A stretch of DNA of 64,000 nt from Cyanophora paradoxa CCMP329 (GCA_004431415.1 QPMI01000143.1:179045-243044); one strand, 5' to 3'; counted from the stretch's first letter, positions 1 to 64,000 are shown. The notes: generated by a model from the letters alone, not told the origin. Numbers and translations: made by a program.

Positions 1-1244
1 CACCTGCGTTCGCGTCATATATATGCATCGATATCGAAATGGAGCATTTCGCAGGGGATCCCCGGAGATATCGATGATATCGATGAGGGACATCAGGCTT
101 GCAATTGCCTTCAAGTTGGGGCTTCTCCGGGATCCCGAGTCCGAGGCTCCACCTCCACCGCGTGGCACCTCTCCAGTGTCTCCATGTACGTGCACCGGCC
201 GGCCGCGCGCGCGGTATATATACGTACCTCTAGGTCTCCTCCTCTAGATCTCCTCGAGCTCGCCGAACTCTGCTGAGCTAGCCGCACCTCGATACGCGTC
301 TACGTACACGTATACGTCGTACACGTACACGGTCTATCACGTGCACGGGGGGCTGCCGCAGAAGCGGCATTAATATTTTCTGTGTTCTTTACGTACGCGT
401 TTCTTGTTCTTCTTTTTGTGTTCTTTACGTACGCGTTTTTTTGATCAGTGCATGCGCGCACTTGCACGTGACTCAGTGACTGTGAACGCGGTTCAACTTG
501 GCAACGCACACGCACGCACACATATGCATGCAGCGGCACACTGCGCATGCCGCAGACTCCGCAGTGCGGCCGGGCAGCTGGGCGCGCGCGCGCGGCTGCA
601 TGCAGCTGGCGCCGGCAGCCTGCTGCAAGTTGCAAGGCTGCAGCCTGCAGCTTCAAGCCACTGGGCCAGCAAGTTGGGCTGCTCCTGCAATCGCTGCATG
701 CTGTTGCCATCGATACTGCAGCTGTATCGCTCTAAGTTTACTCGAGCTAGCGCTCGTCTAGATCTTGGGCCCTCGGCGAGCTCGAGCTCGAGCTCGAGCT
801 CGATCTACCTCCATGATCTGGCTCGATCTATGGCGCAGACAATCGGGGCCTTTTTGGGGGGTAGTTCAGACTTCTTCGGACCCTCACGTGTCAGCTGGCG
901 AAGTTAATTAAGCTTGCGCATGCATATGCTGTGCAGGTATCATAGTAGTATGCGCGCGCGCATGCTGGCCATGCGAGTTCACCAGTACCCCCTCAATAAC
1001 ACCCGACGTGACACCCGTGCACCGGTACCCGTGACCCAGAATTCGAAGAAATGGAAAACATTTTATTTTGTGTATACGTACGTGTACCATGCATGCAGTA
1101 CGTTAGCGTGTGTACGCAGTACCCGGGCCGCGGGACTCGGGAATCGGGATAATCGGGAATAGCTATAGGGATATCGACGCGTACGTCGACTCGGCGATAT
1201 CGCGATCGCCCGAGTCGATCCCGCGGCCGCGGCCATGGCCACGG

Positions 1245-1874
1245 GGGGACCGGAGGTGGTCGTCAGGAGGCTGGAAACCCGGTGGGACGTGCCACTGGAA
1301 CCTCCCTCTTCCCCGACCGCGGCCGCGCGGCGGCCGCCCGACCCGGTCCTCCCCCGTCCTCCACCACCGCCTCACGCCCCCCCGCCTCATAATCCCCCGA
1401 TCCCCCCTCCCCCGACCGACACCTTCCCGTTCCTATGAGCCCGGCGGCTCTACCAGGCCCGCTCTTGCACGAGCGCGCCCCCACCCCCGAGCCCGCCGTG
1501 CCGACGACACGGCGGACCGTATTTTAGCGTGTACAGATTGGCTTAGGTTATAATTACTGAGCGCCTTCCCGGAGGCCATAGCTTGCTAGGTATAGTCCCA
1601 GCTGCAGTTCGTCTAGCCGTCCGCCAGTTTTTTCAGACCTTGCTCCCCCTCTCGTCCTTGGGTAGGCATCCCCTTCTCGTGTAGGACCTCCCCTGTACTG
1701 CAGCACTAGGCCTAGCCCCGGGGTAGCCTTTCCAGCTATCTCCACATCCGAGCTCCACCCGGTCCAATGTCCGAAAGGCTTAGTCCCGTAGGTTCATCTC
1801 TCGACTTGACACAGATGGACACCGCATTTCTATCTTTAGCCATTTGTCTCGGTGCGTGCGAATTCATATACTAA
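1245..1874 (+). mobile_element. 630-bp insertion with 16-bp target-site duplication; probable 5'-truncated non-LTR retrotransposon fragment
   Basis: GCGGCCATGGCCACGG flanks the insert at 1229-1244 and 1875-1890, while the paralogous copy (~8374-8389) has the empty site. The insert holds the end of an ORF (...PPPPTDTFPFL*) followed by UTR-like sequence. Confidence 0.8.
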
Positions 1875-2604
1875 GCGGCCATGGCCACGGCCGCGCCGCG
1901 GCGGGCCGGGCCGCGGCCGGCCGCGCGCGCGGGGGCCCGGCGCCGCGTGCAGACTGTGCACGATCATGATCACTGAGTCACGATCGATCATGATCACGAT
2001 CATGATCACGATCATGATCGATATCATGGCCATGGGGCGCCGCGGCAGTCATGATCATGATCATGATCAGTGCACGTCCGATCCGCCGCGGCGCCGGGCG
2101 CCCGGCTGCGGGCCGGCGCCTGCGCCCGCGGCCGGCGCCGCCCGGCCGCCGCTGCAGCCTCCTGATCATGATTAGCTGCGCATGCAGGGCCCGGCCCTCA
2201 TGACTCAGTGAGATCGCGATCGCGATTCGAATTCGAAAATTCGCGATCGAAATCCACACGCGGCGCGCGCGCGCACTGCGGCCGCCGGGCAGCCGCGTTG
2301 ACCGTCGGACCATGATCAGCTTAAACTTGCAATTGATATCAGAGTATCGCCGCCGAGTCGATCATCAGGCTGAAATGATTAATATAAGCTGCGTGTACAG
2401 CTGAATCGATCGCGTGTACAGCTAATATATAATTTGTGCATCGCCTAATAAAATCTGAAGCTGAAATCCGCGGCCTTCCGAGTTCATTAATATTATCAGA
2501 TATCATAGTATAAGCTTGAAAGGTCGAGCCCGGAAATTCGACTGTCTAACAACATCTCAATGCCGCAGTGCCGCGACAAGCTAAAGCGGCCCGTAGTCTG
2601 GGCT

Positions 2605-4126
2605 CTAAAATGCGCAGGTCGCCCTGTACACGGCGAAGAGGGCGGCGGCGCCGAGGGGCCCGAGGGAGAGGCGGGCGGCGCGGGGCGGGAGGCGGCGGAG
2701 GCGGGCGGCGGCCCACAGGAAAGCGGCGGAATCGCCGGCGACGAGGAGGAGGTCGCGGGAGAGGCGCGAGCCGCCGAGGCCGAAGAGGCCCCAGAGGACC
2801 CGCTCGGGCAGGGCGATCGCGACGTGCGCCGCCGAGACCACGAGCGGGATCGCCAGGCGGAGCGGGCCCCCACAGGAACCTGGTCGGCATTACACGCTCA
2901 GCTCAGCGAGAAAAGGATCGGGGCGGAGTCGAACCGGGGTCCTTCTCCTCGTAGGCGAAGCGGGCGTCGGTGAAGGGGAGGACGCAGGCGGCGACCAGCA
3001 GCTCCGAGAGGCTGAAGAAGAGCTGCCGCCCGTACCCGTACGCGTACCCCCCGCTCAGCTCCACTGGCTTCGCTCAGGATCGGGGGGGCGGGGGCGGGGG
3101 CGGGGGCGGGCCTGGGAGGGCAGCAGTGGCTGCTGGCCGAGGCCGCTCTCGTTCAGGTAGTTGAAGACAGCCCTGCGGGGGAGCAGAGCGGGAGGGGGGG
3201 GGGGGGGAGGGGGCGAAGGGGGTGAGGAAGGCAGGGAGGGGACGGGGAGGAGGGGGGCGGGAGGAGGGTCTTGGGGGGAGGGGGAAGGGGGAGGGGGGGC
3301 GGAGGGGTGAGGAGGTGAGAAGGCCGAGAAGGGGGGTGGGGGGTGGGGGAGGGGACCGGGGAGAGGGGGCAGGGGGGGGGGAGGGGGGGGGAAGTAGATC
3401 GGAGAAGAGAACCAGAGCAATGGATAGCTAGTGCTGGCCGGGGCGGGGGCGGGGGCGGGGGCGGGGGGGCACCATGCCCCGAAGAAGTGCGAGTAGAAGG
3501 ATGTGAGGAGGACGAAGAGCGGCCCCGCGCGCAGCGATCGCTGGGAGACGAGGTACGCCACGCGGTGAAGACCCGCCACCAGCAGCTGCGCGGGGCCGCC
3601 CACCGCGTCAGCGATCGCGATGGCCGCGCTGGCAGCCCGGCCCCGCGGGACCGGGGTACGCGACGCGCCTGCATGTAGAGGAGGAACCAGACGAGGATCC
3701 AGACCGTGACGCGCTCCATGTTGAAGTAGACGTACTTGTACCCCCTCTGGTCCATCGTCTTGCTGTGCGAGGCTGCGCGTGCGCGTGCTCAGGCTCACAG
3801 CTGTTGCTAGCTCTAGAAGCTTAGCTGTGGGGCGGCACGCCTTTGAATTTCTGGTCGAAGCAGCCGCACTCGCACTTCGCCTTGTCGACGGGGTCCGACC
3901 AGAGGTCCACTGCAGCGCGCCGCGGCCGGCCGCGGGGTGCACGTAAGCTAAGCTTAAGCAGCCTCGGGGGCGGGGGAACGCGGTGCGGGCGGGGCCGGCG
4001 CGCACCGCTGCCGGCGGCGTTGACGATCATGCCGGCCACGAAGATGAGGGCCGGGAGGGCGACGCGCCCCACGAAGAACGCCGCCGGGGCCCAGAGCTCA
4101 GCGATGGCCGTCCACGCCGCGGCCAC
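2605..4126 (-). CDS. Uncharacterised multi-pass membrane protein, copy 1 (spliced; true start unresolved)
   Basis: Exons join to ...CECGCFDQKFK..GYKYVYFNMERVTVWILVWFLLY..SFYSHFFGAW..VFNYLNE..QLFFSLSELL..RDLLLVAGD..., with hydrophobic segments and GT/GC-AG introns. Exons are conserved between copies while introns diverge. Confidence 0.7.
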
Positions 4127-7100
4127 GGCGCCTCCGCCCGCCGAGTCAGACTTCGCGCCGTACGAGCATATCTCCAGACCGGCGATGGCGAAGCGCCGCG
4201 CGGCGGGCGGGGAGTGCGCCCGATCGGATCCGGAGCCGCCCGACGCCAGCGGAAGGAGCGCGCCGCTCCCCGTGCCAATCTACGAACACAAGATTAGCTA
4301 AGCATCGCGGACGTGCTGCGGGCATTGAATACATATGCATGATCATTGAATTCAATGTTTCGAAGTCAATTAATTACTAATTACTAATTAGAATTCAATG
4401 TTTCGAAGTTAGAATAGAATTAGAAGAAATTACGGCTCAGCGGCTCTCATTAACTATATAAGAGCTCGCGAACACTAATCGAAGCAGCTGCAGATCTTTT
4501 TTTTCAACTCTGTTGCTCAAAGAAGAAACCAAGGGATATATTCACGAGCTCGATCTCGCCCGGTGGACGTCGCGATCGACTGGCCGATCGCGAGTTCGCA
4601 GTGTACGTAACTTTTAGTAGCGAAGTAATCACATGAATGCGCGTCGCGCGCGCGCGGCTCCGAAAGCGGGGCCCGAAAGAAATCGCTAATCGACATATTC
4701 TAACTCTAGCTAGCTTAAAAGGCCTGACTATGAGTGATTGCGAAATCGAATGACTTAAAAACTTTCAAATGAGAAGAACGGTAAGCATAAGTCTTCCAAT
4801 CTGTTTCATGAAAGGTGAAGCTTGAGGGTCTATATAGCTACGTATACTGTGACTGAAATCCAACTGGAAACTCTAATCCAATGATTGAATTTCGAAGGTT
4901 CCAGGAATCGAAGCTCGCACTATGTCGCGGCTGCGGCGGCGACGTCGACGGGCTTTGCACTTGGCTTTGCACGTGGGAACGGAGGGAAGCGGCCGGCCCG
5001 CGGGGAAGGTCGGAGGAGGGGGCCGGCCGGGGCGCGGCCGGCGGGCTAGGGGCGGAGGAGGAGGTGCCAGCCGATGGAGGGCGGGTCGAGGGGGATGCCG
5101 AGGGCGCGACAGACGCCGGCGAGCGCGGCCCGCGCCGCCGCCTCGTCGATCTGCCCCGGCCCCGCCGCGCGTCAGGCGCCGAGGCGACCCCGAAGGATGC
5201 GAAAGCAGGGGAAGGACCCTGAGGAGGGGGCCGGGGAGGTGGCAGTGGGCGATGCGGCGGGGGCCGGGGGCGGTCCCCGCGGGGGCGGGGGCCTGCAGCT
5301 GGTCGGGCGCCGGCTCCACGAGGAAGAAGGCGTGCCGCCTGAACGCCAGGAAGGCCTGCGCGGCGGGGCCGGGCCGGGGCCGCGGAGCCACGTCGGCGTG
5401 AGAGCCGGTACCAGAGCTAGGATCCGGAGGGCGACGATGCTAAAGCTTTAGAATAGTGGAAGCGCTCAGGGTGCGCCGGTGCCGGGGATCGCGGTATCGA
5501 TATCGATCGATGGCGAAGCTCCATCCATGCCAGCGGCGACCCGCAATCGAATTCGAGGCGCCGGCGCCGCAGCCGGCCCGCGCCCCTCTTCTTAAACGGC
5601 GCTCCTAGCGCGCGATCGTTTAAGACGGGGCCCCTCTTAGAAGGAGGTCGATCGCGATCGCCGTCGCACTCACCAGGGCGGGGGAGCTGCCCCGCTCGCC
5701 TTCGCGAAAGCGCGGCGCCGCAGCGCCCGCCGCCCCTGCGTGCGCCGGCGCCACCGCGGGCACGTCGGCCGCGCCGAGCGTGAGCTCGAGCCGAGGGCGG
5801 GGCGCATCCGAGCGCACCTTCGATTCCGGCGCGAGCGTCCGGATCCGGAGCCGCAGCTGGTGGCGGCGGCTGCTGTGCCGACGTCGACGGTACCGGATCC
5901 CGCTCAGAATCGGCGCCCGTCCGCGCGGGCGCCGGCTCGGGATCGGGCGGCGCGCCGCCCGGGCTGTGGACGGCGTCGGCGTCGGCGTCTCCCTCCCCGC
6001 CGCCGCCCTCGCATGCGCATTCCTGCGCGACGCAAGTCAACAGCGTTCGGGGCATCATGATCAGATGATCAAAACCGAAGCTGAGGCCTGGGTCTATCTA
6101 TAGCTAGCCACAGATCTCGATGTATTACACGAAGCGTAGTTCTCATGGTCAGACAGACCGAGAAGCACCAGTACCGATCGCGAGGTGGCCGCACCATGGC
6201 CAGTGAGCACCAATGGATTGCCTACGTATACGTATACGGTGGCCGTAGAAAAAGAAAAAAGAAACCGAAAGAACGCTGCACGCAGCTAAATAGAGCCTGG
6301 CGCGGCCCGGGGCGGGCCGCGGGCGGGGCAGCTGCGCAACCTTCCGACGTGGACGGCCAGACTGGGCATACACCACGGCCATCCGACGGGGAAGTTAAAG
6401 GAGAAAGGAAAAGAATATAGTGAAATCTTTGACGCGCCAGACTGAGATATCTAGAGCTGTCAGATGGGGGGAATTCGAAGTGGACTTGATGTTAAGAATC
6501 GCGGGAAAGTGCAGACCCGCGAGTATAGCGAAGCGGATATTGTCGGACGAGGAATGGGCTGACGGCCCGAAAATCGGGGGAAACAGCTGAAGAAAAGCTG
6601 AGAACAGCGGATAACGATGAAGGGATCCGCAGAAGAGAAGAGATCGTATCGAGCACATCGGAAAAGATGGAACAGTGCCATTAATTCTATCCATATGCAT
6701 GGCCACGCGGGCGCACCTCCCAGAGGGTGAGGGGCCCGAGGGAGGCGGGGACGGCGGCGGCGGCGGCGGCGGCGGCGATGACGGCCTCCGCCTCGTCGAT
6801 GTTGAGGGCGAGCCAGCCCCCCGCCCCTGCGCGCGGCACCGTCGACCGTCGCGTCAAAACGGAAGACGCAGCTGCAGGCGTGGGTCTTTAAATTTAAATT
6901 ACAGAGACGTCCGCCAGGTTACGGATGTGAGCGAGATCGCGCGCACCTTCTCCCGCGTCCGATGCGTCGATGGAATCCTCAGAGGAGACGCGGCTCGCTT
7001 TGCGGGCGCCGGCCGCGTCGCGCGCGTCCTCGTGCGCCTGTGCGAAGGATGCGCTCCGCCCGTTGACGTTGTCCATCTCTGACGTCGAAGCGTCTCCGTC

Positions 7101-7390
7101 CGCGGCAGCGGCAGCAGCGGCCGCTCGCGTTGCCGCGCGGATGTGGGCGACTGCGACCTCCAGCGACACGGGAGCCCCGAAGAGGAGCGAGGCCGACGCG
7201 TAAGCCGGCCCCGCGATGGATCTGGCACGCCGGCTCATATCTGTAACGCTGAAATCGATCCGACGTCGACAATTAGCTGTGTATGCATGAGCCGAATCCA
7301 GGAACTGATCATGAGGGCAGGAAGAACGAACGACTCCAATTGCAAATCTGCAGCTTCGATGGCGGTCCGGGCGCCAGACGCGTCGACGTC

Positions 7391-10300
7391 CACCTGCGCT
7401 CGAGTCATATATACGCGCTCGCGGGATCCCCGGAGATATCGATGATATCGACGAGGGACATATCAGGCTTGCAATTGCCTTCAAATGGGGCTTCTCCCGA
7501 GCCCGAGGCTTCTCCTCCACCTCTTCAGTGTCTCCACCGCGGCCGCGCGGCCGCGCGCGCGGTTACGTACCTCTAGATCTCCTCCTCTTGATCTCCGGGA
7601 TCCTCGAGCTCGCCGAATCAGATCTCCTCGAGCTCGCCGAACTCTGCTGATCATGAGCCGCACCTCATGATCAGTGCACGTGCACGTGACTCAGTGACTG
7701 TGAACGCGGTTCAACGCACACGCACGCATACAGCGGCACACTGTGACACTGCGCATGCGGCAGCTGGCAGCGCGCGCGGCTGCAGCTGGCGCCGGCAGCC
7801 TGCTGCAAGTTGCAAGGCTGCAGCTGCAAGCCAGCAAGTTGGGCTGCTCCTGCAATCGCTGCATGCTGTTGCCATCGCTCTAAGTTTACTCGAGCTCGTA
7901 CGCGTCTTGGGCGTTGGGCGGCTTGGGCCCTCGGCGAGCTCGAGCTCGAGCTCGATCTACCTCCATCTATGGCGCAGACAATGGGGGCCTTTTTGGGGGG
8001 TAGTTCAGACTTCTTCGGCCGGACCCTCATGATCACGTGTCAGCTGGCGAAGTTAAGCTTGCGCATGCTGCGCAGGTACCGGTATGCGCGCGCGCATGCT
8101 GGCCAGTGGCCATGCATATGCCAGTTCACCAGTACCCCCTCAATAACACCCGACGTGTCATCCGTGCACCGGTACCCGCGGCCGTGACCCAGAATTCGAA
8201 GAAATGGAAAACATTTTATTTTTGTGCGTATATATACGTGTACCAGTACGTTAGCGTGTGTACGCAGTACCCGGGCCGCGGGACTCGGGAATCGGGCCGG
8301 GCCCAAAAATAATCGGGAATAGGGATATCGACGCGTACGTCGACTCGGCGATATCGCGATCGATCCCGCGGCCGCGGCCATGGCCACGGCCGCGCCGCGG
8401 CGGGCCGGGCCGCGGCCGGCCGCGCGGGGCCCGGCCCGGCGCCGCGTGCAGACTGTGCACGATCATGCATATGATCACGATCACTGAGTCATGATCACGA
8501 TCATGATCATGGCCATGGGGCGCCGCGGCAGTCATGATCATGATCATGATCAGTGCACGTCCGCCGCGGCGCCGGGCGCCCGGCTGCGGGCCGGCGCCTG
8601 CGGCCCGCGGCCGGCGCCGCCCGGCCGCCGCTGCAGCCTCCTGATCATGATTAGCTGCGCATGCAGGGCCCGGCCCTCATGACTCAGTGAGATCGCGATC
8701 GCGATTCGAATTCGAAAATTCGCGATCAAAATCCACACGCGGCGCGCGCGCGCACTGCGGCCGCCGGGCAGCCGCGTTGACCGTCGGACCATGATCAGCT
8801 CAAACTTGCAAGTTGCAATTGATATCAGAGTATCGCCGCCGAGTCGATCATCAGGCTGAAATGATTAATATTAATATAAGCTGCGTGTACAGCTGAATCG
8901 ATCGCGTGTACAGCTAATATATAATTTGTGCATCATGGCATCGCCTAATAAAATCTGAAGCTGAAATCCGCGGCCTTCCGAGTTCATTAATATTATCAGA
9001 TATCATAGTATAAGCTTGAAAGGTCGAGCCCGGAAATTCGACTGTCTAACAACATCTCAATGCCGCAGTGCCGCGACAAGCTAAAGCGGCCCGTAGTCTG
9101 GGCTCTAAAATGCGCAGGTCGCCCTGTACACGGCGAAGAGGGCGGCGGCGCCGAGGGGCACGTAGGCGTGGGGCGGGGCGCTGAGGGGCCCGAGGGAGAG
9201 GCGGGCGGCGCGGGGCGGGAGGCGGCGGAGGCGGGCGGCGGCCCACAGGAAAGCGGCGGAATCGCCGGCGACGAGGAGAATGTCACGGGAGAGGCGCGAG
9301 CCGCCGAGGCCAAAGAGGCCCCAGAGGACCCGCTCGGGCAGGGCGATCGCGACGTGCGCCGCCGAGACCACGAGCGGGATCGCCAGGCGGAGCGGGCCCC
9401 CGCAGGAGCCTGGTCGGCATTACACGCTCAGCTCAGCGAGAAAAGGATCGGGGCGGAGTCGAACCGGGGTCCTTCTCCTCGTAGGCGAAGCGGGCGTCGG
9501 TGAAGGGGAGGACGCAGGCGGCGACCAGCAGCTCCGAGAGGCTGAAGAAGAGCTACCGCCCGTACCCGTACGCGTAACCCCCGCTCAGCTCCACTGGCTT
9601 CGCTCAGGACTGGGGGGGGCGGGGGCGGGGGCGGGGGCGGGCCTGGGAGGGCAGCAGTGGCTGCTGGCCGAGGCCGCTCTCGTTCAGGTAGTTGAAGACA
9701 GCCCTGCGGGGGAGCAGAGCGGGAGGGGGGGGGGGGGGGGGGGGAGGGGGTGGAGAGAGAGAGAGGGGGGCGTCACGATCAGCGCTAGCGGGTGAGGGCA
9801 AGGTGGGTGAGGAGGGGGGGGGGGGGGCGGGGGAGATGTGTGTGTGGGAGGGAGGGGGGGGAGGGGGGGGGAGGAAGGGGCCGTGGGGGGAGGGGGGAAG
9901 GGGAGGGGGGGGGCAGAGAAGGGGTATGACAAAGTGACAGAGAGTGGAACGGAGAAGGGACTCCGGGAACCAGAGAAGGGGATAGCCGGTTCTGGCCGGG
10001 GCGGGGCCGGGGGCGGGGGCGGGGGCGGGGGGCACCATGCCCCGAAGAAGTGCGAGTAGAAGGATGTGAGGAGGACGAGGAGCGGCGCCACGCGCAGCGA
10101 TCGCTGGGAGACGAGGTACGCCACGCGGTGAAGACCCGCCACCAGCAGCTGCGCGGGGCCGCCCACCGAGTCAGCGATCCCGATGGCCGCGCTGGCAGCC
10201 CGGCCACCGGCCCCGCGGGCCCGGGGTACGGGGCGCGCCTGCATGTAGAGGAGGAACCAGACGAGGATCCAGACCGTGACGCGCTCCATGTTGAAGTAGA

Positions 10301-10889
10301 CGTACTTGTACCCCCTCTGGTCCATCGTCTTGCTGTGCGACGCTGCGCGTGCGCGTGCTCAGGCTCACAGCTGTAGCTAGCTCTAGAAGCTTAGCTGTGG
10401 GGCGGCGCGCCTTTGAATTTCTGGTCGAAGCAGCCGCACTCGCACTTCGCCTTGTCGACGGGGTCCGACCAGAGGTCCACTGCAGCGCCGCGGCCGGCCG
10501 CGGGGTGCACGTAAGCTAAGCTTAAGCAGCCTCGGGGGCGGGGGAGCGCGGTGCGGGCGGGGCCGGCGCGCACCGCTGCCGGCGGCGTTGACGATCATGC
10601 CGGCCACGAAGATGAGGGCCGGGAGGGCGACGCGCCCCACGAAGAACGCCGCCGGGGCCCAGAGCTCAGCGATGGCCGTCCACGCCGCGGCCACGGCGCC
10701 TCCGCCCGCCGAGTCAGACTTCGCGCCGTACGAGCATATCTCCAGACCGGCGATGGCGAAGCGCCGCGCGGCGGGCGGGGAGTGCGCCCGATCGGATCCG
10801 GAGCCGCGCGACGCCAGCGGAATGAGCGCGCCGCTCCCCGTGCCATTCTACGAGCACAAGATTAGCTAAGCATTGCGGACGTGCTGCGG
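7391..10889. repeat. Segmental duplication, copy 2
   Basis: Colinear with 1-4321; lacks the insertions at ~290-440 and 1245-1874. Confidence 0.95.
9105..10694 (-). CDS. Uncharacterised multi-pass membrane protein, copy 2 (spliced; true start unresolved)
   Basis: Near-identical exons to 2605-4126; the last exon has an extra in-frame 30 nt (SAPPHAYVPL). Confidence 0.7.
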
Positions 10890-11234
10890 GGCCCAGCCGC
10901 CGAGCTGCTGGCGCAGGTCGCAGCCGGCGGCGGTCCGACCACGAAACCGTGACGCACCAGCACCCCATCTCCCGCCATCGGTCGCGGGCCCAAGGCGCCG
11001 CAGGTGCGCTAGCTGATTTCACTAACCGCCCGAGCCGCTGAGCTCCTCCGATTCAATTTGCAAGTCGGAAGTTCAGGATCGGGGGGTATAGAGTCCGACG
11101 TCAGGCCAGGGTACGGCGTCTACAATTCGAAGGCACTGAGCGCACAGCCAGGCCGGAGAGGAAGGCGCGGCCCGCGTCGGCGCCTCGGCCGCGCAAAGCA
11201 GTCTTGAAACCCGCTGGCGCCACACCAAGCGAAC

Positions 11235-14200
11235 ATGGCAGCGCCAGCGCCAAACGCGGCCCCCGCAGCGTCCGCAGCAGTGGCGAATGCGCAGCAGTGT
11301 GCAGGTGGAGCGCAGCGTCCACGCCCACCGCCCGTCAGCCCAGAGTTGCTGGCGCGTATCAAGGACGGCAGCGTCGCAGCAGGCATCATTGCTGATCGCC
11401 GCATTCCTTGGCAACGTGGAAAGGAGCAGGGTTCGCGCGCTTGCACGTTCGCCGGGCCTGCCCAGCGCCGCTTGCACGTTCGCCGGGCGCTCAAACGGCG
11501 CTGCAGCGCTCGCGCTCATCACCAACCCTTCGGACGGCCTCGTAACATTGGCAACACTCCGCCTTGGAATGGTGCGTTGCATCAACACACGATGCTTCTT
11601 CAATCGCTTTAACTTCGTCAGACCGACCCCATCTCTCACCGGCGCATCCGGGAGCCGGCGCGCACGAGCGCCTGCCGACATGCCACGGTCCGCTTGCTCG
11701 TACTCGAGCCGGATCGGACGCTGACTTCGCTCTTGCTTCAGTGCTTCGACCTGCAGGCGTATCTGGAGAACACGGCCAAGTCCGGGAGATGGTGCGCGGG
11801 GCCAGGAGCGGCGAGCGGCGCCTCCATTTCATGCCTGACGGCGAGCACGAGCAGGATCTGCCCGATGCCCGGCTGCAGCGTCAGTGCGAAGATTGAGGAG
11901 CTGATGGTGGATGAGTACTTCAAATCGATCCTCGACCGCGTCCGCGCCCTCTCCGGCCCCGCGCCCCCGCGCCGCTCAGTCGCGCGCAGTGCCAGGCGGA
12001 CACGGCGGCGGTGGATCTGCTGCCGGACGGGCGGTGCCGGCGGGTGAAGGACGAGCCGGGCGCCGCGCCGGCCCCCCGCGAGGTCATCGCCCTTGACGAC
12101 GACGACGAGGACGAGGGGGGCGGCGAGGGCCGGGCCTCCGGCTCGCGCGAGCCGCCCGCCCGGGCCCCCGCGCCCCCTTCCGGCGGCGGCTCCTCCGCCC
12201 CGGTCCCCTCCGCGCCCGGCCGGGCCTCGGCGTCCCCGCCGGCCGCGGCGTCGACGTCCGAACCGGCGGCCAAGCGGGCCCGCGTGGAGCACACGGCCAC
12301 GCAGGGCGGCGGGCCCTCCGGGGCGCCCCTCCGCACGCCTCCGCCGCCAGCGGCGCGGCGCGGCCCCCGCAGCCGGCCACGGTCCCGCTGCTTCAGACAG
12401 GCACGGGCGTGGCTCTGGCCGCCCCAGCGGGCTCGGCGCCGGCCGTCGCTGTCAGCCCGGCGCCCTTCACAGCTCCGGGCGCGGGGCCGGCCGCCGCGCG
12501 CCCCCGCCGCTCGCGTTTGCCTCGCCCGTCTCCACTCCCGCCGTTCCCCCCGCTCCCGCCCGTCCCGCACCGACCGCCTTCCCCGTACCCGTCGCCGTCG
12601 CCGTTCCAAGCCCTGCGCCGGCCGCTCCCTCCCGTCCCGGCTCAACAGCCCCCGCCGCCCCCGCATCCTCTCTCGCTGCCGGTCCGCCTACCGTGTTCGC
12701 GGCCGCGCCCCTGCCGGCGCAGCCGACGGGGGCGGCGGCGAGGCCGGAGGCGCCGCCCGCGCCCCCCGTGGGGCCCCCGCTCGCCCTCGCGGCGGTGGCG
12801 TCCCCTTCCCCGCCTCCATTGCCGCCACCGTGCCCGCCACGCGCGCCCCGCCCCCGCGCCGCCCGCAACGGTACCCCAGGTGGCCGTCTTTTTCGTCGAC
12901 CCCGCCTCGGTCCTCGCCCCTCCCCGCCCCCTTCCCGCCCCCGCCCCCTCCCCGCTCCCCGCCCCCTTCCCGCCGCCCGGCCCGCCGCGGCCCCGGCGCC
13001 CAAGCCCGCCGCGGCGCCGCCCAAAGCGGGCCGGCAGTCGGCTCCGCCGCCCCTCTTCGTGGCGCAGGCGAAGCCGGCGACCCCGCCGAAGCCCGCCCAT
13101 TCGAAGCCGCCCGCCTCCTCATCGAAGGCGCCGGCCGCTCAGCCGGCGAAGGCCGCGGCGCCCTCGCGCGCGCCCCCGCCGATCTGGACGCCGCCAAAGC
13201 AGCAGCAGCAGCAGACGTCGGCGCCCAGACCCGGGGGCGCCCGCACCTCCTCGTCCTCCGCCCCCTCCCGGGCCGCCTCCTCCTCGTCGACCTCGGCCGC
13301 GGCCCGGAGCCCCCCCGGGCTCTCTTCGGACTCCATCGCGCAGGTCCAGCTGCCCCCTGCCCTCCTGCCCCCCGCCCCCGGCCCCGGCCCCCAGATCACG
13401 ATGGTCCCCACCTTCGACCGCGTCTCGCTGCCCCTGCCGTACCCCGGCTCGGCCCCCCCCGCCGTCTTCGCCCCCGCCCCCGCCCCCCGGCCGCCGAAGT
13501 TTCCTCAGCCGAAGCCAAAGCGGGCGGCGTCGGAGGAGGAGGCGGCCGTCGCGTGGGAGCCAGACGACGGCGACGGCCCCGTGCCCTCGGAGCTGGCGCC
13601 CCTCGTACCCCTGGACGCCCTCCTGAGCCTCGTACCCCCCCACCTCCGCCAGGAGGCCGCGCGCGAAGCGCTCAGCGTCACTGTGGCCCTCCGCTCCCTC
13701 ACCCGCCCCCCGCCCCCCGCCCCCGCGCCCCTCCGGGGCCCCTCCCCCGCCCCGCCCCCGCCCTCCCCGCGCCCCCCGCCGCCCCCGGGCCCCCCAAGCG
13801 GCGCCGCGGTCGGCCGCCGAAGCTGCCCCCCGGGGGGGAGGAGGGAAAGGAGGAGGCACCCCCGGCCAAGGCGCCCCCGGCCAAGCAGGCCCGTAAGTCA
13901 GTCGCGGCGGCGGACGGCGAGGGCGGCGCCCGCAAGTACCCGACCCAGACGCACCGTGCGACCCATGCCCGCCCGCCCGCCTGCCGCCCGTTCCGCCGCC
14001 CGAGCCGCCGCGCAGCGCACGGCGGGCGCGTGCTGGTCGTGCCTGACTCGATGGAGCTCCCCGCGGGGGCCTCCCGCGTCCTCACCGTACCCCGCACCAC
14101 CAAGAAGGACCTCGACACCGACCTGGGGTACAGGGAAGGGCACCTCTTCGAGAGCCGAAGCGTGCGCCGGGCCACGCGCCGCGCCGGCCCCCAGCGGATC

Positions 14201-14978
14201 GGACCCGCCGGCCTCACCCTCGCGCCTCGCGCGCAGGCGCTGAGCACGACGCGGATGCACCGGCCGACCATGGCGGGCATCTGCGGCTCCGGGGAGGAGG
14301 GCGCCGCCTCCATTGTCGTCAACGGGGGGTACGAGAACATCGACGAGGCGCGTACCCCCTCCCCTCGCCCCCCCTTTCTCCCGCTTAGACGGGTGCAGGG
14401 GTACCGCATCGTGTACACGGGCCACGGGGGCCAGGCGGGGGACGGCAAGACCGCCTCGGACCAGAAGTTCGCCGGCGGTGCGTACCCCCGTTCCTACCCC
14501 CGTTCCCCGAATCGCGTACCCCCCGCTGCCGCGTCGGCCTCAAGCTGGGGCAGGCAACATGGCGCTGACGGCGTCGTGGCTAATGGAGATGCCGCTACGC
14601 GTCATCCGCGGGGCCCGGAGCACCGCCCCGGACCGCCCCAAGGAGGGGTACAAGTTCGTCGGCATGTTCCGCGTGGTGCGGCCGTGTACCCCCGCCCCCT
14701 TCCCTCTCCTCCCCCCCGACGGCTCAGCTGAGCGCGAGCGGGCTCAGGTGAAGGCGTGGACGGAGCGGAACGCGGAGGGCCTCCTGCGCTTCAAGTTCGA
14801 GCTCCGCAAGGTCCCCCGGGACGAGGACGGGGCCGCCGGCGCCGCTTCGGACGGGAGCTCCAGCGGGGGGAAGAAGCGGAAGCGGGAGGGGGAGGGGGAG
14901 GAGGAGGACGGGGGCGCGGGCGACCCGGAAGAGGGCCCCGGAGGGGACGGGGACGCCTCGGACCCGTCTGTCGGCTAG
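11235..14978 (+). CDS. SP-RING (MIZ) zinc finger + Pro/Ala linker + AT-hook + SRA/YDG domain protein (spliced)
   Basis: Spliced TDPISHRRIREPARTSACRHATCFDLQAYLENTAKSGRWICPMPGC..LMVDEYFKSIL matches SP-RING. KRRRGRPPK is an AT-hook. MHRPTMAGICG..AASIVVNGGYE..IVYTGHGG..DQKF..GNMAL..PLRVIRG..YKFVGMFRV..FKFELRK matches SRA. Confidence 0.8.
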
Positions 14979-15063
14979 CCCAGGCCAGGCTAGCGCCTCG
15001 AGGCCGCCCGCCCATTGTTTCCTTCAAATTCGAACGAAACGGCCGATCTAGAGCGGATCGGAG

Positions 15064-16628
15064 CTAGCCGACGATGGTGGGGGGCTCGTAGGGCGCCAGC
15101 GGGGCCTTGAGGGGCGCCGGGCGGCGGAAGAGCGTGAAGCCCATGCGCCCCTGCTCGCCCAGGCGGACGGCGTCGTAGTCGCCCTTGCGCGCCGTCTCGA
15201 TGTTGAGGCGCTTGATCGGCCCGAAGTCCGGCAGCTTGTCGTCGTACCGGTTCAGGTTGTTGTGCAGCACGAAGTAGCCCCCCTCCTTCAGGTGCCCGCC
15301 CACGAACCTGGGGGGGTACGCGTCGCAACGCGCGTGCGGGGGGTACGGCGCGGGGCGCGGGCGGATCGGACTTGGCGATGAGGTCCTTGGCGCAGAGGTA
15401 GCAGTTGTCGCCGTCGATGACGATCAGGTCCGCCTGCCGGGAGGGGGTACGCAGTTCAGGGAGGGGCTAGGGCGATTCTCAGTGACAAGGGAAGCGAGCC
15501 TGCACGCCGGCGAACTGCTTCGTTTCCTCGGGCCGCTCCCAAAGCAGCTGCGCGACGCAGACTCGGCCAGGGGAAGACAGAGGAGGGCTGGGGGGAGCTA
15601 GGAGGGGGGGGACGCTGCGTCTCACCTGAGCATAGCTGGAGAGGCCCGCCTGCTCCAGGTAGGGCGTCGGCTGCGGGTGGGGAGATTCAGCGATTTCGGG
15701 GGCAGAGGCGGGAGGGTGGTACGCGCATCGGCGCCGAGCATGTCGACGGAGAAGACCTTGAAGAAGGGGAAGGGCGGCGGGGGGCCGAAGACCCCCGCCT
15801 CGCTCGTCGCGTTGTACCCTGCCCGGCGCGTGAGGGGACGGAGGGGAGGGGGGTACAGGGGAGGCGAGGGGTACCGGAGAGGAGCTGGAGGCCGGCGGCG
15901 ATCGCGACGGTGCTGTAGGCCGAGTAGCGGCCGACCTCGATGACCTGGCCGGCGGGGCGGGGTCGGGCGGGGCGGAGCCTCGGAGAGGGCGCCCGGCGGG
16001 AGGCGGAGCGGGCGCACGACGCGCGGCTGCGTGGCGACGACGAGCGAGAAGAGCGTCATCGCCGCGTGCGCCCCGGACGCCTCCTCGAGGCTCTCCGGCG
16101 GGGGCCACGGGATGCTCTGCGCCCGGGCTCGGCTTCGGGCCCCGGGCGAGGGCGCGGCGCCGGACCTGCAGCACTTGCATGAACTTCCCGTGGAAATGCG
16201 CCTCCTCCGCCGCGCGGAGGCCCTGCTGTGGCATCTTGGGATCCTGCGCGGCCTTGACCGCCGCCTTGCCCGCGGGCGCCCCCGACGCGGCATCGTCCAG
16301 CACGCGCTTGTCGCACTTCTTCTTGCAGTACGACAGCGTGAAGTGGAGCAGGTCCTGCGCAAGCCGTTCGCCCGCAGGGGCGCGTTGCGGCGTGGCCCGG
16401 GGCACCTTGCGAGCGTCTACTGGCGCCGTTGTTGCTCCTAGCTCGGTCAAGCACTGCGATCGGCACGCATGGACCTGCGTGTACAGCTCTGGCGGCGGAG
16501 CGCGGAGGACGAGTTAGCTACGGAAGGCCCCTGCGAGAACAGGCGAGCGACGCGTGCTCACGTTGCGTTTCGGAGGCTGCCGCCAGCGCAAGCAGCGCCA
16601 GCGCCAGCAGGAGCCCGAGCCGCCGCAT
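15064..16628 (-). CDS. Class I SAM-dependent methyltransferase (Methyltransf_24-like) with N-terminal signal peptide (spliced)
   Basis: MRRLGLLLALALLALAAA N-terminus; motifs VIEVGRYSAYST, VFSVD, DLIVIDGD and HLKEGGYFVLHN. Confidence 0.7.
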
Positions 16629-16875
16629 CGCTCGAATTCACGCTGTATCCCCCCCGCAGCACACAATTTGGTGCCTGGCACGTCCTGGCGCGGGACGGGC
16701 GCCCCGGCGACATCACTGCAGCAGCATCGTTCGTCCTCGCACGCCCCCCCGCCAATTCGTCCGAAAGCCGTGCAAACGCGAGCGCGGCGCTTCGGCTGCC
16801 CGGCGCCGGAGGAGCTGGCATTGTCTGGCAACAACCAGTTGGCGGCAGACGCGTTGTCCGGGCGTCCCCAGCCAG

Positions 16876-19281
16876 ATGACCCCTGTCGAGCAGAACGAGC
16901 GCGCGAAAAGGCGGCGCACGCCGCCGCCAGAAGCGCCACACGTAGATGCCTTGGATGAGAATATCTGCGGAATCTGCATCGAAGTCGCGTGCGAACCTAT
17001 CAAGACGGTCAGCCCGCCCTGTGAGACGCCGCCTCGGCGCGCCTGACCCACGTGCGCATGCGCTGTGCGCAGCCCTGCGCTCATCTCTTCGACGCCTTCT
17101 GCTTGGACCAGTGGCTCGAGCGTTCACGGGGGCAGCGAACGACGTGCCCCGCGTGCCGGGCGGGGATCCCCTCGGAGGTCCCCGAGGTCGACGAGGCGCT
17201 GCGCGCGCTGATCCAGGCGAGGCACGGCGCCGAATACGAGGCCGCCAAGCAGGAGATCGACAAGGTTCGTTCCTTCTCGGGCAGCGCTCCCCCCTGCCCT
17301 CCGACGTTCTTCGCAGCGGCGCAAAGCGTCCCAGGAGCGCGCGCTGGCCTTCGTGTCATCCCCTTGCTCCCGCCACGCCGATTCGATCATGCGGCTTTCA
17401 TCCGAGGGCCTCTTGACGGCGACCGACGTGGAGGCTGCGCTCCTCGCTTTCCCGCGCCGCTCGTGGATCCCGCCCATCGACGCCGCGGAGATGAGCGACG
17501 AGGAGATCTACGATGGTGGGCTCCAGCTTTCCGCCCCGTTCCCTCACCTCCCGCGCGCACTCACGCCCCCTGGTGCAGGCACGGCGACGCCGCTGGCGAG
17601 CCTCGTGCTGCCCTCGGAGCGCCGCGCGCCGGCGCTCTCGTGCTCGGGGACGCACGGGATCCTCCTGGAGGCGGCGCGCATCCGCCCGGGCAGCCGCGTC
17701 CTCGAGGTCGGCTGCGGCCTCGGGCTCCTCTCGGCGGCCGCCGCGCTTCTCGCTGGGCCGGCGGGGCGCGTCGAGGGCGTCGACTCGGACTCGCGCATGG
17801 CGCGAGCCGCGTCGGAGGCCGCCCGCCGCAACGCCGCCGCCTTCGAGGCCGCCGGCGTGCCGGCCCCGACCTTCCGCTCCGCCAGCCTCGAGTCTCTGGA
17901 GGCCGGGTGCGCGCGCGCGGCGCCCTCCGCGGTCGGGTCGAGGCGCGCGCGCGCCGCGCCTCTCACGCCGCGCCGCGCCGCGCAGGGGGTACGACGTCGT
18001 GATCGCGGACGAGCCGGCGCCGCCGGGGTACGAGTGGACGCTCTGCCGGCTGCTGCGGCCCGGGGGCGCCCTCGTGGCGCCGCTCCGCGGGGCCCTCGTC
18101 CGCCTGGAGAAGCCGGCGGGGCCCGGCGGGGGCCCCTGCGCCGCGCGGCCGCTCGCCTCGGTGCAGGTCATCGGCGACGGGTCCCTCCGTCCGCCGCCCC
18201 TGCCCCGCGGCGCCGACGCCTGGCTCGCCTGCGCCGCCTGCGGCGAACGCCTTTGCGCGGTCGACGACGTCTCGTGCGCTCGCCCGCTTCTGGGGTGCAT
18301 CCCGCGGCCCTCTCACGCCCTTGCTCTCGCCCGCAGCCCCGGGCGGGCGACCGCCGGCCGCCCCCGGCCCTGGATGCCCGACGGAGACGTGCTCTGCCTC
18401 GGGCCGGCGCAGGAGGGCGAGGCGGAGGCGGGCCCCAGCTGGTCCGGCGCCCGGCCCCTCGCCCGGGGGCCCTTCTGCCCCTCCCCGCCCTCCCGCCTCC
18501 TCCACTGCCCCTCCTGCGACGTCCTGCTGGGCCGGGAGCTCGTGGCCCCGCCGGGCACCGACCCGGCGGGCCCGCTGTACCCCCGGCACTACGTCAGCGC
18601 CGCCTACGTGCGGGCGGTGGACGGGGCGGGGCGGCCGCTGCGGGCGGCGGCGGCGGCGTGCTGCGGGGCCTGCGGGGCGCACGTGGCCGACGGGGACGGC
18701 CTCCTCTCCTCCGAGCACTGCTGGTCCCTCGACGACGAGGGGCCCGAGCAGGCGCGCCCCCTTCCCTCCCACCCGCCCCTCCCCTCTGACCGCCCGGCCC
18801 CAGGCCGGCTACTTCTGCGGGGTGCGCGCGGGGGCGGCGGCGGAGGTGAACGAGCGGGTGGAGCGGCTCGCGCAGGGCGTCATGCGCGTCGCCGACGTCT
18901 CCTGCGCCGCCTGCGCCGCCCCGCTCGGCTGGCGCTTCCTCCGGGTCCGCCACCTCGCTGAGCCAAGCGAAGCCGCCCTTTCTGAGCTCTGGGCGCCCGC
19001 AGAGCAACCGGCCGGCGGGGGCGCCGCTGGGGACGGGGCGGGCGGCGCTCGTCCTGCGCGCGCAGGAGGGCCGCTACGGGCTCGTCTTCTCCCGCCTCCG
19101 CTTCTCCGGCTCCTGCCGCTGCGCCGAGCCCGAGGCCCCACCGGCCGGGGCCGAACCGGCGGCGGCGGAGGCGCCGCAGGCGGCGGCCGGCCCCGAGGCG
19201 CCGGCGGGAGACGAAGCGCCGGGCGGCGCGGGGCGGCGGGGGGCGGCCGAGGCCGAGGCCGCCGCGCCCGTCGAGGCCTAG
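16876..19281 (+). CDS. RING finger + PCMT-like methyltransferase + two Yippee-like zinc domains (spliced)
   Basis: RING: CGICIE..PCAHLFDAFCLDQW..CPACR. PCMT-like: VEAALLAFPRRSWIP..IRPGSRVLEVGCGLG..GRVEGVD..YDVVI..LRPGGALVAP. Yippee: CGACGAHVA..ERLAQGVMRVADVSCAACAAPLGWRF..EGRYGL, plus a second CxxC..CxxC unit upstream. Confidence 0.75.
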
Positions 19282-19624
19282 GCGCAGGTGGCGCACGTGT
19301 AACTTTGTTGTGCGAGGACACCGCGCCCGCCTAGCTTGCGGCACCTGTGCAACGCTAGCATCCTGTAAATTGTGTACAGTATCGCGCCCTCCCTCGGGGG
19401 CTCGAGCTTCCAGCTCGATGTAAATCTAAGCTTCGAATTCGAATCTGAGTGCAGCTGAGTGCAGCCGCCCGCTGCCACCAACCCCGCCTAGCGCTCGTCG
19501 ACGCGGCGCGGCGGTTCGGAATTCTGATAAATATGATCGATGTCGAGGGAGCGGGGGCTGGGGCAAGGGGACCAAGGCAGCGGGGGAGAGGGAGGGTGGC
19601 GTCGCCTGGGATCTCGCATCGAAT

Positions 19625-20734
19625 TCACGTCCACATGATGAGGAGAAGCAAAACGAAGACGATGAGGCACAGGATGGCGATGGTGCAGACGCGGCCCCGC
19701 CCCTCCGTCTTCACCAGCTGGTCCAGCTTCCCGCTCACGAACTTCAGCCGGCTCCTCGCCTGCGAAGGAAGCGCGGCCGGCCGCTCAGGTGCGGGCGGGG
19801 CGGGGCGACGCGGCGGGCCGAGCGCGCACCTGGTCGGCCCCGTCGTTGAGCTCGTCGAGCAGGCGGGCCTCGGCCACGACCTGCGCGGCCGCTCAGCGGG
19901 GCGGGAGCGAGCGACGGCATGTTCAGAGCGCGCGCGCCTTGTCGCCGATGTGGATGCCGATCTGGTGTATCCTCTGCACGCCCGCGTGCAGCTCGTCCAG
20001 CTGCTCGTCCGTCTGGCGCTCCAGCATCTCCTGCGCCCGCCCGCCGCTCGGCTCGCGATCGGCGCGAAGCGAAGGAAAATTTCACAGAGCGCGCGGTGCA
20101 CCTGCATGAGGCCCGGCCCGCCCGGCCCCTCCTTGCTGATCCCGGCGGTTGCAATCGTCCTGTTGGGCTTCGCGGAGCCAAGGAGCGCTTCCCGCGGGGC
20201 CGGCGTCGCCCGCGGAACGAGCCTCCTGCGGAACTCGTCCAGCGTGCGCCTGTGTGCGGCTCTCTCGCCCGCAGCGGCGCGGAGAACGAGGCCTACGGGC
20301 GGCGCGGACCGCGTTGAATCGACGAACTCGCGGCGCTTCGTGATCTCTGCCGTGTCAACTTTCCAAGTAATCCTGTCGGTTTCTATCATCGTCACCGTCT
20401 CGCTCAGATCCATCACGAGCTGCTCGATGGCCGTGCACTCCTGCGCCGGCACGGTTCATGCGCCGAGACCGCGGTCCTCCGCAATGCGCGCGGCGGGAGA
20501 GCGCTCGCCTGCATGATGTCGCTCTTGAGTCGGGCCTGCTCGTCGCTGTCCTGCGGTAGCTTGCCCCACCTTTCCACGTCTGTACGAACTCTCCGCATGC
20601 TCTCCCGGATCTCATCGCTCGCTGCGGCGGCGCAGCAAAGTCAAATCCACGCACGATGCGCGATGCGCTCGGCGCCTCTGGAGCTACGAAGCGCGGCGCG
20701 CACCCACGTAGAAGGGGTCGTCCCTCGGAGGCAT
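19625..20734 (-). CDS. STX6: Syntaxin-6/Tlg1/SYP6-type Qc-SNARE (spliced)
   Basis: N-terminal DDPFY, DLSETV..EITKRREFV, SNARE coil QTDEQLDELHAGVQRI..LLDEL, and a C-terminal TM helix. Confidence 0.85.
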
Positions 20735-21040
20735 TCAGAATGGCTCCTACTGACTTCTCGTGTGCTTTATGAGCGTCCTCAGTCAGCAGCGGGGCCGGGC
20801 GGAGGCGTGGGCCCGTTGTTTGGGGGTACACTTCTTCACTGATTCTAAAGAACCAGACTCGCCGCGGGATCGCCTCCCCGGCGCTCAACATGCTCTCTCA
20901 ACAGCAACAAAGAAGCTGAGCCCGGGACCGCATCAGGTGAAAACACGATCTCTGACTCTCGTCAGCCCGTCTCCGCTTCTGACGGATCTGACGGACGTCG
21001 GGACAGGCCCAGCGCGCTTGCCCTCGCTCTATTCGACATC

Positions 21041-23302
21041 ATGGGCCTATCTACGAGCCCGACGTGGGGCGCGCCTCACTCTTTGAAACACGTACACAAC
21101 AACATCAATCTCATCCTCGGCGGCCTTTGCGCCACCACGTGTGTCTCTGGCGCGTTCTACCTATCAATCCTCGTCCGTCACACTCTCCTTTCGTCTGCTG
21201 GTGAGTGGGCAGGAGCCTCTCGGGTCGTGGCCCTTCGCTGTCGCAGATCAGTGATGCGAGAGGGCCCGCGCAGGCACGTTCGTATGCACATGTGCTTCCA
21301 TCTTGTGCGTTTCGGAGATCCTGTCATTCATCTGGACCGTCTCGTGCCAGGCGCGCCGCGACCCTCGCTTATCTTATCCTCGGCCCTTCGGCGGCTGACG
21401 GCTCTCGCGGTCCAGGTTGAGCTCATCCGGCCCATCCGCCGGCCGACGCTCTCCTTCTCGAAGCTTGCGGAGGCGAAGCTCGTGCCGGCCTACCCGATGG
21501 TCGCTGTTCTTATTCCGACGTGCGGCGAGGCGCTGGAGGTGCGAGCGCGCGCGGCGCGCGCGGCGCGCGGGGGCCTCGGCGAGCCTCGCCGAGCCTCGCC
21601 ACGCCCGCAGGTCGTTCGTAGCACCTTCGTCGCGGCGATGGGCATCCGCTACCCGCCGGACAGGCTCCGCGTCTGCCTCCTCGACGACGGCGCCAGCGCG
21701 GAAAAACAGGCCCTCGTCGCCATGTGCGACCTCCCGGGCTCGCCCGCGGCCGTCTACCTCTCCCGGCCCGCCGCGCACCGCGCCGCGCACCCCGCCAAGG
21801 TGCGGCCGAAACAGCGCCGGCGCCGGCGCCCGCGCGGCTCTGACGCGCGCGCGGGGCAGGCGGGGAACATCAACCACGCGCTGGCGTCCCCCGCGTGCGC
21901 GGACGCGGAGTTCTTCGCCGTGCTGGACGCAGACATGTGCGCCGAGCCGGGCTTCCTCGACGCCCTCCTCCCGCACTTCTACCGCCGCCCCGCCGGCGGC
22001 AAGGGGCCCCTGGAGGCCAGCGGCGCCGCGTACGTGCAGTCCCCGCAGGCCTTCGGCAACCTGCCCGAGTCCGACCCGCTCGGGCACGCCATGGGCTTTT
22101 TCTACACGGTGCCGTACCCCCCCCTCCCCCCCCCCTCGCGCTCATCCCGGTAACCCGCTCACGCTCACGCCGCTGCGGCAGGCGGGGGTGTTCTCGCGGG
22201 ACGGCTGGGGCTCGACGCCCAACTGCGGGACGAACCTCGTGATGCGGACGGCCGCCGTGCGGGCCATCGGCGGCTTCCAGTACGGCCTCTGCGAGGACCT
22301 CGCCACGGCCGTCGCCCTCCAGCGCGCCGGCTTCGGCTCGGCCTACTGCCCGCAGGCTCTCGCCCGCGGCCTGGCGCCGCCCGACCTGCCGGCCACGCTC
22401 GTGCAGCGCTCCCGCTGGTCGGCGGGGGCCTTCCAGGTCCTCTTCAGCGGCCTCCTCTCCCCGGGCTCCGGCCTCCCGCTCCGCCACCGCGTCTTCTACC
22501 TCAACTACATCGCCAGCTTCCTCTACAGGCGCGCTGCCTGAACTGTTGTTGATTGGCGCGGATCGTTGATTGTTGTTGTGCCCGCGCAGCTTCCTCGTCC
22601 CGGTGTACCTCGCCCTGCCGCTCGTGTACGCGGCGACGGGCCGCTGGCCCCTGCCGGCCGCCCTCGGGCCCGCCTTCGCAGCGCGGCGCCTGGCGCCCTA
22701 CCTCGCGGCCCACTGGGCGTTCCTGCTGGCGGCCTCGGCGAACGCGGGGTGCGGCCTGGTGCAGCTCTGGCGGGAGCGGCAGCGCCTCGCGTGCTTCTTC
22801 CCCGTCTACCTCGCCTCGTTCGCCCGCGCCGCCGCCGAGCGGCTGCTCCCGGGCCGCCGCCTCCCCTTCGTCGTGACCGGCGCCGCGGGGCCGGGGCGGG
22901 GCTTCGGGGAGGAGCCGGCGCTGGCCCGCCTCGCGCCCGTCGCCCCGCAGGCCGCCGCCTTCGCCGCCTGCGCCGCCGGCGCCCTCGCCCTAGCCGCCCG
23001 CCTCGCCTCCGGGGCGGATGCCCTCGGCTCCCCGGAGGGCGGCCGGGCGGCCCTCGCCCTCATCGGCCTCGTGCGCGCCGTGCCGTACCCCGGCCCCGGC
23101 CCCGCCGTACCCCCTTTGACGCGCGTACCCCCCGCAGCTCTACGCGATGCCGTTCTTCGCGAACGTGCTCTCGGCGGCCCTGTGGGGCGTGCCCCCGGCC
23201 GGCTCGCCGGAGCCGCGGCGGCCCCCGGCCGCCGTCCTCCTCCCGGCGCTCACGTGCGGGGCCCTCTGGGCCCTCGCCAGGGTTTCGGGCGCCGGGTTCT
23301 AG
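21041..23302 (+). CDS. Processive GT2 glycosyltransferase, BcsA/cellulose-synthase-like (spliced)
   Basis: Motifs VLIPTCGE, LLDDG, KAGNINHAL, LDAD, VQSPQAF, CGTN, ED and QRSRW (D,D,D,QxxRW), flanked by TM helices. Confidence 0.9.
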
Positions 23303-23631
23303 CGCCGGCTCTACTTTTCCGGCTGCGCTAGTCGACTTAGTTTTCAGTTTCAGTTAGGTGTAGGGGATTGGGGTGGGAATGGGTGGGATGGTGGGATGGA
23401 GTGGGATGGGGGTGTTCGCGTTTTCCAGGGATGTGCATGTCTCTGGGTTTTAGGGTACGGGGTGTGGAATTTTCCTTTCAACGGCGCGTCGCCGGCCACA
23501 TAACAGATTTAGCTTTCTCCATGTTGCCCGCCACCGCGTTCCGGTGGCCCTTTTTGGTGCCTCGAGTACGTTTTTGTCAGCTTTCAAGGGGTCCTGTTCA
23601 GTTTGGTAGCGGGTTGTTGCGTCGCAGTATC

Positions 23632-23871
23632 CGGTAGCGATGTAGGGGCTTGGTGCGGACGTCGACGACGGTCCGGCAGCAGCACTAGTGCAGTTCTGCT
23701 GCGGGCACTCGATCGTTGCAGATTTTGGTAGATGCATCCAATTTCAAACCAGGGAGAGATTGATTGACGCCTGGCCCTCCGGATCCGGCCAGCGATCGCG
23801 ATGCATGCATGCGCACCGCCGACGTCGACCCTTGCCGTGCGAGTGCCCCCGGCCCGGGGGCCCCGCGCGGC
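23632..23871. repeat. Dispersed degenerate repeat, copy A (homologous to ~27264-27520)
   Basis: Shared blocks ccggtagcgatg, gcactagtgcagttct, gctgcgggcactcgatcg, atgcatccaatttcaaaccagggagag and atgcatgcatgcgcaccgcc. Confidence 0.85.
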
Positions 23872-24278
23872 CGAAACTAGACGTCAACTCCCCCCCCCCC
23901 ACCCCCTCCCACCCCCGGAGGAGGCTATTCCCTGGGAGGCTCACGTCACGAGTCACGTGCACAAGACGTCCGCCGTATACGTACAGAAGGGATCCTAAAG
24001 CTACAAAGAAGGGACAGCTGCAGGAGGCTCTACGTATACATTGAGTTTACACCCAAGGGCTAGAAAAAGGCGGGTTATCTAGGTTTAAAAAAAAATAAAA
24101 AGGCGGGTTATCGATCAAAGGGTCGAAAAACTAGGTTATCTGCTGCCCGTAGCCAGCTGGGTACAGCTAACCCTCCGGGAATTAAGGCGGGCCACTGCGC
24201 CGCTCCGGCTTCCCTTAGCCGGAGATGTGCTGAGCAGGTCACGTCGCGGCTGCGGGGCTGGCCGAGGTGGAGGATCGC

Positions 24279-25066
24279 TCACAGGTGCTCGGCGGGGTCC
24301 ATCTCGCCGCAGTTGTGGCTGAACATGCACTCGCTGCAGCAGCGGAGGCCGCACTTCTTGCCGACCTTCTTCTCGTCGAGGGGATAGTCGACGCTGTCTT
24401 CCTCCGGACCAGGGATGATCTGTTTGCACTTCCTCGCCTTAACCGACTGCCGCGGCCGCGAGCCGCGTGGCGAACTTGTACTCACTTGTTGCAATCGCTC
24501 TCGCTACATTGTGCTACGCCGTACGACACATCATCCGCCTCCGAGCCGCAGCCCTCGTGGCGCGCCTTGCCATTGCCGTGCTCGAGGCAGATCGCGTTCT
24601 TGCAGCCCTCCGCGGAGCAGTGGACGAGCCAGCAGACTATTGGGGAGTAGAAAGAGCGTACTAGCCTGTTGTCGCGGAACTGGAGGCGGTACCGACGGCA
24701 GAGGCCGCGGAAGGAGCCCGAGAGTGGAGGCTTCGACTGCGCTCCCTGGTGCGTGCGTCAGGATGCAGCTGGCCCCGCAAGCGCGGTTCTTTAGGCGAGA
24801 ACGCAGCGCACCGGATCGTTCTCCAGCAGGCGCTTCTCTTCCGCGGGGTCTAGCGGCGCATTGTAGGCGTCCTCGACTAGTATATTGTAGTCGTCTTCGA
24901 GAGACCCGCTGGACTCTTGCCCACTAATACTGTTTTGATCACTTTCCGAAGTTGGCTGTGACGGCGACAGCGCCTGGGCGCCATGGCTCGGGCCTTCCGC
25001 GGCGTCGGATGCGTCCGACGGCGACGGCTCTGCGCGCTCAGGCGGCTCCTTGCGCTTGCCGGTCAT
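24279..25066 (-). CDS. Hypothetical protein with acidic N-terminus and Cys-rich C-terminus (spliced)
   Basis: MTGKRKEPP.. exon; HCSAEGCKNAICLEH..C exon ending at a GTGAGT donor; terminal KCGLRCCSECMFSHNC. Confidence 0.5.
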
Positions 25067-25478
25067 GCGAATAGAGCATGCGCATGACCAGCTGATGAGC
25101 GATCGCCTACCAGCACCTGATCGCCGAGCTAGCTGATGAGCGATCGCAGGTCGGGGATCGGCCGCTGATCAGGTCAGGGGGTCGAGGCCGTTAACGCAGC
25201 CGTACCCGCCCAGCGATCGACGGGTTCGACTCCGCACGACATGTATTCGGCCGTGCCACGGTGCATGAGGGCCAGAGCTCGTATATGTAATCTAAAAGCG
25301 CGCAACCGCCTTCCGGCTTAGCTAGATCGACTCCGTCGCAGGGGTTAGCGGGCCCAAGTTTAGCGTTAGCTGGCGAGCGGCGGACACCGCGGCCGCAGGG
25401 CACATTTGGGCACAGGGCACAGAGGCAGGCCTTAAGCTTCGACCAGGGTCGAAGCCAGCCGATCCTCCACGCCGCGCC

Positions 25479-26951
25479 ATGGCCAGGCCTAGGCGCCGCG
25501 CGCCGGCGCCGGCGCCGCGCCCGACCGCGCCCGCAGATCCGGCCGGCTTCCCGGGCGGCGCAGAAGAGGAGGTGGAGGAGCACAGGGTGCGGGGTCGGCC
25601 CCTCCTACGAACGCCCTTGACGCCCCGGGGCGCCCCGGCCCGAGGCCTCCACGGCGCCGCTGCAGCTCCTGCGCTCCTGCCCAAGACGCCGGGGCCGTGG
25701 CCCCCTCGAGCGGCCGCCCGTTAAACGCTCGGGGTACCGCCGCCGGGCGCGACTGCGGCCGCTCCAGTTTCGCCCTCATGACCCATTTCGCCCTCGCCGC
25801 CTTTCCCCCGCCCTCCCCTCAGCTGTTTTCTTGCCTTAGGATGCATTGGAGCCTCGGAGCGGCTGAACGGGCCGGAGGGTCGAGAGGACAGTGCGCACGG
25901 CCAGCGGTGCCCGCCCGCCCGCCCGTCCGCCCGCCCCAGACTCAGCTGACGTCATTCGTGCCGGCCGCCGGGCCGGCCTGCAGGCAGTGGGCTCTCCCGC
26001 AGGTGCCGCCCGTTCTTCGTGGGCCGGGTGGGGATCATGACGCAGCGCCGGGGGATGATGCTCCTCCGCTACATCGACGGCGAGGGGGGCGGCGCCGCCC
26101 CCGCCCGCTGGCTCAACCTCTCTGGAAGCCCGGCTTCTCGGTGCCTTCTCTCGGCCGTCGTTTTCTCGCTCGAGCCCCGCCCGCAGCTGCAGTTCGTGGC
26201 GCTGGAGCACGTGTACGGGGGGGCGCGCCTGGGCACGCAGCCCGCGAGCCGGCAGCACTCCTTTGCCTTCCTTCGCCGGAGGGCCTCCTCGAGGGGGCCA
26301 CCCGCGACCAGCAGGACTACTCCCGGTGCGGAGGTATCATGGGAGCTCCGCCTGGCTACGCGATAGGAACGACGCTTTGCAATTAAAGCGCCCCGGCGGA
26401 TCGTGACCGTGCGAGGCGGCGCTGGACGAGCTGCGCCTCGACAGCCTCCGCCGCGTGGTGCGCGAGTCCGCGAGGTGCGCCCCCCCCCCCCCTCTCCCAC
26501 CCCCCCCCTCTCCCCCCAGGGTGGAGTGCTATGGGTACTCGTTCGTGATGGATGACCTGTGGGACAACCTTGGCCGCGGCTGCAGGCGGTACCCCCTTAC
26601 CATCCCCTCCTCCCCTTCTCCCTCTGAACCCCCCCCTTCCCCAGGGTGACGGGCCTGGGGGCGTGCATCAAGCGCTCCGTCATCGCCGAGTTCGCCCTCC
26701 AGGCGCGCCCCGTACCCAACCCCCGCCCTGAATCCCCCCCTCGCTTCTCGCCTCCTTGGCTCCTCCCCGGGCGCCGCTTCGAGCGAAGCTCTCATTCCTC
26801 CCCCTCTCCCCTTCCCCCCTGGCTGGAGCGGGGGGCGCAAGGGGCTTTCATGCGGGCGCGGGTGGCCCCTTTCTTCGGCCGCTCGGTCGACGTCGTCCTC
26901 CGCGCCGTCTCCCAGTACGCCCGGACCCGCAACAGGCACTATACGACGTGA
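25479..26951 (+). CDS. Hypothetical protein (spliced; start uncertain)
   Basis: Coding-like exons (FFVGRVGIMTQRRGMMLLRYID, VECYGYSFVMDDLWDNLG, GAFMRARVAPFFGRSVDVVL) separated by C-rich introns. Confidence 0.45.
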
Positions 26952-27263
26952 TGAGAGCGAGAATCAAATTGAGGAAGCTCGTCATTAGGGCGGCCTCAGG
27001 GCCTTGTCGCTGCCCCCCGCCGCAGCTCGCCTCACGGTCGCCAGTTCGTGCACCACTGGGCGCACCCGCACGCCCATAGGCGCCCGCCCACCCCCACCCG
27101 CCCCCGGCGCCCCGCTCCTTCAAGTAGTTTCGAGCTTATCAAGCTGTATAGCTAAGCTTCCTCTACTAGCTTCTACATTCCTATAGCTCACTACAACGGT
27201 TCCTTGTATACATTACGTATACTTGGTGATTTGCAGCGGACGTTGGCCATTGGGTCGTAGTGT

Positions 27264-27520
27264 CCGGTAGCGATGCAGGGGCCTGGAGTCGGCGTTCGAC
27301 GGTCCAGCAGCAGCACAAGCACTAGTGCAGTTCTCAGAGTCTGCTGCGGGCACTCGATCGCTGCAGACTTTGGTAGATATATATCGATGCATCCAATTTC
27401 AAACCAGGGAGAGAGATTGATATTGACGCCTGGCCCTCTGGCCCGCGATGCATGCATGCGCACCGCCAGCGTCGACCCTCAAAGCTTGCCGTGCAAGTGC
27501 CCCCGGGGGCCCCCGCGCGG
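27264..27520. repeat. Dispersed degenerate repeat, copy B
   Basis: Colinear with 23632-23871. Confidence 0.85.
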
Positions 27521-27581
27521 CGCCGGAGTGCGAGCAGCTGCGGATTCGAGGCACAACTAGGCGCACTAGCACTAGAGCCGG

Positions 27582-30237
27582 CTATTCGTAGCTCGAGGGG
27601 GCCATGACGTCGTCGATCTTCAGGATCATCTTCACGACCTGCGAGGCGGGGCGAAGCTCAGAGGGGTACGAGACTGGCGGGGAGCTGAAGGGTAAGAATA
27701 AGGCGGACCTGGGTGGCCAGGATGAGCTGCTGGACCTTGCCGATGAGGGTCTCAAAGACGCTCTGGACCTTCATGTCTGCGGCGCGGGCGAAGGTAAGAG
27801 AGGAAGGAAAGGAGAGAGGGGAAGGGAAGGCACCGTTGGTGCCGACGCCGAGGCAGTCGATGCCGAGGAAGGCGTTCTTCTCGGAGATCTGGCGGGACTT
27901 GACGGCCGCGAGCGTCTCGATGGGCGAGAGGCCGCTGTTCTCGGCGAGGGCCACGGGGATCGCGTCCAGCGCGTCCGCAAAGGCCCGCATCGCGTACTGC
28001 TCCAGGCCCGGCACCTGAGCGGCGCCAGAGGATCAGGGGAGGAGAGGGGAGGGGAGAGGGGTGGGCGGCGTGCCTTGTCGGCGGCGGCGGAGACGGCGAG
28101 GGAGCAGGCGATCTCGGAGGAGCCGCCGCCGTAGACGACGCGGTTGTCGCGCACGAGGTTCCGCACGACGCAGAGCGCGTCGTGGATCGAGCGCTTCGCC
28201 TCCTCGATGATCTGCGCCCGCCCGCGTGAGCCCTCTCTTCTCCTCTGCCGGGCACGCTACGACTCCAGCGGCGTCGCGGCGCACCATCTTGTTGCCGCCG
28301 CGGATGAAGATGGTGACGGCCTTGGAGTTGGCGCACTGCTCAATGACCAGCATGCGGTCCTTCGTCGTGCCTGGAGGAGACGCGTCGGCTGGGGCGGGGC
28401 GGGGCGGGGCGGGGCGGGCGGGCGGGCAAGCGGACCGAAGGAGAGCTCGCGGACGACACCGGCCTTGCCGAGCTTCTCGGGGGAGAGCTCCTGGAAGCGC
28501 GGCACGATCCGCCCGCCCGTCGCGATCGCGATGAGCTGTCCGGGCGCTCAGCTCAGCGAGAAGAGGAGGAGAAGGCGGGCGGGCGGGCGGGCGGGCGGGC
28601 GGGCGGCACCTCGAGCTCGACGCCGCCGACCCAGCGGACGGCGGGGAGGCGGTTCTGCATGAGCAGGTGGTTCGCCTCGTCGTCGAAGCCCCACTGGCAG
28701 AGCACGAGGTTCGCGCCGGACTCCTTGACCTGCCCCGCGCTCGGATCCATCCCCGCGCTCACCAAGACGGAGGCGGGGATGCGGCGGCACCTTGGAGACC
28801 ATGTCGGTGAAGTAGTCCTGCTCCTGCTTGCGCAGCGCGTCGTACTTCTCAACGCTGTCGATGTCGACCTTGTGCTTGGTCTTCGGCTTCGGCGGCTCGA
28901 ACGGGCACGTCAGGATCGCCATCTTCGCGTCCTTGATCACCTTGTCCATCTGCGCGGGCGCCCGGCGCGCGTCACGTCGGCGGCCGGCGGGAGGGCGGGA
29001 ACCGCCGCGGGGCGCGCCGCGGCCGCACCTGCGGGTGGCTGATGTCCTTATCCAGGACGATGCCGTAAACGAGCTGCGTGTCCTCGAGCTTGCCGCCCAC
29101 CTGCGGTGGCGCCTCAGCCGGCGAGAAGGAAAGAAAAGGAGCTGGGGCGGCCGCCGACCTTGCCCTCGACCTTGATCAGGTCCAGGTTGACGTCCCGGCG
29201 CTCGAGGTCGGCAACGGCGAGCACTGCGTTCACGCAGATCTCGGCCATCTTGCGCTGGAAGCGGTTCACGCTGCGCCGGCGGAGGTCAGGAACGGAACTC
29301 CGCGGCGGGCGCGACGCCCGTGCGCGGCGCACATCTTCGAGCCGAGCGTGGTGTGCGCGGTGCGGATGAGGAACTCCGGGTTCGCGAGGTCGACGGCGAC
29401 GGTGTCCGCGACCTTCTTGAGGGTCTCCACCGCGATGCTGCGCGGCCGGTGGGCAATGAGCGGAGCGCGCGATTCGCGGTTTCGTCCAAGACGCACGCGC
29501 AAGCCTGCTCGTAGCCGTCGGAGACGCGAATCGGGTGGATGCCCCTATCTAGCAAAGATTCCGCTTGTTCTAACAAAGCTCCCGCCAGAACAACCACCTG
29601 CCGAGAATGCACGCGATCAGCAAGTGTCCCAACGAGTCGTCGACAGCGAGAGCCGCCTAAGCACGGGCAGGGCAAGCGCGGGACGCACTCCCGTTGTGCC
29701 GTCTCCGATCTCCGCGTCCTGGCTCTTTGATAGCTCGACGAGAAGCTTTGCTATTTGATTCTGGACCTCCATATTATCCAAAATAGTGGCGCCGTCGTTC
29801 GTGATGGTCACCTCGCCGTCCGGGCTAACCATCGCCTTGTCCATTCCTGGACGCGAAGAGGGCGTGAGCGGCGCGGCCGGTCACATACTCCGCGGCCTCA
29901 TAGGTCATCAGTACTCACCGCGCGGGCCCAACGACGTCCGCAGCGTGTTGGCGACGCTCCTGGCGGCCAGAATGTTCGCCTGTCGCGAGGACGCCCAGCT
30001 TAGCACGGGCGGTCGCAAGCAAGCGTACGGAATCCGGAGAGAGGCCGCGCTCGTTGTGCACCTTCTGTGCATCCAGGCCCTTGGCGCGCGACTGGGGAGC
30101 GCCCTCCCTGCGAGCGACGACGCCGGAACGGGGGCGCGTCCGTAAGCCGAGGCGAGCAACAAGGAGCTGGTGCGCCGGAGTTGGCCGCACCGGATGATGA
30201 TGAACGGCCTGCCGAACTCGTCGACAGCGAGCGCCAT
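27582..30237 (-). CDS. CCT5: T-complex protein 1 subunit epsilon (spliced)
   Basis: [81 protein letters not shown]. Confidence 0.97.
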
Positions 30238-30435
30238 GGTTCCTGAGGACCGAGCGTCAGCTGACGCATCGGCTTCCAATCACGGGCAAAGCAGCGGAGG
30301 GCTTTAGCCTGCCTTTTGAAGGACCCGGCCTTGCCGAAGTTTAGGCGCGAGGCTTGAGGGGTACAAGGCGAAACCGCTCACATCGAAAGGTAGCTTGAGC
30401 ACAGGCAGCGTGAGGGGCGAGGACGTGTATTCATA

Positions 30436-31502
30436 ATGGGCGTGCTCTTCAGCCGTCTCTGGACGGCGCTGTTCAAGAGCAACCAGCAGTTCAAGGTACG
30501 TCGCGTTCTGCCCAACGCACGCGCCCATCTCTGACGCGAAATCGAACGGCACATTGATCTGAGACAGATCGTCATCGTGGGCCTCAATGCAGCAGGAAAG
30601 ACCACGGTGCGCAGTCTCCTCCGACCTCAACCAGAGCTTTGTTTCTTTAGATATGGGGCAGCGGCGGGGGCTGTGTCTCACGTAGCGGGCTTCTTAGCTT
30701 ATTTCCGCTCCATGCGAGGCTTCTCGCGCGCGCGGGAGCCCCAAGCTCGCCGCAGCGCCTGCCCCGCTCATCGTCTCGGCAGATCCTGTACAAATGGCAC
30801 CTGGGAATGGGCTCGGATGCGGTGAAGACGACGCCGACGATCGGCAGCAACTGCGAGGTCGTCGCTCAAGCGCTCGAGTGGAGCGAGCGCCCCCTGACCG
30901 TGCGGCGGGGCGCAGAGCATCCAGTACAAGAACTTGACATTAGAAGCATGGGCGCGTCTTCTTCGCTTATATATGCGGTCGCGTCTTCGCTCATATCGAG
31001 TCGGGGCAGGACCTGGGGGGGCAGGACGCGTCGAGGCCGAGCTGGTCGACGTACTTCGCGGACACGAACGTGCGGGCCGCGCATGCGCGGCTCCCTCGCG
31101 CGCGCGCCTCGGACTCCAACCCGCGCCCGCAGGCGGTGATCCTTGTGATCGACAGCGCGGACCGGGAGCGGCTCTTCCTCGTGAAGGACGAGCTTAAGAA
31201 GATCCTGGCGCACGAGGCGCTGCGCACGAGCTGCCTGATGGTCATGGCGAACAAGCAGGACGTGAAGGGGTCGATGACGGCGGCGGAGATCAGCGACGCG
31301 CTGACCCTCCACTCGATCAAATCGCACACGTGGTCCATCCAGCCCTGCTGCGCGATCACCGGCGACGGCCTCATGCAGTCCCTCGACTGGCTCGCCGGCG
31401 CGCCGCCCCGCCCCCCTCCCCTGCCCCGCCCCGCCCCCGCGCCTCTCTCACGCCGCCGCGCGCGCAGAGCACATAAAACAGCAGAACCGCGCAGGATCGT
31501 AG
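30436..31502 (+). CDS. ARL5: ARF-like small GTPase, ARL5-type (spliced)
   Basis: MG myristoylation start, GLNAAGKTT, PTIGSNCE, WDLGGQ, ANKQD, SIKSHTWSIQPCCAITG. Confidence 0.9.
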
Positions 31503-31678
31503 CCGGAGCCGCCGCTGCATTCCGGTCCCATCCGTTCCTCTCCCGCCCCGCCCAGACCCGCCCCCGTCCTTCCCTTCTAGTGATCAGCCGCGCGGCTGAT
31601 GTGACCAGGCAGCTGTAGACGGCCTGATGACTAGTGCTAGTGCTAGTGGTAGCCATTCACCAGGACCTCTTTCGCCCG

Positions 31679-32995
31679 CTACTTCCTGGGCCGCTTTTCC
31701 TGCGCCTGCGCCTGCGCCTGGGCCTGGGCCTGGGCCTCCCTCTGCCGCCGCCGGAAGTGCTTGCCGGCGACGTAGTCGGCGAACCAGGCGTACGCCACGG
31801 TGCCGAGGACGGTGAAGGGGGCCAGCAGCGAGTCGATGACGGGGTGCGAGCGGCTGGAGACGCCCGTCATGGCCGAGGCGAGGAAGGAGACGCCGAGGTC
31901 CGGGCACGGCAGGTGGTACCGCCCCGCCTTCATCCCCCGCATCAGCGCCGCCGCCACCTGTACCCCGGGTTGAGCCCGAGGGGTGGGGTGGAGGATGTAG
32001 GGGGCTACGGGCCTTCTCAGGGGTGTACACGCTGCCCCCCGAGAGCTCCCAGACCTCCTTCGGCTTCGTCTTGTTCTCGTTCTCGAAGCCCGGCGTCTGC
32101 GTGTCGGGGGGGTACCCGATGCTCACCCGCACCCCGTGCGGCTGGCGGGGGGATCAGGGTGGGAGGGCGGGGATTGCCGGGGGTACGGCGCGCCTTGAGC
32201 TCATTGCGGAGGACGTCCGCGAGGCCGCGGAGGGCCCACTTGGCGGGCGCGTAGGCGCTGTACCCCACGAAGCCGATGAGCGCCATGGCGCTCGAGACGA
32301 TGACGACGTGGCCGGCACCGCGCCGCGCCATCCCCGGCGCCACGCAGCGGACGGCGTAGAGAGCCCCGAAGTAGTTCGTCTTCATCTGCGAGTCGAAGAC
32401 CTGCACGGCCGTCCCGAGTCGGCCGCGGACGGCCGCGGGGCGCGCGTGGAGCTGATGTCGAAGGCGGAGGCGGCGCACGGAGGCGTCCTGTTCGAGGAAG
32501 AAGCCCGGCAGGGAGGCGCCGGCGCAAGTGACGAGCACGTCGATGGGGCGCGCGGCCGCCTGCTCCGCCTCCTGCACCATCCTTTCGACCTGCGCGGGCG
32601 CGGTCGGCCAGGCGCCCGGCGCTCGGCTGCGGCCGGGCGCGCCTCCGCGTAGACGGTCACGTCCTTCGACAAGGCCGATATCCTCTGCACGTCGTCGCTG
32701 CGCGCCTTGTCCAGCCGCTCCAGCGCATCCGCCAGCTTCTTCTTGTCCCGCGCCACGATAGTCACGCTGGCCCCCTCCCGCACGAAGAGCTCCGCCAGCG
32801 CCAGCCCGATGCCAGAGGAGCCTCCTGTGATTAGCGCGTGCTGCGGGCGCAGCGTCGGCCGCGTAGGCGAGGCCGGGTGCTCGGCCGGACCTTGCCGCCG
32901 TACTTGTTGCGCGCTGCGCGTGTCCGCCTCCAGTAGACGAGCGCTCCGACAAGTGCCAGCGCGGTCGAGAGCGCTGGGATGAGCTCCGGGTCCAT
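31679..32995 (-). CDS. KDSR: 3-ketodihydrosphingosine reductase (SDR family; spliced)
   Basis: N-terminal TM, ITGGSSGIG, YSAYAPAKWALRGL, YPPDTQTPGFENENKTKP. Confidence 0.9.
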
Positions 32996-33169
32996 CCTGA
33001 CTTGCGCGGCAGTGGCCGCAGTGGCAGCAGTGCTTCTGGAGGGGTATCGGTGAGAGACGAGCAAAGGTCCCGCCACGAGCCGCAGCGGGCGCTCAGAGCG
33101 AAACAAAAACGCAAATCGCGTGCATTCGAATCGAGAACTCGCTATTCAACGTTGCGCGGAGCCGGGAGC

Positions 33170-34821
33170 ATGGACGACACGACGAAGGAGTTGACCGCGC
33201 TTCTCCTGAAACTGAAGAAGGCCGGCGATGAGGAAACAGGGGTCGGCGAAGTCTCTCGCGATGGCGTCGTTGCGCCGAGGCTCAGGGCGCCGCGCAGGAT
33301 CCGACGCGGGCGGTCGATCTGCTGCAGGAGGTTTGGAGCATGGACAAGTACATCACAGTGGAGACTCTGCGGGTGCGCGCTCGCCGAGGCTCGCATCGCG
33401 CGCGCTCCCGTGCCGCGCGTCGGTCGGCGAGCGCGGGCTTCGTATGCGCAGGCGTGCGACCTCTTGGCTGTCCTGAAGAAGCTTCGCAACCATTCCAACA
33501 GCAGCCTTTCGGAAATAGCCAACAGGATATACAACGCGCTCAAGACCCGGTTCACGGGGAAGTCTCCCACGAACGCGCCATCCGCGGGAAAACCGGCCTC
33601 ATCGCCGAAGGACTCGCCGCCCCCGGCCGCCCCGTCCCCAACGGCGAAGCAGGCGGGCGACAAGGCAGCCGGAGCCGCGGCGGCGGCGGCCGGCGGCGCG
33701 TCCTCGGCGGCGAAAGCGGCGGCGCCCACCGCCTCGACCGTAGCTAAGGCCGCGCCCGCCGCGGGCGGCTCCGACGGTTCGGCGCCCGGGCTCGGCGAGC
33801 CTGGAGCGGCTCGGCGCTGACTATGGCGGCCCGGGGCTGCGAGCAGGGGGCAACATCCCGCAGACGGGCGACAAGAGCCGGGACAAGTGCCGGAAGGACA
33901 TGGCGGACGCCCTCGCGCTCGTCGGCACGCCCGACAGGGCGGACCAAATACGCGTCGCCGTCGCCATCGAGTCGGGTGCGCATGCGCCGCGCCGCGCCGC
34001 GCCGCGCCGCTCCGTGCAGCCGCGCGAACGAGCCGCGCCGCGCAGCGATGTTCGCCGAGTACAAGGGGGTGAACAAGCAGTACACCACCAAGTACCGGAG
34101 CCTGCTCTTCAATCTCAAGGTGCGCGGAGCGGGGCGGCGCGGCGCGGCCCCGCGGCGTCGGGCGCGGCCCTTCGGCCTCGACCTCGGCCTCGGGCCGACG
34201 CCGACGGGGGCGGCAGGACGACAAGAACCCGGAGCTGCGGAAGAAGGTCCTGTACGGGGCCATCGAGCCGGCCAAGCTCATCAAGATGGAGCCCAAGGCG
34301 CGCCCGCCCCTCCCCCACCGCCGCCCCGCCCCGCCCCGCCCCGCCCCGCCGACCCGGCCCGGCCCCGCAGGAGCTCGCCTCGGACCAGATGCAGAAGACG
34401 CTCGACGAGATCGCGAAGAAGAAGCTGGAGGAGGTCAAGCCGGGTGCGGGCCGACGGGCCGGTCGGGGCAGCGGGGGCCATGCCGCTGACGGCGCCCGTC
34501 GGGGCAGACTGGGAGGCGAACAAGGCGACGACCGACCAGTTCAAGTGCGGCAAGTGCGGCAAGCGCGAGGTGCGGCCGGGCGCCCTTGCGCCGCCCCGCC
34601 GGCCCCGGCGCGCGCCGGCCCCTGACGAGAGAGGGGGCGACCCCGCCGGCAGACGACGTACTACCAGATGCAGACGCGCTCGGCCGACGAGTGCGCCCCC
34701 CGGCCCCTCCCCTCCCCTCAATTCGATCCAGAGCTGATTTCTCTTACTCATCCCGCGCCGCTGCAGGCCTATGACGACGTTCATCTCCTGCGTCAACTGC
34801 GGCAACAAGTGGAAGATGTAG
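33170..34821 (+). CDS. TFIIS: Transcription elongation factor TFIIS (spliced)
   Basis: [58 protein letters not shown]. Confidence 0.96.
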
Positions 34822-35853
34822 CCGGGGTACCGGTGGCGCCTCTGCGGCCGGAGCCTCGGAGCCGCTCCGGCTTGGCGCCCTGCCTCGCCTAGCCGCGGTC
34901 CTAAAGCTAGGGACCCTCGCCCCCGGGGGCCCAGCCCGCGCTCACTCGCGTATTTTTAAATGATTCTATTGATATCTATTGCGCATCCGGATCGGGGGCA
35001 GCCGGCAACGGGGTCGGGTCCGGGGAACAGGTACGGGGTACGGTATGTGGCGTGCCTACGGGCTACAAGGCAGAGGTTATAAGAAGTGCGGGGAGAGGAA
35101 AGGGGGGGCGGGGGCTCGGCGGCGGTTCAGGAGGTACCAGGGTATACGTATACGTAGGGGCGCGGTACCGGTCATGAGCTCGAGGTAGGAGCGGGGAAAG
35201 GGTGGGGAACGTTTAACTTCGGAATTCGAATTCGAATTCGCCGAGTCGAAGCTTAAGGGGCCCCCGGGGCACGCCGTGACGGGGAGGGGGGGAAATTTTA
35301 AAGACTCTGCAGCTGAGAGCGGGCGCCGGCCGGGCCGGGAGGGTTGGAGGGCGGTGACGTCCTGACCACGCGCGCATGCGCAGCTGCTGCGCATGCGGTG
35401 GCGAACCGCGCGGCGGGTTGACAGGCTGAGCGCTCGCGCGCGTTTTTTAGACGTTTCTGACCTACTTGATCAAAACGCTGGGCCGCGCAGCTGCCGGGAA
35501 ACGCAGGGGCGAGGTGACGCGGTCGTCGCCCGGGGTACGCTACTCGACAGTGTGCTCGACAGTTCCGAGCGCATGGTCAGGCTCAGAACAAGCTCAGCGC
35601 AGTTCTAACACCTTTTCGAGCGCGGCGGAAGCGGTCCCGCAGCCTCTGTGCGGATCGGCCTTGCGCCAGCGGCCTTAGACCCTCCAGCTGGCGAGGGTGT
35701 CGCTCTTGCTCTCGGGAGATGTGCGGACCAATCTGAGGCCGGCGCTCGGGTTCGTCTGCGCTTCTCGCCTTCGGGGGCGCGCCCCGCCGAGCGTTGACGA
35801 AGCAGCAGCCCGTTCAATGCCATCGTTAGCCTATCGGAGGGCCTAGGCCTAGC

Positions 35854-38800
35854 ATGAACTTCAAGGGCTACTACGGCAAGGTGCTGAGTTCTCGCTGCGC
35901 CCGCGCGCCCTCCGATCCCTGAGCGCCCCTCTTTCGCGCAGGCGCTCGCGGCGACGGATGTGGTGTGGAATCCGACCTTCGCCGAGGAGCTGGGCTGGCG
36001 CCAGCCACGGCTGGACGCGAGCCACGCGGCGCTCGCTGAGAAGGGCGGCCAGTTCGTGCAGCGCTTCCGCGAGGCGCAGGCGCGGGAGCAGCGGCGCGCC
36101 CACGCGGCCCCGAGCCCGCGCGGAAGCCCGCGGAAGCAGCCGCAGGCGACGGGAGAGCCGGCGAGCCCGCGGAAGGCCGCGCGGGGCCTCGCGGCGGGGG
36201 CGGCGCCGGCCTCGCCGCACCTCGAGGGCTGGAGCGGGGGCAGCGCCGAGTCGGACCCGCAGGCGCCGTCCCTCAGCGGCTCGAAGTGGGACCGCGTGCG
36301 GCGCTACCTGCGGATCGCCTCCATCGCGCGCGGGTTCGCCGGCATCGGCGCCGACCTCGAGGAGGATAGGCGCCGGCACGCCGACGAGGAGGCCAGAGCG
36401 GCGGCCGAGGCGGAGGCGGAGGCGGAGGCCAGCCTCGTCGGTCCGATAGCGACGGTGCGGCAATGGCCGCCCCGCTACGCCTGGCGCCATTGAGCGTTCG
36501 GCCAACTGACTAACTCCGGCGCAGCGGGTGCCGATGCGGCGCGTGCTGCGCATGCTGATCCACCAGCGGCGGCACGGCTCCCTGCCCTCCTCCGCCTTCG
36601 CCTCGCCGCGGGGCGAGTCTCCCCGTGGCGGGCCCGCCGCGAGCCCGCGCCGGCGGGGCCGCCACTCGAACTCGGACGGCTCGAACAGCCCGAGGCGGGG
36701 GGGCGAGGCGCCCGAGGGCGGCCCCGTCGAGGGCGACGGAGCAGCGACGGCGGCGGCGGCGGCGGAAGAAGAAGAGGCGGAGGATGCGGGCGGCGGCGGG
36801 CGGCGGGGGCGGCGGAGGCGGCGGCGGGGCCGCTCGCGGGAGCGCAAGCGGGGCCGGGGAGACGCAAAGGCGGCCCGCTCCCGCTCCCGCTCGCGGGCGT
36901 CCTCGTCGGAGGGCGCCGCCGCCGCCGCCGCCGCCGCCGCGCGCCGCGCCCGCTCGGCAGGCGGAGGCGAAGGCGGCGGGGGGCCAGCCGCTCCCGCTCC
37001 CGCTCCCGCTCCCGCTCGCGGCTCTCGGCCGCCTCCTCCTCGCTGCCGCCCCGCGGCCCCGGTAGGACCCGGGTCTTCGCCCCGGCCCTCGTCCAGAGCT
37101 TCGTGCGCACGCGCCGCCCTCCGGTTCGCCGGGTACCCCTGCTGTTTTCTCATCCCGCGGGGGTACAGGAGGCGCGGGCGTGGTGGGCGCTGGACGAGGA
37201 GCCGGAGGACGGCGTCTTCGACGAGGATACCCCCGCCAGTTCCTGTACGCCCCCCCCCCCCCCCCCCCGAGCCACATGCACCCGTCGTCGAGCCGCGCCG
37301 CCCGCTCAGGCTGGGCGCGGGGCCGCGGGCGGGGCCGGGCGGCGGGGCGGGCGAGGGGCAGCGGGCTTCGAGGCGGTTGGGGACCGGCGGGGGCGCTCGG
37401 TCCCCGAGCAGGGCGCCATGCGCCGCCGTGTCCGCCAGGGTCCCGCCCGCCTGTGCGCCGTCCTAGCCCCGCCCCGCCCCCCGCCCCTTACTTCGCCTCA
37501 CGGGGCGCCCAGGATCCTGCCGGCGGTGAAGGGCGCCCGGCCGCGCCCTCGCTCCTCCGGCAGGCGCCGGGACGACGAGGGCGACGAGGAGGAGGAGGAG
37601 GCGGCGTCGCGGTGCGCGTCGGAGGCGCTGCGGAGCGCCGCCGGCGAGTTCGAGCGCCTCGAGCGCGCCCTCGCCGGCGACCTCGCCGGGGCGGGGGCGG
37701 GGGAGGCGGAGGGGGCGGGGGAGGGCAAGGAGGAGGATCCGGAGGAGGAGGCGGACCGGGCTGGAGCGCCGGGATCCCGCGACGCCGCCCGCCCTCCGGG
37801 CTCTCGCGACGCTGCCCGACCCCCGGGATCGCGGGACGCGGCGCGGGCGGCGGCGGAGGCGGCGGAGGGGGCGCCCAGGCCGGGGACCAGCCCGTACGCC
37901 CGCAAGCGGCCCGCCCTGCTGCCCAACCCCCGCGCCCGGCGCTTCGCGGGTGAGCGAGAGACACACACACGGCCTCCCGCCCCGCAGCCCCGCCGCCCCG
38001 CCTCGCCCCTCTAAGGCTGGCGGGACGGGGCCAGGCGGGGCGCGCTACGTTCCGGCGTTCAGCTCGTCGGGGTACGGGAGGAAGGGCGGCCTGCTCCGCG
38101 TCGGCTCCGTCGCCCGCGCCAGCCTCGCGGGCGCGCGCGCCCCACTCCGCCCGCCCTTCCGCTCTGTGGTTTCGCGCCTGATCGCCGTGCCCCGGCCCCC
38201 GCAGACCTTCACGAGCGGGGCCCGGCGCCGACGCCCCGCGCCCTACCCGTCGTCCTCTTCTGTACGCCCCCTTCTGCCCCGCCCCTCTCCGCTAAGCTGC
38301 TGACGCCCGCGCAGCGGCCGGGCACGTCGGGCCCCCGGCCAGAGAGGCCCCGCAGCCCCCGCCGGGGCCCTCGAACTCTTCGGAGGCCGCAGCTGCGCCG
38401 CTGTCTGCGCGGGAGGCGCTGCAGGCGGCGATCGAGGAGCGGCGGTGCGCCCGCGTCGGGCCGGCCGCCCTCGGCCCCCTCGGCGGCCGCCGCATCGGCG
38501 GGTCGCGTCCCGGCGCGGGCGGCGGGACGGGGCGGGCAGGGGAGTGGACCCGGCCGCGGGACGGAGCCCGCCCCGGACGCGCCCGCGGAGCCGCCGGCGC
38601 CGCCGGAGGGGCCCGCGGCTCTGACGGCGGATGCGAAGGCTGAGGCTGAGGGGCCGCTTTCGGTGGCCGGGGCGGCGGCCCCCGCGGCGGAGGCGCCGGC
38701 TCCGGCGGCGGGCCCGCCGTCAGCCGGAGCTGCGGCGGGGCCGGGCAGGGCCGGGTCCCGCCGGCAGCGCCCGCCGAAGCAGCCGCCGCGGGGCAGGAGG

Positions 38801-40884
38801 GATCCGATGCAGCGGCGGCGGAGGCTTCGGCGGCCCCGGCCGATGCAGCTGCGCTTGCAGCGGTGGACCCGCCGGGGGAGGCGGAGGCAGCCCCGCCGGT
38901 ACCGCCGGTGGTAGAGGCGTTGGCGCCGGCGCCTCTGGCGGAGGGGCCGGCGGCCAGTCCCCCGCCGCCTGCCGCGGAAGCGGCGGCAGCAGAGGCGGAG
39001 GCGGGGGAGGAGGAGGAAGGAGAGGAGGATCCCGGCGAGCGGGCGGCGCCGGGCCCCGAGCAGGCCGCGACGGAGACGGAGCAGGCGGCGGCGACGGCGG
39101 CGGGGCGGCGCCGCCCTCGCGCGAGAAGCCGGCAACGGCGGAGGTGGCGGCGGCGGCGGCCGCCGCCGCCGCAGGACTCGCGGGGCTGCTGGCGGCAGGG
39201 GGCGGGACGCCGCCCATGCGGCGGGGCTCGGGGCGGGAGGGGCAGGGACGCCCCTCGGGGCCTGGGAGGCCCCCGCCCCCTCCGAGGAGCCGGCCGTCGC
39301 GGCCCTGCTCCGGCCCGCTCCCGCGCCGGCCCCTCCGCCGCCCGCGGGGCCGCGCCTGCACCGCCGGCGGGGCGCCGCCGGGGCGCGGGCGGCCGCGGGA
39401 GGCCGCGGGCGCCGCCAGTCGAACCCGAAGCGCGCGGCGGCGGCGGCGGCTGAGAGCCGCAAGAGCAGTGCGGCGGACGCTCCCGCCGCCCCGGCCCCGG
39501 CTCCGGCTTCGGCTCCGGCTCCAGCCCCGCCTCCTGCCCCGGCCCGGCCCCGGCCCCGCCTGCGGCGAGGGCCTCCCCCGGGGCGGCTCCTCGGACTCGG
39601 GGAGGACTCGGAGGGGCGGCCGGCCCGCCCTCGCCCCCTCGCCGGCCCCCTGCGGCCCGCTGCGCGCGGGGCCCGCCCCGCCCTCCTCCCTCCGCCTCTT
39701 CCAGCTCCCCTCCGCGGTGCCCCGGCCCCGGGCGGCCCCTCCGCCGGCTTGCTCGCCCCCGCCCCGTCCGCCCCCGTACACGGGCCTGCGCACCCGCACC
39801 CCCACGGGCGCGCCCTCGAGGCGCCCCCGGACCCCTCCGCCCTCCTCGAGGCGCTCTCCGTCCGCCGGCCCCCGCCTCGGGCCCCCTCGCCGGCGCCCCG
39901 GCCCCCGCCGGCCGACCCCGCGGCCCCCGCGCCAAGCCGCTTGAGGCCGTGGCCAGAGCCCTCGGCCCGGGGCCCGGCCCGGCGCGGGCGCCGAGCGCTC
40001 CGGACCTGCGGGGCGCCCGCTCGGCCCCGGCAAAGGCCGGCGCGGTCCCCAGCGGGCAGCCCCCGCCGCCCCCGCCCCCGCCGCGGCCGGCCTCGCTGTC
40101 GCCAGACGCCGCCGAGGCGCCCACCCCGGACCCCGACGTCCTCGCCGCCTCCGAGGAGCCGCTCCTGCGCGGGCGGCGGCGGCGGCGGCCGAAGCGGCGG
40201 CAGTCCTCGCCCTCGCCCTCGCGCCCCCGCCTCGCCGCCGTCCCGGCCCCCGCCCCCGCCCCCGCCCCGGCCCCGGCCATCGGCGTCTCCTCGCCCGAGC
40301 CCGAGCCGCAGCAGCAGCGGCCGCGCTCGGCGCCGGGCCCGAGCCTGCGGCGCACGGATCTCCAGAGCGAGCTGGGGCGCCTCGGGGCGCCAGGGACGCC
40401 CCCGGCCTCTCCTCCGCCTCGGGGCCTCCTCGCAGGCCGACGAGGCCGTCACCCTCACCTCCCCCCCTCCTCCTCCTCCGCCCCCTCGACGCCCCCGTCC
40501 CCGGCCCCGCCCCCGCCCCGCCCCGCCGCCCCGCCCCCGGCCCTACCTTGGCCTGCCCCTCTCTCTCGCCTCGGCCGCAGCGGCGGCGGACGGCCCGATG
40601 GCCTCCGCCCTCTCCCCGCGCCTCGCCGCGCCGAAGCCGCCGGCCGAGCGCCCCTGGGCGGCCGTCGACGGGGCGCTGCGGACGGAGCACTTCGGGCGGC
40701 AGCAGCGGTACCGGCGGGCCGGCGGGCCCCTCGCCCGCCTCGCCGGCGCCCCGCCCCTCGACGCCGGGCGGGGCCGCCGGCGCCGGGGCGGGCCCCCGCG
40801 GGGGCGGTGGCCGCTGTCTACGACCCGCACGCCTTCCGCGTCGGGCGGGCCCGCGGCCACGGCCACGCCCAGCCGCTCGGCTAG
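35854..40884 (+). CDS. Large low-complexity Ala/Pro/Glu-rich hypothetical protein (spliced; frame breaks unresolved)
   Basis: MNFKGYYGK first exon, then DVVWNPTFAEELGW..KWDRVRRYLRIASIARGF. GT-AG introns are recognisable, and the last open frame ends at 40884. Confidence 0.45.
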
Positions 40885-41647
40885 TGGCAGCCTGTACACG
40901 TAGTTGCTCAGTAGTGTTAGTACGTAGCGGACCGTCGGACTCTGCCCGCCGACCGTCGGACGGGCGCTCGCGATCGTGGGCCGAGTCGTGGCTGCCCGGC
41001 GCCCGCGCGCGGTCCGGACTCCGGACTCGGTCGAGAAGAGAATATTTATGCGCGCATTATACTAGTATCAATGCGTCCCCAACTTGACGCCGCGCGTTTT
41101 CTGCATGCGCCGTCAAAACGCATAAATTTAATTTGGGGGCGCGGTAATTCGAATTCCGAAGTTCGCCGGTAATACCGTACTAATACGTTAACCGTTGAAC
41201 AAAACGCTAAGAAATTGCAGTCAGTACCCCACTCATTCATTTTGGGGCGCATATCCATACTAGCTATAGGGGGAGGGGGGTACGTGAGGGGCTCTTATCG
41301 CCACGGCAATTCCTGCAATTTCGGCAAATTAACTCGAGCTCCACGGCGCAATTTAACTACAGCCACGGCGAGTTTACGCGGTCTGCAGCCTGCAAGGTAA
41401 TAGGTATCCGGAGGTACGCGGTACGTAATAGGGAAGGCTCTTACAGTGAAGACGTCATCAGACTCGGAGGGTCTTTCCTTCTCTCTCTTGTTTTTTTGGA
41501 TTCGAAAAAAATGAAGAAAAACAGAAAAAAGAGGGTCGAAAAGTCAAGAGAAGGGTCAAAACGTCAGTGTTAGTACGTATATACTGTGTTACCTCACATG
41601 TAAATTTGGCGTGATTACTACTACTACTAAGTTACTTAGCATTACTA

Positions 41648-41886
41648 CTGTAAACGTAGGAATCTTCGACAGCGTCTTTATTTCGTCTATATTCGTCAGT
41701 CCTGCACTTTGACGAATATTTGATACTCTTGAACTGAAATTTTGTATGGAGAGGGGTACTAACGGCTGACCCTTCTATGGCGGAGTCGCGTGGCTGACGA
41801 AAATTTGATGCTGTCGAACCATATTTTCGTCACGATTTTCGGGTTTTGTCGAAATTAAGTCTCGACGAACATTTCTACGTTTACAG
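41648..41886. mobile_element. MITE, Tc1/mariner-pogo-like, TA target duplication
   Basis: TA|CTGTAAACGTAG...CTACGTTTACAG|TA, with an imperfect TIR of ~23 bp. Confidence 0.85.
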
Positions 41887-42604
41887 TAGCACGTGTTTAA
41901 CGTTAGAATTCCCATCAATGATACATCACCGACTGCAGTCTGCAGGCTGCAGCTGGTTACTACTGGCCTAGTACTGGGAGTCTGGGACTCGTGATTCAGA
42001 GTCGTGAAACGTGCACGTGTCGTAAATAGACTCCTAATTTACTCGTAAATCCGGATTCCGGAGTACTAGAACCAGCCGATGATCATGATGGGACTCTGTC
42101 ACTCTGATGATGGGAGATCATATGCATGGGACTCATGATCATGATCATGGCCCTGAGTGTACGTACAAGTCATGGAAGGACTAGTACTTCTGTCATTTCA
42201 TTGTGTTAGACGTCGCCTTTAATTTGTTACGACCGGTAATAATGGTCCGGTATTAGGTCCGGTAATGATGGTTTAGTTAAATGGCTAAGAATCCGTCAAG
42301 CATAATGAACTGACTGTATATGTAGTACTTATCGACCTCCGACTCCGGCCAGGCTCCGAGTACGGTACCGTTCCGGCGCCGGACCGACGGTCGATGATGA
42401 AACTCGAGAGGCTACCGTGCAAAATCTAATCGCCGCCACGCGTACGGTTAAACCACCGCGCGCGCTACCGTAGGGCACTAAATTACCGCGGTCGGCGTCA
42501 CTTAATTAATAATTACATGGCTCAGAGCTCGCGATCGGCCGGCCCGGGCCGGGCCACGTACGGTAGTTTTACAAAAATGATATCGCTGTTACTGAGTACT
42601 AATA

Positions 42605-42801
42605 CTGTAAAACATGAAATCTCCGAATATAGCCTCGTGGTGCCGAATATTTGAAACTGCCAGAATCGCGCAGATGTATGACAGAAGAGGGATCAATGTA
42701 CCCGCCGCCTAGGTGGACTGGCTGTGTTGCCGAAAATAATTTCGGCGCATTTTTCGGGTTTTGCCGAAATAAAGTCACGCTGGATATTGCATGTTTTACA
42801 G
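42605..42801. mobile_element. Related MITE
   Basis: TA|CTGTAAAACATGaAATcTCC...GGAtATTgCATGTTTTACAG|TG; shares internal TTTCGGGTTTTGyCGAAAT with the first MITE. Confidence 0.8.
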
Positions 42802-43022
42802 TGTATAGAATTCTAGGCCTTGAAACGATCGCGAGCGCGAGCAGCTGCAGCCGCTGAGCTGCAGACGGTGCCAGATCTAGACTCCCTGTGAGGTCGCTGT
42901 GACCGTCGGACTGTAAGATAATTTCGAAAGGCTCGCGCAAAGCACGCGCACTCGCAGCTGCTACACGTGCGCGGCAGCGCTATAGCTACAGCTGCAGCTA
43001 GCGCAGCCCCCAGACGCCAACG

Positions 43023-43823
43023 ATGCGCGGGGGAAGTCGTACCTTTCTCGCCGCCCTCCTGGGGCTCACAGCCGCCGTCAGCCTCCTTCACCTCGCAGGC
43101 GCGACGTGCGCCACCCTGCCAGCGCTGCAAGATGACAACCCGTGTACCGCCACGGCTTGCGGAGAAGCGGGTGGCGTCTCGTTCAAGCCGAATCCTCTTT
43201 CCCGAGACGCCAGCGAAAACGATGATACCTATTTGAAGGTGAGGCAAGTTACGGGCACGTTCACGTCTGCGCCTATGCAATTCTACTGCATCGCAAGCGC
43301 CAACAGTTGTCCGGCGGACACCAAGATCGTGACTTTCGCCAACAACAAACCGCAATGCTACTGCAACTACTCGACACCGTATTCTGCTACTTCTTCTAAG
43401 AACTCTATGTATCTCGAGAATAACGTACTCTACTGCAACACGTGTGATTACAACGAGCTCATGCAGTCCGCCGGCGAGGCGAGTGCGCGTTGCGATTGCC
43501 GTGGTAGCGCTTATGCGCACCAGCTGGTGTACAAGGGCGACACATATTGCGCGGAGAAAACTCTGGCGGCGTGCGATGCGACTTCTTTGGTGATGAATCA
43601 GGAAGACAGCACCAAACTCGGCTGTTTCTGCAACACGAGCACCCCGACGGGCTCATGGTCGACCTCGGATCCTCCGAAACCACTCGGCAATTACGTCTAC
43701 ACGTACTCAACTGGCCCCCTGAGTTACCCGTACACAGGAAAGGACTTTTGTGTGGCCACCTGTCTGGACGGTGCGCAATTAAATATTGTATACGCTGACT
43801 GTTATTTGTGCGCGCATAAATAA
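43023..43823 (+). CDS. Intronless secreted cysteine-rich protein
   Basis: Hydrophobic signal peptide, many Cys in CxC patterns, uninterrupted 266-aa ORF. Confidence 0.75.
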   Translation: MRGGSRTFLAALLGLTAAVSLLHLAGATCATLPALQDDNPCTATACGEAGGVSFKPNPLSRDASENDDTYLKVRQVTGTFTSAPMQFYCIASANSCPADTKIVTFANNKPQCYCNYSTPYSATSSKNSMYLENNVLYCNTCDYNELMQSAGEASARCDCRGSAYAHQLVYKGDTYCAEKTLAACDATSLVMNQEDSTKLGCFCNTSTPTGSWSTSDPPKPLGNYVYTYSTGPLSYPYTGKDFCVATCLDGAQLNIVYADCYLCAHK

Positions 43824-44258
43824 TCGCTTACTTAATTCATTTGAACATGGCCTAATTATAAAGCTTTCTTTTTCGGAATTCGCCAGGTGATCAGATGTTT
43901 GAACCCACATGGGATATCGACAGTAACGATGTCGTTTTCCCCGTGATCATGAATGTGTCTTCTCTGAACCCGGGACCCGCGGCGCGTGTTGTATACGCAT
44001 GGACCTCACACCCGGGCAATTCCGCTTCGCTCCATAGCCCCCGATTCCATGCGTTTCAAGTGTATACCTCCAGCGTTTCATTAGTTATTTCACCATATAC
44101 GTCTACCCCGCCGATCCAGCTACGTCTGTCGGCCTTTTCCCTAGGTCAGAGCCTAGCAATAGCTCATGTCTATTTAGGACAGTGCTGTGAAGAAGAATAG
44201 ACGAAGAGGAGCGCTGCCCCCATGAGCGCGGTCTGCAGAGCAACGAGAAAGAATAGTC

Positions 44259-44399
44259 TAGGCGATATAGATGAGTACGATGAAGCTAACAGAGGAAGCA
44301 CGTTTAGGTTAATTTTAGGCGAAATGATGAGAACATTGAAGCAACCAGAGGAAAAGCGTTTAGCTCTATCTAGGCGATAATGATGAGTACATTGAAGCA
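44259..44399 (+). repeat. ~2.5 degenerate tandem repeats of ~56 bp, probably sub-terminal
   Basis: TAGGCGA..(T)GATGAGwAC..TGAAGC units start at 44259, 44316 and 44371. Confidence 0.8.
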
Positions 44400-44515
44400 C
44401 TTCGTGTCCCAAGAGCGCTCTGGTGCGGCCTCTGGAGGTGTGTCGATGACTTTATCTTTGTTTTAATTGTTTTAATTCGGAGGGTCAAGTTCACGAGAAA
44501 ACTTTGCGGACGCCG

Positions 44516-44621
44516 TGACGTGATGCTGTGACGTGGCGAGAAAACGGCGAGATACGTGACACACAAAAGATTGGCGCTGATAGTGCGCTGATAGCGCGCA
44601 GATAGCTTGCACTACTATAAA
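44516..44621 (+). promoter_or_regulatory. Putative Pol II-type promoter of pPolB
   Basis: TGACGT at 44516 and 44529, reverse CCAAT (ATTGG) at ~44570, three GCGCwGATAG repeats, and TATAAA at 44616, ~150 bp before the ATG. Confidence 0.45.
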
Positions 44622-44767
44622 TGCATTTGCGTACGCGTTTACACCGCCACCTTGCAGTTAGTTGCATGGCTTAAAGGTTTCTCGCATTCATACTAGTATT
44701 CAGAGATTGTCTGCGATTTAATACCAAAAAGTTTTCGGCCATCCAATATTGTAGAGACCTATTCATA

Positions 44768-47700
44768 ATGGACAGGAACAATCTGAGAGCTGAAATTCGG
44801 AGCCTTGCGCAGGAGCTACACACACTTAGATACATTAATGGAACATATTTGAATACACTGATGCGACTAGCAGACCCACAGAGGGGAACCCACACACAAA
44901 ATCTTCGAGCTAATCTATCAACATTGCTTAGACTTAGACAGACGAACCGGCCGCAGCGCCCTTTGTACCAGTCATGGATAACAAGTCATTTTGAGAACGA
45001 ACGCAATGCTCGAATTGAAGCCACGCGAGAGTTTGATGAAATTGTAGAGTATGGGATCTCGAATTTATTTCGCGAGACAGGTCGAGGTGATACTGTGTTA
45101 AATTATACTCACTATGCATATCCGGGGATGTTATTTACCAAGGATATTTTGGATATTGATCCGACTCCAATACCTGAGCGGGTTAAAGAGATCACGATTG
45201 AGTTTCTGAGAGAGCTGCGAATTCCAGAGAAAATAGGATCCAGCGTTCTAATTCGGTTTCATTTCGATAACTTTAGCATGTATCGCACTCAACTAGTAAC
45301 AATCGAAGAGGGCACAATGCAGTCGCTCTTGTCAAATCTGGCTGAAAAGATGGAACAATGGATGCTAGCGCAGCAGCCATATGAAGACAACGACCTTTGG
45401 CCAGTAGTGAAAATAGAGGTGCTCATTGCAGAGAACGCTGCAGGCGCACTTGGAAACGTACCGAAACTCCCATTCAATGGCAAAGCCCTGACCATGAATA
45501 AGATCTACTGTCCGATATCACCAGAAGACAACTGTGTGCTTGAGTGTTTTGAATATGTGAAGCTAAACCCTGGAAGAAAAAGCCTTGATCGAATTTACAA
45601 GCAACTTCAGAGACTGGACTACGGAGGGATTAGAACACAGCTAGGACTGCGGCGAGGAATGATATCAGTTGATTTGCCAACGATTAAAAAGCTGAGCGCT
45701 TTTTACAGAATAGACACGAGTGTTTTTGAGTTTTCGCAAGGAAAATTTAAGCCGCTTTTTGCAACCGATCTAGGATTTGAAAAGCGTGCTCACCTTTGTA
45801 TTGTCGAGGCGCACTGCTACCTGATTAAGGATAAAAGAACAACTGAAATGGAGAAGTGCAGTGCCTGCGGGAAAATGCAGTTCGAACTGGAAAGACACAA
45901 GCTAACCTGTCAGTTTTGTGCTAGATGTCGTTGCGCCTACAATCCAATTGAAGATCACACAAACAAATGCGTTGTCGCCATCAGAAACAAAGGTGTTATT
46001 GGAAGAAAGATTACCCCTTGCGAAAAGGAGAGTGAATTTACAGCGATGGATAGCGTGATAGGGGCTGACTTTGAAACATTTCCTTGTGATGGCAAGACCC
46101 ACGTTCCATATGCTGTTGACACAGACATAATTTCCAAGGGCGAAATTGTAGGAACCAAGATGTTTTACGGTCCTGAAACATTAAATAAATTCATGCTATG
46201 GCTGGATGGTTGGACAGAGAAGACCACAGTAGTATTTTACAACGGTGCGGGGTTTGATCTGATATTCATATACCGATGGCTGATTGAGAATAGGCCAGAC
46301 AGCCAGGTGAACGTCATGCGTTCCTCGGGAAAGATTAAGAGCATGAAATGGAAGACGACAGCAGGAGGAGAGTTGACGAGTTTTGACCCATGCCTACATA
46401 TTCAAGGTTCACTAAAACAGGCTGGAAAGGACTACGGCTGCACGACGATCAAAGGAGACTTTGACCATCGCAAGATCAAGACGTGGGCAGACGTTGAGAC
46501 ACACAAGGAGGAATGGGGAGAATATCTAAGAGCCGATGTGCGATCAATGACGGAGTTATACATGAAATATTCGAGTACGAGCTTTGAGCTATTTGGAATA
46601 AATGTGAATTCCAAACAAACACTTACAGCCTCATCAATGGCGTTTCAGATTTACCGGCAGCTGATGAAGACAGAGCTGCAACTTCCAAAATACAGCGAAG
46701 ATCAGATTTTTCGCAGAGCAATTTACGGAGGTCGCTGTTTACCATTCAAACGCAAGTTTGTCTCGAAGGGTCCAGATGATTACTTGGTAGATCTGGATGT
46801 GGTCTCTCTATATCCGACCGCGATGTACTTTAACCAGTTTCCTACAGGTAAATTTAAGCTAATCAATGAACCGGAGGCTTTGGAGCGTTTTAGAAAGTTT
46901 ATGCTTAGCAGAAAAATGGAGCAACTGTTCATTGCGAGCATCAGTGCGAAAATTCCTCAAGATCTTGTGCTTTCTCCGCTCCCTCGTCACGAGTCGAATT
47001 TGGGCTGGTCGAACCTGAAACCGATCGAGCGCGAGATGTATACATCGGTTGATATCTACAGGGCGATAGCGCTTGGGGTCGAAATAACAGAGGTTCATGA
47101 GGTGTATTTATTTGAAGGAAAGGAGAGAATGTTTAAAGATTACATCGAGAAGTTATACTGTATGAAAGCACGTTCAAGGAAGGGCGCAGCTCAATACGCA
47201 ACAGCAAAGATTCAATTAAATGGTCTTTACGGAAAATTTGCCCAGAGACCTGTGATCGAAACAACAGAGCTAGTTTCTAATTACCGCCGATTTAAGGAGC
47301 TACAGCGGACATCTACGATTACAGACATCGAAATTGAGAGTGAAACACGGATGTATGTGACATATGAAGTACCTGAGAGCAAACGTGATGCTTGTGTGTC
47401 GAAGCCATGTTTTATTGGAGCATTTATTCTGTCCTACAGTCGCGAGATAATGGACAGGTTCCTAGTAAAAATGAACTCTTATAAAGATATCGAAGCCATG
47501 CCGTTTTACACAGACACAGACTCGCTTGTGGTGCACAGAAAATTTGCAGAGCTGGTGACTGATTGCATGAAGCGGCCTTACTCTGTGGAGGGGATGTCAG
47601 AAGAGGAGGCAAACAGGGCGATATGCGAGAACGAGCTGGGAAAACTAGATTACGATATCCAGGGGCACATCGTGGAGGCGTATTTCGTTGGACCCAAGGT

Positions 47701-48094
47701 GTACTGTTGTCGGTACGTGAAAGCGAACGGTGAATCGGACGTGCATGTGCGTGCCAAAGGAATACCAAAAAGCTGGATCGAGGAGAACTGGCTTTCGAGT
47801 GATCCGGAGATGAGGAAGGGGCACCTCGAGTCTCGGGTTGCTTTGGAAGCGTTCAAGCAAATGCTTGAGAGCCGGTATCAGCCGGAGTGCAAAATAGAGT
47901 CTAAACTATCTCGTGTCTTCAAACCGAATGGAAAGCAACGCGAGGAGGGGATAGGTTTTAGTTCAATCATTCAGATTCCATTCAGCAGAGTATTAAATAA
48001 GACGGAATACACAAAGCGAAAGATAATTTCGGATGACTATTACAGCACAGTTCCTCATGAGTACATCAGCCAAAATTCAGGAGGTATACTATGA
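44768..48094 (+). CDS. Protein-primed family B DNA polymerase (pPolB) with long N-terminal extension
   Basis: Exo motifs ADFET, YNGAGFD and YLRADV; YGGRC; DVVSLYPTAM; KIQLNGLYGKF; YTDTDS; GPKVY; RAKGI. Confidence 0.97.
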   Translation: MDRNNLRAEIRSLAQELHTLRYINGTYLNTLMRLADPQRGTHTQNLRANLSTLLRLRQTNRPQRPLYQSWITSHFENERNARIEATREFDEIVEYGISNLFRETGRGDTVLNYTHYAYPGMLFTKDILDIDPTPIPERVKEITIEFLRELRIPEKIGSSVLIRFHFDNFSMYRTQLVTIEEGTMQSLLSNLAEKMEQWMLAQQPYEDNDLWPVVKIEVLIAENAAGALGNVPKLPFNGKALTMNKIYCPISPEDNCVLECFEYVKLNPGRKSLDRIYKQLQRLDYGGIRTQLGLRRGMISVDLPTIKKLSAFYRIDTSVFEFSQGKFKPLFATDLGFEKRAHLCIVEAHCYLIKDKRTTEMEKCSACGKMQFELERHKLTCQFCARCRCAYNPIEDHTNKCVVAIRNKGVIGRKITPCEKESEFTAMDSVIGADFETFPCDGKTHVPYAVDTDIISKGEIVGTKMFYGPETLNKFMLWLDGWTEKTTVVFYNGAGFDLIFIYRWLIENRPDSQVNVMRSSGKIKSMKWKTTAGGELTSFDPCLHIQGSLKQAGKDYGCTTIKGDFDHRKIKTWADVETHKEEWGEYLRADVRSMTELYMKYSSTSFELFGINVNSKQTLTASSMAFQIYRQLMKTELQLPKYSEDQIFRRAIYGGRCLPFKRKFVSKGPDDYLVDLDVVSLYPTAMYFNQFPTGKFKLINEPEALERFRKFMLSRKMEQLFIASISAKIPQDLVLSPLPRHESNLGWSNLKPIEREMYTSVDIYRAIALGVEITEVHEVYLFEGKERMFKDYIEKLYCMKARSRKGAAQYATAKIQLNGLYGKFAQRPVIETTELVSNYRRFKELQRTSTITDIEIESETRMYVTYEVPESKRDACVSKPCFIGAFILSYSREIMDRFLVKMNSYKDIEAMPFYTDTDSLVVHRKFAELVTDCMKRPYSVEGMSEEEANRAICENELGKLDYDIQGHIVEAYFVGPKVYCCRYVKANGESDVHVRAKGIPKSWIEENWLSSDPEMRKGHLESRVALEAFKQMLESRYQPECKIESKLSRVFKPNGKQREEGIGFSSIIQIPFSRVLNKTEYTKRKIISDDYYSTVPHEYISQNSGGIL

Positions 48095-49193
48095 TCCAGA
48101 AACAGGGCTTCAGTCGGCCACACGTATTGCAAAGAAGTTGAAAATACCAGTTTCCAGGGTTAGAGAAGTGCTGGAGAAATTATCGACAGCGCAAAGATTT
48201 GCGAGGCCGCAGAAAGAGAAACCATTCACAAGTATAACATACGACAAAGCAGAGAAATACTACGAAGTGGATCTAATCGACGTGACTCCATACGCCAAAA
48301 CAAACCGCGGCATTCACTTTATAATGAACGCAGTGGATGTAGTGACTCGGAAAGCCTACAGCATTCCAATGAAGAACAAGAGCGAAAGTACACTCCTTTC
48401 AACACTACGGAAACTCATAGATAGTTTTCCAGCCAAGCCGGATATTATTCAGACAGATCAGGAGTTTAAAGCTTCAGCTAGTAGTTTGTTAGAAGCTGAG
48501 GGAATTAAGCACAATGCTGTGGAAGCGCATCGACCACAAGCAAACGGCAAAATAGAAAGATTTAATGGAACTTTGAAGCGAATTATTGCACGGTATATGG
48601 AGGCATATGACACGGATAGGTACATCGACAAGCTGCCCGCATTTGTGCGTAATTATAATTCGTCAGAGCATAGGTCAATTGGTACATCGCCAAACGCTGC
48701 AGCAGAGAATCCGAAGGAAACTATTGCACGCAACGACTACCAGAGAGAAGTGTACGAGCAGCAACACTACCTGAAGGAGGACGAATTTAAAGTAGGCGAT
48801 CGCGTGCGGGTGCAGCTAGAGAAAAAACGTTTCGACAAATCTTCAAAGCCGACGTATTCAAAAGAAATCTATACGATTATGGAGATAGGTGGCTTTGGAC
48901 CGCTGCTCAAATTTACGCTTTCGGGCTACAACAAAGCGGTGAACTACCAGCAACTTTTAAAGGTCCCAGTAGATTCAGAGGAACGTCGTGCGGGAAATGC
49001 AGCACAGCGGGCGCAGCAGCGCAGAAAGAGGGAGCTAAATCTGATGCGAGAGAACTTAGATCGAGTGGACATAGAAAAAAATAAGAGGCTGCTTCGCCTT
49101 CAAAAGCAACTTGCGACAGCTGGAACTGACAAGTTAAATCCTGGTGGAATATTAGAAAGAACAAAGACCAGAAGGTACGTCAAAGAGCTATAA
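48057..49193 (+). CDS. Retroviral-type (rve) DDE integrase of Polinton type
   Basis: YYDPETG N-terminus; EVDLID, QTDQEF and NGKIERFNGTLK (D,D,E); YNSSEHRSIGTSP; FKVGDRVRV SH3-like domain. No chromodomain is evident. Overlaps the pPolB 3' end. Confidence 0.95.
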   Translation: MSTSAKIQEVYYDPETGLQSATRIAKKLKIPVSRVREVLEKLSTAQRFARPQKEKPFTSITYDKAEKYYEVDLIDVTPYAKTNRGIHFIMNAVDVVTRKAYSIPMKNKSESTLLSTLRKLIDSFPAKPDIIQTDQEFKASASSLLEAEGIKHNAVEAHRPQANGKIERFNGTLKRIIARYMEAYDTDRYIDKLPAFVRNYNSSEHRSIGTSPNAAAENPKETIARNDYQREVYEQQHYLKEDEFKVGDRVRVQLEKKRFDKSSKPTYSKEIYTIMEIGGFGPLLKFTLSGYNKAVNYQQLLKVPVDSEERRAGNAAQRAQQRRKRELNLMRENLDRVDIEKNKRLLRLQKQLATAGTDKLNPGGILERTKTRRYVKEL

Positions 49194-49455
49194 CAACACA
49201 TTGTTGGAGAGACTCTAGCAGGGCTAACTTTTCGTAAATTCGACTGCGATAGCGACGATTTGCCTCTAGATGATTCTCGCTGTTGTTCTGCTGGTACCTC
49301 GAGCTGGCTTCAATATGACGTTGACGATAATCAGGATCTTCATTGTAACGACGGCGATGGTATTCTGCACGCTTTGCTTTCCTTGCAGCAGCGATTTCAG
49401 GGGTTACAACAATTGGTTTGCGACCACGCTGTTTAGTTGATGATTCAACATCCAT
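49180..49455 (-). CDS. Small basic helical viral protein, possibly DNA-binding
   Basis: RGRKP motif and R/Y-rich helix; fills the gene-dense layout. Confidence 0.6.
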   Translation of the reverse strand: MDVESSTKQRGRKPIVVTPEIAAARKAKRAEYHRRRYNEDPDYRQRHIEASSRYQQNNSENHLEANRRYRSRIYEKLALLESLQQCVVIAL

Positions 49456-49564
49456 TTCTTTGGTTTTCTCGTCACAAACAATGTGCGAAATCTTTTTATG
49501 GCATAAATCGCAGGTTTGTGTTGCGTTAAAAATCGAACATAAAATCCGAGATATAATTCAAAGA

Positions 49565-49819
49565 ATGGTCGCAGGAACAATTCGATTTGGGAAGTACCGC
49601 GGTGAAACTCATTTGAAGGTTGTTTTAACCGATCCGAAATATGCCGAATGGCTTATGTCTTGGGAACATCTCCGTGAATACGATAAAAGGGAATTGCAGC
49701 GCGCTTTTGAGATATGTCAATTAGAAGAACCAGCGGTAGTTCAGGAAAGGATTGATCGAGCAAAACAGCAAAGAAGACCTACTGTGGAGGATCTAACAGA
49801 TTTGCCTGATTTCGATTAG
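49565..49819 (+). CDS. Small protein with DUF3820/ExoX-C-terminal-like motif
   Basis: IRFGKYRGE....DPKYAEWL motif. Confidence 0.65.
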   Translation: MVAGTIRFGKYRGETHLKVVLTDPKYAEWLMSWEHLREYDKRELQRAFEICQLEEPAVVQERIDRAKQQRRPTVEDLTDLPDFD

Positions 49820-49878
49820 GCAATGCGTTTGCAAGTCTTAAAGAAATATCAATCCGTTATTGTAAAAAGTGAAAGACA

Positions 49879-50505
49879 ATGGGAGGACACAACTATTTCG
49901 GCACACTTGCTCCAAGAGGTCTCTTTAGCACTTCAGATTATAGGGAGGCCACAGAGTCTAGTGATGAGGAAGTTTGTGAGGTGCGCAGACGTGTTCGCTC
50001 TATTCTTTGCAGAGATTGCAATGATGTCTGTGAAAATGAAGCAATGTGGAATCGAAATAACAACAAGTGTCACGAATGTTTTGAAAAGCAGTTTGACAAG
50101 ATTATAACCTCATATGCAGGGGAAACGAGAGAGAAGCAGGAATACGGATGCTTTGATAAGATTTCAATTGTCCGAGAAGCACGTTTGAAGTGTGCGAAGT
50201 GCAATGAATTTACGAGTTGGATACCTCAGCAAGAGCTGATGCAATACAGTGAAAAAGTAGTTTGGAACTGTAACCAGTGCAATCCATCTACGCCGTGGCT
50301 GAAGTTCAGATTTATCGTGTGGTATTGGGTGCCAAATCTAAAGAAAATCATGAAAAATGGAAGGCATGTCTGGGTATTAGCGAAAATGGATGAAATGAAA
50401 CACAAATGTGGATGTTCCAAGTGTGTGGATGCAAATACTGTTGATCGATGTGTCACAGACGAATCCTTCTCCCACCCATCGCATTCTTCAGTTGCGACCC
50501 AGTAG
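49879..50505 (+). CDS. Cys-rich (multi-CxxC) viral hypothetical protein
   Basis: CRDC, CHEC, CAKC, CNQC and CGCSKC pairs. Confidence 0.6.
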   Translation: MGGHNYFGTLAPRGLFSTSDYREATESSDEEVCEVRRRVRSILCRDCNDVCENEAMWNRNNNKCHECFEKQFDKIITSYAGETREKQEYGCFDKISIVREARLKCAKCNEFTSWIPQQELMQYSEKVVWNCNQCNPSTPWLKFRFIVWYWVPNLKKIMKNGRHVWVLAKMDEMKHKCGCSKCVDANTVDRCVTDESFSHPSHSSVATQ

Positions 50506-51082
50506 CATTTGGTTCGAAAACATTTGGAGAAGCAGTTTTAACCTCGGCAGAGTCAAGCGATTGCTCGGCTTTAGCTTTTTCGTTTTTCAAATAGCGTAAA
50601 TCTGGTACGTCCATAGGTCTGTGCTTAAACATCTCGCTTCGCAACATCTCGCGGATCTTAGCTCTTTCTTGCTTGTCTTTTACATACGATTCGATATTAG
50701 CTGATCGAGCCTCGAGATCTCGCAATTTAGCTGTTAGTTCCTCGATCTGACTCTTTGATACTGTTGCTGTCTTGATTTTTGGCCCTGAATAACGTGGTTC
50801 AGACGCCATTGCTTGGATAATTCTAGCAGCATCATCATCAATATCGGACTGCATTTCAGTAACAGTTTTAGCCTGGCTTTGTCGATCGTCAATCGCACTT
50901 GCGTTAGCTGCTGCCGACGCAATTGTTTTCGCTACGGGTGCGTTTAGTTTGGGGTTGCTTGCAAGCTCCCCGCTAGGATCAGCAACAGCTGCGCCTTCAG
51001 TCGACCCACTTTCAACTAGTGGTTCAACAACATTGACCTTGCGTCTTTCACGATATCCCTTCTTAGGAATCCCTTTTGCCAT
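50453..51082 (-). CDS. Viral hypothetical protein with coiled coil
   Basis: 209-aa ORF directly downstream of the ATPase, with an AT-rich motif before the ATG. Confidence 0.65.
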   Translation of the reverse strand: MAKGIPKKGYRERRKVNVVEPLVESGSTEGAAVADPSGELASNPKLNAPVAKTIASAAANASAIDDRQSQAKTVTEMQSDIDDDAARIIQAMASEPRYSGPKIKTATVSKSQIEELTAKLRDLEARSANIESYVKDKQERAKIREMLRSEMFKHRPMDVPDLRYLKNEKAKAEQSLDSAEVKTASPNVFEPNATGSQLKNAMGGRRIRL

Positions 51083-51091
51083 CTTATTTTA

Positions 51092-51895
51092 TTAAGATAA
51101 TATTTTAAAACGCCTTTTTTTAGAGATAACAGGCAATTCTTTTTTAGACTCTTCTTCATTCTTAAGCCCGAAGGGCAAGGAGCCCTCCTTGGGCGACGCC
51201 CACTTTGTAAAACGAAAACTCTTATCTTCAACAGCTTTGTCGACGTACCAGGCCGTATCATACTTGGTCCCATCCAAAACTAAGCACTGATAATTGTGCG
51301 CCCAAGTCTCGAACAAGGCGATGAACTTATCCTTTGGTAGGTGTGAAAAGTCTCGATAAATTGCCTCCAGTTCAGTATGATTAGAGTAACTGAAGAAAAA
51401 ACAATAGTCAGAGTTCGATCTTATAGACTGACTCAAAGCAGTCAATTTTTGCGTCATTAGAATGGTACTGATATTAAAATGACGACCTTGTGTAAAAAGG
51501 CGATTTACAGCCTTGCTATTTCGCAGATCAACAGTTTCAGACGCAGCAACGAGATCATCCAAGACTAGCAATATCTGCGGCGCCGAAGGCAAGGAGCCTT
51601 CTTTGTCTCCGCCTTTCTTTTTGTTTTCAATCAAATTTCGCTGTGAATCAATGATTTCTGCAACAATAGATGGCTGAAAATCGTCGTAAAGCTCTTTAGT
51701 TATTGCAGAATACTCGCCGTTGAATTTGGTGGCGGTAAACACAACAACTCTATTGATCTTTGGATATAACAGTCTAAGTAAATGCTTTGTGCAATAGAAA
51801 GACTTGCCGCTATTGGACTTCGATATAAATAGGGCTTTGAATGGTACCCTCATATCGCTAGGCTGGAACTGTGCGAGCTCGTCTGACCCATCCAT
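51092..51895 (-). CDS. A32-like FtsK/HerA genome-packaging ATPase
   Basis: Walker A SKSNSGKS, Walker B ILLVLDD, and LFTQGRHFNISTILMTQ. Confidence 0.95.
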   Translation of the reverse strand: MDGSDELAQFQPSDMRVPFKALFISKSNSGKSFYCTKHLLRLLYPKINRVVVFTATKFNGEYSAITKELYDDFQPSIVAEIIDSQRNLIENKKKGGDKEGSLPSAPQILLVLDDLVAASETVDLRNSKAVNRLFTQGRHFNISTILMTQKLTALSQSIRSNSDYCFFFSYSNHTELEAIYRDFSHLPKDKFIALFETWAHNYQCLVLDGTKYDTAWYVDKAVEDKSFRFTKWASPKEGSLPFGLKNEEESKKELPVISKKRRFKILS

Positions 51896-51915
51896 CAAAA
51901 AGATAGTCGGTGAAA

Positions 51916-53304
51916 TTAGAGGTTCACCTTACGAAGACCCGCAGCATCAACAATTAGTACAGTGTGAAGGAGAGCTCGAACCTGGACGTAAATCTTGTTG
52001 TTAGCATCGTAAGCAGCAGGGTTCATGATATTCAGGAAGCAGCTGCTGGAGTTCGTCAGATCTACGAAACCAGTTTGAGCAGCATTTCGAATCGATTTGT
52101 CTCCACTAATGCAAAATGGCAAACCCGTCAGCACGTATCTATTCAAAGGAGCGTCGAGATTGGAGCACTTGAAGACATCAGCGATGAGTTCGGCACCTTG
52201 CAGGAGAGGAACGGGCTCGTTTGAATAAAGCCGCTGGCCATTTAATTCGCAGGAAATAGTGATATCGCGAGCATTAGCCTCGGTTTTGAGGACACTGTGT
52301 TTTCCATCAGTTTGGTTCATGTTTGGCTGTTTGCGAATGCTAACGAACAGGCCGTAGCAGAGTCCACTGATTTGAGACAGATTAATCCGGGTGGGCGCAC
52401 CAGCACCAGCATAAGTAATTGAATCAGCATCAACCCAGCCGACATCGGTAGCGGGAATTGCGATTCCAGACGTTTTGACTTTCTCAATCACCTGGGCAAA
52501 AGTGGCCTCATCAACGTTGATACAATGAGCAATAATCTTTGGATTAGAAAGCTCTGGATTGGCAGGGGTGACACTGAGAACATTGGGAGTTATATTCTGG
52601 CCGATGTTTGCAGGGGAAGCAGCGGCAGCTCCAACACTACCAAGGCCATCTTCTTTAGTGGCATCACCGCCGATGGCATATTCCGTTACAAACCTACCAC
52701 CATAGCTGGTTTCAACAAAGCCCTGGGCACGATCACGGAACCAGACCTCGACAGACAGCTCGCCAGAAAGAGCACCAATTGGGAGCACAGAACCCTCCCA
52801 GGGACAGGGGATTTTTACACTGAAAATACCTCCAGCACGATTCGTCCCCTGAGGTGGTGTTCCATGAAGCCAGCCACCTGACCGGTATTTCTTTTTGAGC
52901 TGAGCATCATCATTGTAAATCAGTGCGCTGTGAACAAGCCAGTCCTCGGGGACAATGTAGCTGTAGGAAGCATATTTGATTTCAATTCGCTTGACAAGAG
53001 CACCAACCGATCGCAAATAACCAGTGCGAACCAGGTCAGTGTCACCAGTAAATGCTGTCAGCTCGGGAAGGGTAAACTGGAGTTCGAGCCCCTGAAGGAA
53101 ATTGTATCGGGGCAGGAAATAAGTAACCCTCTTTCCGAAGCAGTCTCCATAGTCATTGCTTGGGTTGACAACAACACGAACAGGCTTGGTTTGGCTCGTT
53201 AGACCCAACATAAGCTCATTGTTCATAAAGAAGTCCTTCGCTTCCTGCGGAGTTGTCAGGAGCTCTTTGAGGCCAAGACGCTGCAAATTCTGAGTAACAT
53301 CCAT
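51916..53304 (-). CDS. Major capsid protein (double jelly-roll)
   Basis: ~460 aa, beta-rich, located between the ATPase and penton. FGKRVTYFLPR..FLQGLELQFTLPEL and the C-terminal IYVQVRALLHTVLIV resemble DJR MCP termini. Confidence 0.8.
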   Translation of the reverse strand: MDVTQNLQRLGLKELLTTPQEAKDFFMNNELMLGLTSQTKPVRVVVNPSNDYGDCFGKRVTYFLPRYNFLQGLELQFTLPELTAFTGDTDLVRTGYLRSVGALVKRIEIKYASYSYIVPEDWLVHSALIYNDDAQLKKKYRSGGWLHGTPPQGTNRAGGIFSVKIPCPWEGSVLPIGALSGELSVEVWFRDRAQGFVETSYGGRFVTEYAIGGDATKEDGLGSVGAAAASPANIGQNITPNVLSVTPANPELSNPKIIAHCINVDEATFAQVIEKVKTSGIAIPATDVGWVDADSITYAGAGAPTRINLSQISGLCYGLFVSIRKQPNMNQTDGKHSVLKTEANARDITISCELNGQRLYSNEPVPLLQGAELIADVFKCSNLDAPLNRYVLTGLPFCISGDKSIRNAAQTGFVDLTNSSSCFLNIMNPAAYDANNKIYVQVRALLHTVLIVDAAGLRKVNL

Positions 53305-53345
53305 CGAATTATATAATTGCAGTGAAAGAAAATAATTCTGGCGAC

Positions 53346-54301
53346 TCAGTTTGACGAATTGATCCAAGGATATGTCTTTGACCTTTTCTGGAGCTGAAGT
53401 TTTGCAAGTTCGTAAACAACATCACCATTGGGTTCGTCAGGACCATAACGAATTTCGAGAATAAATGACACAGGAGCTCCATTTAAATCAGCGATTCGCT
53501 GCATAAAATCGTATATCTCAATAGTCACAGAGTACAGGTCCAGCTTTGAATAAACATACTTATACAAAGGAGTTGCTTCAGTTGAATCATAGTAGGCTGT
53601 TTCGCCTGGACGGAGGGCGCTGGGAATGCTGAGCTTTGAGAAAAAGCCAGGAATTGAAGTATTGGGCATACTGACAAGGTCACCAATTTCAGGAATGCGA
53701 AGTAGCACATGATCATCGGGAGTGACATCGGGTTCATAAGCGCCTTCTATATATTGAATATCGACAGTTAAAGCCTTAGACCGAATCGGTAGAATTGATC
53801 GCAAGCCTAGCAGCTTTGCAGTTCGCTGAGCCCTAGCAACAGCCTGGTAGTTTCTGATTTCCCGCCCACCCAGGTTCGGTGCCAACATCAGAGCAATAAA
53901 GAACTCGAAGCTAGCTGTGAACCTATTGATTTAACTGCTGAATTATACGTGCACGTGATACCAGTCCCCGTCAACCTTTCGTTTATCTTTGTCACAAGCG
54001 AGGTGACGTCGTAATTTCCAGGTGGAATTGTAATGTTATTCCAGGCTCCAAAACCTGGCTGAGGTGGGTCTGGTCCCTCATTTGCAGGATCATATTTGCA
54101 CCAATATATATACGTGTCAAACACTAAATCCTCTGCTGGATCGAGTGCATCAACTGTGCTCATTGTGTTGGGGATCTCAGCAGATACCAGGCGCACGGCT
54201 TTTACATCCTGATAAACTTTAGGCAGTCTTACTTTAAATTTTGAGGTGGATGTCAGCTCATCCGCTTGGTGGCTTGCAATGCAGACGTAGTCCGTCGGCA
54301 T
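53346..54301 (-). CDS. Minor capsid protein (penton) paralogue 1; one frameshift near 53920-53930
   Basis: FKVRLPKVYQDVKAVRLVSAEIPN..ITIPPGNY..KLLGL..DHVLLRI..FFSKL..VTIEIYD..DLNGAPVSFILEI, split over two ORFs. Confidence 0.8.
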
Positions 54302-54328
54302 CTTTTTTATATCAGTTAGAGAATAAAA

Positions 54329-55246
54329 ATGGTCGAAGACAAGCATCGACGCTGCGCCAGGCTCAGCTTTGACAGTAGAGACAGAAGGCCAATCGATTCA
54401 GAGGCAAACTTTGTGCTAGAAATAAATGAACCTATAATCAATCCAGTTGCTGTTCGACTTACCCAGTGTGAGTTCGCAAACAGCCTTTACACGAGCATTA
54501 GAGATGAGTATCTTTCGATCACCTTCCCCAACATTTGGACGGAAAATCTGGCAGTTTTTGAGCCTGGTATAATTACTACTGCAAATATGGGCGAAACAGA
54601 TCTTTACAACTTTGGCCTATCGTTTAAGTTTGAACTGGGGGGAATCGTAATAGCATATTTCAAATTGTTTCGGGACCCAGAGACACTGAAGATGTCTGCC
54701 TATTGCAACCGTTCCTGCACAGTAACCTGCCAGTTCAAAGCTCTATCGAATCTGCTAGGGCTGAACCGAAATGAGCCCCTCCAGCTGTCTCCTATCGTGT
54801 TTGAAGGAGGACAAAGATCAGTAACTGCAGCTGAGCGATATCTCGAGGTTGCTGGCATTCCAGTAACACCTTCACACCCTGAATATGGCGTGGATTTCAC
54901 CGAAAGAATGCGGAGTGAGCCACTTGGTTATGCTGTCGAATTTCCAAAGATAATTGACATGAACAGCGACCAGTATCTATTCCTAGTCTGTGAAGAGCTT
55001 CGACCATTTGCTTCAAAGCTTCGCCGTGGGGCCAAAACAATGTGCAACTACGGGCTTGCTCGAATTCAAATGAGTCAGGACGTTGGCAAATTCGTTTATA
55101 TAAATCAGGATCATCAAAGCGAATGGATCCCCATCGAAGAGCGTCTTGTGCTGACTTCCTTGCGACTGCGCATTGTAGACAGAGATGGTGATGATGTATT
55201 ACTGAATGGATTGCCATGGTCTGGGGAGCTCCAGTTCATCACTTAG
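54329..55246 (+). CDS. Minor capsid protein (penton) paralogue 2
   Basis: FDSRDR..VAVRLTQCEFANSLY..NLLGL..DQYLFL..LARIQM..LRLRIVDRDG..LNGLPWSGELQF; same motif order as paralogue 1. Confidence 0.8.
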   Translation: MVEDKHRRCARLSFDSRDRRPIDSEANFVLEINEPIINPVAVRLTQCEFANSLYTSIRDEYLSITFPNIWTENLAVFEPGIITTANMGETDLYNFGLSFKFELGGIVIAYFKLFRDPETLKMSAYCNRSCTVTCQFKALSNLLGLNRNEPLQLSPIVFEGGQRSVTAAERYLEVAGIPVTPSHPEYGVDFTERMRSEPLGYAVEFPKIIDMNSDQYLFLVCEELRPFASKLRRGAKTMCNYGLARIQMSQDVGKFVYINQDHQSEWIPIEERLVLTSLRLRIVDRDGDDVLLNGLPWSGELQFIT

Positions 55247-55376
55247 GGAAAGTCGCCAGAGTTGCAGACAAGCAGCGACCGCTGCGCCAAACTGATTTGA
55301 AAAGTCGCAGACAAGCCGCTCGCTCGGCTGCGCCTGGGTTGCGCCCCGTTTTATTTCTTGGCACAATATATAAAAA

Positions 55377-55709
55377 ATGTCGCAGTTGATGCCCATAGCT
55401 CAGATTGAAAAGTACTTACCGTTGATGCGGGACAAAAAAGTATCACTTGTTGCGATTGGAGATAAGCCAAGCACACAAACAAACCTAGGTTTTCTGCAAG
55501 CTTACCGCCGATTTGGTCCTGACGGAATCAAAAAGGAGCTCGCAACCAGAAACACAACTTGGTATCAGCGAAGAGAGAATTACATTAAGAGGCGACTGGG
55601 AGGGCGTAATGGAGCACCATTTTGGGAGAAAGATAAATCTGGCAGAACTATTCCAACACGTCTTGGACTCTCTCTGATTTCCTGGGCATTCATGCCGCCG
55701 CCTAATTAA
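55377..55709 (+). CDS. Small viral hypothetical protein
   Basis: GFLQAY..WYQRRENYIKRR..PTRLGLSLISWAF, a pattern I associate from memory with small large-DNA-virus proteins; TATATAAAAA precedes the ATG. Confidence 0.65.
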   Translation: MSQLMPIAQIEKYLPLMRDKKVSLVAIGDKPSTQTNLGFLQAYRRFGPDGIKKELATRNTTWYQRRENYIKRRLGGRNGAPFWEKDKSGRTIPTRLGLSLISWAFMPPPN

Positions 55710-57186
55710 TGTAACGTCCCCGGAAATCAAGCCGGAATGCATTCACATTTATAAATTCGTTTGTTATAATTTGCACATAGTTATATACCTGTGGGGTGAA
55801 CAAATGCGAGTCACTATGCATTAGATCGAAGCCTGCCATTGTTGGGTTCGCAGCAAGCACATTTGCTAGGACCGTATTTTCAAAAAGCCTCCCATCTTGG
55901 ACATATCCTAAGTTGGTCAGAATGCTGAAATTAAATAGGACTCCGGCAGCAAATGCTGGCCCATACATAATGATTTGATGTAGCTCAAAAGGCTTGGGAA
56001 ACTCGACTTTAATCCAGGGATTAGGTAAAGTGCCCCCTTGGAACCCTGTTGAGTTGGGTCGCACATGAGAAGGTGGGTGCAATTCCTCAAAGTCGTTGCT
56101 TGTAATGTTTGCATCTGGAATTATAAACCAGTTGACATCAAATGGCGGCTCAACTGTTAAAGTAGACGATATGATTAGTCTCTCATCGTTCAGTAGGTCA
56201 TAGTTCGCCAGTAGAAAGCTGCAGAGTGCATTTATTTTAGCATTTATTTCGATTTGTTTCAGCCATAAATCTGTCGTGGAAATCAAATAAGAAATATTCG
56301 ATGGGGAGGCATCGTCAAGCTTGCTCATGACTGCAGCTGGTAGCGGAACACTTAAACGCCAGTATCTTGTTAGATTCCTATCCGCATCAACTGGAAGCAG
56401 TTCCTGCATTTGAAAGTGCGATTCCAGCTCGCTACCAGCCATTAGCATAGAAATGATTGGGCTGCCTGAGAGGGATAGGATCCAGCCCAGTGCGCCCCAG
56501 CCTGACGTCTCCGAATTCGAAAAGCCTGCAGTCAATTGCTCACTGGCTTGGACTTCACCACAGCTAATGCTCACAAGAACAATTGGATCTTCTGCATCGT
56601 AAATTTTACTGGCGTGGCTGAGTGCAGCAACTGAGGGATTATTCAAACAGGCAATTGCCCCGTCAACAAGGTTTTTGTCCCCTAGAACCTTCGGTGGAAA
56701 GAATGTAGGCGCTGCAGAAGATGCTCTCACTGCATCACGAATCAGCGTGCTTGAATATGGCCCATCCTTCGTAAAAACTACGGGCTGCATCCGAACTGTA
56801 TCAAACGCTGTTATTAATACATCTTTTGTCGATTCTGCAATTGTGTAGTCCTGGGCAACGTCTGTGAGCACCGACTCCAGAGGGTTTGCATCATAGCGGC
56901 TGCCTGAGAGCAAGCTTGTCAGTGATCTTGGATTTGCAAATATTGTTGGCAGGTTCGTTTGATATAGACTCAAGATATCACCTGCAGAATATCGGTAAGC
57001 GAGAACAGAGCCTGGAGTTGATGGAATAGCCAAACCGGCCGCTATTATCGCCCCTGTTGAGGTGCCTGCAAAGAAATCAAACAGCTGTGGTATTGCTTTC
57101 CCAGTAATCGCCTCAATCCGCTGTAGAATTCGGGCAATGACTATGCCACGAGCACCTCCACCTGATAGTGAGAGAATGACCTTCAT
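55702..57186 (-). CDS. Patatin-like phospholipase with C-terminal discoidin/F5-8-like beta domain
   Basis: LSLSGGGARG, GTSTG nucleophile elbow, ASSAAPTFF, VDGA; C-terminal PWIKVEFPKPFELHQI..FRLDFRG. Confidence 0.9.
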   Translation of the reverse strand: MKVILSLSGGGARGIVIARILQRIEAITGKAIPQLFDFFAGTSTGAIIAAGLAIPSTPGSVLAYRYSAGDILSLYQTNLPTIFANPRSLTSLLSGSRYDANPLESVLTDVAQDYTIAESTKDVLITAFDTVRMQPVVFTKDGPYSSTLIRDAVRASSAAPTFFPPKVLGDKNLVDGAIACLNNPSVAALSHASKIYDAEDPIVLVSISCGEVQASEQLTAGFSNSETSGWGALGWILSLSGSPIISMLMAGSELESHFQMQELLPVDADRNLTRYWRLSVPLPAAVMSKLDDASPSNISYLISTTDLWLKQIEINAKINALCSFLLANYDLLNDERLIISSTLTVEPPFDVNWFIIPDANITSNDFEELHPPSHVRPNSTGFQGGTLPNPWIKVEFPKPFELHQIIMYGPAFAAGVLFNFSILTNLGYVQDGRLFENTVLANVLAANPTMAGFDLMHSDSHLFTPQVYNYVQIITNEFINVNAFRLDFRGRYIN

Positions 57187-57210
57187 TTTTAAAAGGGGGC
57201 TTATATAAAA

Positions 57211-60200
57211 ATGTCCTACATCTTGAAGAAGCCAGTGCCACTTCGTAGATCTCCAGATTTCGTTGATGATCGACTCATAAATATTCGCGTTTTCGGAAGC
57301 ATCTTGGCAGACTTCAATGCTGATCGTGACATCCACAGGACCGAGTTTAGTCGACCAGCTGCATTAATTCTGCGGAACTCCCACGTTGGTGCCCGGATAT
57401 TGCACAGAGATTCTGTCTTGGTCCCACTGAGAACTTTGTTGCTGAAATTATTGGGTCCAGGGCGTTGCCACGACACCTTCGCATTGCCTCCTCAGGCACA
57501 GTCTCCAAGTATGATTCCGGTAGATTGATATTTAGGCTACAAAATGATAGAGGGGTCCACACATCAGCTCTACGTCTAATTGATGAATCAAATGATGTCG
57601 CAAACAAAACTGCAGCTCACATCACTGGGCGAATTCTCCTTGGCGAAGATGCTGCAATATCAGTGCTTGCATCACAAATTCAGCCGTTCCCCTGGGATTT
57701 ACTATATACCGATGCACGAGAAGCAAATCTTCTTTTCGGGTTTGATGTAAATCAAATCGATACCGAGCCAGCCACCAGGTTCGATATTCCTGGATGCACC
57801 TTCGGCTCTATCTTGATTGAGGCTGACAGGCACCTGCTCCCGGCATTGCATGATAGATATGACCTAGGGCTTCGCACCAGGCAGTGGAGAAATATTCATG
57901 GAACTAATATTTATCAGGATGGTAAGAAGGTTAGCACCGAAGAGCAGGTTATCAACATTTTCAACTACTACTTCGGACCTATTGTCCCTATACCACCTCT
58001 TCCAGGGTTACCAAAGCCGCCAATCCCGGATGGACCTGGTCGAGAGCGAGTTGCTGATGAGACAGTTCCTTTTGGTCAACATATTGTCAGTTGGGAGCAA
58101 GTTCGCAATAAACCTATCTTCGAACCGAAAAAACAAATAGATGAACAGTATTTACCTCCTGAAATCGATATATTAGAGCTTGATGATTACCAATTTGTCC
58201 CAGATGAGGAAGAGTATTTACCTGACGGTTTCGACCCGCAAGAGTATGAGTATGATCAATACGACCCAAATGAGGAAGAGTATTTACCCGATGGTTTAGA
58301 TCCACAAGAGTATGAGTATGAACAGAATTATGAACCCCATGAGGAATATTTAGCAGATGGTCTCGAACCACCAGTTGTGGATTATGAGCAACCTTATGAA
58401 CCCATGAGGAGTTTTTACCAGATGGTTTACAACCGGAGCTTTTTGAGTTCTTTCCAGATTGGGAACAGATCAACAACAAACCAGCGAGATATCCACCAGA
58501 GGATCACAACCATGATTGGGATGAGATCTTGGGTAAACCTGAGAAATATCCACCTGAAGATCACAGCATGATTGGGGCGATATCGATGGAATTCCACCTG
58601 AGTTTCCGCCAGAAGACCATTTACATATTTGGAGCGAAATACGAGAGCAGCCCACTTTTGCATCAGCAGGAAATGTATTATTAGGAGATATTAACAATGG
58701 TGTGAGTCTCTACCAAAATATAAACACACCAGAAAGATTACAATTAAACGATTATTATGTGAATCGTCAGGGAATCGATGCAGGCACCACAATGGACGGT
58801 GAATTGTATATTAGACCACCCACAAGGATGTAATATTACCACTTGGTGGTGGAATTGAAATTAAAAATACAAAACCAGGAATCTACTTAACAAACTACTA
58901 CCCGATGATGTCCGATGACAGCAGGATTTATTTCTCTACCATCTGATCCAGCAAACTATGATAACAAAGATGCAACAATACAAATTAATGTGACTAATGT
59001 AAGCGATTTAGACGGATCAAGACCAAAATTAATATTTAGCCGTGAGCAACTCGCAGCAGAAACACTTTTAGGAGATCGCGATGATTATAAACAATGTGAG
59101 GTAGCATGGATTAAAACAAATTATAATGGTGGAGTTCCTGAGGGTCTTTTAGAAATCAATCAGAGAGCCTCAGCGAAAAACATTCATAACGAAAATATTT
59201 CAAGAGTCGTAACAGAAGATTATTTTAGATGGGATAATATCCCTGACGCACCCGAAAAATTCCCACCCTCAGACCATGAACATGTTAAGCAGATATTACG
59301 GATTTTGCACATACTCATGTCAAAGCCGATATTACGGATTTTGACCATACTCACACAAAAGCGCAAATCACAGATTTTGCCCACACTCACACAAAAGATC
59401 AAATAACAGATTTTGACCATACTCACACAAAAGCGCAAATAACAGATTTCGCACATGAACACGTCAAAGCCGATATTACAGATTTTGCCCATACTCACAC
59501 AAAAGACCAAATAACAGATTTCGCACACAAACATGTCAAAGCAGATATTACGGATTTTGCACATGAACACGTCAAAGCAGATATTACAGATTTCGCCCAT
59601 AGGCACAATTGGGACGAAATAGATCAACAGCCAGTTTTTGCACAATTGAATGCAATCGGAAACGTTTTAATGGAGTCACACTTTACCAATCGATTAATAT
59701 ACCTGAAAGGCTATTTTTGAATGATCATTATGTTAGTCTCAATGGGTCGTTTACAGGTCAAGAAGGCACACCGATGGTTGGAACTCTTGCAGTAAGATTA
59801 CCGAGGGATTCTATCGTGAATACAATTTACGATGGCGATTTTAATGTAGGAATTAATGATACTTTCCCCAGTATCTATGTTACAAATTATCACCCGGGTG
59901 AAACAGGACAAGTAGCCGATTTTTCAGCAGCTATTCAAATTAACGTTACAGATCAAAGCGCATATGATGGAGCAAGACCTAAAATTGTGTTCACAAGAGA
60001 GAAAGTTGTAAACTACCTTCCTGTTGTGGACAACCCACAGACGATCACGGAAAATGTGAGATGGCATGGATTAAAACGACAACAGGTGGTGCCTTAGAAG
60101 TCAATCAGAGAATGGCGGCGAAAAACTTACACAATACCACCCTTTCCGGTGTTGTTACAGATGATTATTTAGAAAACAAAGATTATGTTACAAATACAGA

Positions 60201-62708
60201 ATTACAATTAGCTGTTACAGATTTTGTTACAGATACCGATTTAACGGCGGCACTTGCTAATTATCTACCTCTAACAGGTGGAACTGTAACAGGAACTGTG
60301 AATGCTACCACTTTACAAATTGGCGGAACCACAATACCAAAAGGTTACGATTTCGACCAATTAGATGTGGTTTCATCAGATAGAAGCGCAAATAATTGGA
60401 ATTTGAATTGGGTCGCAAGAACAGGACAAACAGGATGTTACACAACACCACATAAATGATGAAGATTGCAGTGGTTGTTGGATGAGGTGGACAGTTCCAG
60501 AAGGTATGAAATCGTTTTACATTCAGCATATGCCGTGGGCGAATTGTCGATATTATGATATCTACGGGCAAACAGCCAATAATTACCAGCATTTCTTAAA
60601 ACGTATAAATGCATATCAGGGAATCCAGGCAGTTAATCAAGATGGACACATAATACTGTTTTGTTTGCCTCAATCAATTGTGAGTTTTACACAAAGATAT
60701 ACATTCAAGGTCGAAAAGGTCGCATTCATCTTACGGGGGTTTTCGGTTGGAGTAGACAGAGAGCAACCGACAATGAATTGGGCATGATCTCTTGGGATAA
60801 TATATTTAGCAAACCATCATTTTACTCAGCCGCAGACCTTCCAGCAACAGCAAAATGGACAGTGGACAATTGGTTAAAATCAACAGACAATATAGAAAGA
60901 TTTTGGTTTGGAAATGGTAATACGACATATATTCGTGGTTATGGAAACTCTGATAATGTTTGTGTGGAGTTTCGCAATGGCTCCGATTTAGCATTATTAA
61001 AATCATATAATAATGGTAATTTATGGGTAGGAGGAACTTTAAATGTTACTACAAGTGTAAGCGCACCATCAATTACAGGAACTACTATAAATGCAACAAC
61101 CATAGATGTTGCAACATTAAAAAGAAATGGTTATGACGTTCCAAAATGTTACGCTTTTGATGACACAGTAGCAGGTGGCGCTTATCAGTTATTGAGTGGA
61201 ACTTGGATAACCGGTGGTGGGTGGTATTGGGATCCAGGATATAATTATGGAAGTTATGCACACAACAGTGAATACGATGATATAGCAGCTCCTACAACTA
61301 CTTGGATTCAGTATACAATACCCACAGCATTGGTTAATGGGACAGCATTCCTTACACATTTACCGTGGACCAATGGTCGTTATTTTGAGATTTGGGGAGT
61401 CCGTAGTAATGGAGCAATTGTATTTATTACGAGAGTTAATAACTATCAGCCACATGACGGCAGTAGCGACGGTTACCACAATGGAGTTAATAATGTCCCA
61501 ATCTTCCTTGCCGGTCGATTTACTCACATTCGTATTTATCCAAAAGTCGGAAGAGTTCACATTATGGGAATTGGTTTTACACACGATCGCGCACATAGTA
61601 GTTCTTATGGTGGTTCAACCGGTTTTATTCATTGGAATAATGTTTATAGTAAACCTACTATTCCTACATCCTATCTGTCGTTAACAGATGTCACTAATTC
61701 AATCGGAAACATTACCAGTTTTGATGTGGTTTCAGGATGGAATAGTGCAACTGTTTATTTTGTAGGATCGTGGTCGACAGGTTGGAAACCTACAACAGAC
61801 AATCCAGTAGAAGGATTTTATAGCACCATTACTGATGATCAAACCAGCAGTGACTACATGCAAATGGAAGTTCCCAGTGGAATGCGAACATGTCATGTCC
61901 AATATTTCTGTTGGACAAATTGCAGATATTTCGATATTGGAGGTTATCGAAACAATAGATGGAATCACATAATGCGAGTAAATACCTATCAGAATGCAGG
62001 AAATACCTATGCTGATTCACTGTGGCATGAAGGTTTAATATGGACTTCCTTCTTTTGTGAGAATTTCACACATATTCGATTTGTTGCAAGAAAGGGAAGA
62101 TGTCACATTGGAATGATTGGATGGACAAAAGAAAAAGGAAGAACAGCACCAGCAAATGGGATGATTTCATGGAGATAACGTTTTTAGTAAACCAAATTGC
62201 GCAACTTGGCCGTTGATACTTGGATTACTTCAAGTGAAGGTAATGGGAGAGTTTATTTTGGTTCATCAACTACATACATTAAAGGTTATGGTTACGAAAT
62301 GATCCATTTAGAAATGGAGTTGATATAACAATGCAAGCTTTTATAATGATGGTAACGCTTACTTTTGGGGATGGCTTACACAAGGAAGTGATAGAAGATA
62401 CAAAACCGACATTAAAAATATAACCGGCGCCCTTTCAGCAATCGAGAAATTACAGGGTGTGAGTTATAAAAAGATTGGTGATGGAAAAACAAAAAGTTAA
62501 TTTAGGTCTGATTGCGCAAGATGTCGAAAAAGTCATACCAGAAGTAGTAGGTAAAAATCACGAAAACTATCTAACCCTTGCATACACAGGTTTAATTCCA
62601 GTTCTCATAGAAGCCGTTAAAGAATTATCTAAGAAATGCAAAGATTTAACACAAACATGTGAAAATCTCCAAAGTCAAATAGACCAATGGCGCAGTCAGG
62701 CTGCTTAA
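57211..62708 (+). CDS. Phage-style tail-fibre protein with C-terminal peptidase S74 intramolecular chaperone (multiple frameshifts)
   Basis: HxHxWxxIxxKP and HTHTKAQITDF repeats, YLPLTGGTVTG, duplicated modules, and SDRRYKTDI..GLIAQDVEKVIPEVV..Y..LIPVLIEAVKEL. Confidence 0.8.
58200..58440 (+). repeat. Acidic coding tandem repeat (EEYLPDGxDPQEYEYxQ-like, ~4 units of ~63-66 bp)
   Basis: Recurrent GAGTATTTACCxGAyGGTTT units. Confidence 0.85.
59275..59597 (+). repeat. Nine 36-bp coding repeats (HxHxKxxITDFx), phage-tail-repeat-like
   Basis: Counted directly; unit 1 lacks one A. Confidence 0.9.
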
Positions 62709-62739
62709 CTGCCGTAATAAAAATGTCACAGTATAATAA

Positions 62740-63060
62740 ATGGCGACGTATCCACTTGGTGGAACTCCTTCTACTTCTTCTGAGCCTGTCGCTCTTGCTT
62801 TCGATACTATCAAACTTGTAGCCGCACTACAAACTGTCGAAAAAACAATACAACAAACTAACAAACTGTCACCGGTTGTTCATGAATATAAAAACCTCTT
62901 GGTTAATGTCCTTGCGCAATCGGCTTATGGTGATCCTGTTGCTAAATACTCTGAGTGCGATAGCAATATCAAAGCAATGACAGCCAATATTCAAGCTCTT
63001 TCTGTTGCTTACAAGCCCTTGGAGCGAGCCCTTGGAGCGAATCTAATCACTTTGGCTTGA
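62740..63060 (+). CDS. Viral hypothetical protein
   Basis: 106-aa ORF preceded by TATAATAA. Confidence 0.65.
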   Translation: MATYPLGGTPSTSSEPVALAFDTIKLVAALQTVEKTIQQTNKLSPVVHEYKNLLVNVLAQSAYGDPVAKYSECDSNIKAMTANIQALSVAYKPLERALGANLITLA

Positions 63061-63116
63061 TGGTAGTTTGGCTTGTCTGCCGACTTTTTTTTCTTTCCTT
63101 CTTAGTAAAATAAGCA

Positions 63117-63971
63117 ATGGGCGAATATAATCGGGTTCAGTTACCTATCTATTCACTTGGATCCCCTGCAAATCATTTTCGCCAACACGAAGTCAATGAT
63201 GAGGTTCGCGGTCTGGAATCCACTGAACGACCTAATTCTAACGGAAATGCTTTCGATAAAAATTCGATGATTCGAGTTAAAGAACTTCGAGCTGACAAGA
63301 ACTCAGGTGTAGTTAAAACCACTCGACTACTCGTAAGCAATGCAAATTTCTTCCAGCCAATAAATGGAGGCCCTGATGCTTACAGTGTTGATCTGAAAGC
63401 CCTCGATTTCGACAAGAATTCTGCTGCTGCTACAATTCGTTCAGGTGGAGCTTTTATTGGCGGTGGATGTCGTGTATCCGGTCCACTCTCTTCTTCTGTT
63501 TCGTTCAATGATGTTCCTGACACTCTTGAACAAAATGTTGAAAATCCACAACGAATTCGGTTCTATACACCTGTTGCACAGCAACCTTTTCTTCACTTCT
63601 ATGTTGCATCATCTGTCTCTCTTGAAAATTCAGAGTTGGTTTCCATTACAGGAACTGATCGTGTGAGAAGGAATATTCCTCTTCCCACAGCAATGCTTTC
63701 GATGTGCAGAGCAAACAACAATCAACCAGGTCACAATTACCTATTCTTTGTTCAAGCATCAAATCATTTCGGTCGGGGATATTGTGTATATAACAATTTG
63801 ACATTTACTTATGATTTGTTTGTCACTGAGGTAGGAGTTTACAATACTATGATTATGGGACTGAGAACAGATATAGCAGCTGTTTCGGCACTTCGTGGTG
63901 TGAATATTGCTGATATCTTTACAACCGGATTTTACCAGGAGCCAGATGTTATTGACGATCCTACTCCGTAA
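63117..63971 (+). CDS. Viral hypothetical protein, possibly structural
   Basis: 284-aa beta-rich ORF with an AT-rich leader. Confidence 0.65.
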   Translation: MGEYNRVQLPIYSLGSPANHFRQHEVNDEVRGLESTERPNSNGNAFDKNSMIRVKELRADKNSGVVKTTRLLVSNANFFQPINGGPDAYSVDLKALDFDKNSAAATIRSGGAFIGGGCRVSGPLSSSVSFNDVPDTLEQNVENPQRIRFYTPVAQQPFLHFYVASSVSLENSELVSITGTDRVRRNIPLPTAMLSMCRANNNQPGHNYLFFVQASNHFGRGYCVYNNLTFTYDLFVTEVGVYNTMIMGLRTDIAAVSALRGVNIADIFTTGFYQEPDVIDDPTP

Positions 63972-64000
63972 AATTTAGATGCAGGAATGGCTTATCATCT

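What the first reader, a model, noticed from the sequence alone, without database searches (positions are those of the whole stretch)
44200..64000. Near-intact endogenous Polinton-like virus with an unusual gene set
It combines the Maverick replication pair (pPolB + rve integrase) with an MCP whose termini look nucleocytovirus-like, two pentons, a patatin lipase and a bacteriophage-style fibre. No adenain/Ulp1 protease or helicase is recognisable in the ~20 kb visible. Core genes are uninterrupted, so it may be inducible. It may represent an undescribed clade of protist preplasmiviruses.
Basis: partly seen in the sequence, partly recalled or inferred. Interest (0 to 1): 0.85.

Follow-up and report, generated by a model that had tools for sequence, protein, structure and literature searches.

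The report
Algal endogenous Polinton-like virus copy
This is a real, roughly 20-kb-plus DNA virus genome sitting in the chromosome of an alga that is likely Cyanophora paradoxa; it is one of many related copies that earlier surveys already catalogued but, in the papers I searched, never named or placed on the virus tree.

Summary
Real element, largely known. A 43% GC, 94% coding block starts near 43,990 (not 44,200) in 70% GC host DNA and runs off the window. It encodes pPolB (with a likely terminal-protein/vOTU protease N-terminus), rve integrase, A32 ATPase, a double-jelly-roll MCP, two likely pentons, patatin and an S74 fibre. It is not fully intact as assembled: one penton is frameshifted and the fibre needs at least 13 frame changes; other copies carry indels at several of these sites, so assembly error is likely but unproven. 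The MCP is 65% identical to a Cyanophora paradoxa capsid already listed in Bellas 2023 (366 MCPs in that genome, HHpred hit to an iridovirus MCP). A 2025 table of 156 glaucophyte elements already shows this gene set: no maturation protease (0/156), rve 85, lipase 89, pPolB 49. So the 'unusual gene set' is the family norm. What stays open: this MCP type is missed by standard PLV profiles (2/156), has no relatives in IMG/VR or JGI scans, and is unnamed and unplaced. New member of a known kind; moderate interest.

The parts
43990..44767 (.). Left terminal non-coding region, likely the left terminal inverted repeat; begins at about 43,987-43,991 (a TG dinucleotide at 43,990 is the likeliest start)
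   Evidence: Single-copy contig 42773-44016 ends here in 4 of 4 runs and depth jumps more than tenfold from the bin 43944-44074 on; short internal direct repeats; right copy is outside the window, so TIR and TSD are inferred
44768..48094 (+). [quoted passage not shown]
   Evidence: PF03175 3.7e-59; Exo and Pol motifs intact; G226, N255, C256 in 19 of 20 and H349 in 20 of 20 aligned pPolBs; phi29 Z 25.6; domain reading follows 10.1101/2024.03.18.585575
48033..49193 (+). Retroviral-type (rve, DDE) integrase, 386 aa
   Evidence: PF13683 2e-8, PF00665 4.4e-8; IS481-like 1.7e-23; D80, D142, E175
49180..49455 (-). Small basic ORF, 91 aa, no family
49481..49819 (+). 112-aa ORF with an FGKY (ExoX-like C-terminal) motif; a similar ORF follows pPolB in 2 of 4 related free PLV contigs
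   Evidence: PF20600 7.7e-4; BLAST to L002 and L003 neighbours 3e-4 and 5e-5
49879..50505 (+). 208-aa Cys-rich (CxxC) ORF, no family
50453..51082 (-). 209-aa coiled-coil-like ORF, no family
51092..51895 (-). A32-like genome-packaging ATPase, 267 aa
   Evidence: PF04665 1.5e-9; Walker A SKSNSGKS, Walker B LVLDD, RH motif; 27% to the ATPase of PLV contig L003
51916..53304 (-). Double-jelly-roll major capsid protein, 462 aa
   Evidence: 65% to P0001, a Cyanophora paradoxa protein listed as an MCP in PMC10120064 Table S2; fold matches
53346..54346 (-). Likely penton 1 (about 333 codons), split in this assembly by one frameshift near 53,920
   Evidence: DUF5901 E 0.012 on the N-terminal half; frames; other copies carry a one-base indel there in 3 of 3 DNA runs
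54329..55246 (+). Likely penton 2, 305 aa, divergently transcribed from penton 1
   Evidence: No library hit; assignment from recalled penton-like motifs and a weak match to penton 1 (E 0.29)
55377..55709 (+). 110-aa accessory ORF, absent from some copies
   Evidence: A contig of run X2 joins 55224 to 55711
55702..57186 (-). Patatin-like phospholipase, 494 aa, with a C-terminal extension that may be a discoidin-type lectin
   Evidence: PF01734 1.9e-26; GGGARG, GTSTG, DGA motifs; patatin 1oxw 6e-22; extension has no Pfam hit, discoidin reading borrowed from PMC12220804
57211..62708 (+). Likely one long fibre gene (about 1,830 codons) with acidic and PTR repeats, a duplicated domain, three related distal domains and a C-terminal S74 chaperone; at least 13 frame changes in this assembly
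   Evidence: indels in other copies at 8 listed places inside it
62740..63060 (+). 106-aa ORF, no family
63117..63971 (+). 284-aa ORF, no family; last complete gene before the window ends

Best explanation
This is one copy of a multi-copy endogenous Polinton-like virus family inserted in the nuclear DNA of an alga that is likely Cyanophora paradoxa, and it would spread by excision or copying, protein-primed replication, packaging into an icosahedral particle and rve-mediated reintegration. Shown: the low-GC gene block, its left junction with single-copy host DNA, many diverged copies in the same organism, and intact catalytic motifs in pPolB, integrase, ATPase and patatin. Inferred: the ends are terminal inverted repeats with a short target-site duplication; the pPolB N-terminal domain primes at both ends and is cut off by the adjacent vOTU protease just after conserved G226, so no helicase is needed (strand displacement as in phi29); the ATPase pumps DNA into an MCP shell whose vertices are built from two pentons; no maturation protease is used, as in most PLVs; the trimeric fibre, folded by its self-cleaving S74 chaperone, binds surface glycans and the patatin helps cross a membrane. 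With no RNA polymerase it must use host Pol II or a co-infecting giant virus; I favour giant-virus-triggered, virophage-like activation (about 55%) by analogy only. The frameshifts are more likely consensus errors from collapsing similar copies (about 65%) than decay.
For: GC 43% vs 70% and 94% coding. Family hits and motifs. MCP fold. vOTU Cys/His conservation against the domain plan in 10.1101/2024.03.18.585575. Multi-copy: 4,635, 2,397 and 2,440 contigs of three runs lie on the 20 kb, spread from under 90% to over 99% identity, with cover in 30 of 30 bins, while the flank is one 1,244-nt contig with 0 differences in 4 of 4 runs. 20 of 24 listed runs, 16 studies, all one organism, hold the stretch. 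Nearest MCP is from C. paradoxa, whose genome has 366 such MCPs. Family-wide gene counts match. Frameshifts cluster in the fibre (13 of 14 breaks in 35% of the coding length tested, P 1.2e-5 if uniform), other copies have indels at these places, and PMC10120064 describes this artefact for EVE assemblies.
Against: The right end, TIR pair and TSD are outside the window. The flank contig reaches only 27-30 letters into the element, under the tool's 31-letter bridging rule. Only 54-59% of sampled words of 44200-54199 are in any run, so this copy's exact letters are unconfirmed; contigs drop rare variants, so real copy-specific decay cannot be excluded. Neither penton has a firm hit. The vOTU and terminal-protein folds were not matched to solved structures. 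Host species is inferred from a 65% homologue; 9 of 9 window proteins looked up were not in the collection as exact sequences. No evidence here for particles, excision or helper dependence.
Confidence: 0.85

Rival explanations
1. A decaying, defective copy: the penton-1 and fibre frameshifts are real, so this copy can at most be mobilised in trans by intact siblings.
For: At least 14 breaks in two structural genes; only 54-59% of words found in runs; in runs X1 and X6 fewer than half of the depth at 53,921 shows the indel.
Against: Neutral decay should also hit pPolB, rve, ATPase, MCP, penton 2 and patatin (about 9 kb, no break; P 1.2e-5); in run X2 all depth at 53,921 shows the indel; flanking host DNA is error-free; the artefact is documented for such repeats.
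Confidence: 0.3
2. A member of the NCLDV-related PLV continuum (Mriyavirus, Zora, Zephyr, Alpensee groups), i.e. a small relative of giant viruses with a known glaucophyte host.
For: All top structural matches are NCLDV MCPs (Z 17.9-12.4) ahead of PRD1 11.7, mavirus 11.4, Sputnik 10.5; BFVD ranks 1-24 that carry names are NCLDV, adintovirus rank 31; DUF5901 on penton 1; 15 of 156 glaucophyte elements hit the NCLDV penton profile against 0 in the 18 other host groups, and only 2 of 156 hit PLV MCP profiles; rve is common in Zora and VC218.
Against: Model pLDDT 55, TM-scores 0.45-0.5; no PLV or Polinton MCP appears among the listed solved structures, so the ranking cannot separate groups; PMC10120064 says PLV MCPs in general resemble NCLDV capsids; the family's ATPases hit the PLV profile 107 times and the NCLDV profile once; no HUH or VLTF hit.
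Confidence: 0.3
3. Assembly chimera or contaminant: a free virus or a collapsed repeat joined to host DNA by the assembler.
For: No listed contig spans the junction by 31 letters on both sides; many positions differ from all laid contigs.
Against: The unique flank contig runs into the repeat's first letters with 0 differences in 4 of 4 runs; 16 studies of one organism hold the element; endogenous copies are documented in C. paradoxa.
Confidence: 0.05

Closest known systems
Cyanophora paradoxa endogenous viral elements (QPMI01 EVEs; PMC10120064 Tables S2, S4; PMC12220804 Table S6)
   Same: MCP 65% identical to gene_47449 (tig00020904); family counts of 156 elements: A32 ATPase 139, lipase 89, rve 85, pPolB 49, S74 37, tyrosine recombinase 0, maturation protease 0
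   Different: This exact MCP is not in the protein collection; no AdoMet decarboxylase (66 of 156), HNH (40) or primase-helicase in the visible part; which of the two MCP clusters (272 or 94 copies) it joins was not determined
Polintoviricetes (Maverick-Polintons, adintoviruses, gosseviruses)
   Same: pPolB + rve pair, ATPase, MCP, penton, often a phospholipase; best BFVD match of the pPolB model is an adintovirus PolB
   Different: No adenain-type protease in 20 kb or in 156 siblings; MCP not close to adintovirus capsids; glaucophyte host
Aquintoviricetes and other protease-less PLVs (Gezel-14T, TsV, Trimcap)
   Same: Reduced morphogenetic module, phage-like S74 fibre, lipase, two pentons reported in Trimcap B; nearest pPolBs in IMG/VR lie on 13-18 kb PLV-like contigs
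   Different: Those contigs carry other MCP types and no rve match; tyrosine recombinase absent here
NCLDV-related small viruses (Mriyaviruses, Zora VC102, VC218, Zephyr, Alpensee; 10.64898/2026.06.19.733378)
   Same: NCLDV-like MCP fold, weak NCLDV-type penton hit, rve integrase, lipase, PLV-sized genome
   Different: No HUH endonuclease or VLTF2/3 detected; Mriya48 untested; glaucophytes not mentioned in that paper's main text
Mavirus and EMALEs (Virophaviricetes)
   Same: pPolB + rve, low-GC multi-copy insertions in a GC-rich protist (recalled)
   Different: MCP ranks below NCLDV capsids against mavirus (Z 11.4); no cysteine protease, no SF3 helicase; pPolB keeps its exonuclease motifs, which mavirus lacks

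Membership tests
Polinton-like viruses in the broad sense (Polisuviricotina) | Double-jelly-roll MCP | tested here: met
   65% to a published MCP
Polinton-like viruses in the broad sense (Polisuviricotina) | A32-like packaging ATPase | tested here: met
   PF04665 1.5e-9, motifs
Polinton-like viruses in the broad sense (Polisuviricotina) | Single-jelly-roll penton | tested here: inconclusive
   DUF5901 E 0.012 only; no fold made for either candidate
Polinton-like viruses in the broad sense (Polisuviricotina) | 15-45 kb unit with terminal inverted repeats and TSD | not testable with these tools
   At least 20,011 bp from about 43,990; right end outside the window and no genome held; no long inverted repeat inside the window
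Cyanophora paradoxa EVE MCP groups of PMC10120064 | MCP above the 25% identity clustering level with a listed member | tested here: met
   65% over the full length to P0001 = tig00020904, 456 aa, gene_47449
Polintoviricetes | pPolB and rve integrase | tested here: met
Polintoviricetes | Adenain-like capsid maturation protease | tested here: not met
   Visible 20 kb only: no Pfam C5/C48 hit, tblastn with a PLV adenain best E 0.21 and no motif in 106 open segments; 0 of 156 siblings. The unseen right part was not tested
Polintoviricetes | MCP and ATPase cluster with Mavpol or GKS1 groups | not testable with these tools
   No reference profile set held; adintovirus capsid only rank 31 in BFVD
Aquintoviricetes | Reduced morphogenetic module without protease | tested here: met
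   as above; definition from PMC12220804
Aquintoviricetes | MCP or ATPase clusters with Gezel/TsV-type viruses | tested here: inconclusive
   MCP profile A1 does not detect the capsids of four PLV contigs (best E 0.64); ATPase 27% to L003
Mriyaviricetes and NCLDV-related PLVs | NCLDV-like MCP | tested here: inconclusive
   Top fold matches are NCLDV but the model is low-confidence and PLV references are lacking
Mriyaviricetes and NCLDV-related PLVs | HUH endonuclease, VLTF2/3, Mriya48 | tested here: inconclusive
   No such Pfam hit among 26 ORFs; several ORFs unassigned; no Mriya48 profile held
Virophaviricetes | Virophage-type MCP plus conserved cysteine protease | tested here: not met
   Protease absent from visible part; mavirus and Sputnik MCPs score Z 11.4 and 10.5 against 17.9; 0 of 156 siblings hit the virophage MCP profile

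The most novel reading that the evidence does not exclude
The Cyanophora elements are an unnamed, glaucophyte-centred virus lineage with their own NCLDV-leaning capsid and twin-penton module, no maturation protease and exchangeable replication modules, belonging to the small-genome relatives of giant viruses; this copy is in truth intact and can be induced to make particles in a standard laboratory alga.
Probability: 0.25. Interest if true: 0.7.

Novelty: new member of a known kind. Interest (0 to 1): 0.4.

Why it matters
The element itself is one of hundreds of catalogued insertions (366 MCPs, an estimated 7% of the C. paradoxa genome), so it is not a discovery. Its value is as a well-resolved example of a capsid lineage that standard PLV profiles miss and that I found neither named nor placed. 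If it belongs with the NCLDV-related PLVs it would give that group, many of whose clusters have no known host, a culturable host in the earliest-branching algal lineage, where induction, particle structure and defence against giant viruses could be tested directly.

Tried and rejected
No whole genome is held for this window, so the right end, TIR pair, TSD and sibling copies could not be read. MCP against solved sequences: 0 meaningful hits among 9 at E up to 10. MCP relatives with context: none in IMG/VR (28 pattern matches, 0 confirmed; 17, 0 with P0011) or JGI metagenomes (371, 0; 162, 0). ATPase: 0 hits among 484 candidates and 0 of 19 in IMG/VR, so no ATPase tree was built. Of 9 MCP hits in the 1.84-billion set, 4 are true capsids (P0001, P0002, P0006, P0009) and I dropped 5 as low-complexity repeats after reading 2 of them. 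vOTU and terminal-protein folds were not listed in the whole-protein searches, which the polymerase domain filled; alignment A3 for the N-terminus was poor and not folded. Discoidin at the patatin C-terminus: no Pfam hit. No RNA holder listed; the one guessed-RNA run laid had 5 contigs on the element: no evidence either way on expression. The protein Atlas gave no answer. Earlier scan findings: none in 4 look-ups. Rejected: the 101-aa ORF 43895-44200 as a gene (it straddles the junction); the 266-aa gene at 43023-43823 as viral (single-copy, GC3 0.66 against 0.42-0.47); an LTR reading of the left end (multi-copy cover runs without a gap into pPolB, though not formally excluded); 'no protease at all' (vOTU present). 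Literature searches for a named Cyanophora or glaucophyte group: (listings) and text searches found none; bioRxiv supplements, the SI figures and Dataset S1 of PMC10120064, and subscription papers were not seen and could hold a name or placement.
Full report
What is there. The first 41 kb of the window are 70% GC eukaryotic DNA; from about 44.0 kb to the end the sequence is 43% GC and 94% covered by 15 tightly packed genes, the largest gap being 130 nt (fibre span counted as one gene). In order: pPolB (44768-48094, +), rve integrase (48033-49193, +), four small ORFs, A32 ATPase (51092-51895, -), MCP (51916-53304, -), two divergently arranged penton candidates (53346-54346, -; 54329-55246, +), a 110-aa ORF, patatin (55702-57186, -), a 5.5-kb fibre region (57211-62708, +) and two unassigned ORFs. 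Pfam supports pPolB (3.7e-59), rve (4.4e-8), A32 (1.5e-9), patatin (1.9e-26), PTR repeats (2.7e-5) and, below its cut-off, the S74 chaperone (2.7e-4); PHROGs gives tail-fibre hits to 1e-15 for the S74 piece. Catalytic motifs of all four enzymes are present.

Left end and junction. Logan contigs of four runs show one 1,244-nt contig, 42773-44016, with no difference from the window in 4 of 4 runs, at the same low depth as other flank contigs; from the bin 43944-44074 on, depth is more than tenfold higher and stays so into pPolB. The tool warns that depth is no copy number; I use it only as a single-copy against multi-copy contrast. With 31-letter words a unique contig must stop about 30 letters inside a repeat, which puts the end at 43,987 or, allowing for a few letters shared by chance among many ends, up to about 43,991; 43,990 starts with TG. 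This is inference: the overlap is under the tool's 31-letter bridging rule. The right end is outside the window and no genome is held, so TIR and TSD are untested.

Multi-copy family. 20 of 24 listed runs, from 16 studies and all labelled as one organism, hold 54-59% of the sampled words of 44200-54199. In three DNA runs 4,635, 2,397 and 2,440 contigs lie on the 20 kb, with identities from under 90% to over 99%, covering 30 of 30 bins. This is a diverged repeat family, not a lone insertion.

Intactness. pPolB, rve, ATPase, MCP, penton 2 and patatin are open. Penton 1 is split near 53,920, and the fibre needs at least 13 frame changes. Sibling copies have indels at 53,921 and at 8 listed places in the fibre (12 of 55 rows shown). 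Thirteen of 14 breaks in 35% of the tested coding length is far from uniform (P 1.2e-5). Polishing errors where similar copies are collapsed give such frameshifts (PMC10120064), and the fibre is the most variable part (many joints; distal GC3 0.26 against 0.42-0.47). I put 65% on artefact; contigs drop rare variants, so decay is not excluded.

MCP. No Pfam, PHROGs or NCBIfam hit. The only hit among near-length proteins is P0001, 65% identical, from Cyanophora paradoxa in EukProt, a glaucophyte. A full HMMER search adds a 39% Logan protein and two environmental capsids at 26-28% (full-length alignment 37, 25, 23%). The five-sequence model is weak (pLDDT 55) but is a double jelly roll: PBCV-1 Vp54 at 6e-14 and Z 17.9, with faustovirus 15.5, PRD1 11.7, mavirus 11.4, Sputnik 10.5; BFVD agrees. 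No PLV or Polinton capsid is among the listed solved chains, so this does not place the virus.

pPolB. The model matches phi29 polymerase (Z 25.6); nearest relatives are 25-32% identical metagenomic pPolBs (22 hits). In an alignment of 20 (19 of the 22 hits plus the query), G226, N255 and C256 are kept in 19 and H349 in 20, after an alpha/beta domain at about 136-222. This fits the terminal-protein plus vOTU plan of eukaryotic pPolBs, in which the protease is proposed to free the primer domain (10.1101/2024.03.18.585575, parts 2-3 of 5 read). So a protease is likely present, but not the capsid-maturation one: Pfam, a tblastn with a PLV adenain (best E 0.21) and a motif scan of 106 open segments found none, nor a second Walker A. 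Four IMG/VR contigs with related pPolBs are PLV-like but have other MCPs and no rve match, which points to module exchange.

How it likely works. Protein-primed, strand-displacing replication of a linear genome; rve integration; ATPase packaging into an MCP shell with two pentons; fibre binding and patatin-assisted entry; transcription by host Pol II or a helper giant virus. Gene identities are shown; every step of the cycle is inferred from related viruses, and nothing here shows activity.

What is already known. PMC10120064 (passages, parts 2-3 of 7, rows of supplement 2, which is cut) lists P0001 as gene_47449 with an HHpred hit to an iridovirus MCP at 98.47%, and counts 366 MCPs in C. paradoxa in two clusters (272, 94) under the heading 'Iterative HMM searches', without a group name; it also says Polinton and PLV MCPs resemble NCLDV capsids. 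PMC12220804 (passages; Table S6 read, columns counted by hand) gives for 156 glaucophyte elements: PLV MCP profile 2, NCLDV penton profile 15 (0 in the 18 other host groups), ATPase PLV profile 107 against NCLDV 1, nine protease profiles 0, pPolB 49, rve 85, tyrosine recombinase 0, lipase 89, S74 37, AdoMet decarboxylase 66; it calls S74 fibres ubiquitous and notes discoidin domains, some fused to patatin, in Rhizaria and glaucophyte PLVs. 10.64898/2026.06.19.733378 (parts 1-3 of 5) says gosseviruses are the only major PLV group with a core protease, reports double pentons, and defines NCLDV-related PLV clusters, some with rve; it does not mention Cyanophora. 10.64898/2026.10.13.758929 (passages) reports that pPolB pairs with DDE integrases independently of capsid type and uses a QPMI01 element as an example.

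What is left. I found no name or placement for the Cyanophora MCP groups (searches; supplements of preprints unseen), and no relatives with context in IMG/VR or JGI. MCP and penton lean towards NCLDVs, the ATPase towards PLVs. Verdict: real, new member of a known kind, interest 0.4; a 25% chance that it is an intact, inducible member of a distinct NCLDV-leaning glaucophyte lineage.

Noticed in passing
window 41645-41889 and 42604-42802: Two related short elements with 21-24 nt terminal inverted repeats and very high contig depth: likely a host MITE family.
   Followed up: partly
window 43023-43823: Single-copy, intronless 266-aa Cys-rich ORF with a signal-peptide-like start, no Pfam or NCBIfam hit; its stop lies about 165 nt from the virus end.
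   Followed up: partly
window 44668-50670 against 50671-57340: Summed contig depth over the capsid module is about 3-4.5 times that over pPolB-rve in three runs (worked out by hand). The tool says depth cannot rank genes, so this is only a hint, but it fits 49 of 156 siblings having pPolB.
   Followed up: partly
PMC12220804 Table S6 (not in the window): 66 of 156 glaucophyte elements carry an S-adenosylmethionine decarboxylase domain (PF02675), not discussed in that paper's main text; it may lie in the unseen right part of this element.
   Followed up: no
window 60450-62350: Three related distal fibre domains (26-35% identical to each other) with no family hit and low GC3 (0.26); candidate glycan-binding modules of separate origin.
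   Followed up: partly
window about 1900-4300 and 8400-10850: A host segment of about 2.4 kb is duplicated at about 6.5 kb spacing with 94-100% identity.
   Followed up: no
L002:14213-14662: An IMG/VR PLV-like contig with a related pPolB does carry an adenain-like protease (PF00770 3.9e-4), so this pPolB clade occurs with and without it.
   Followed up: partly
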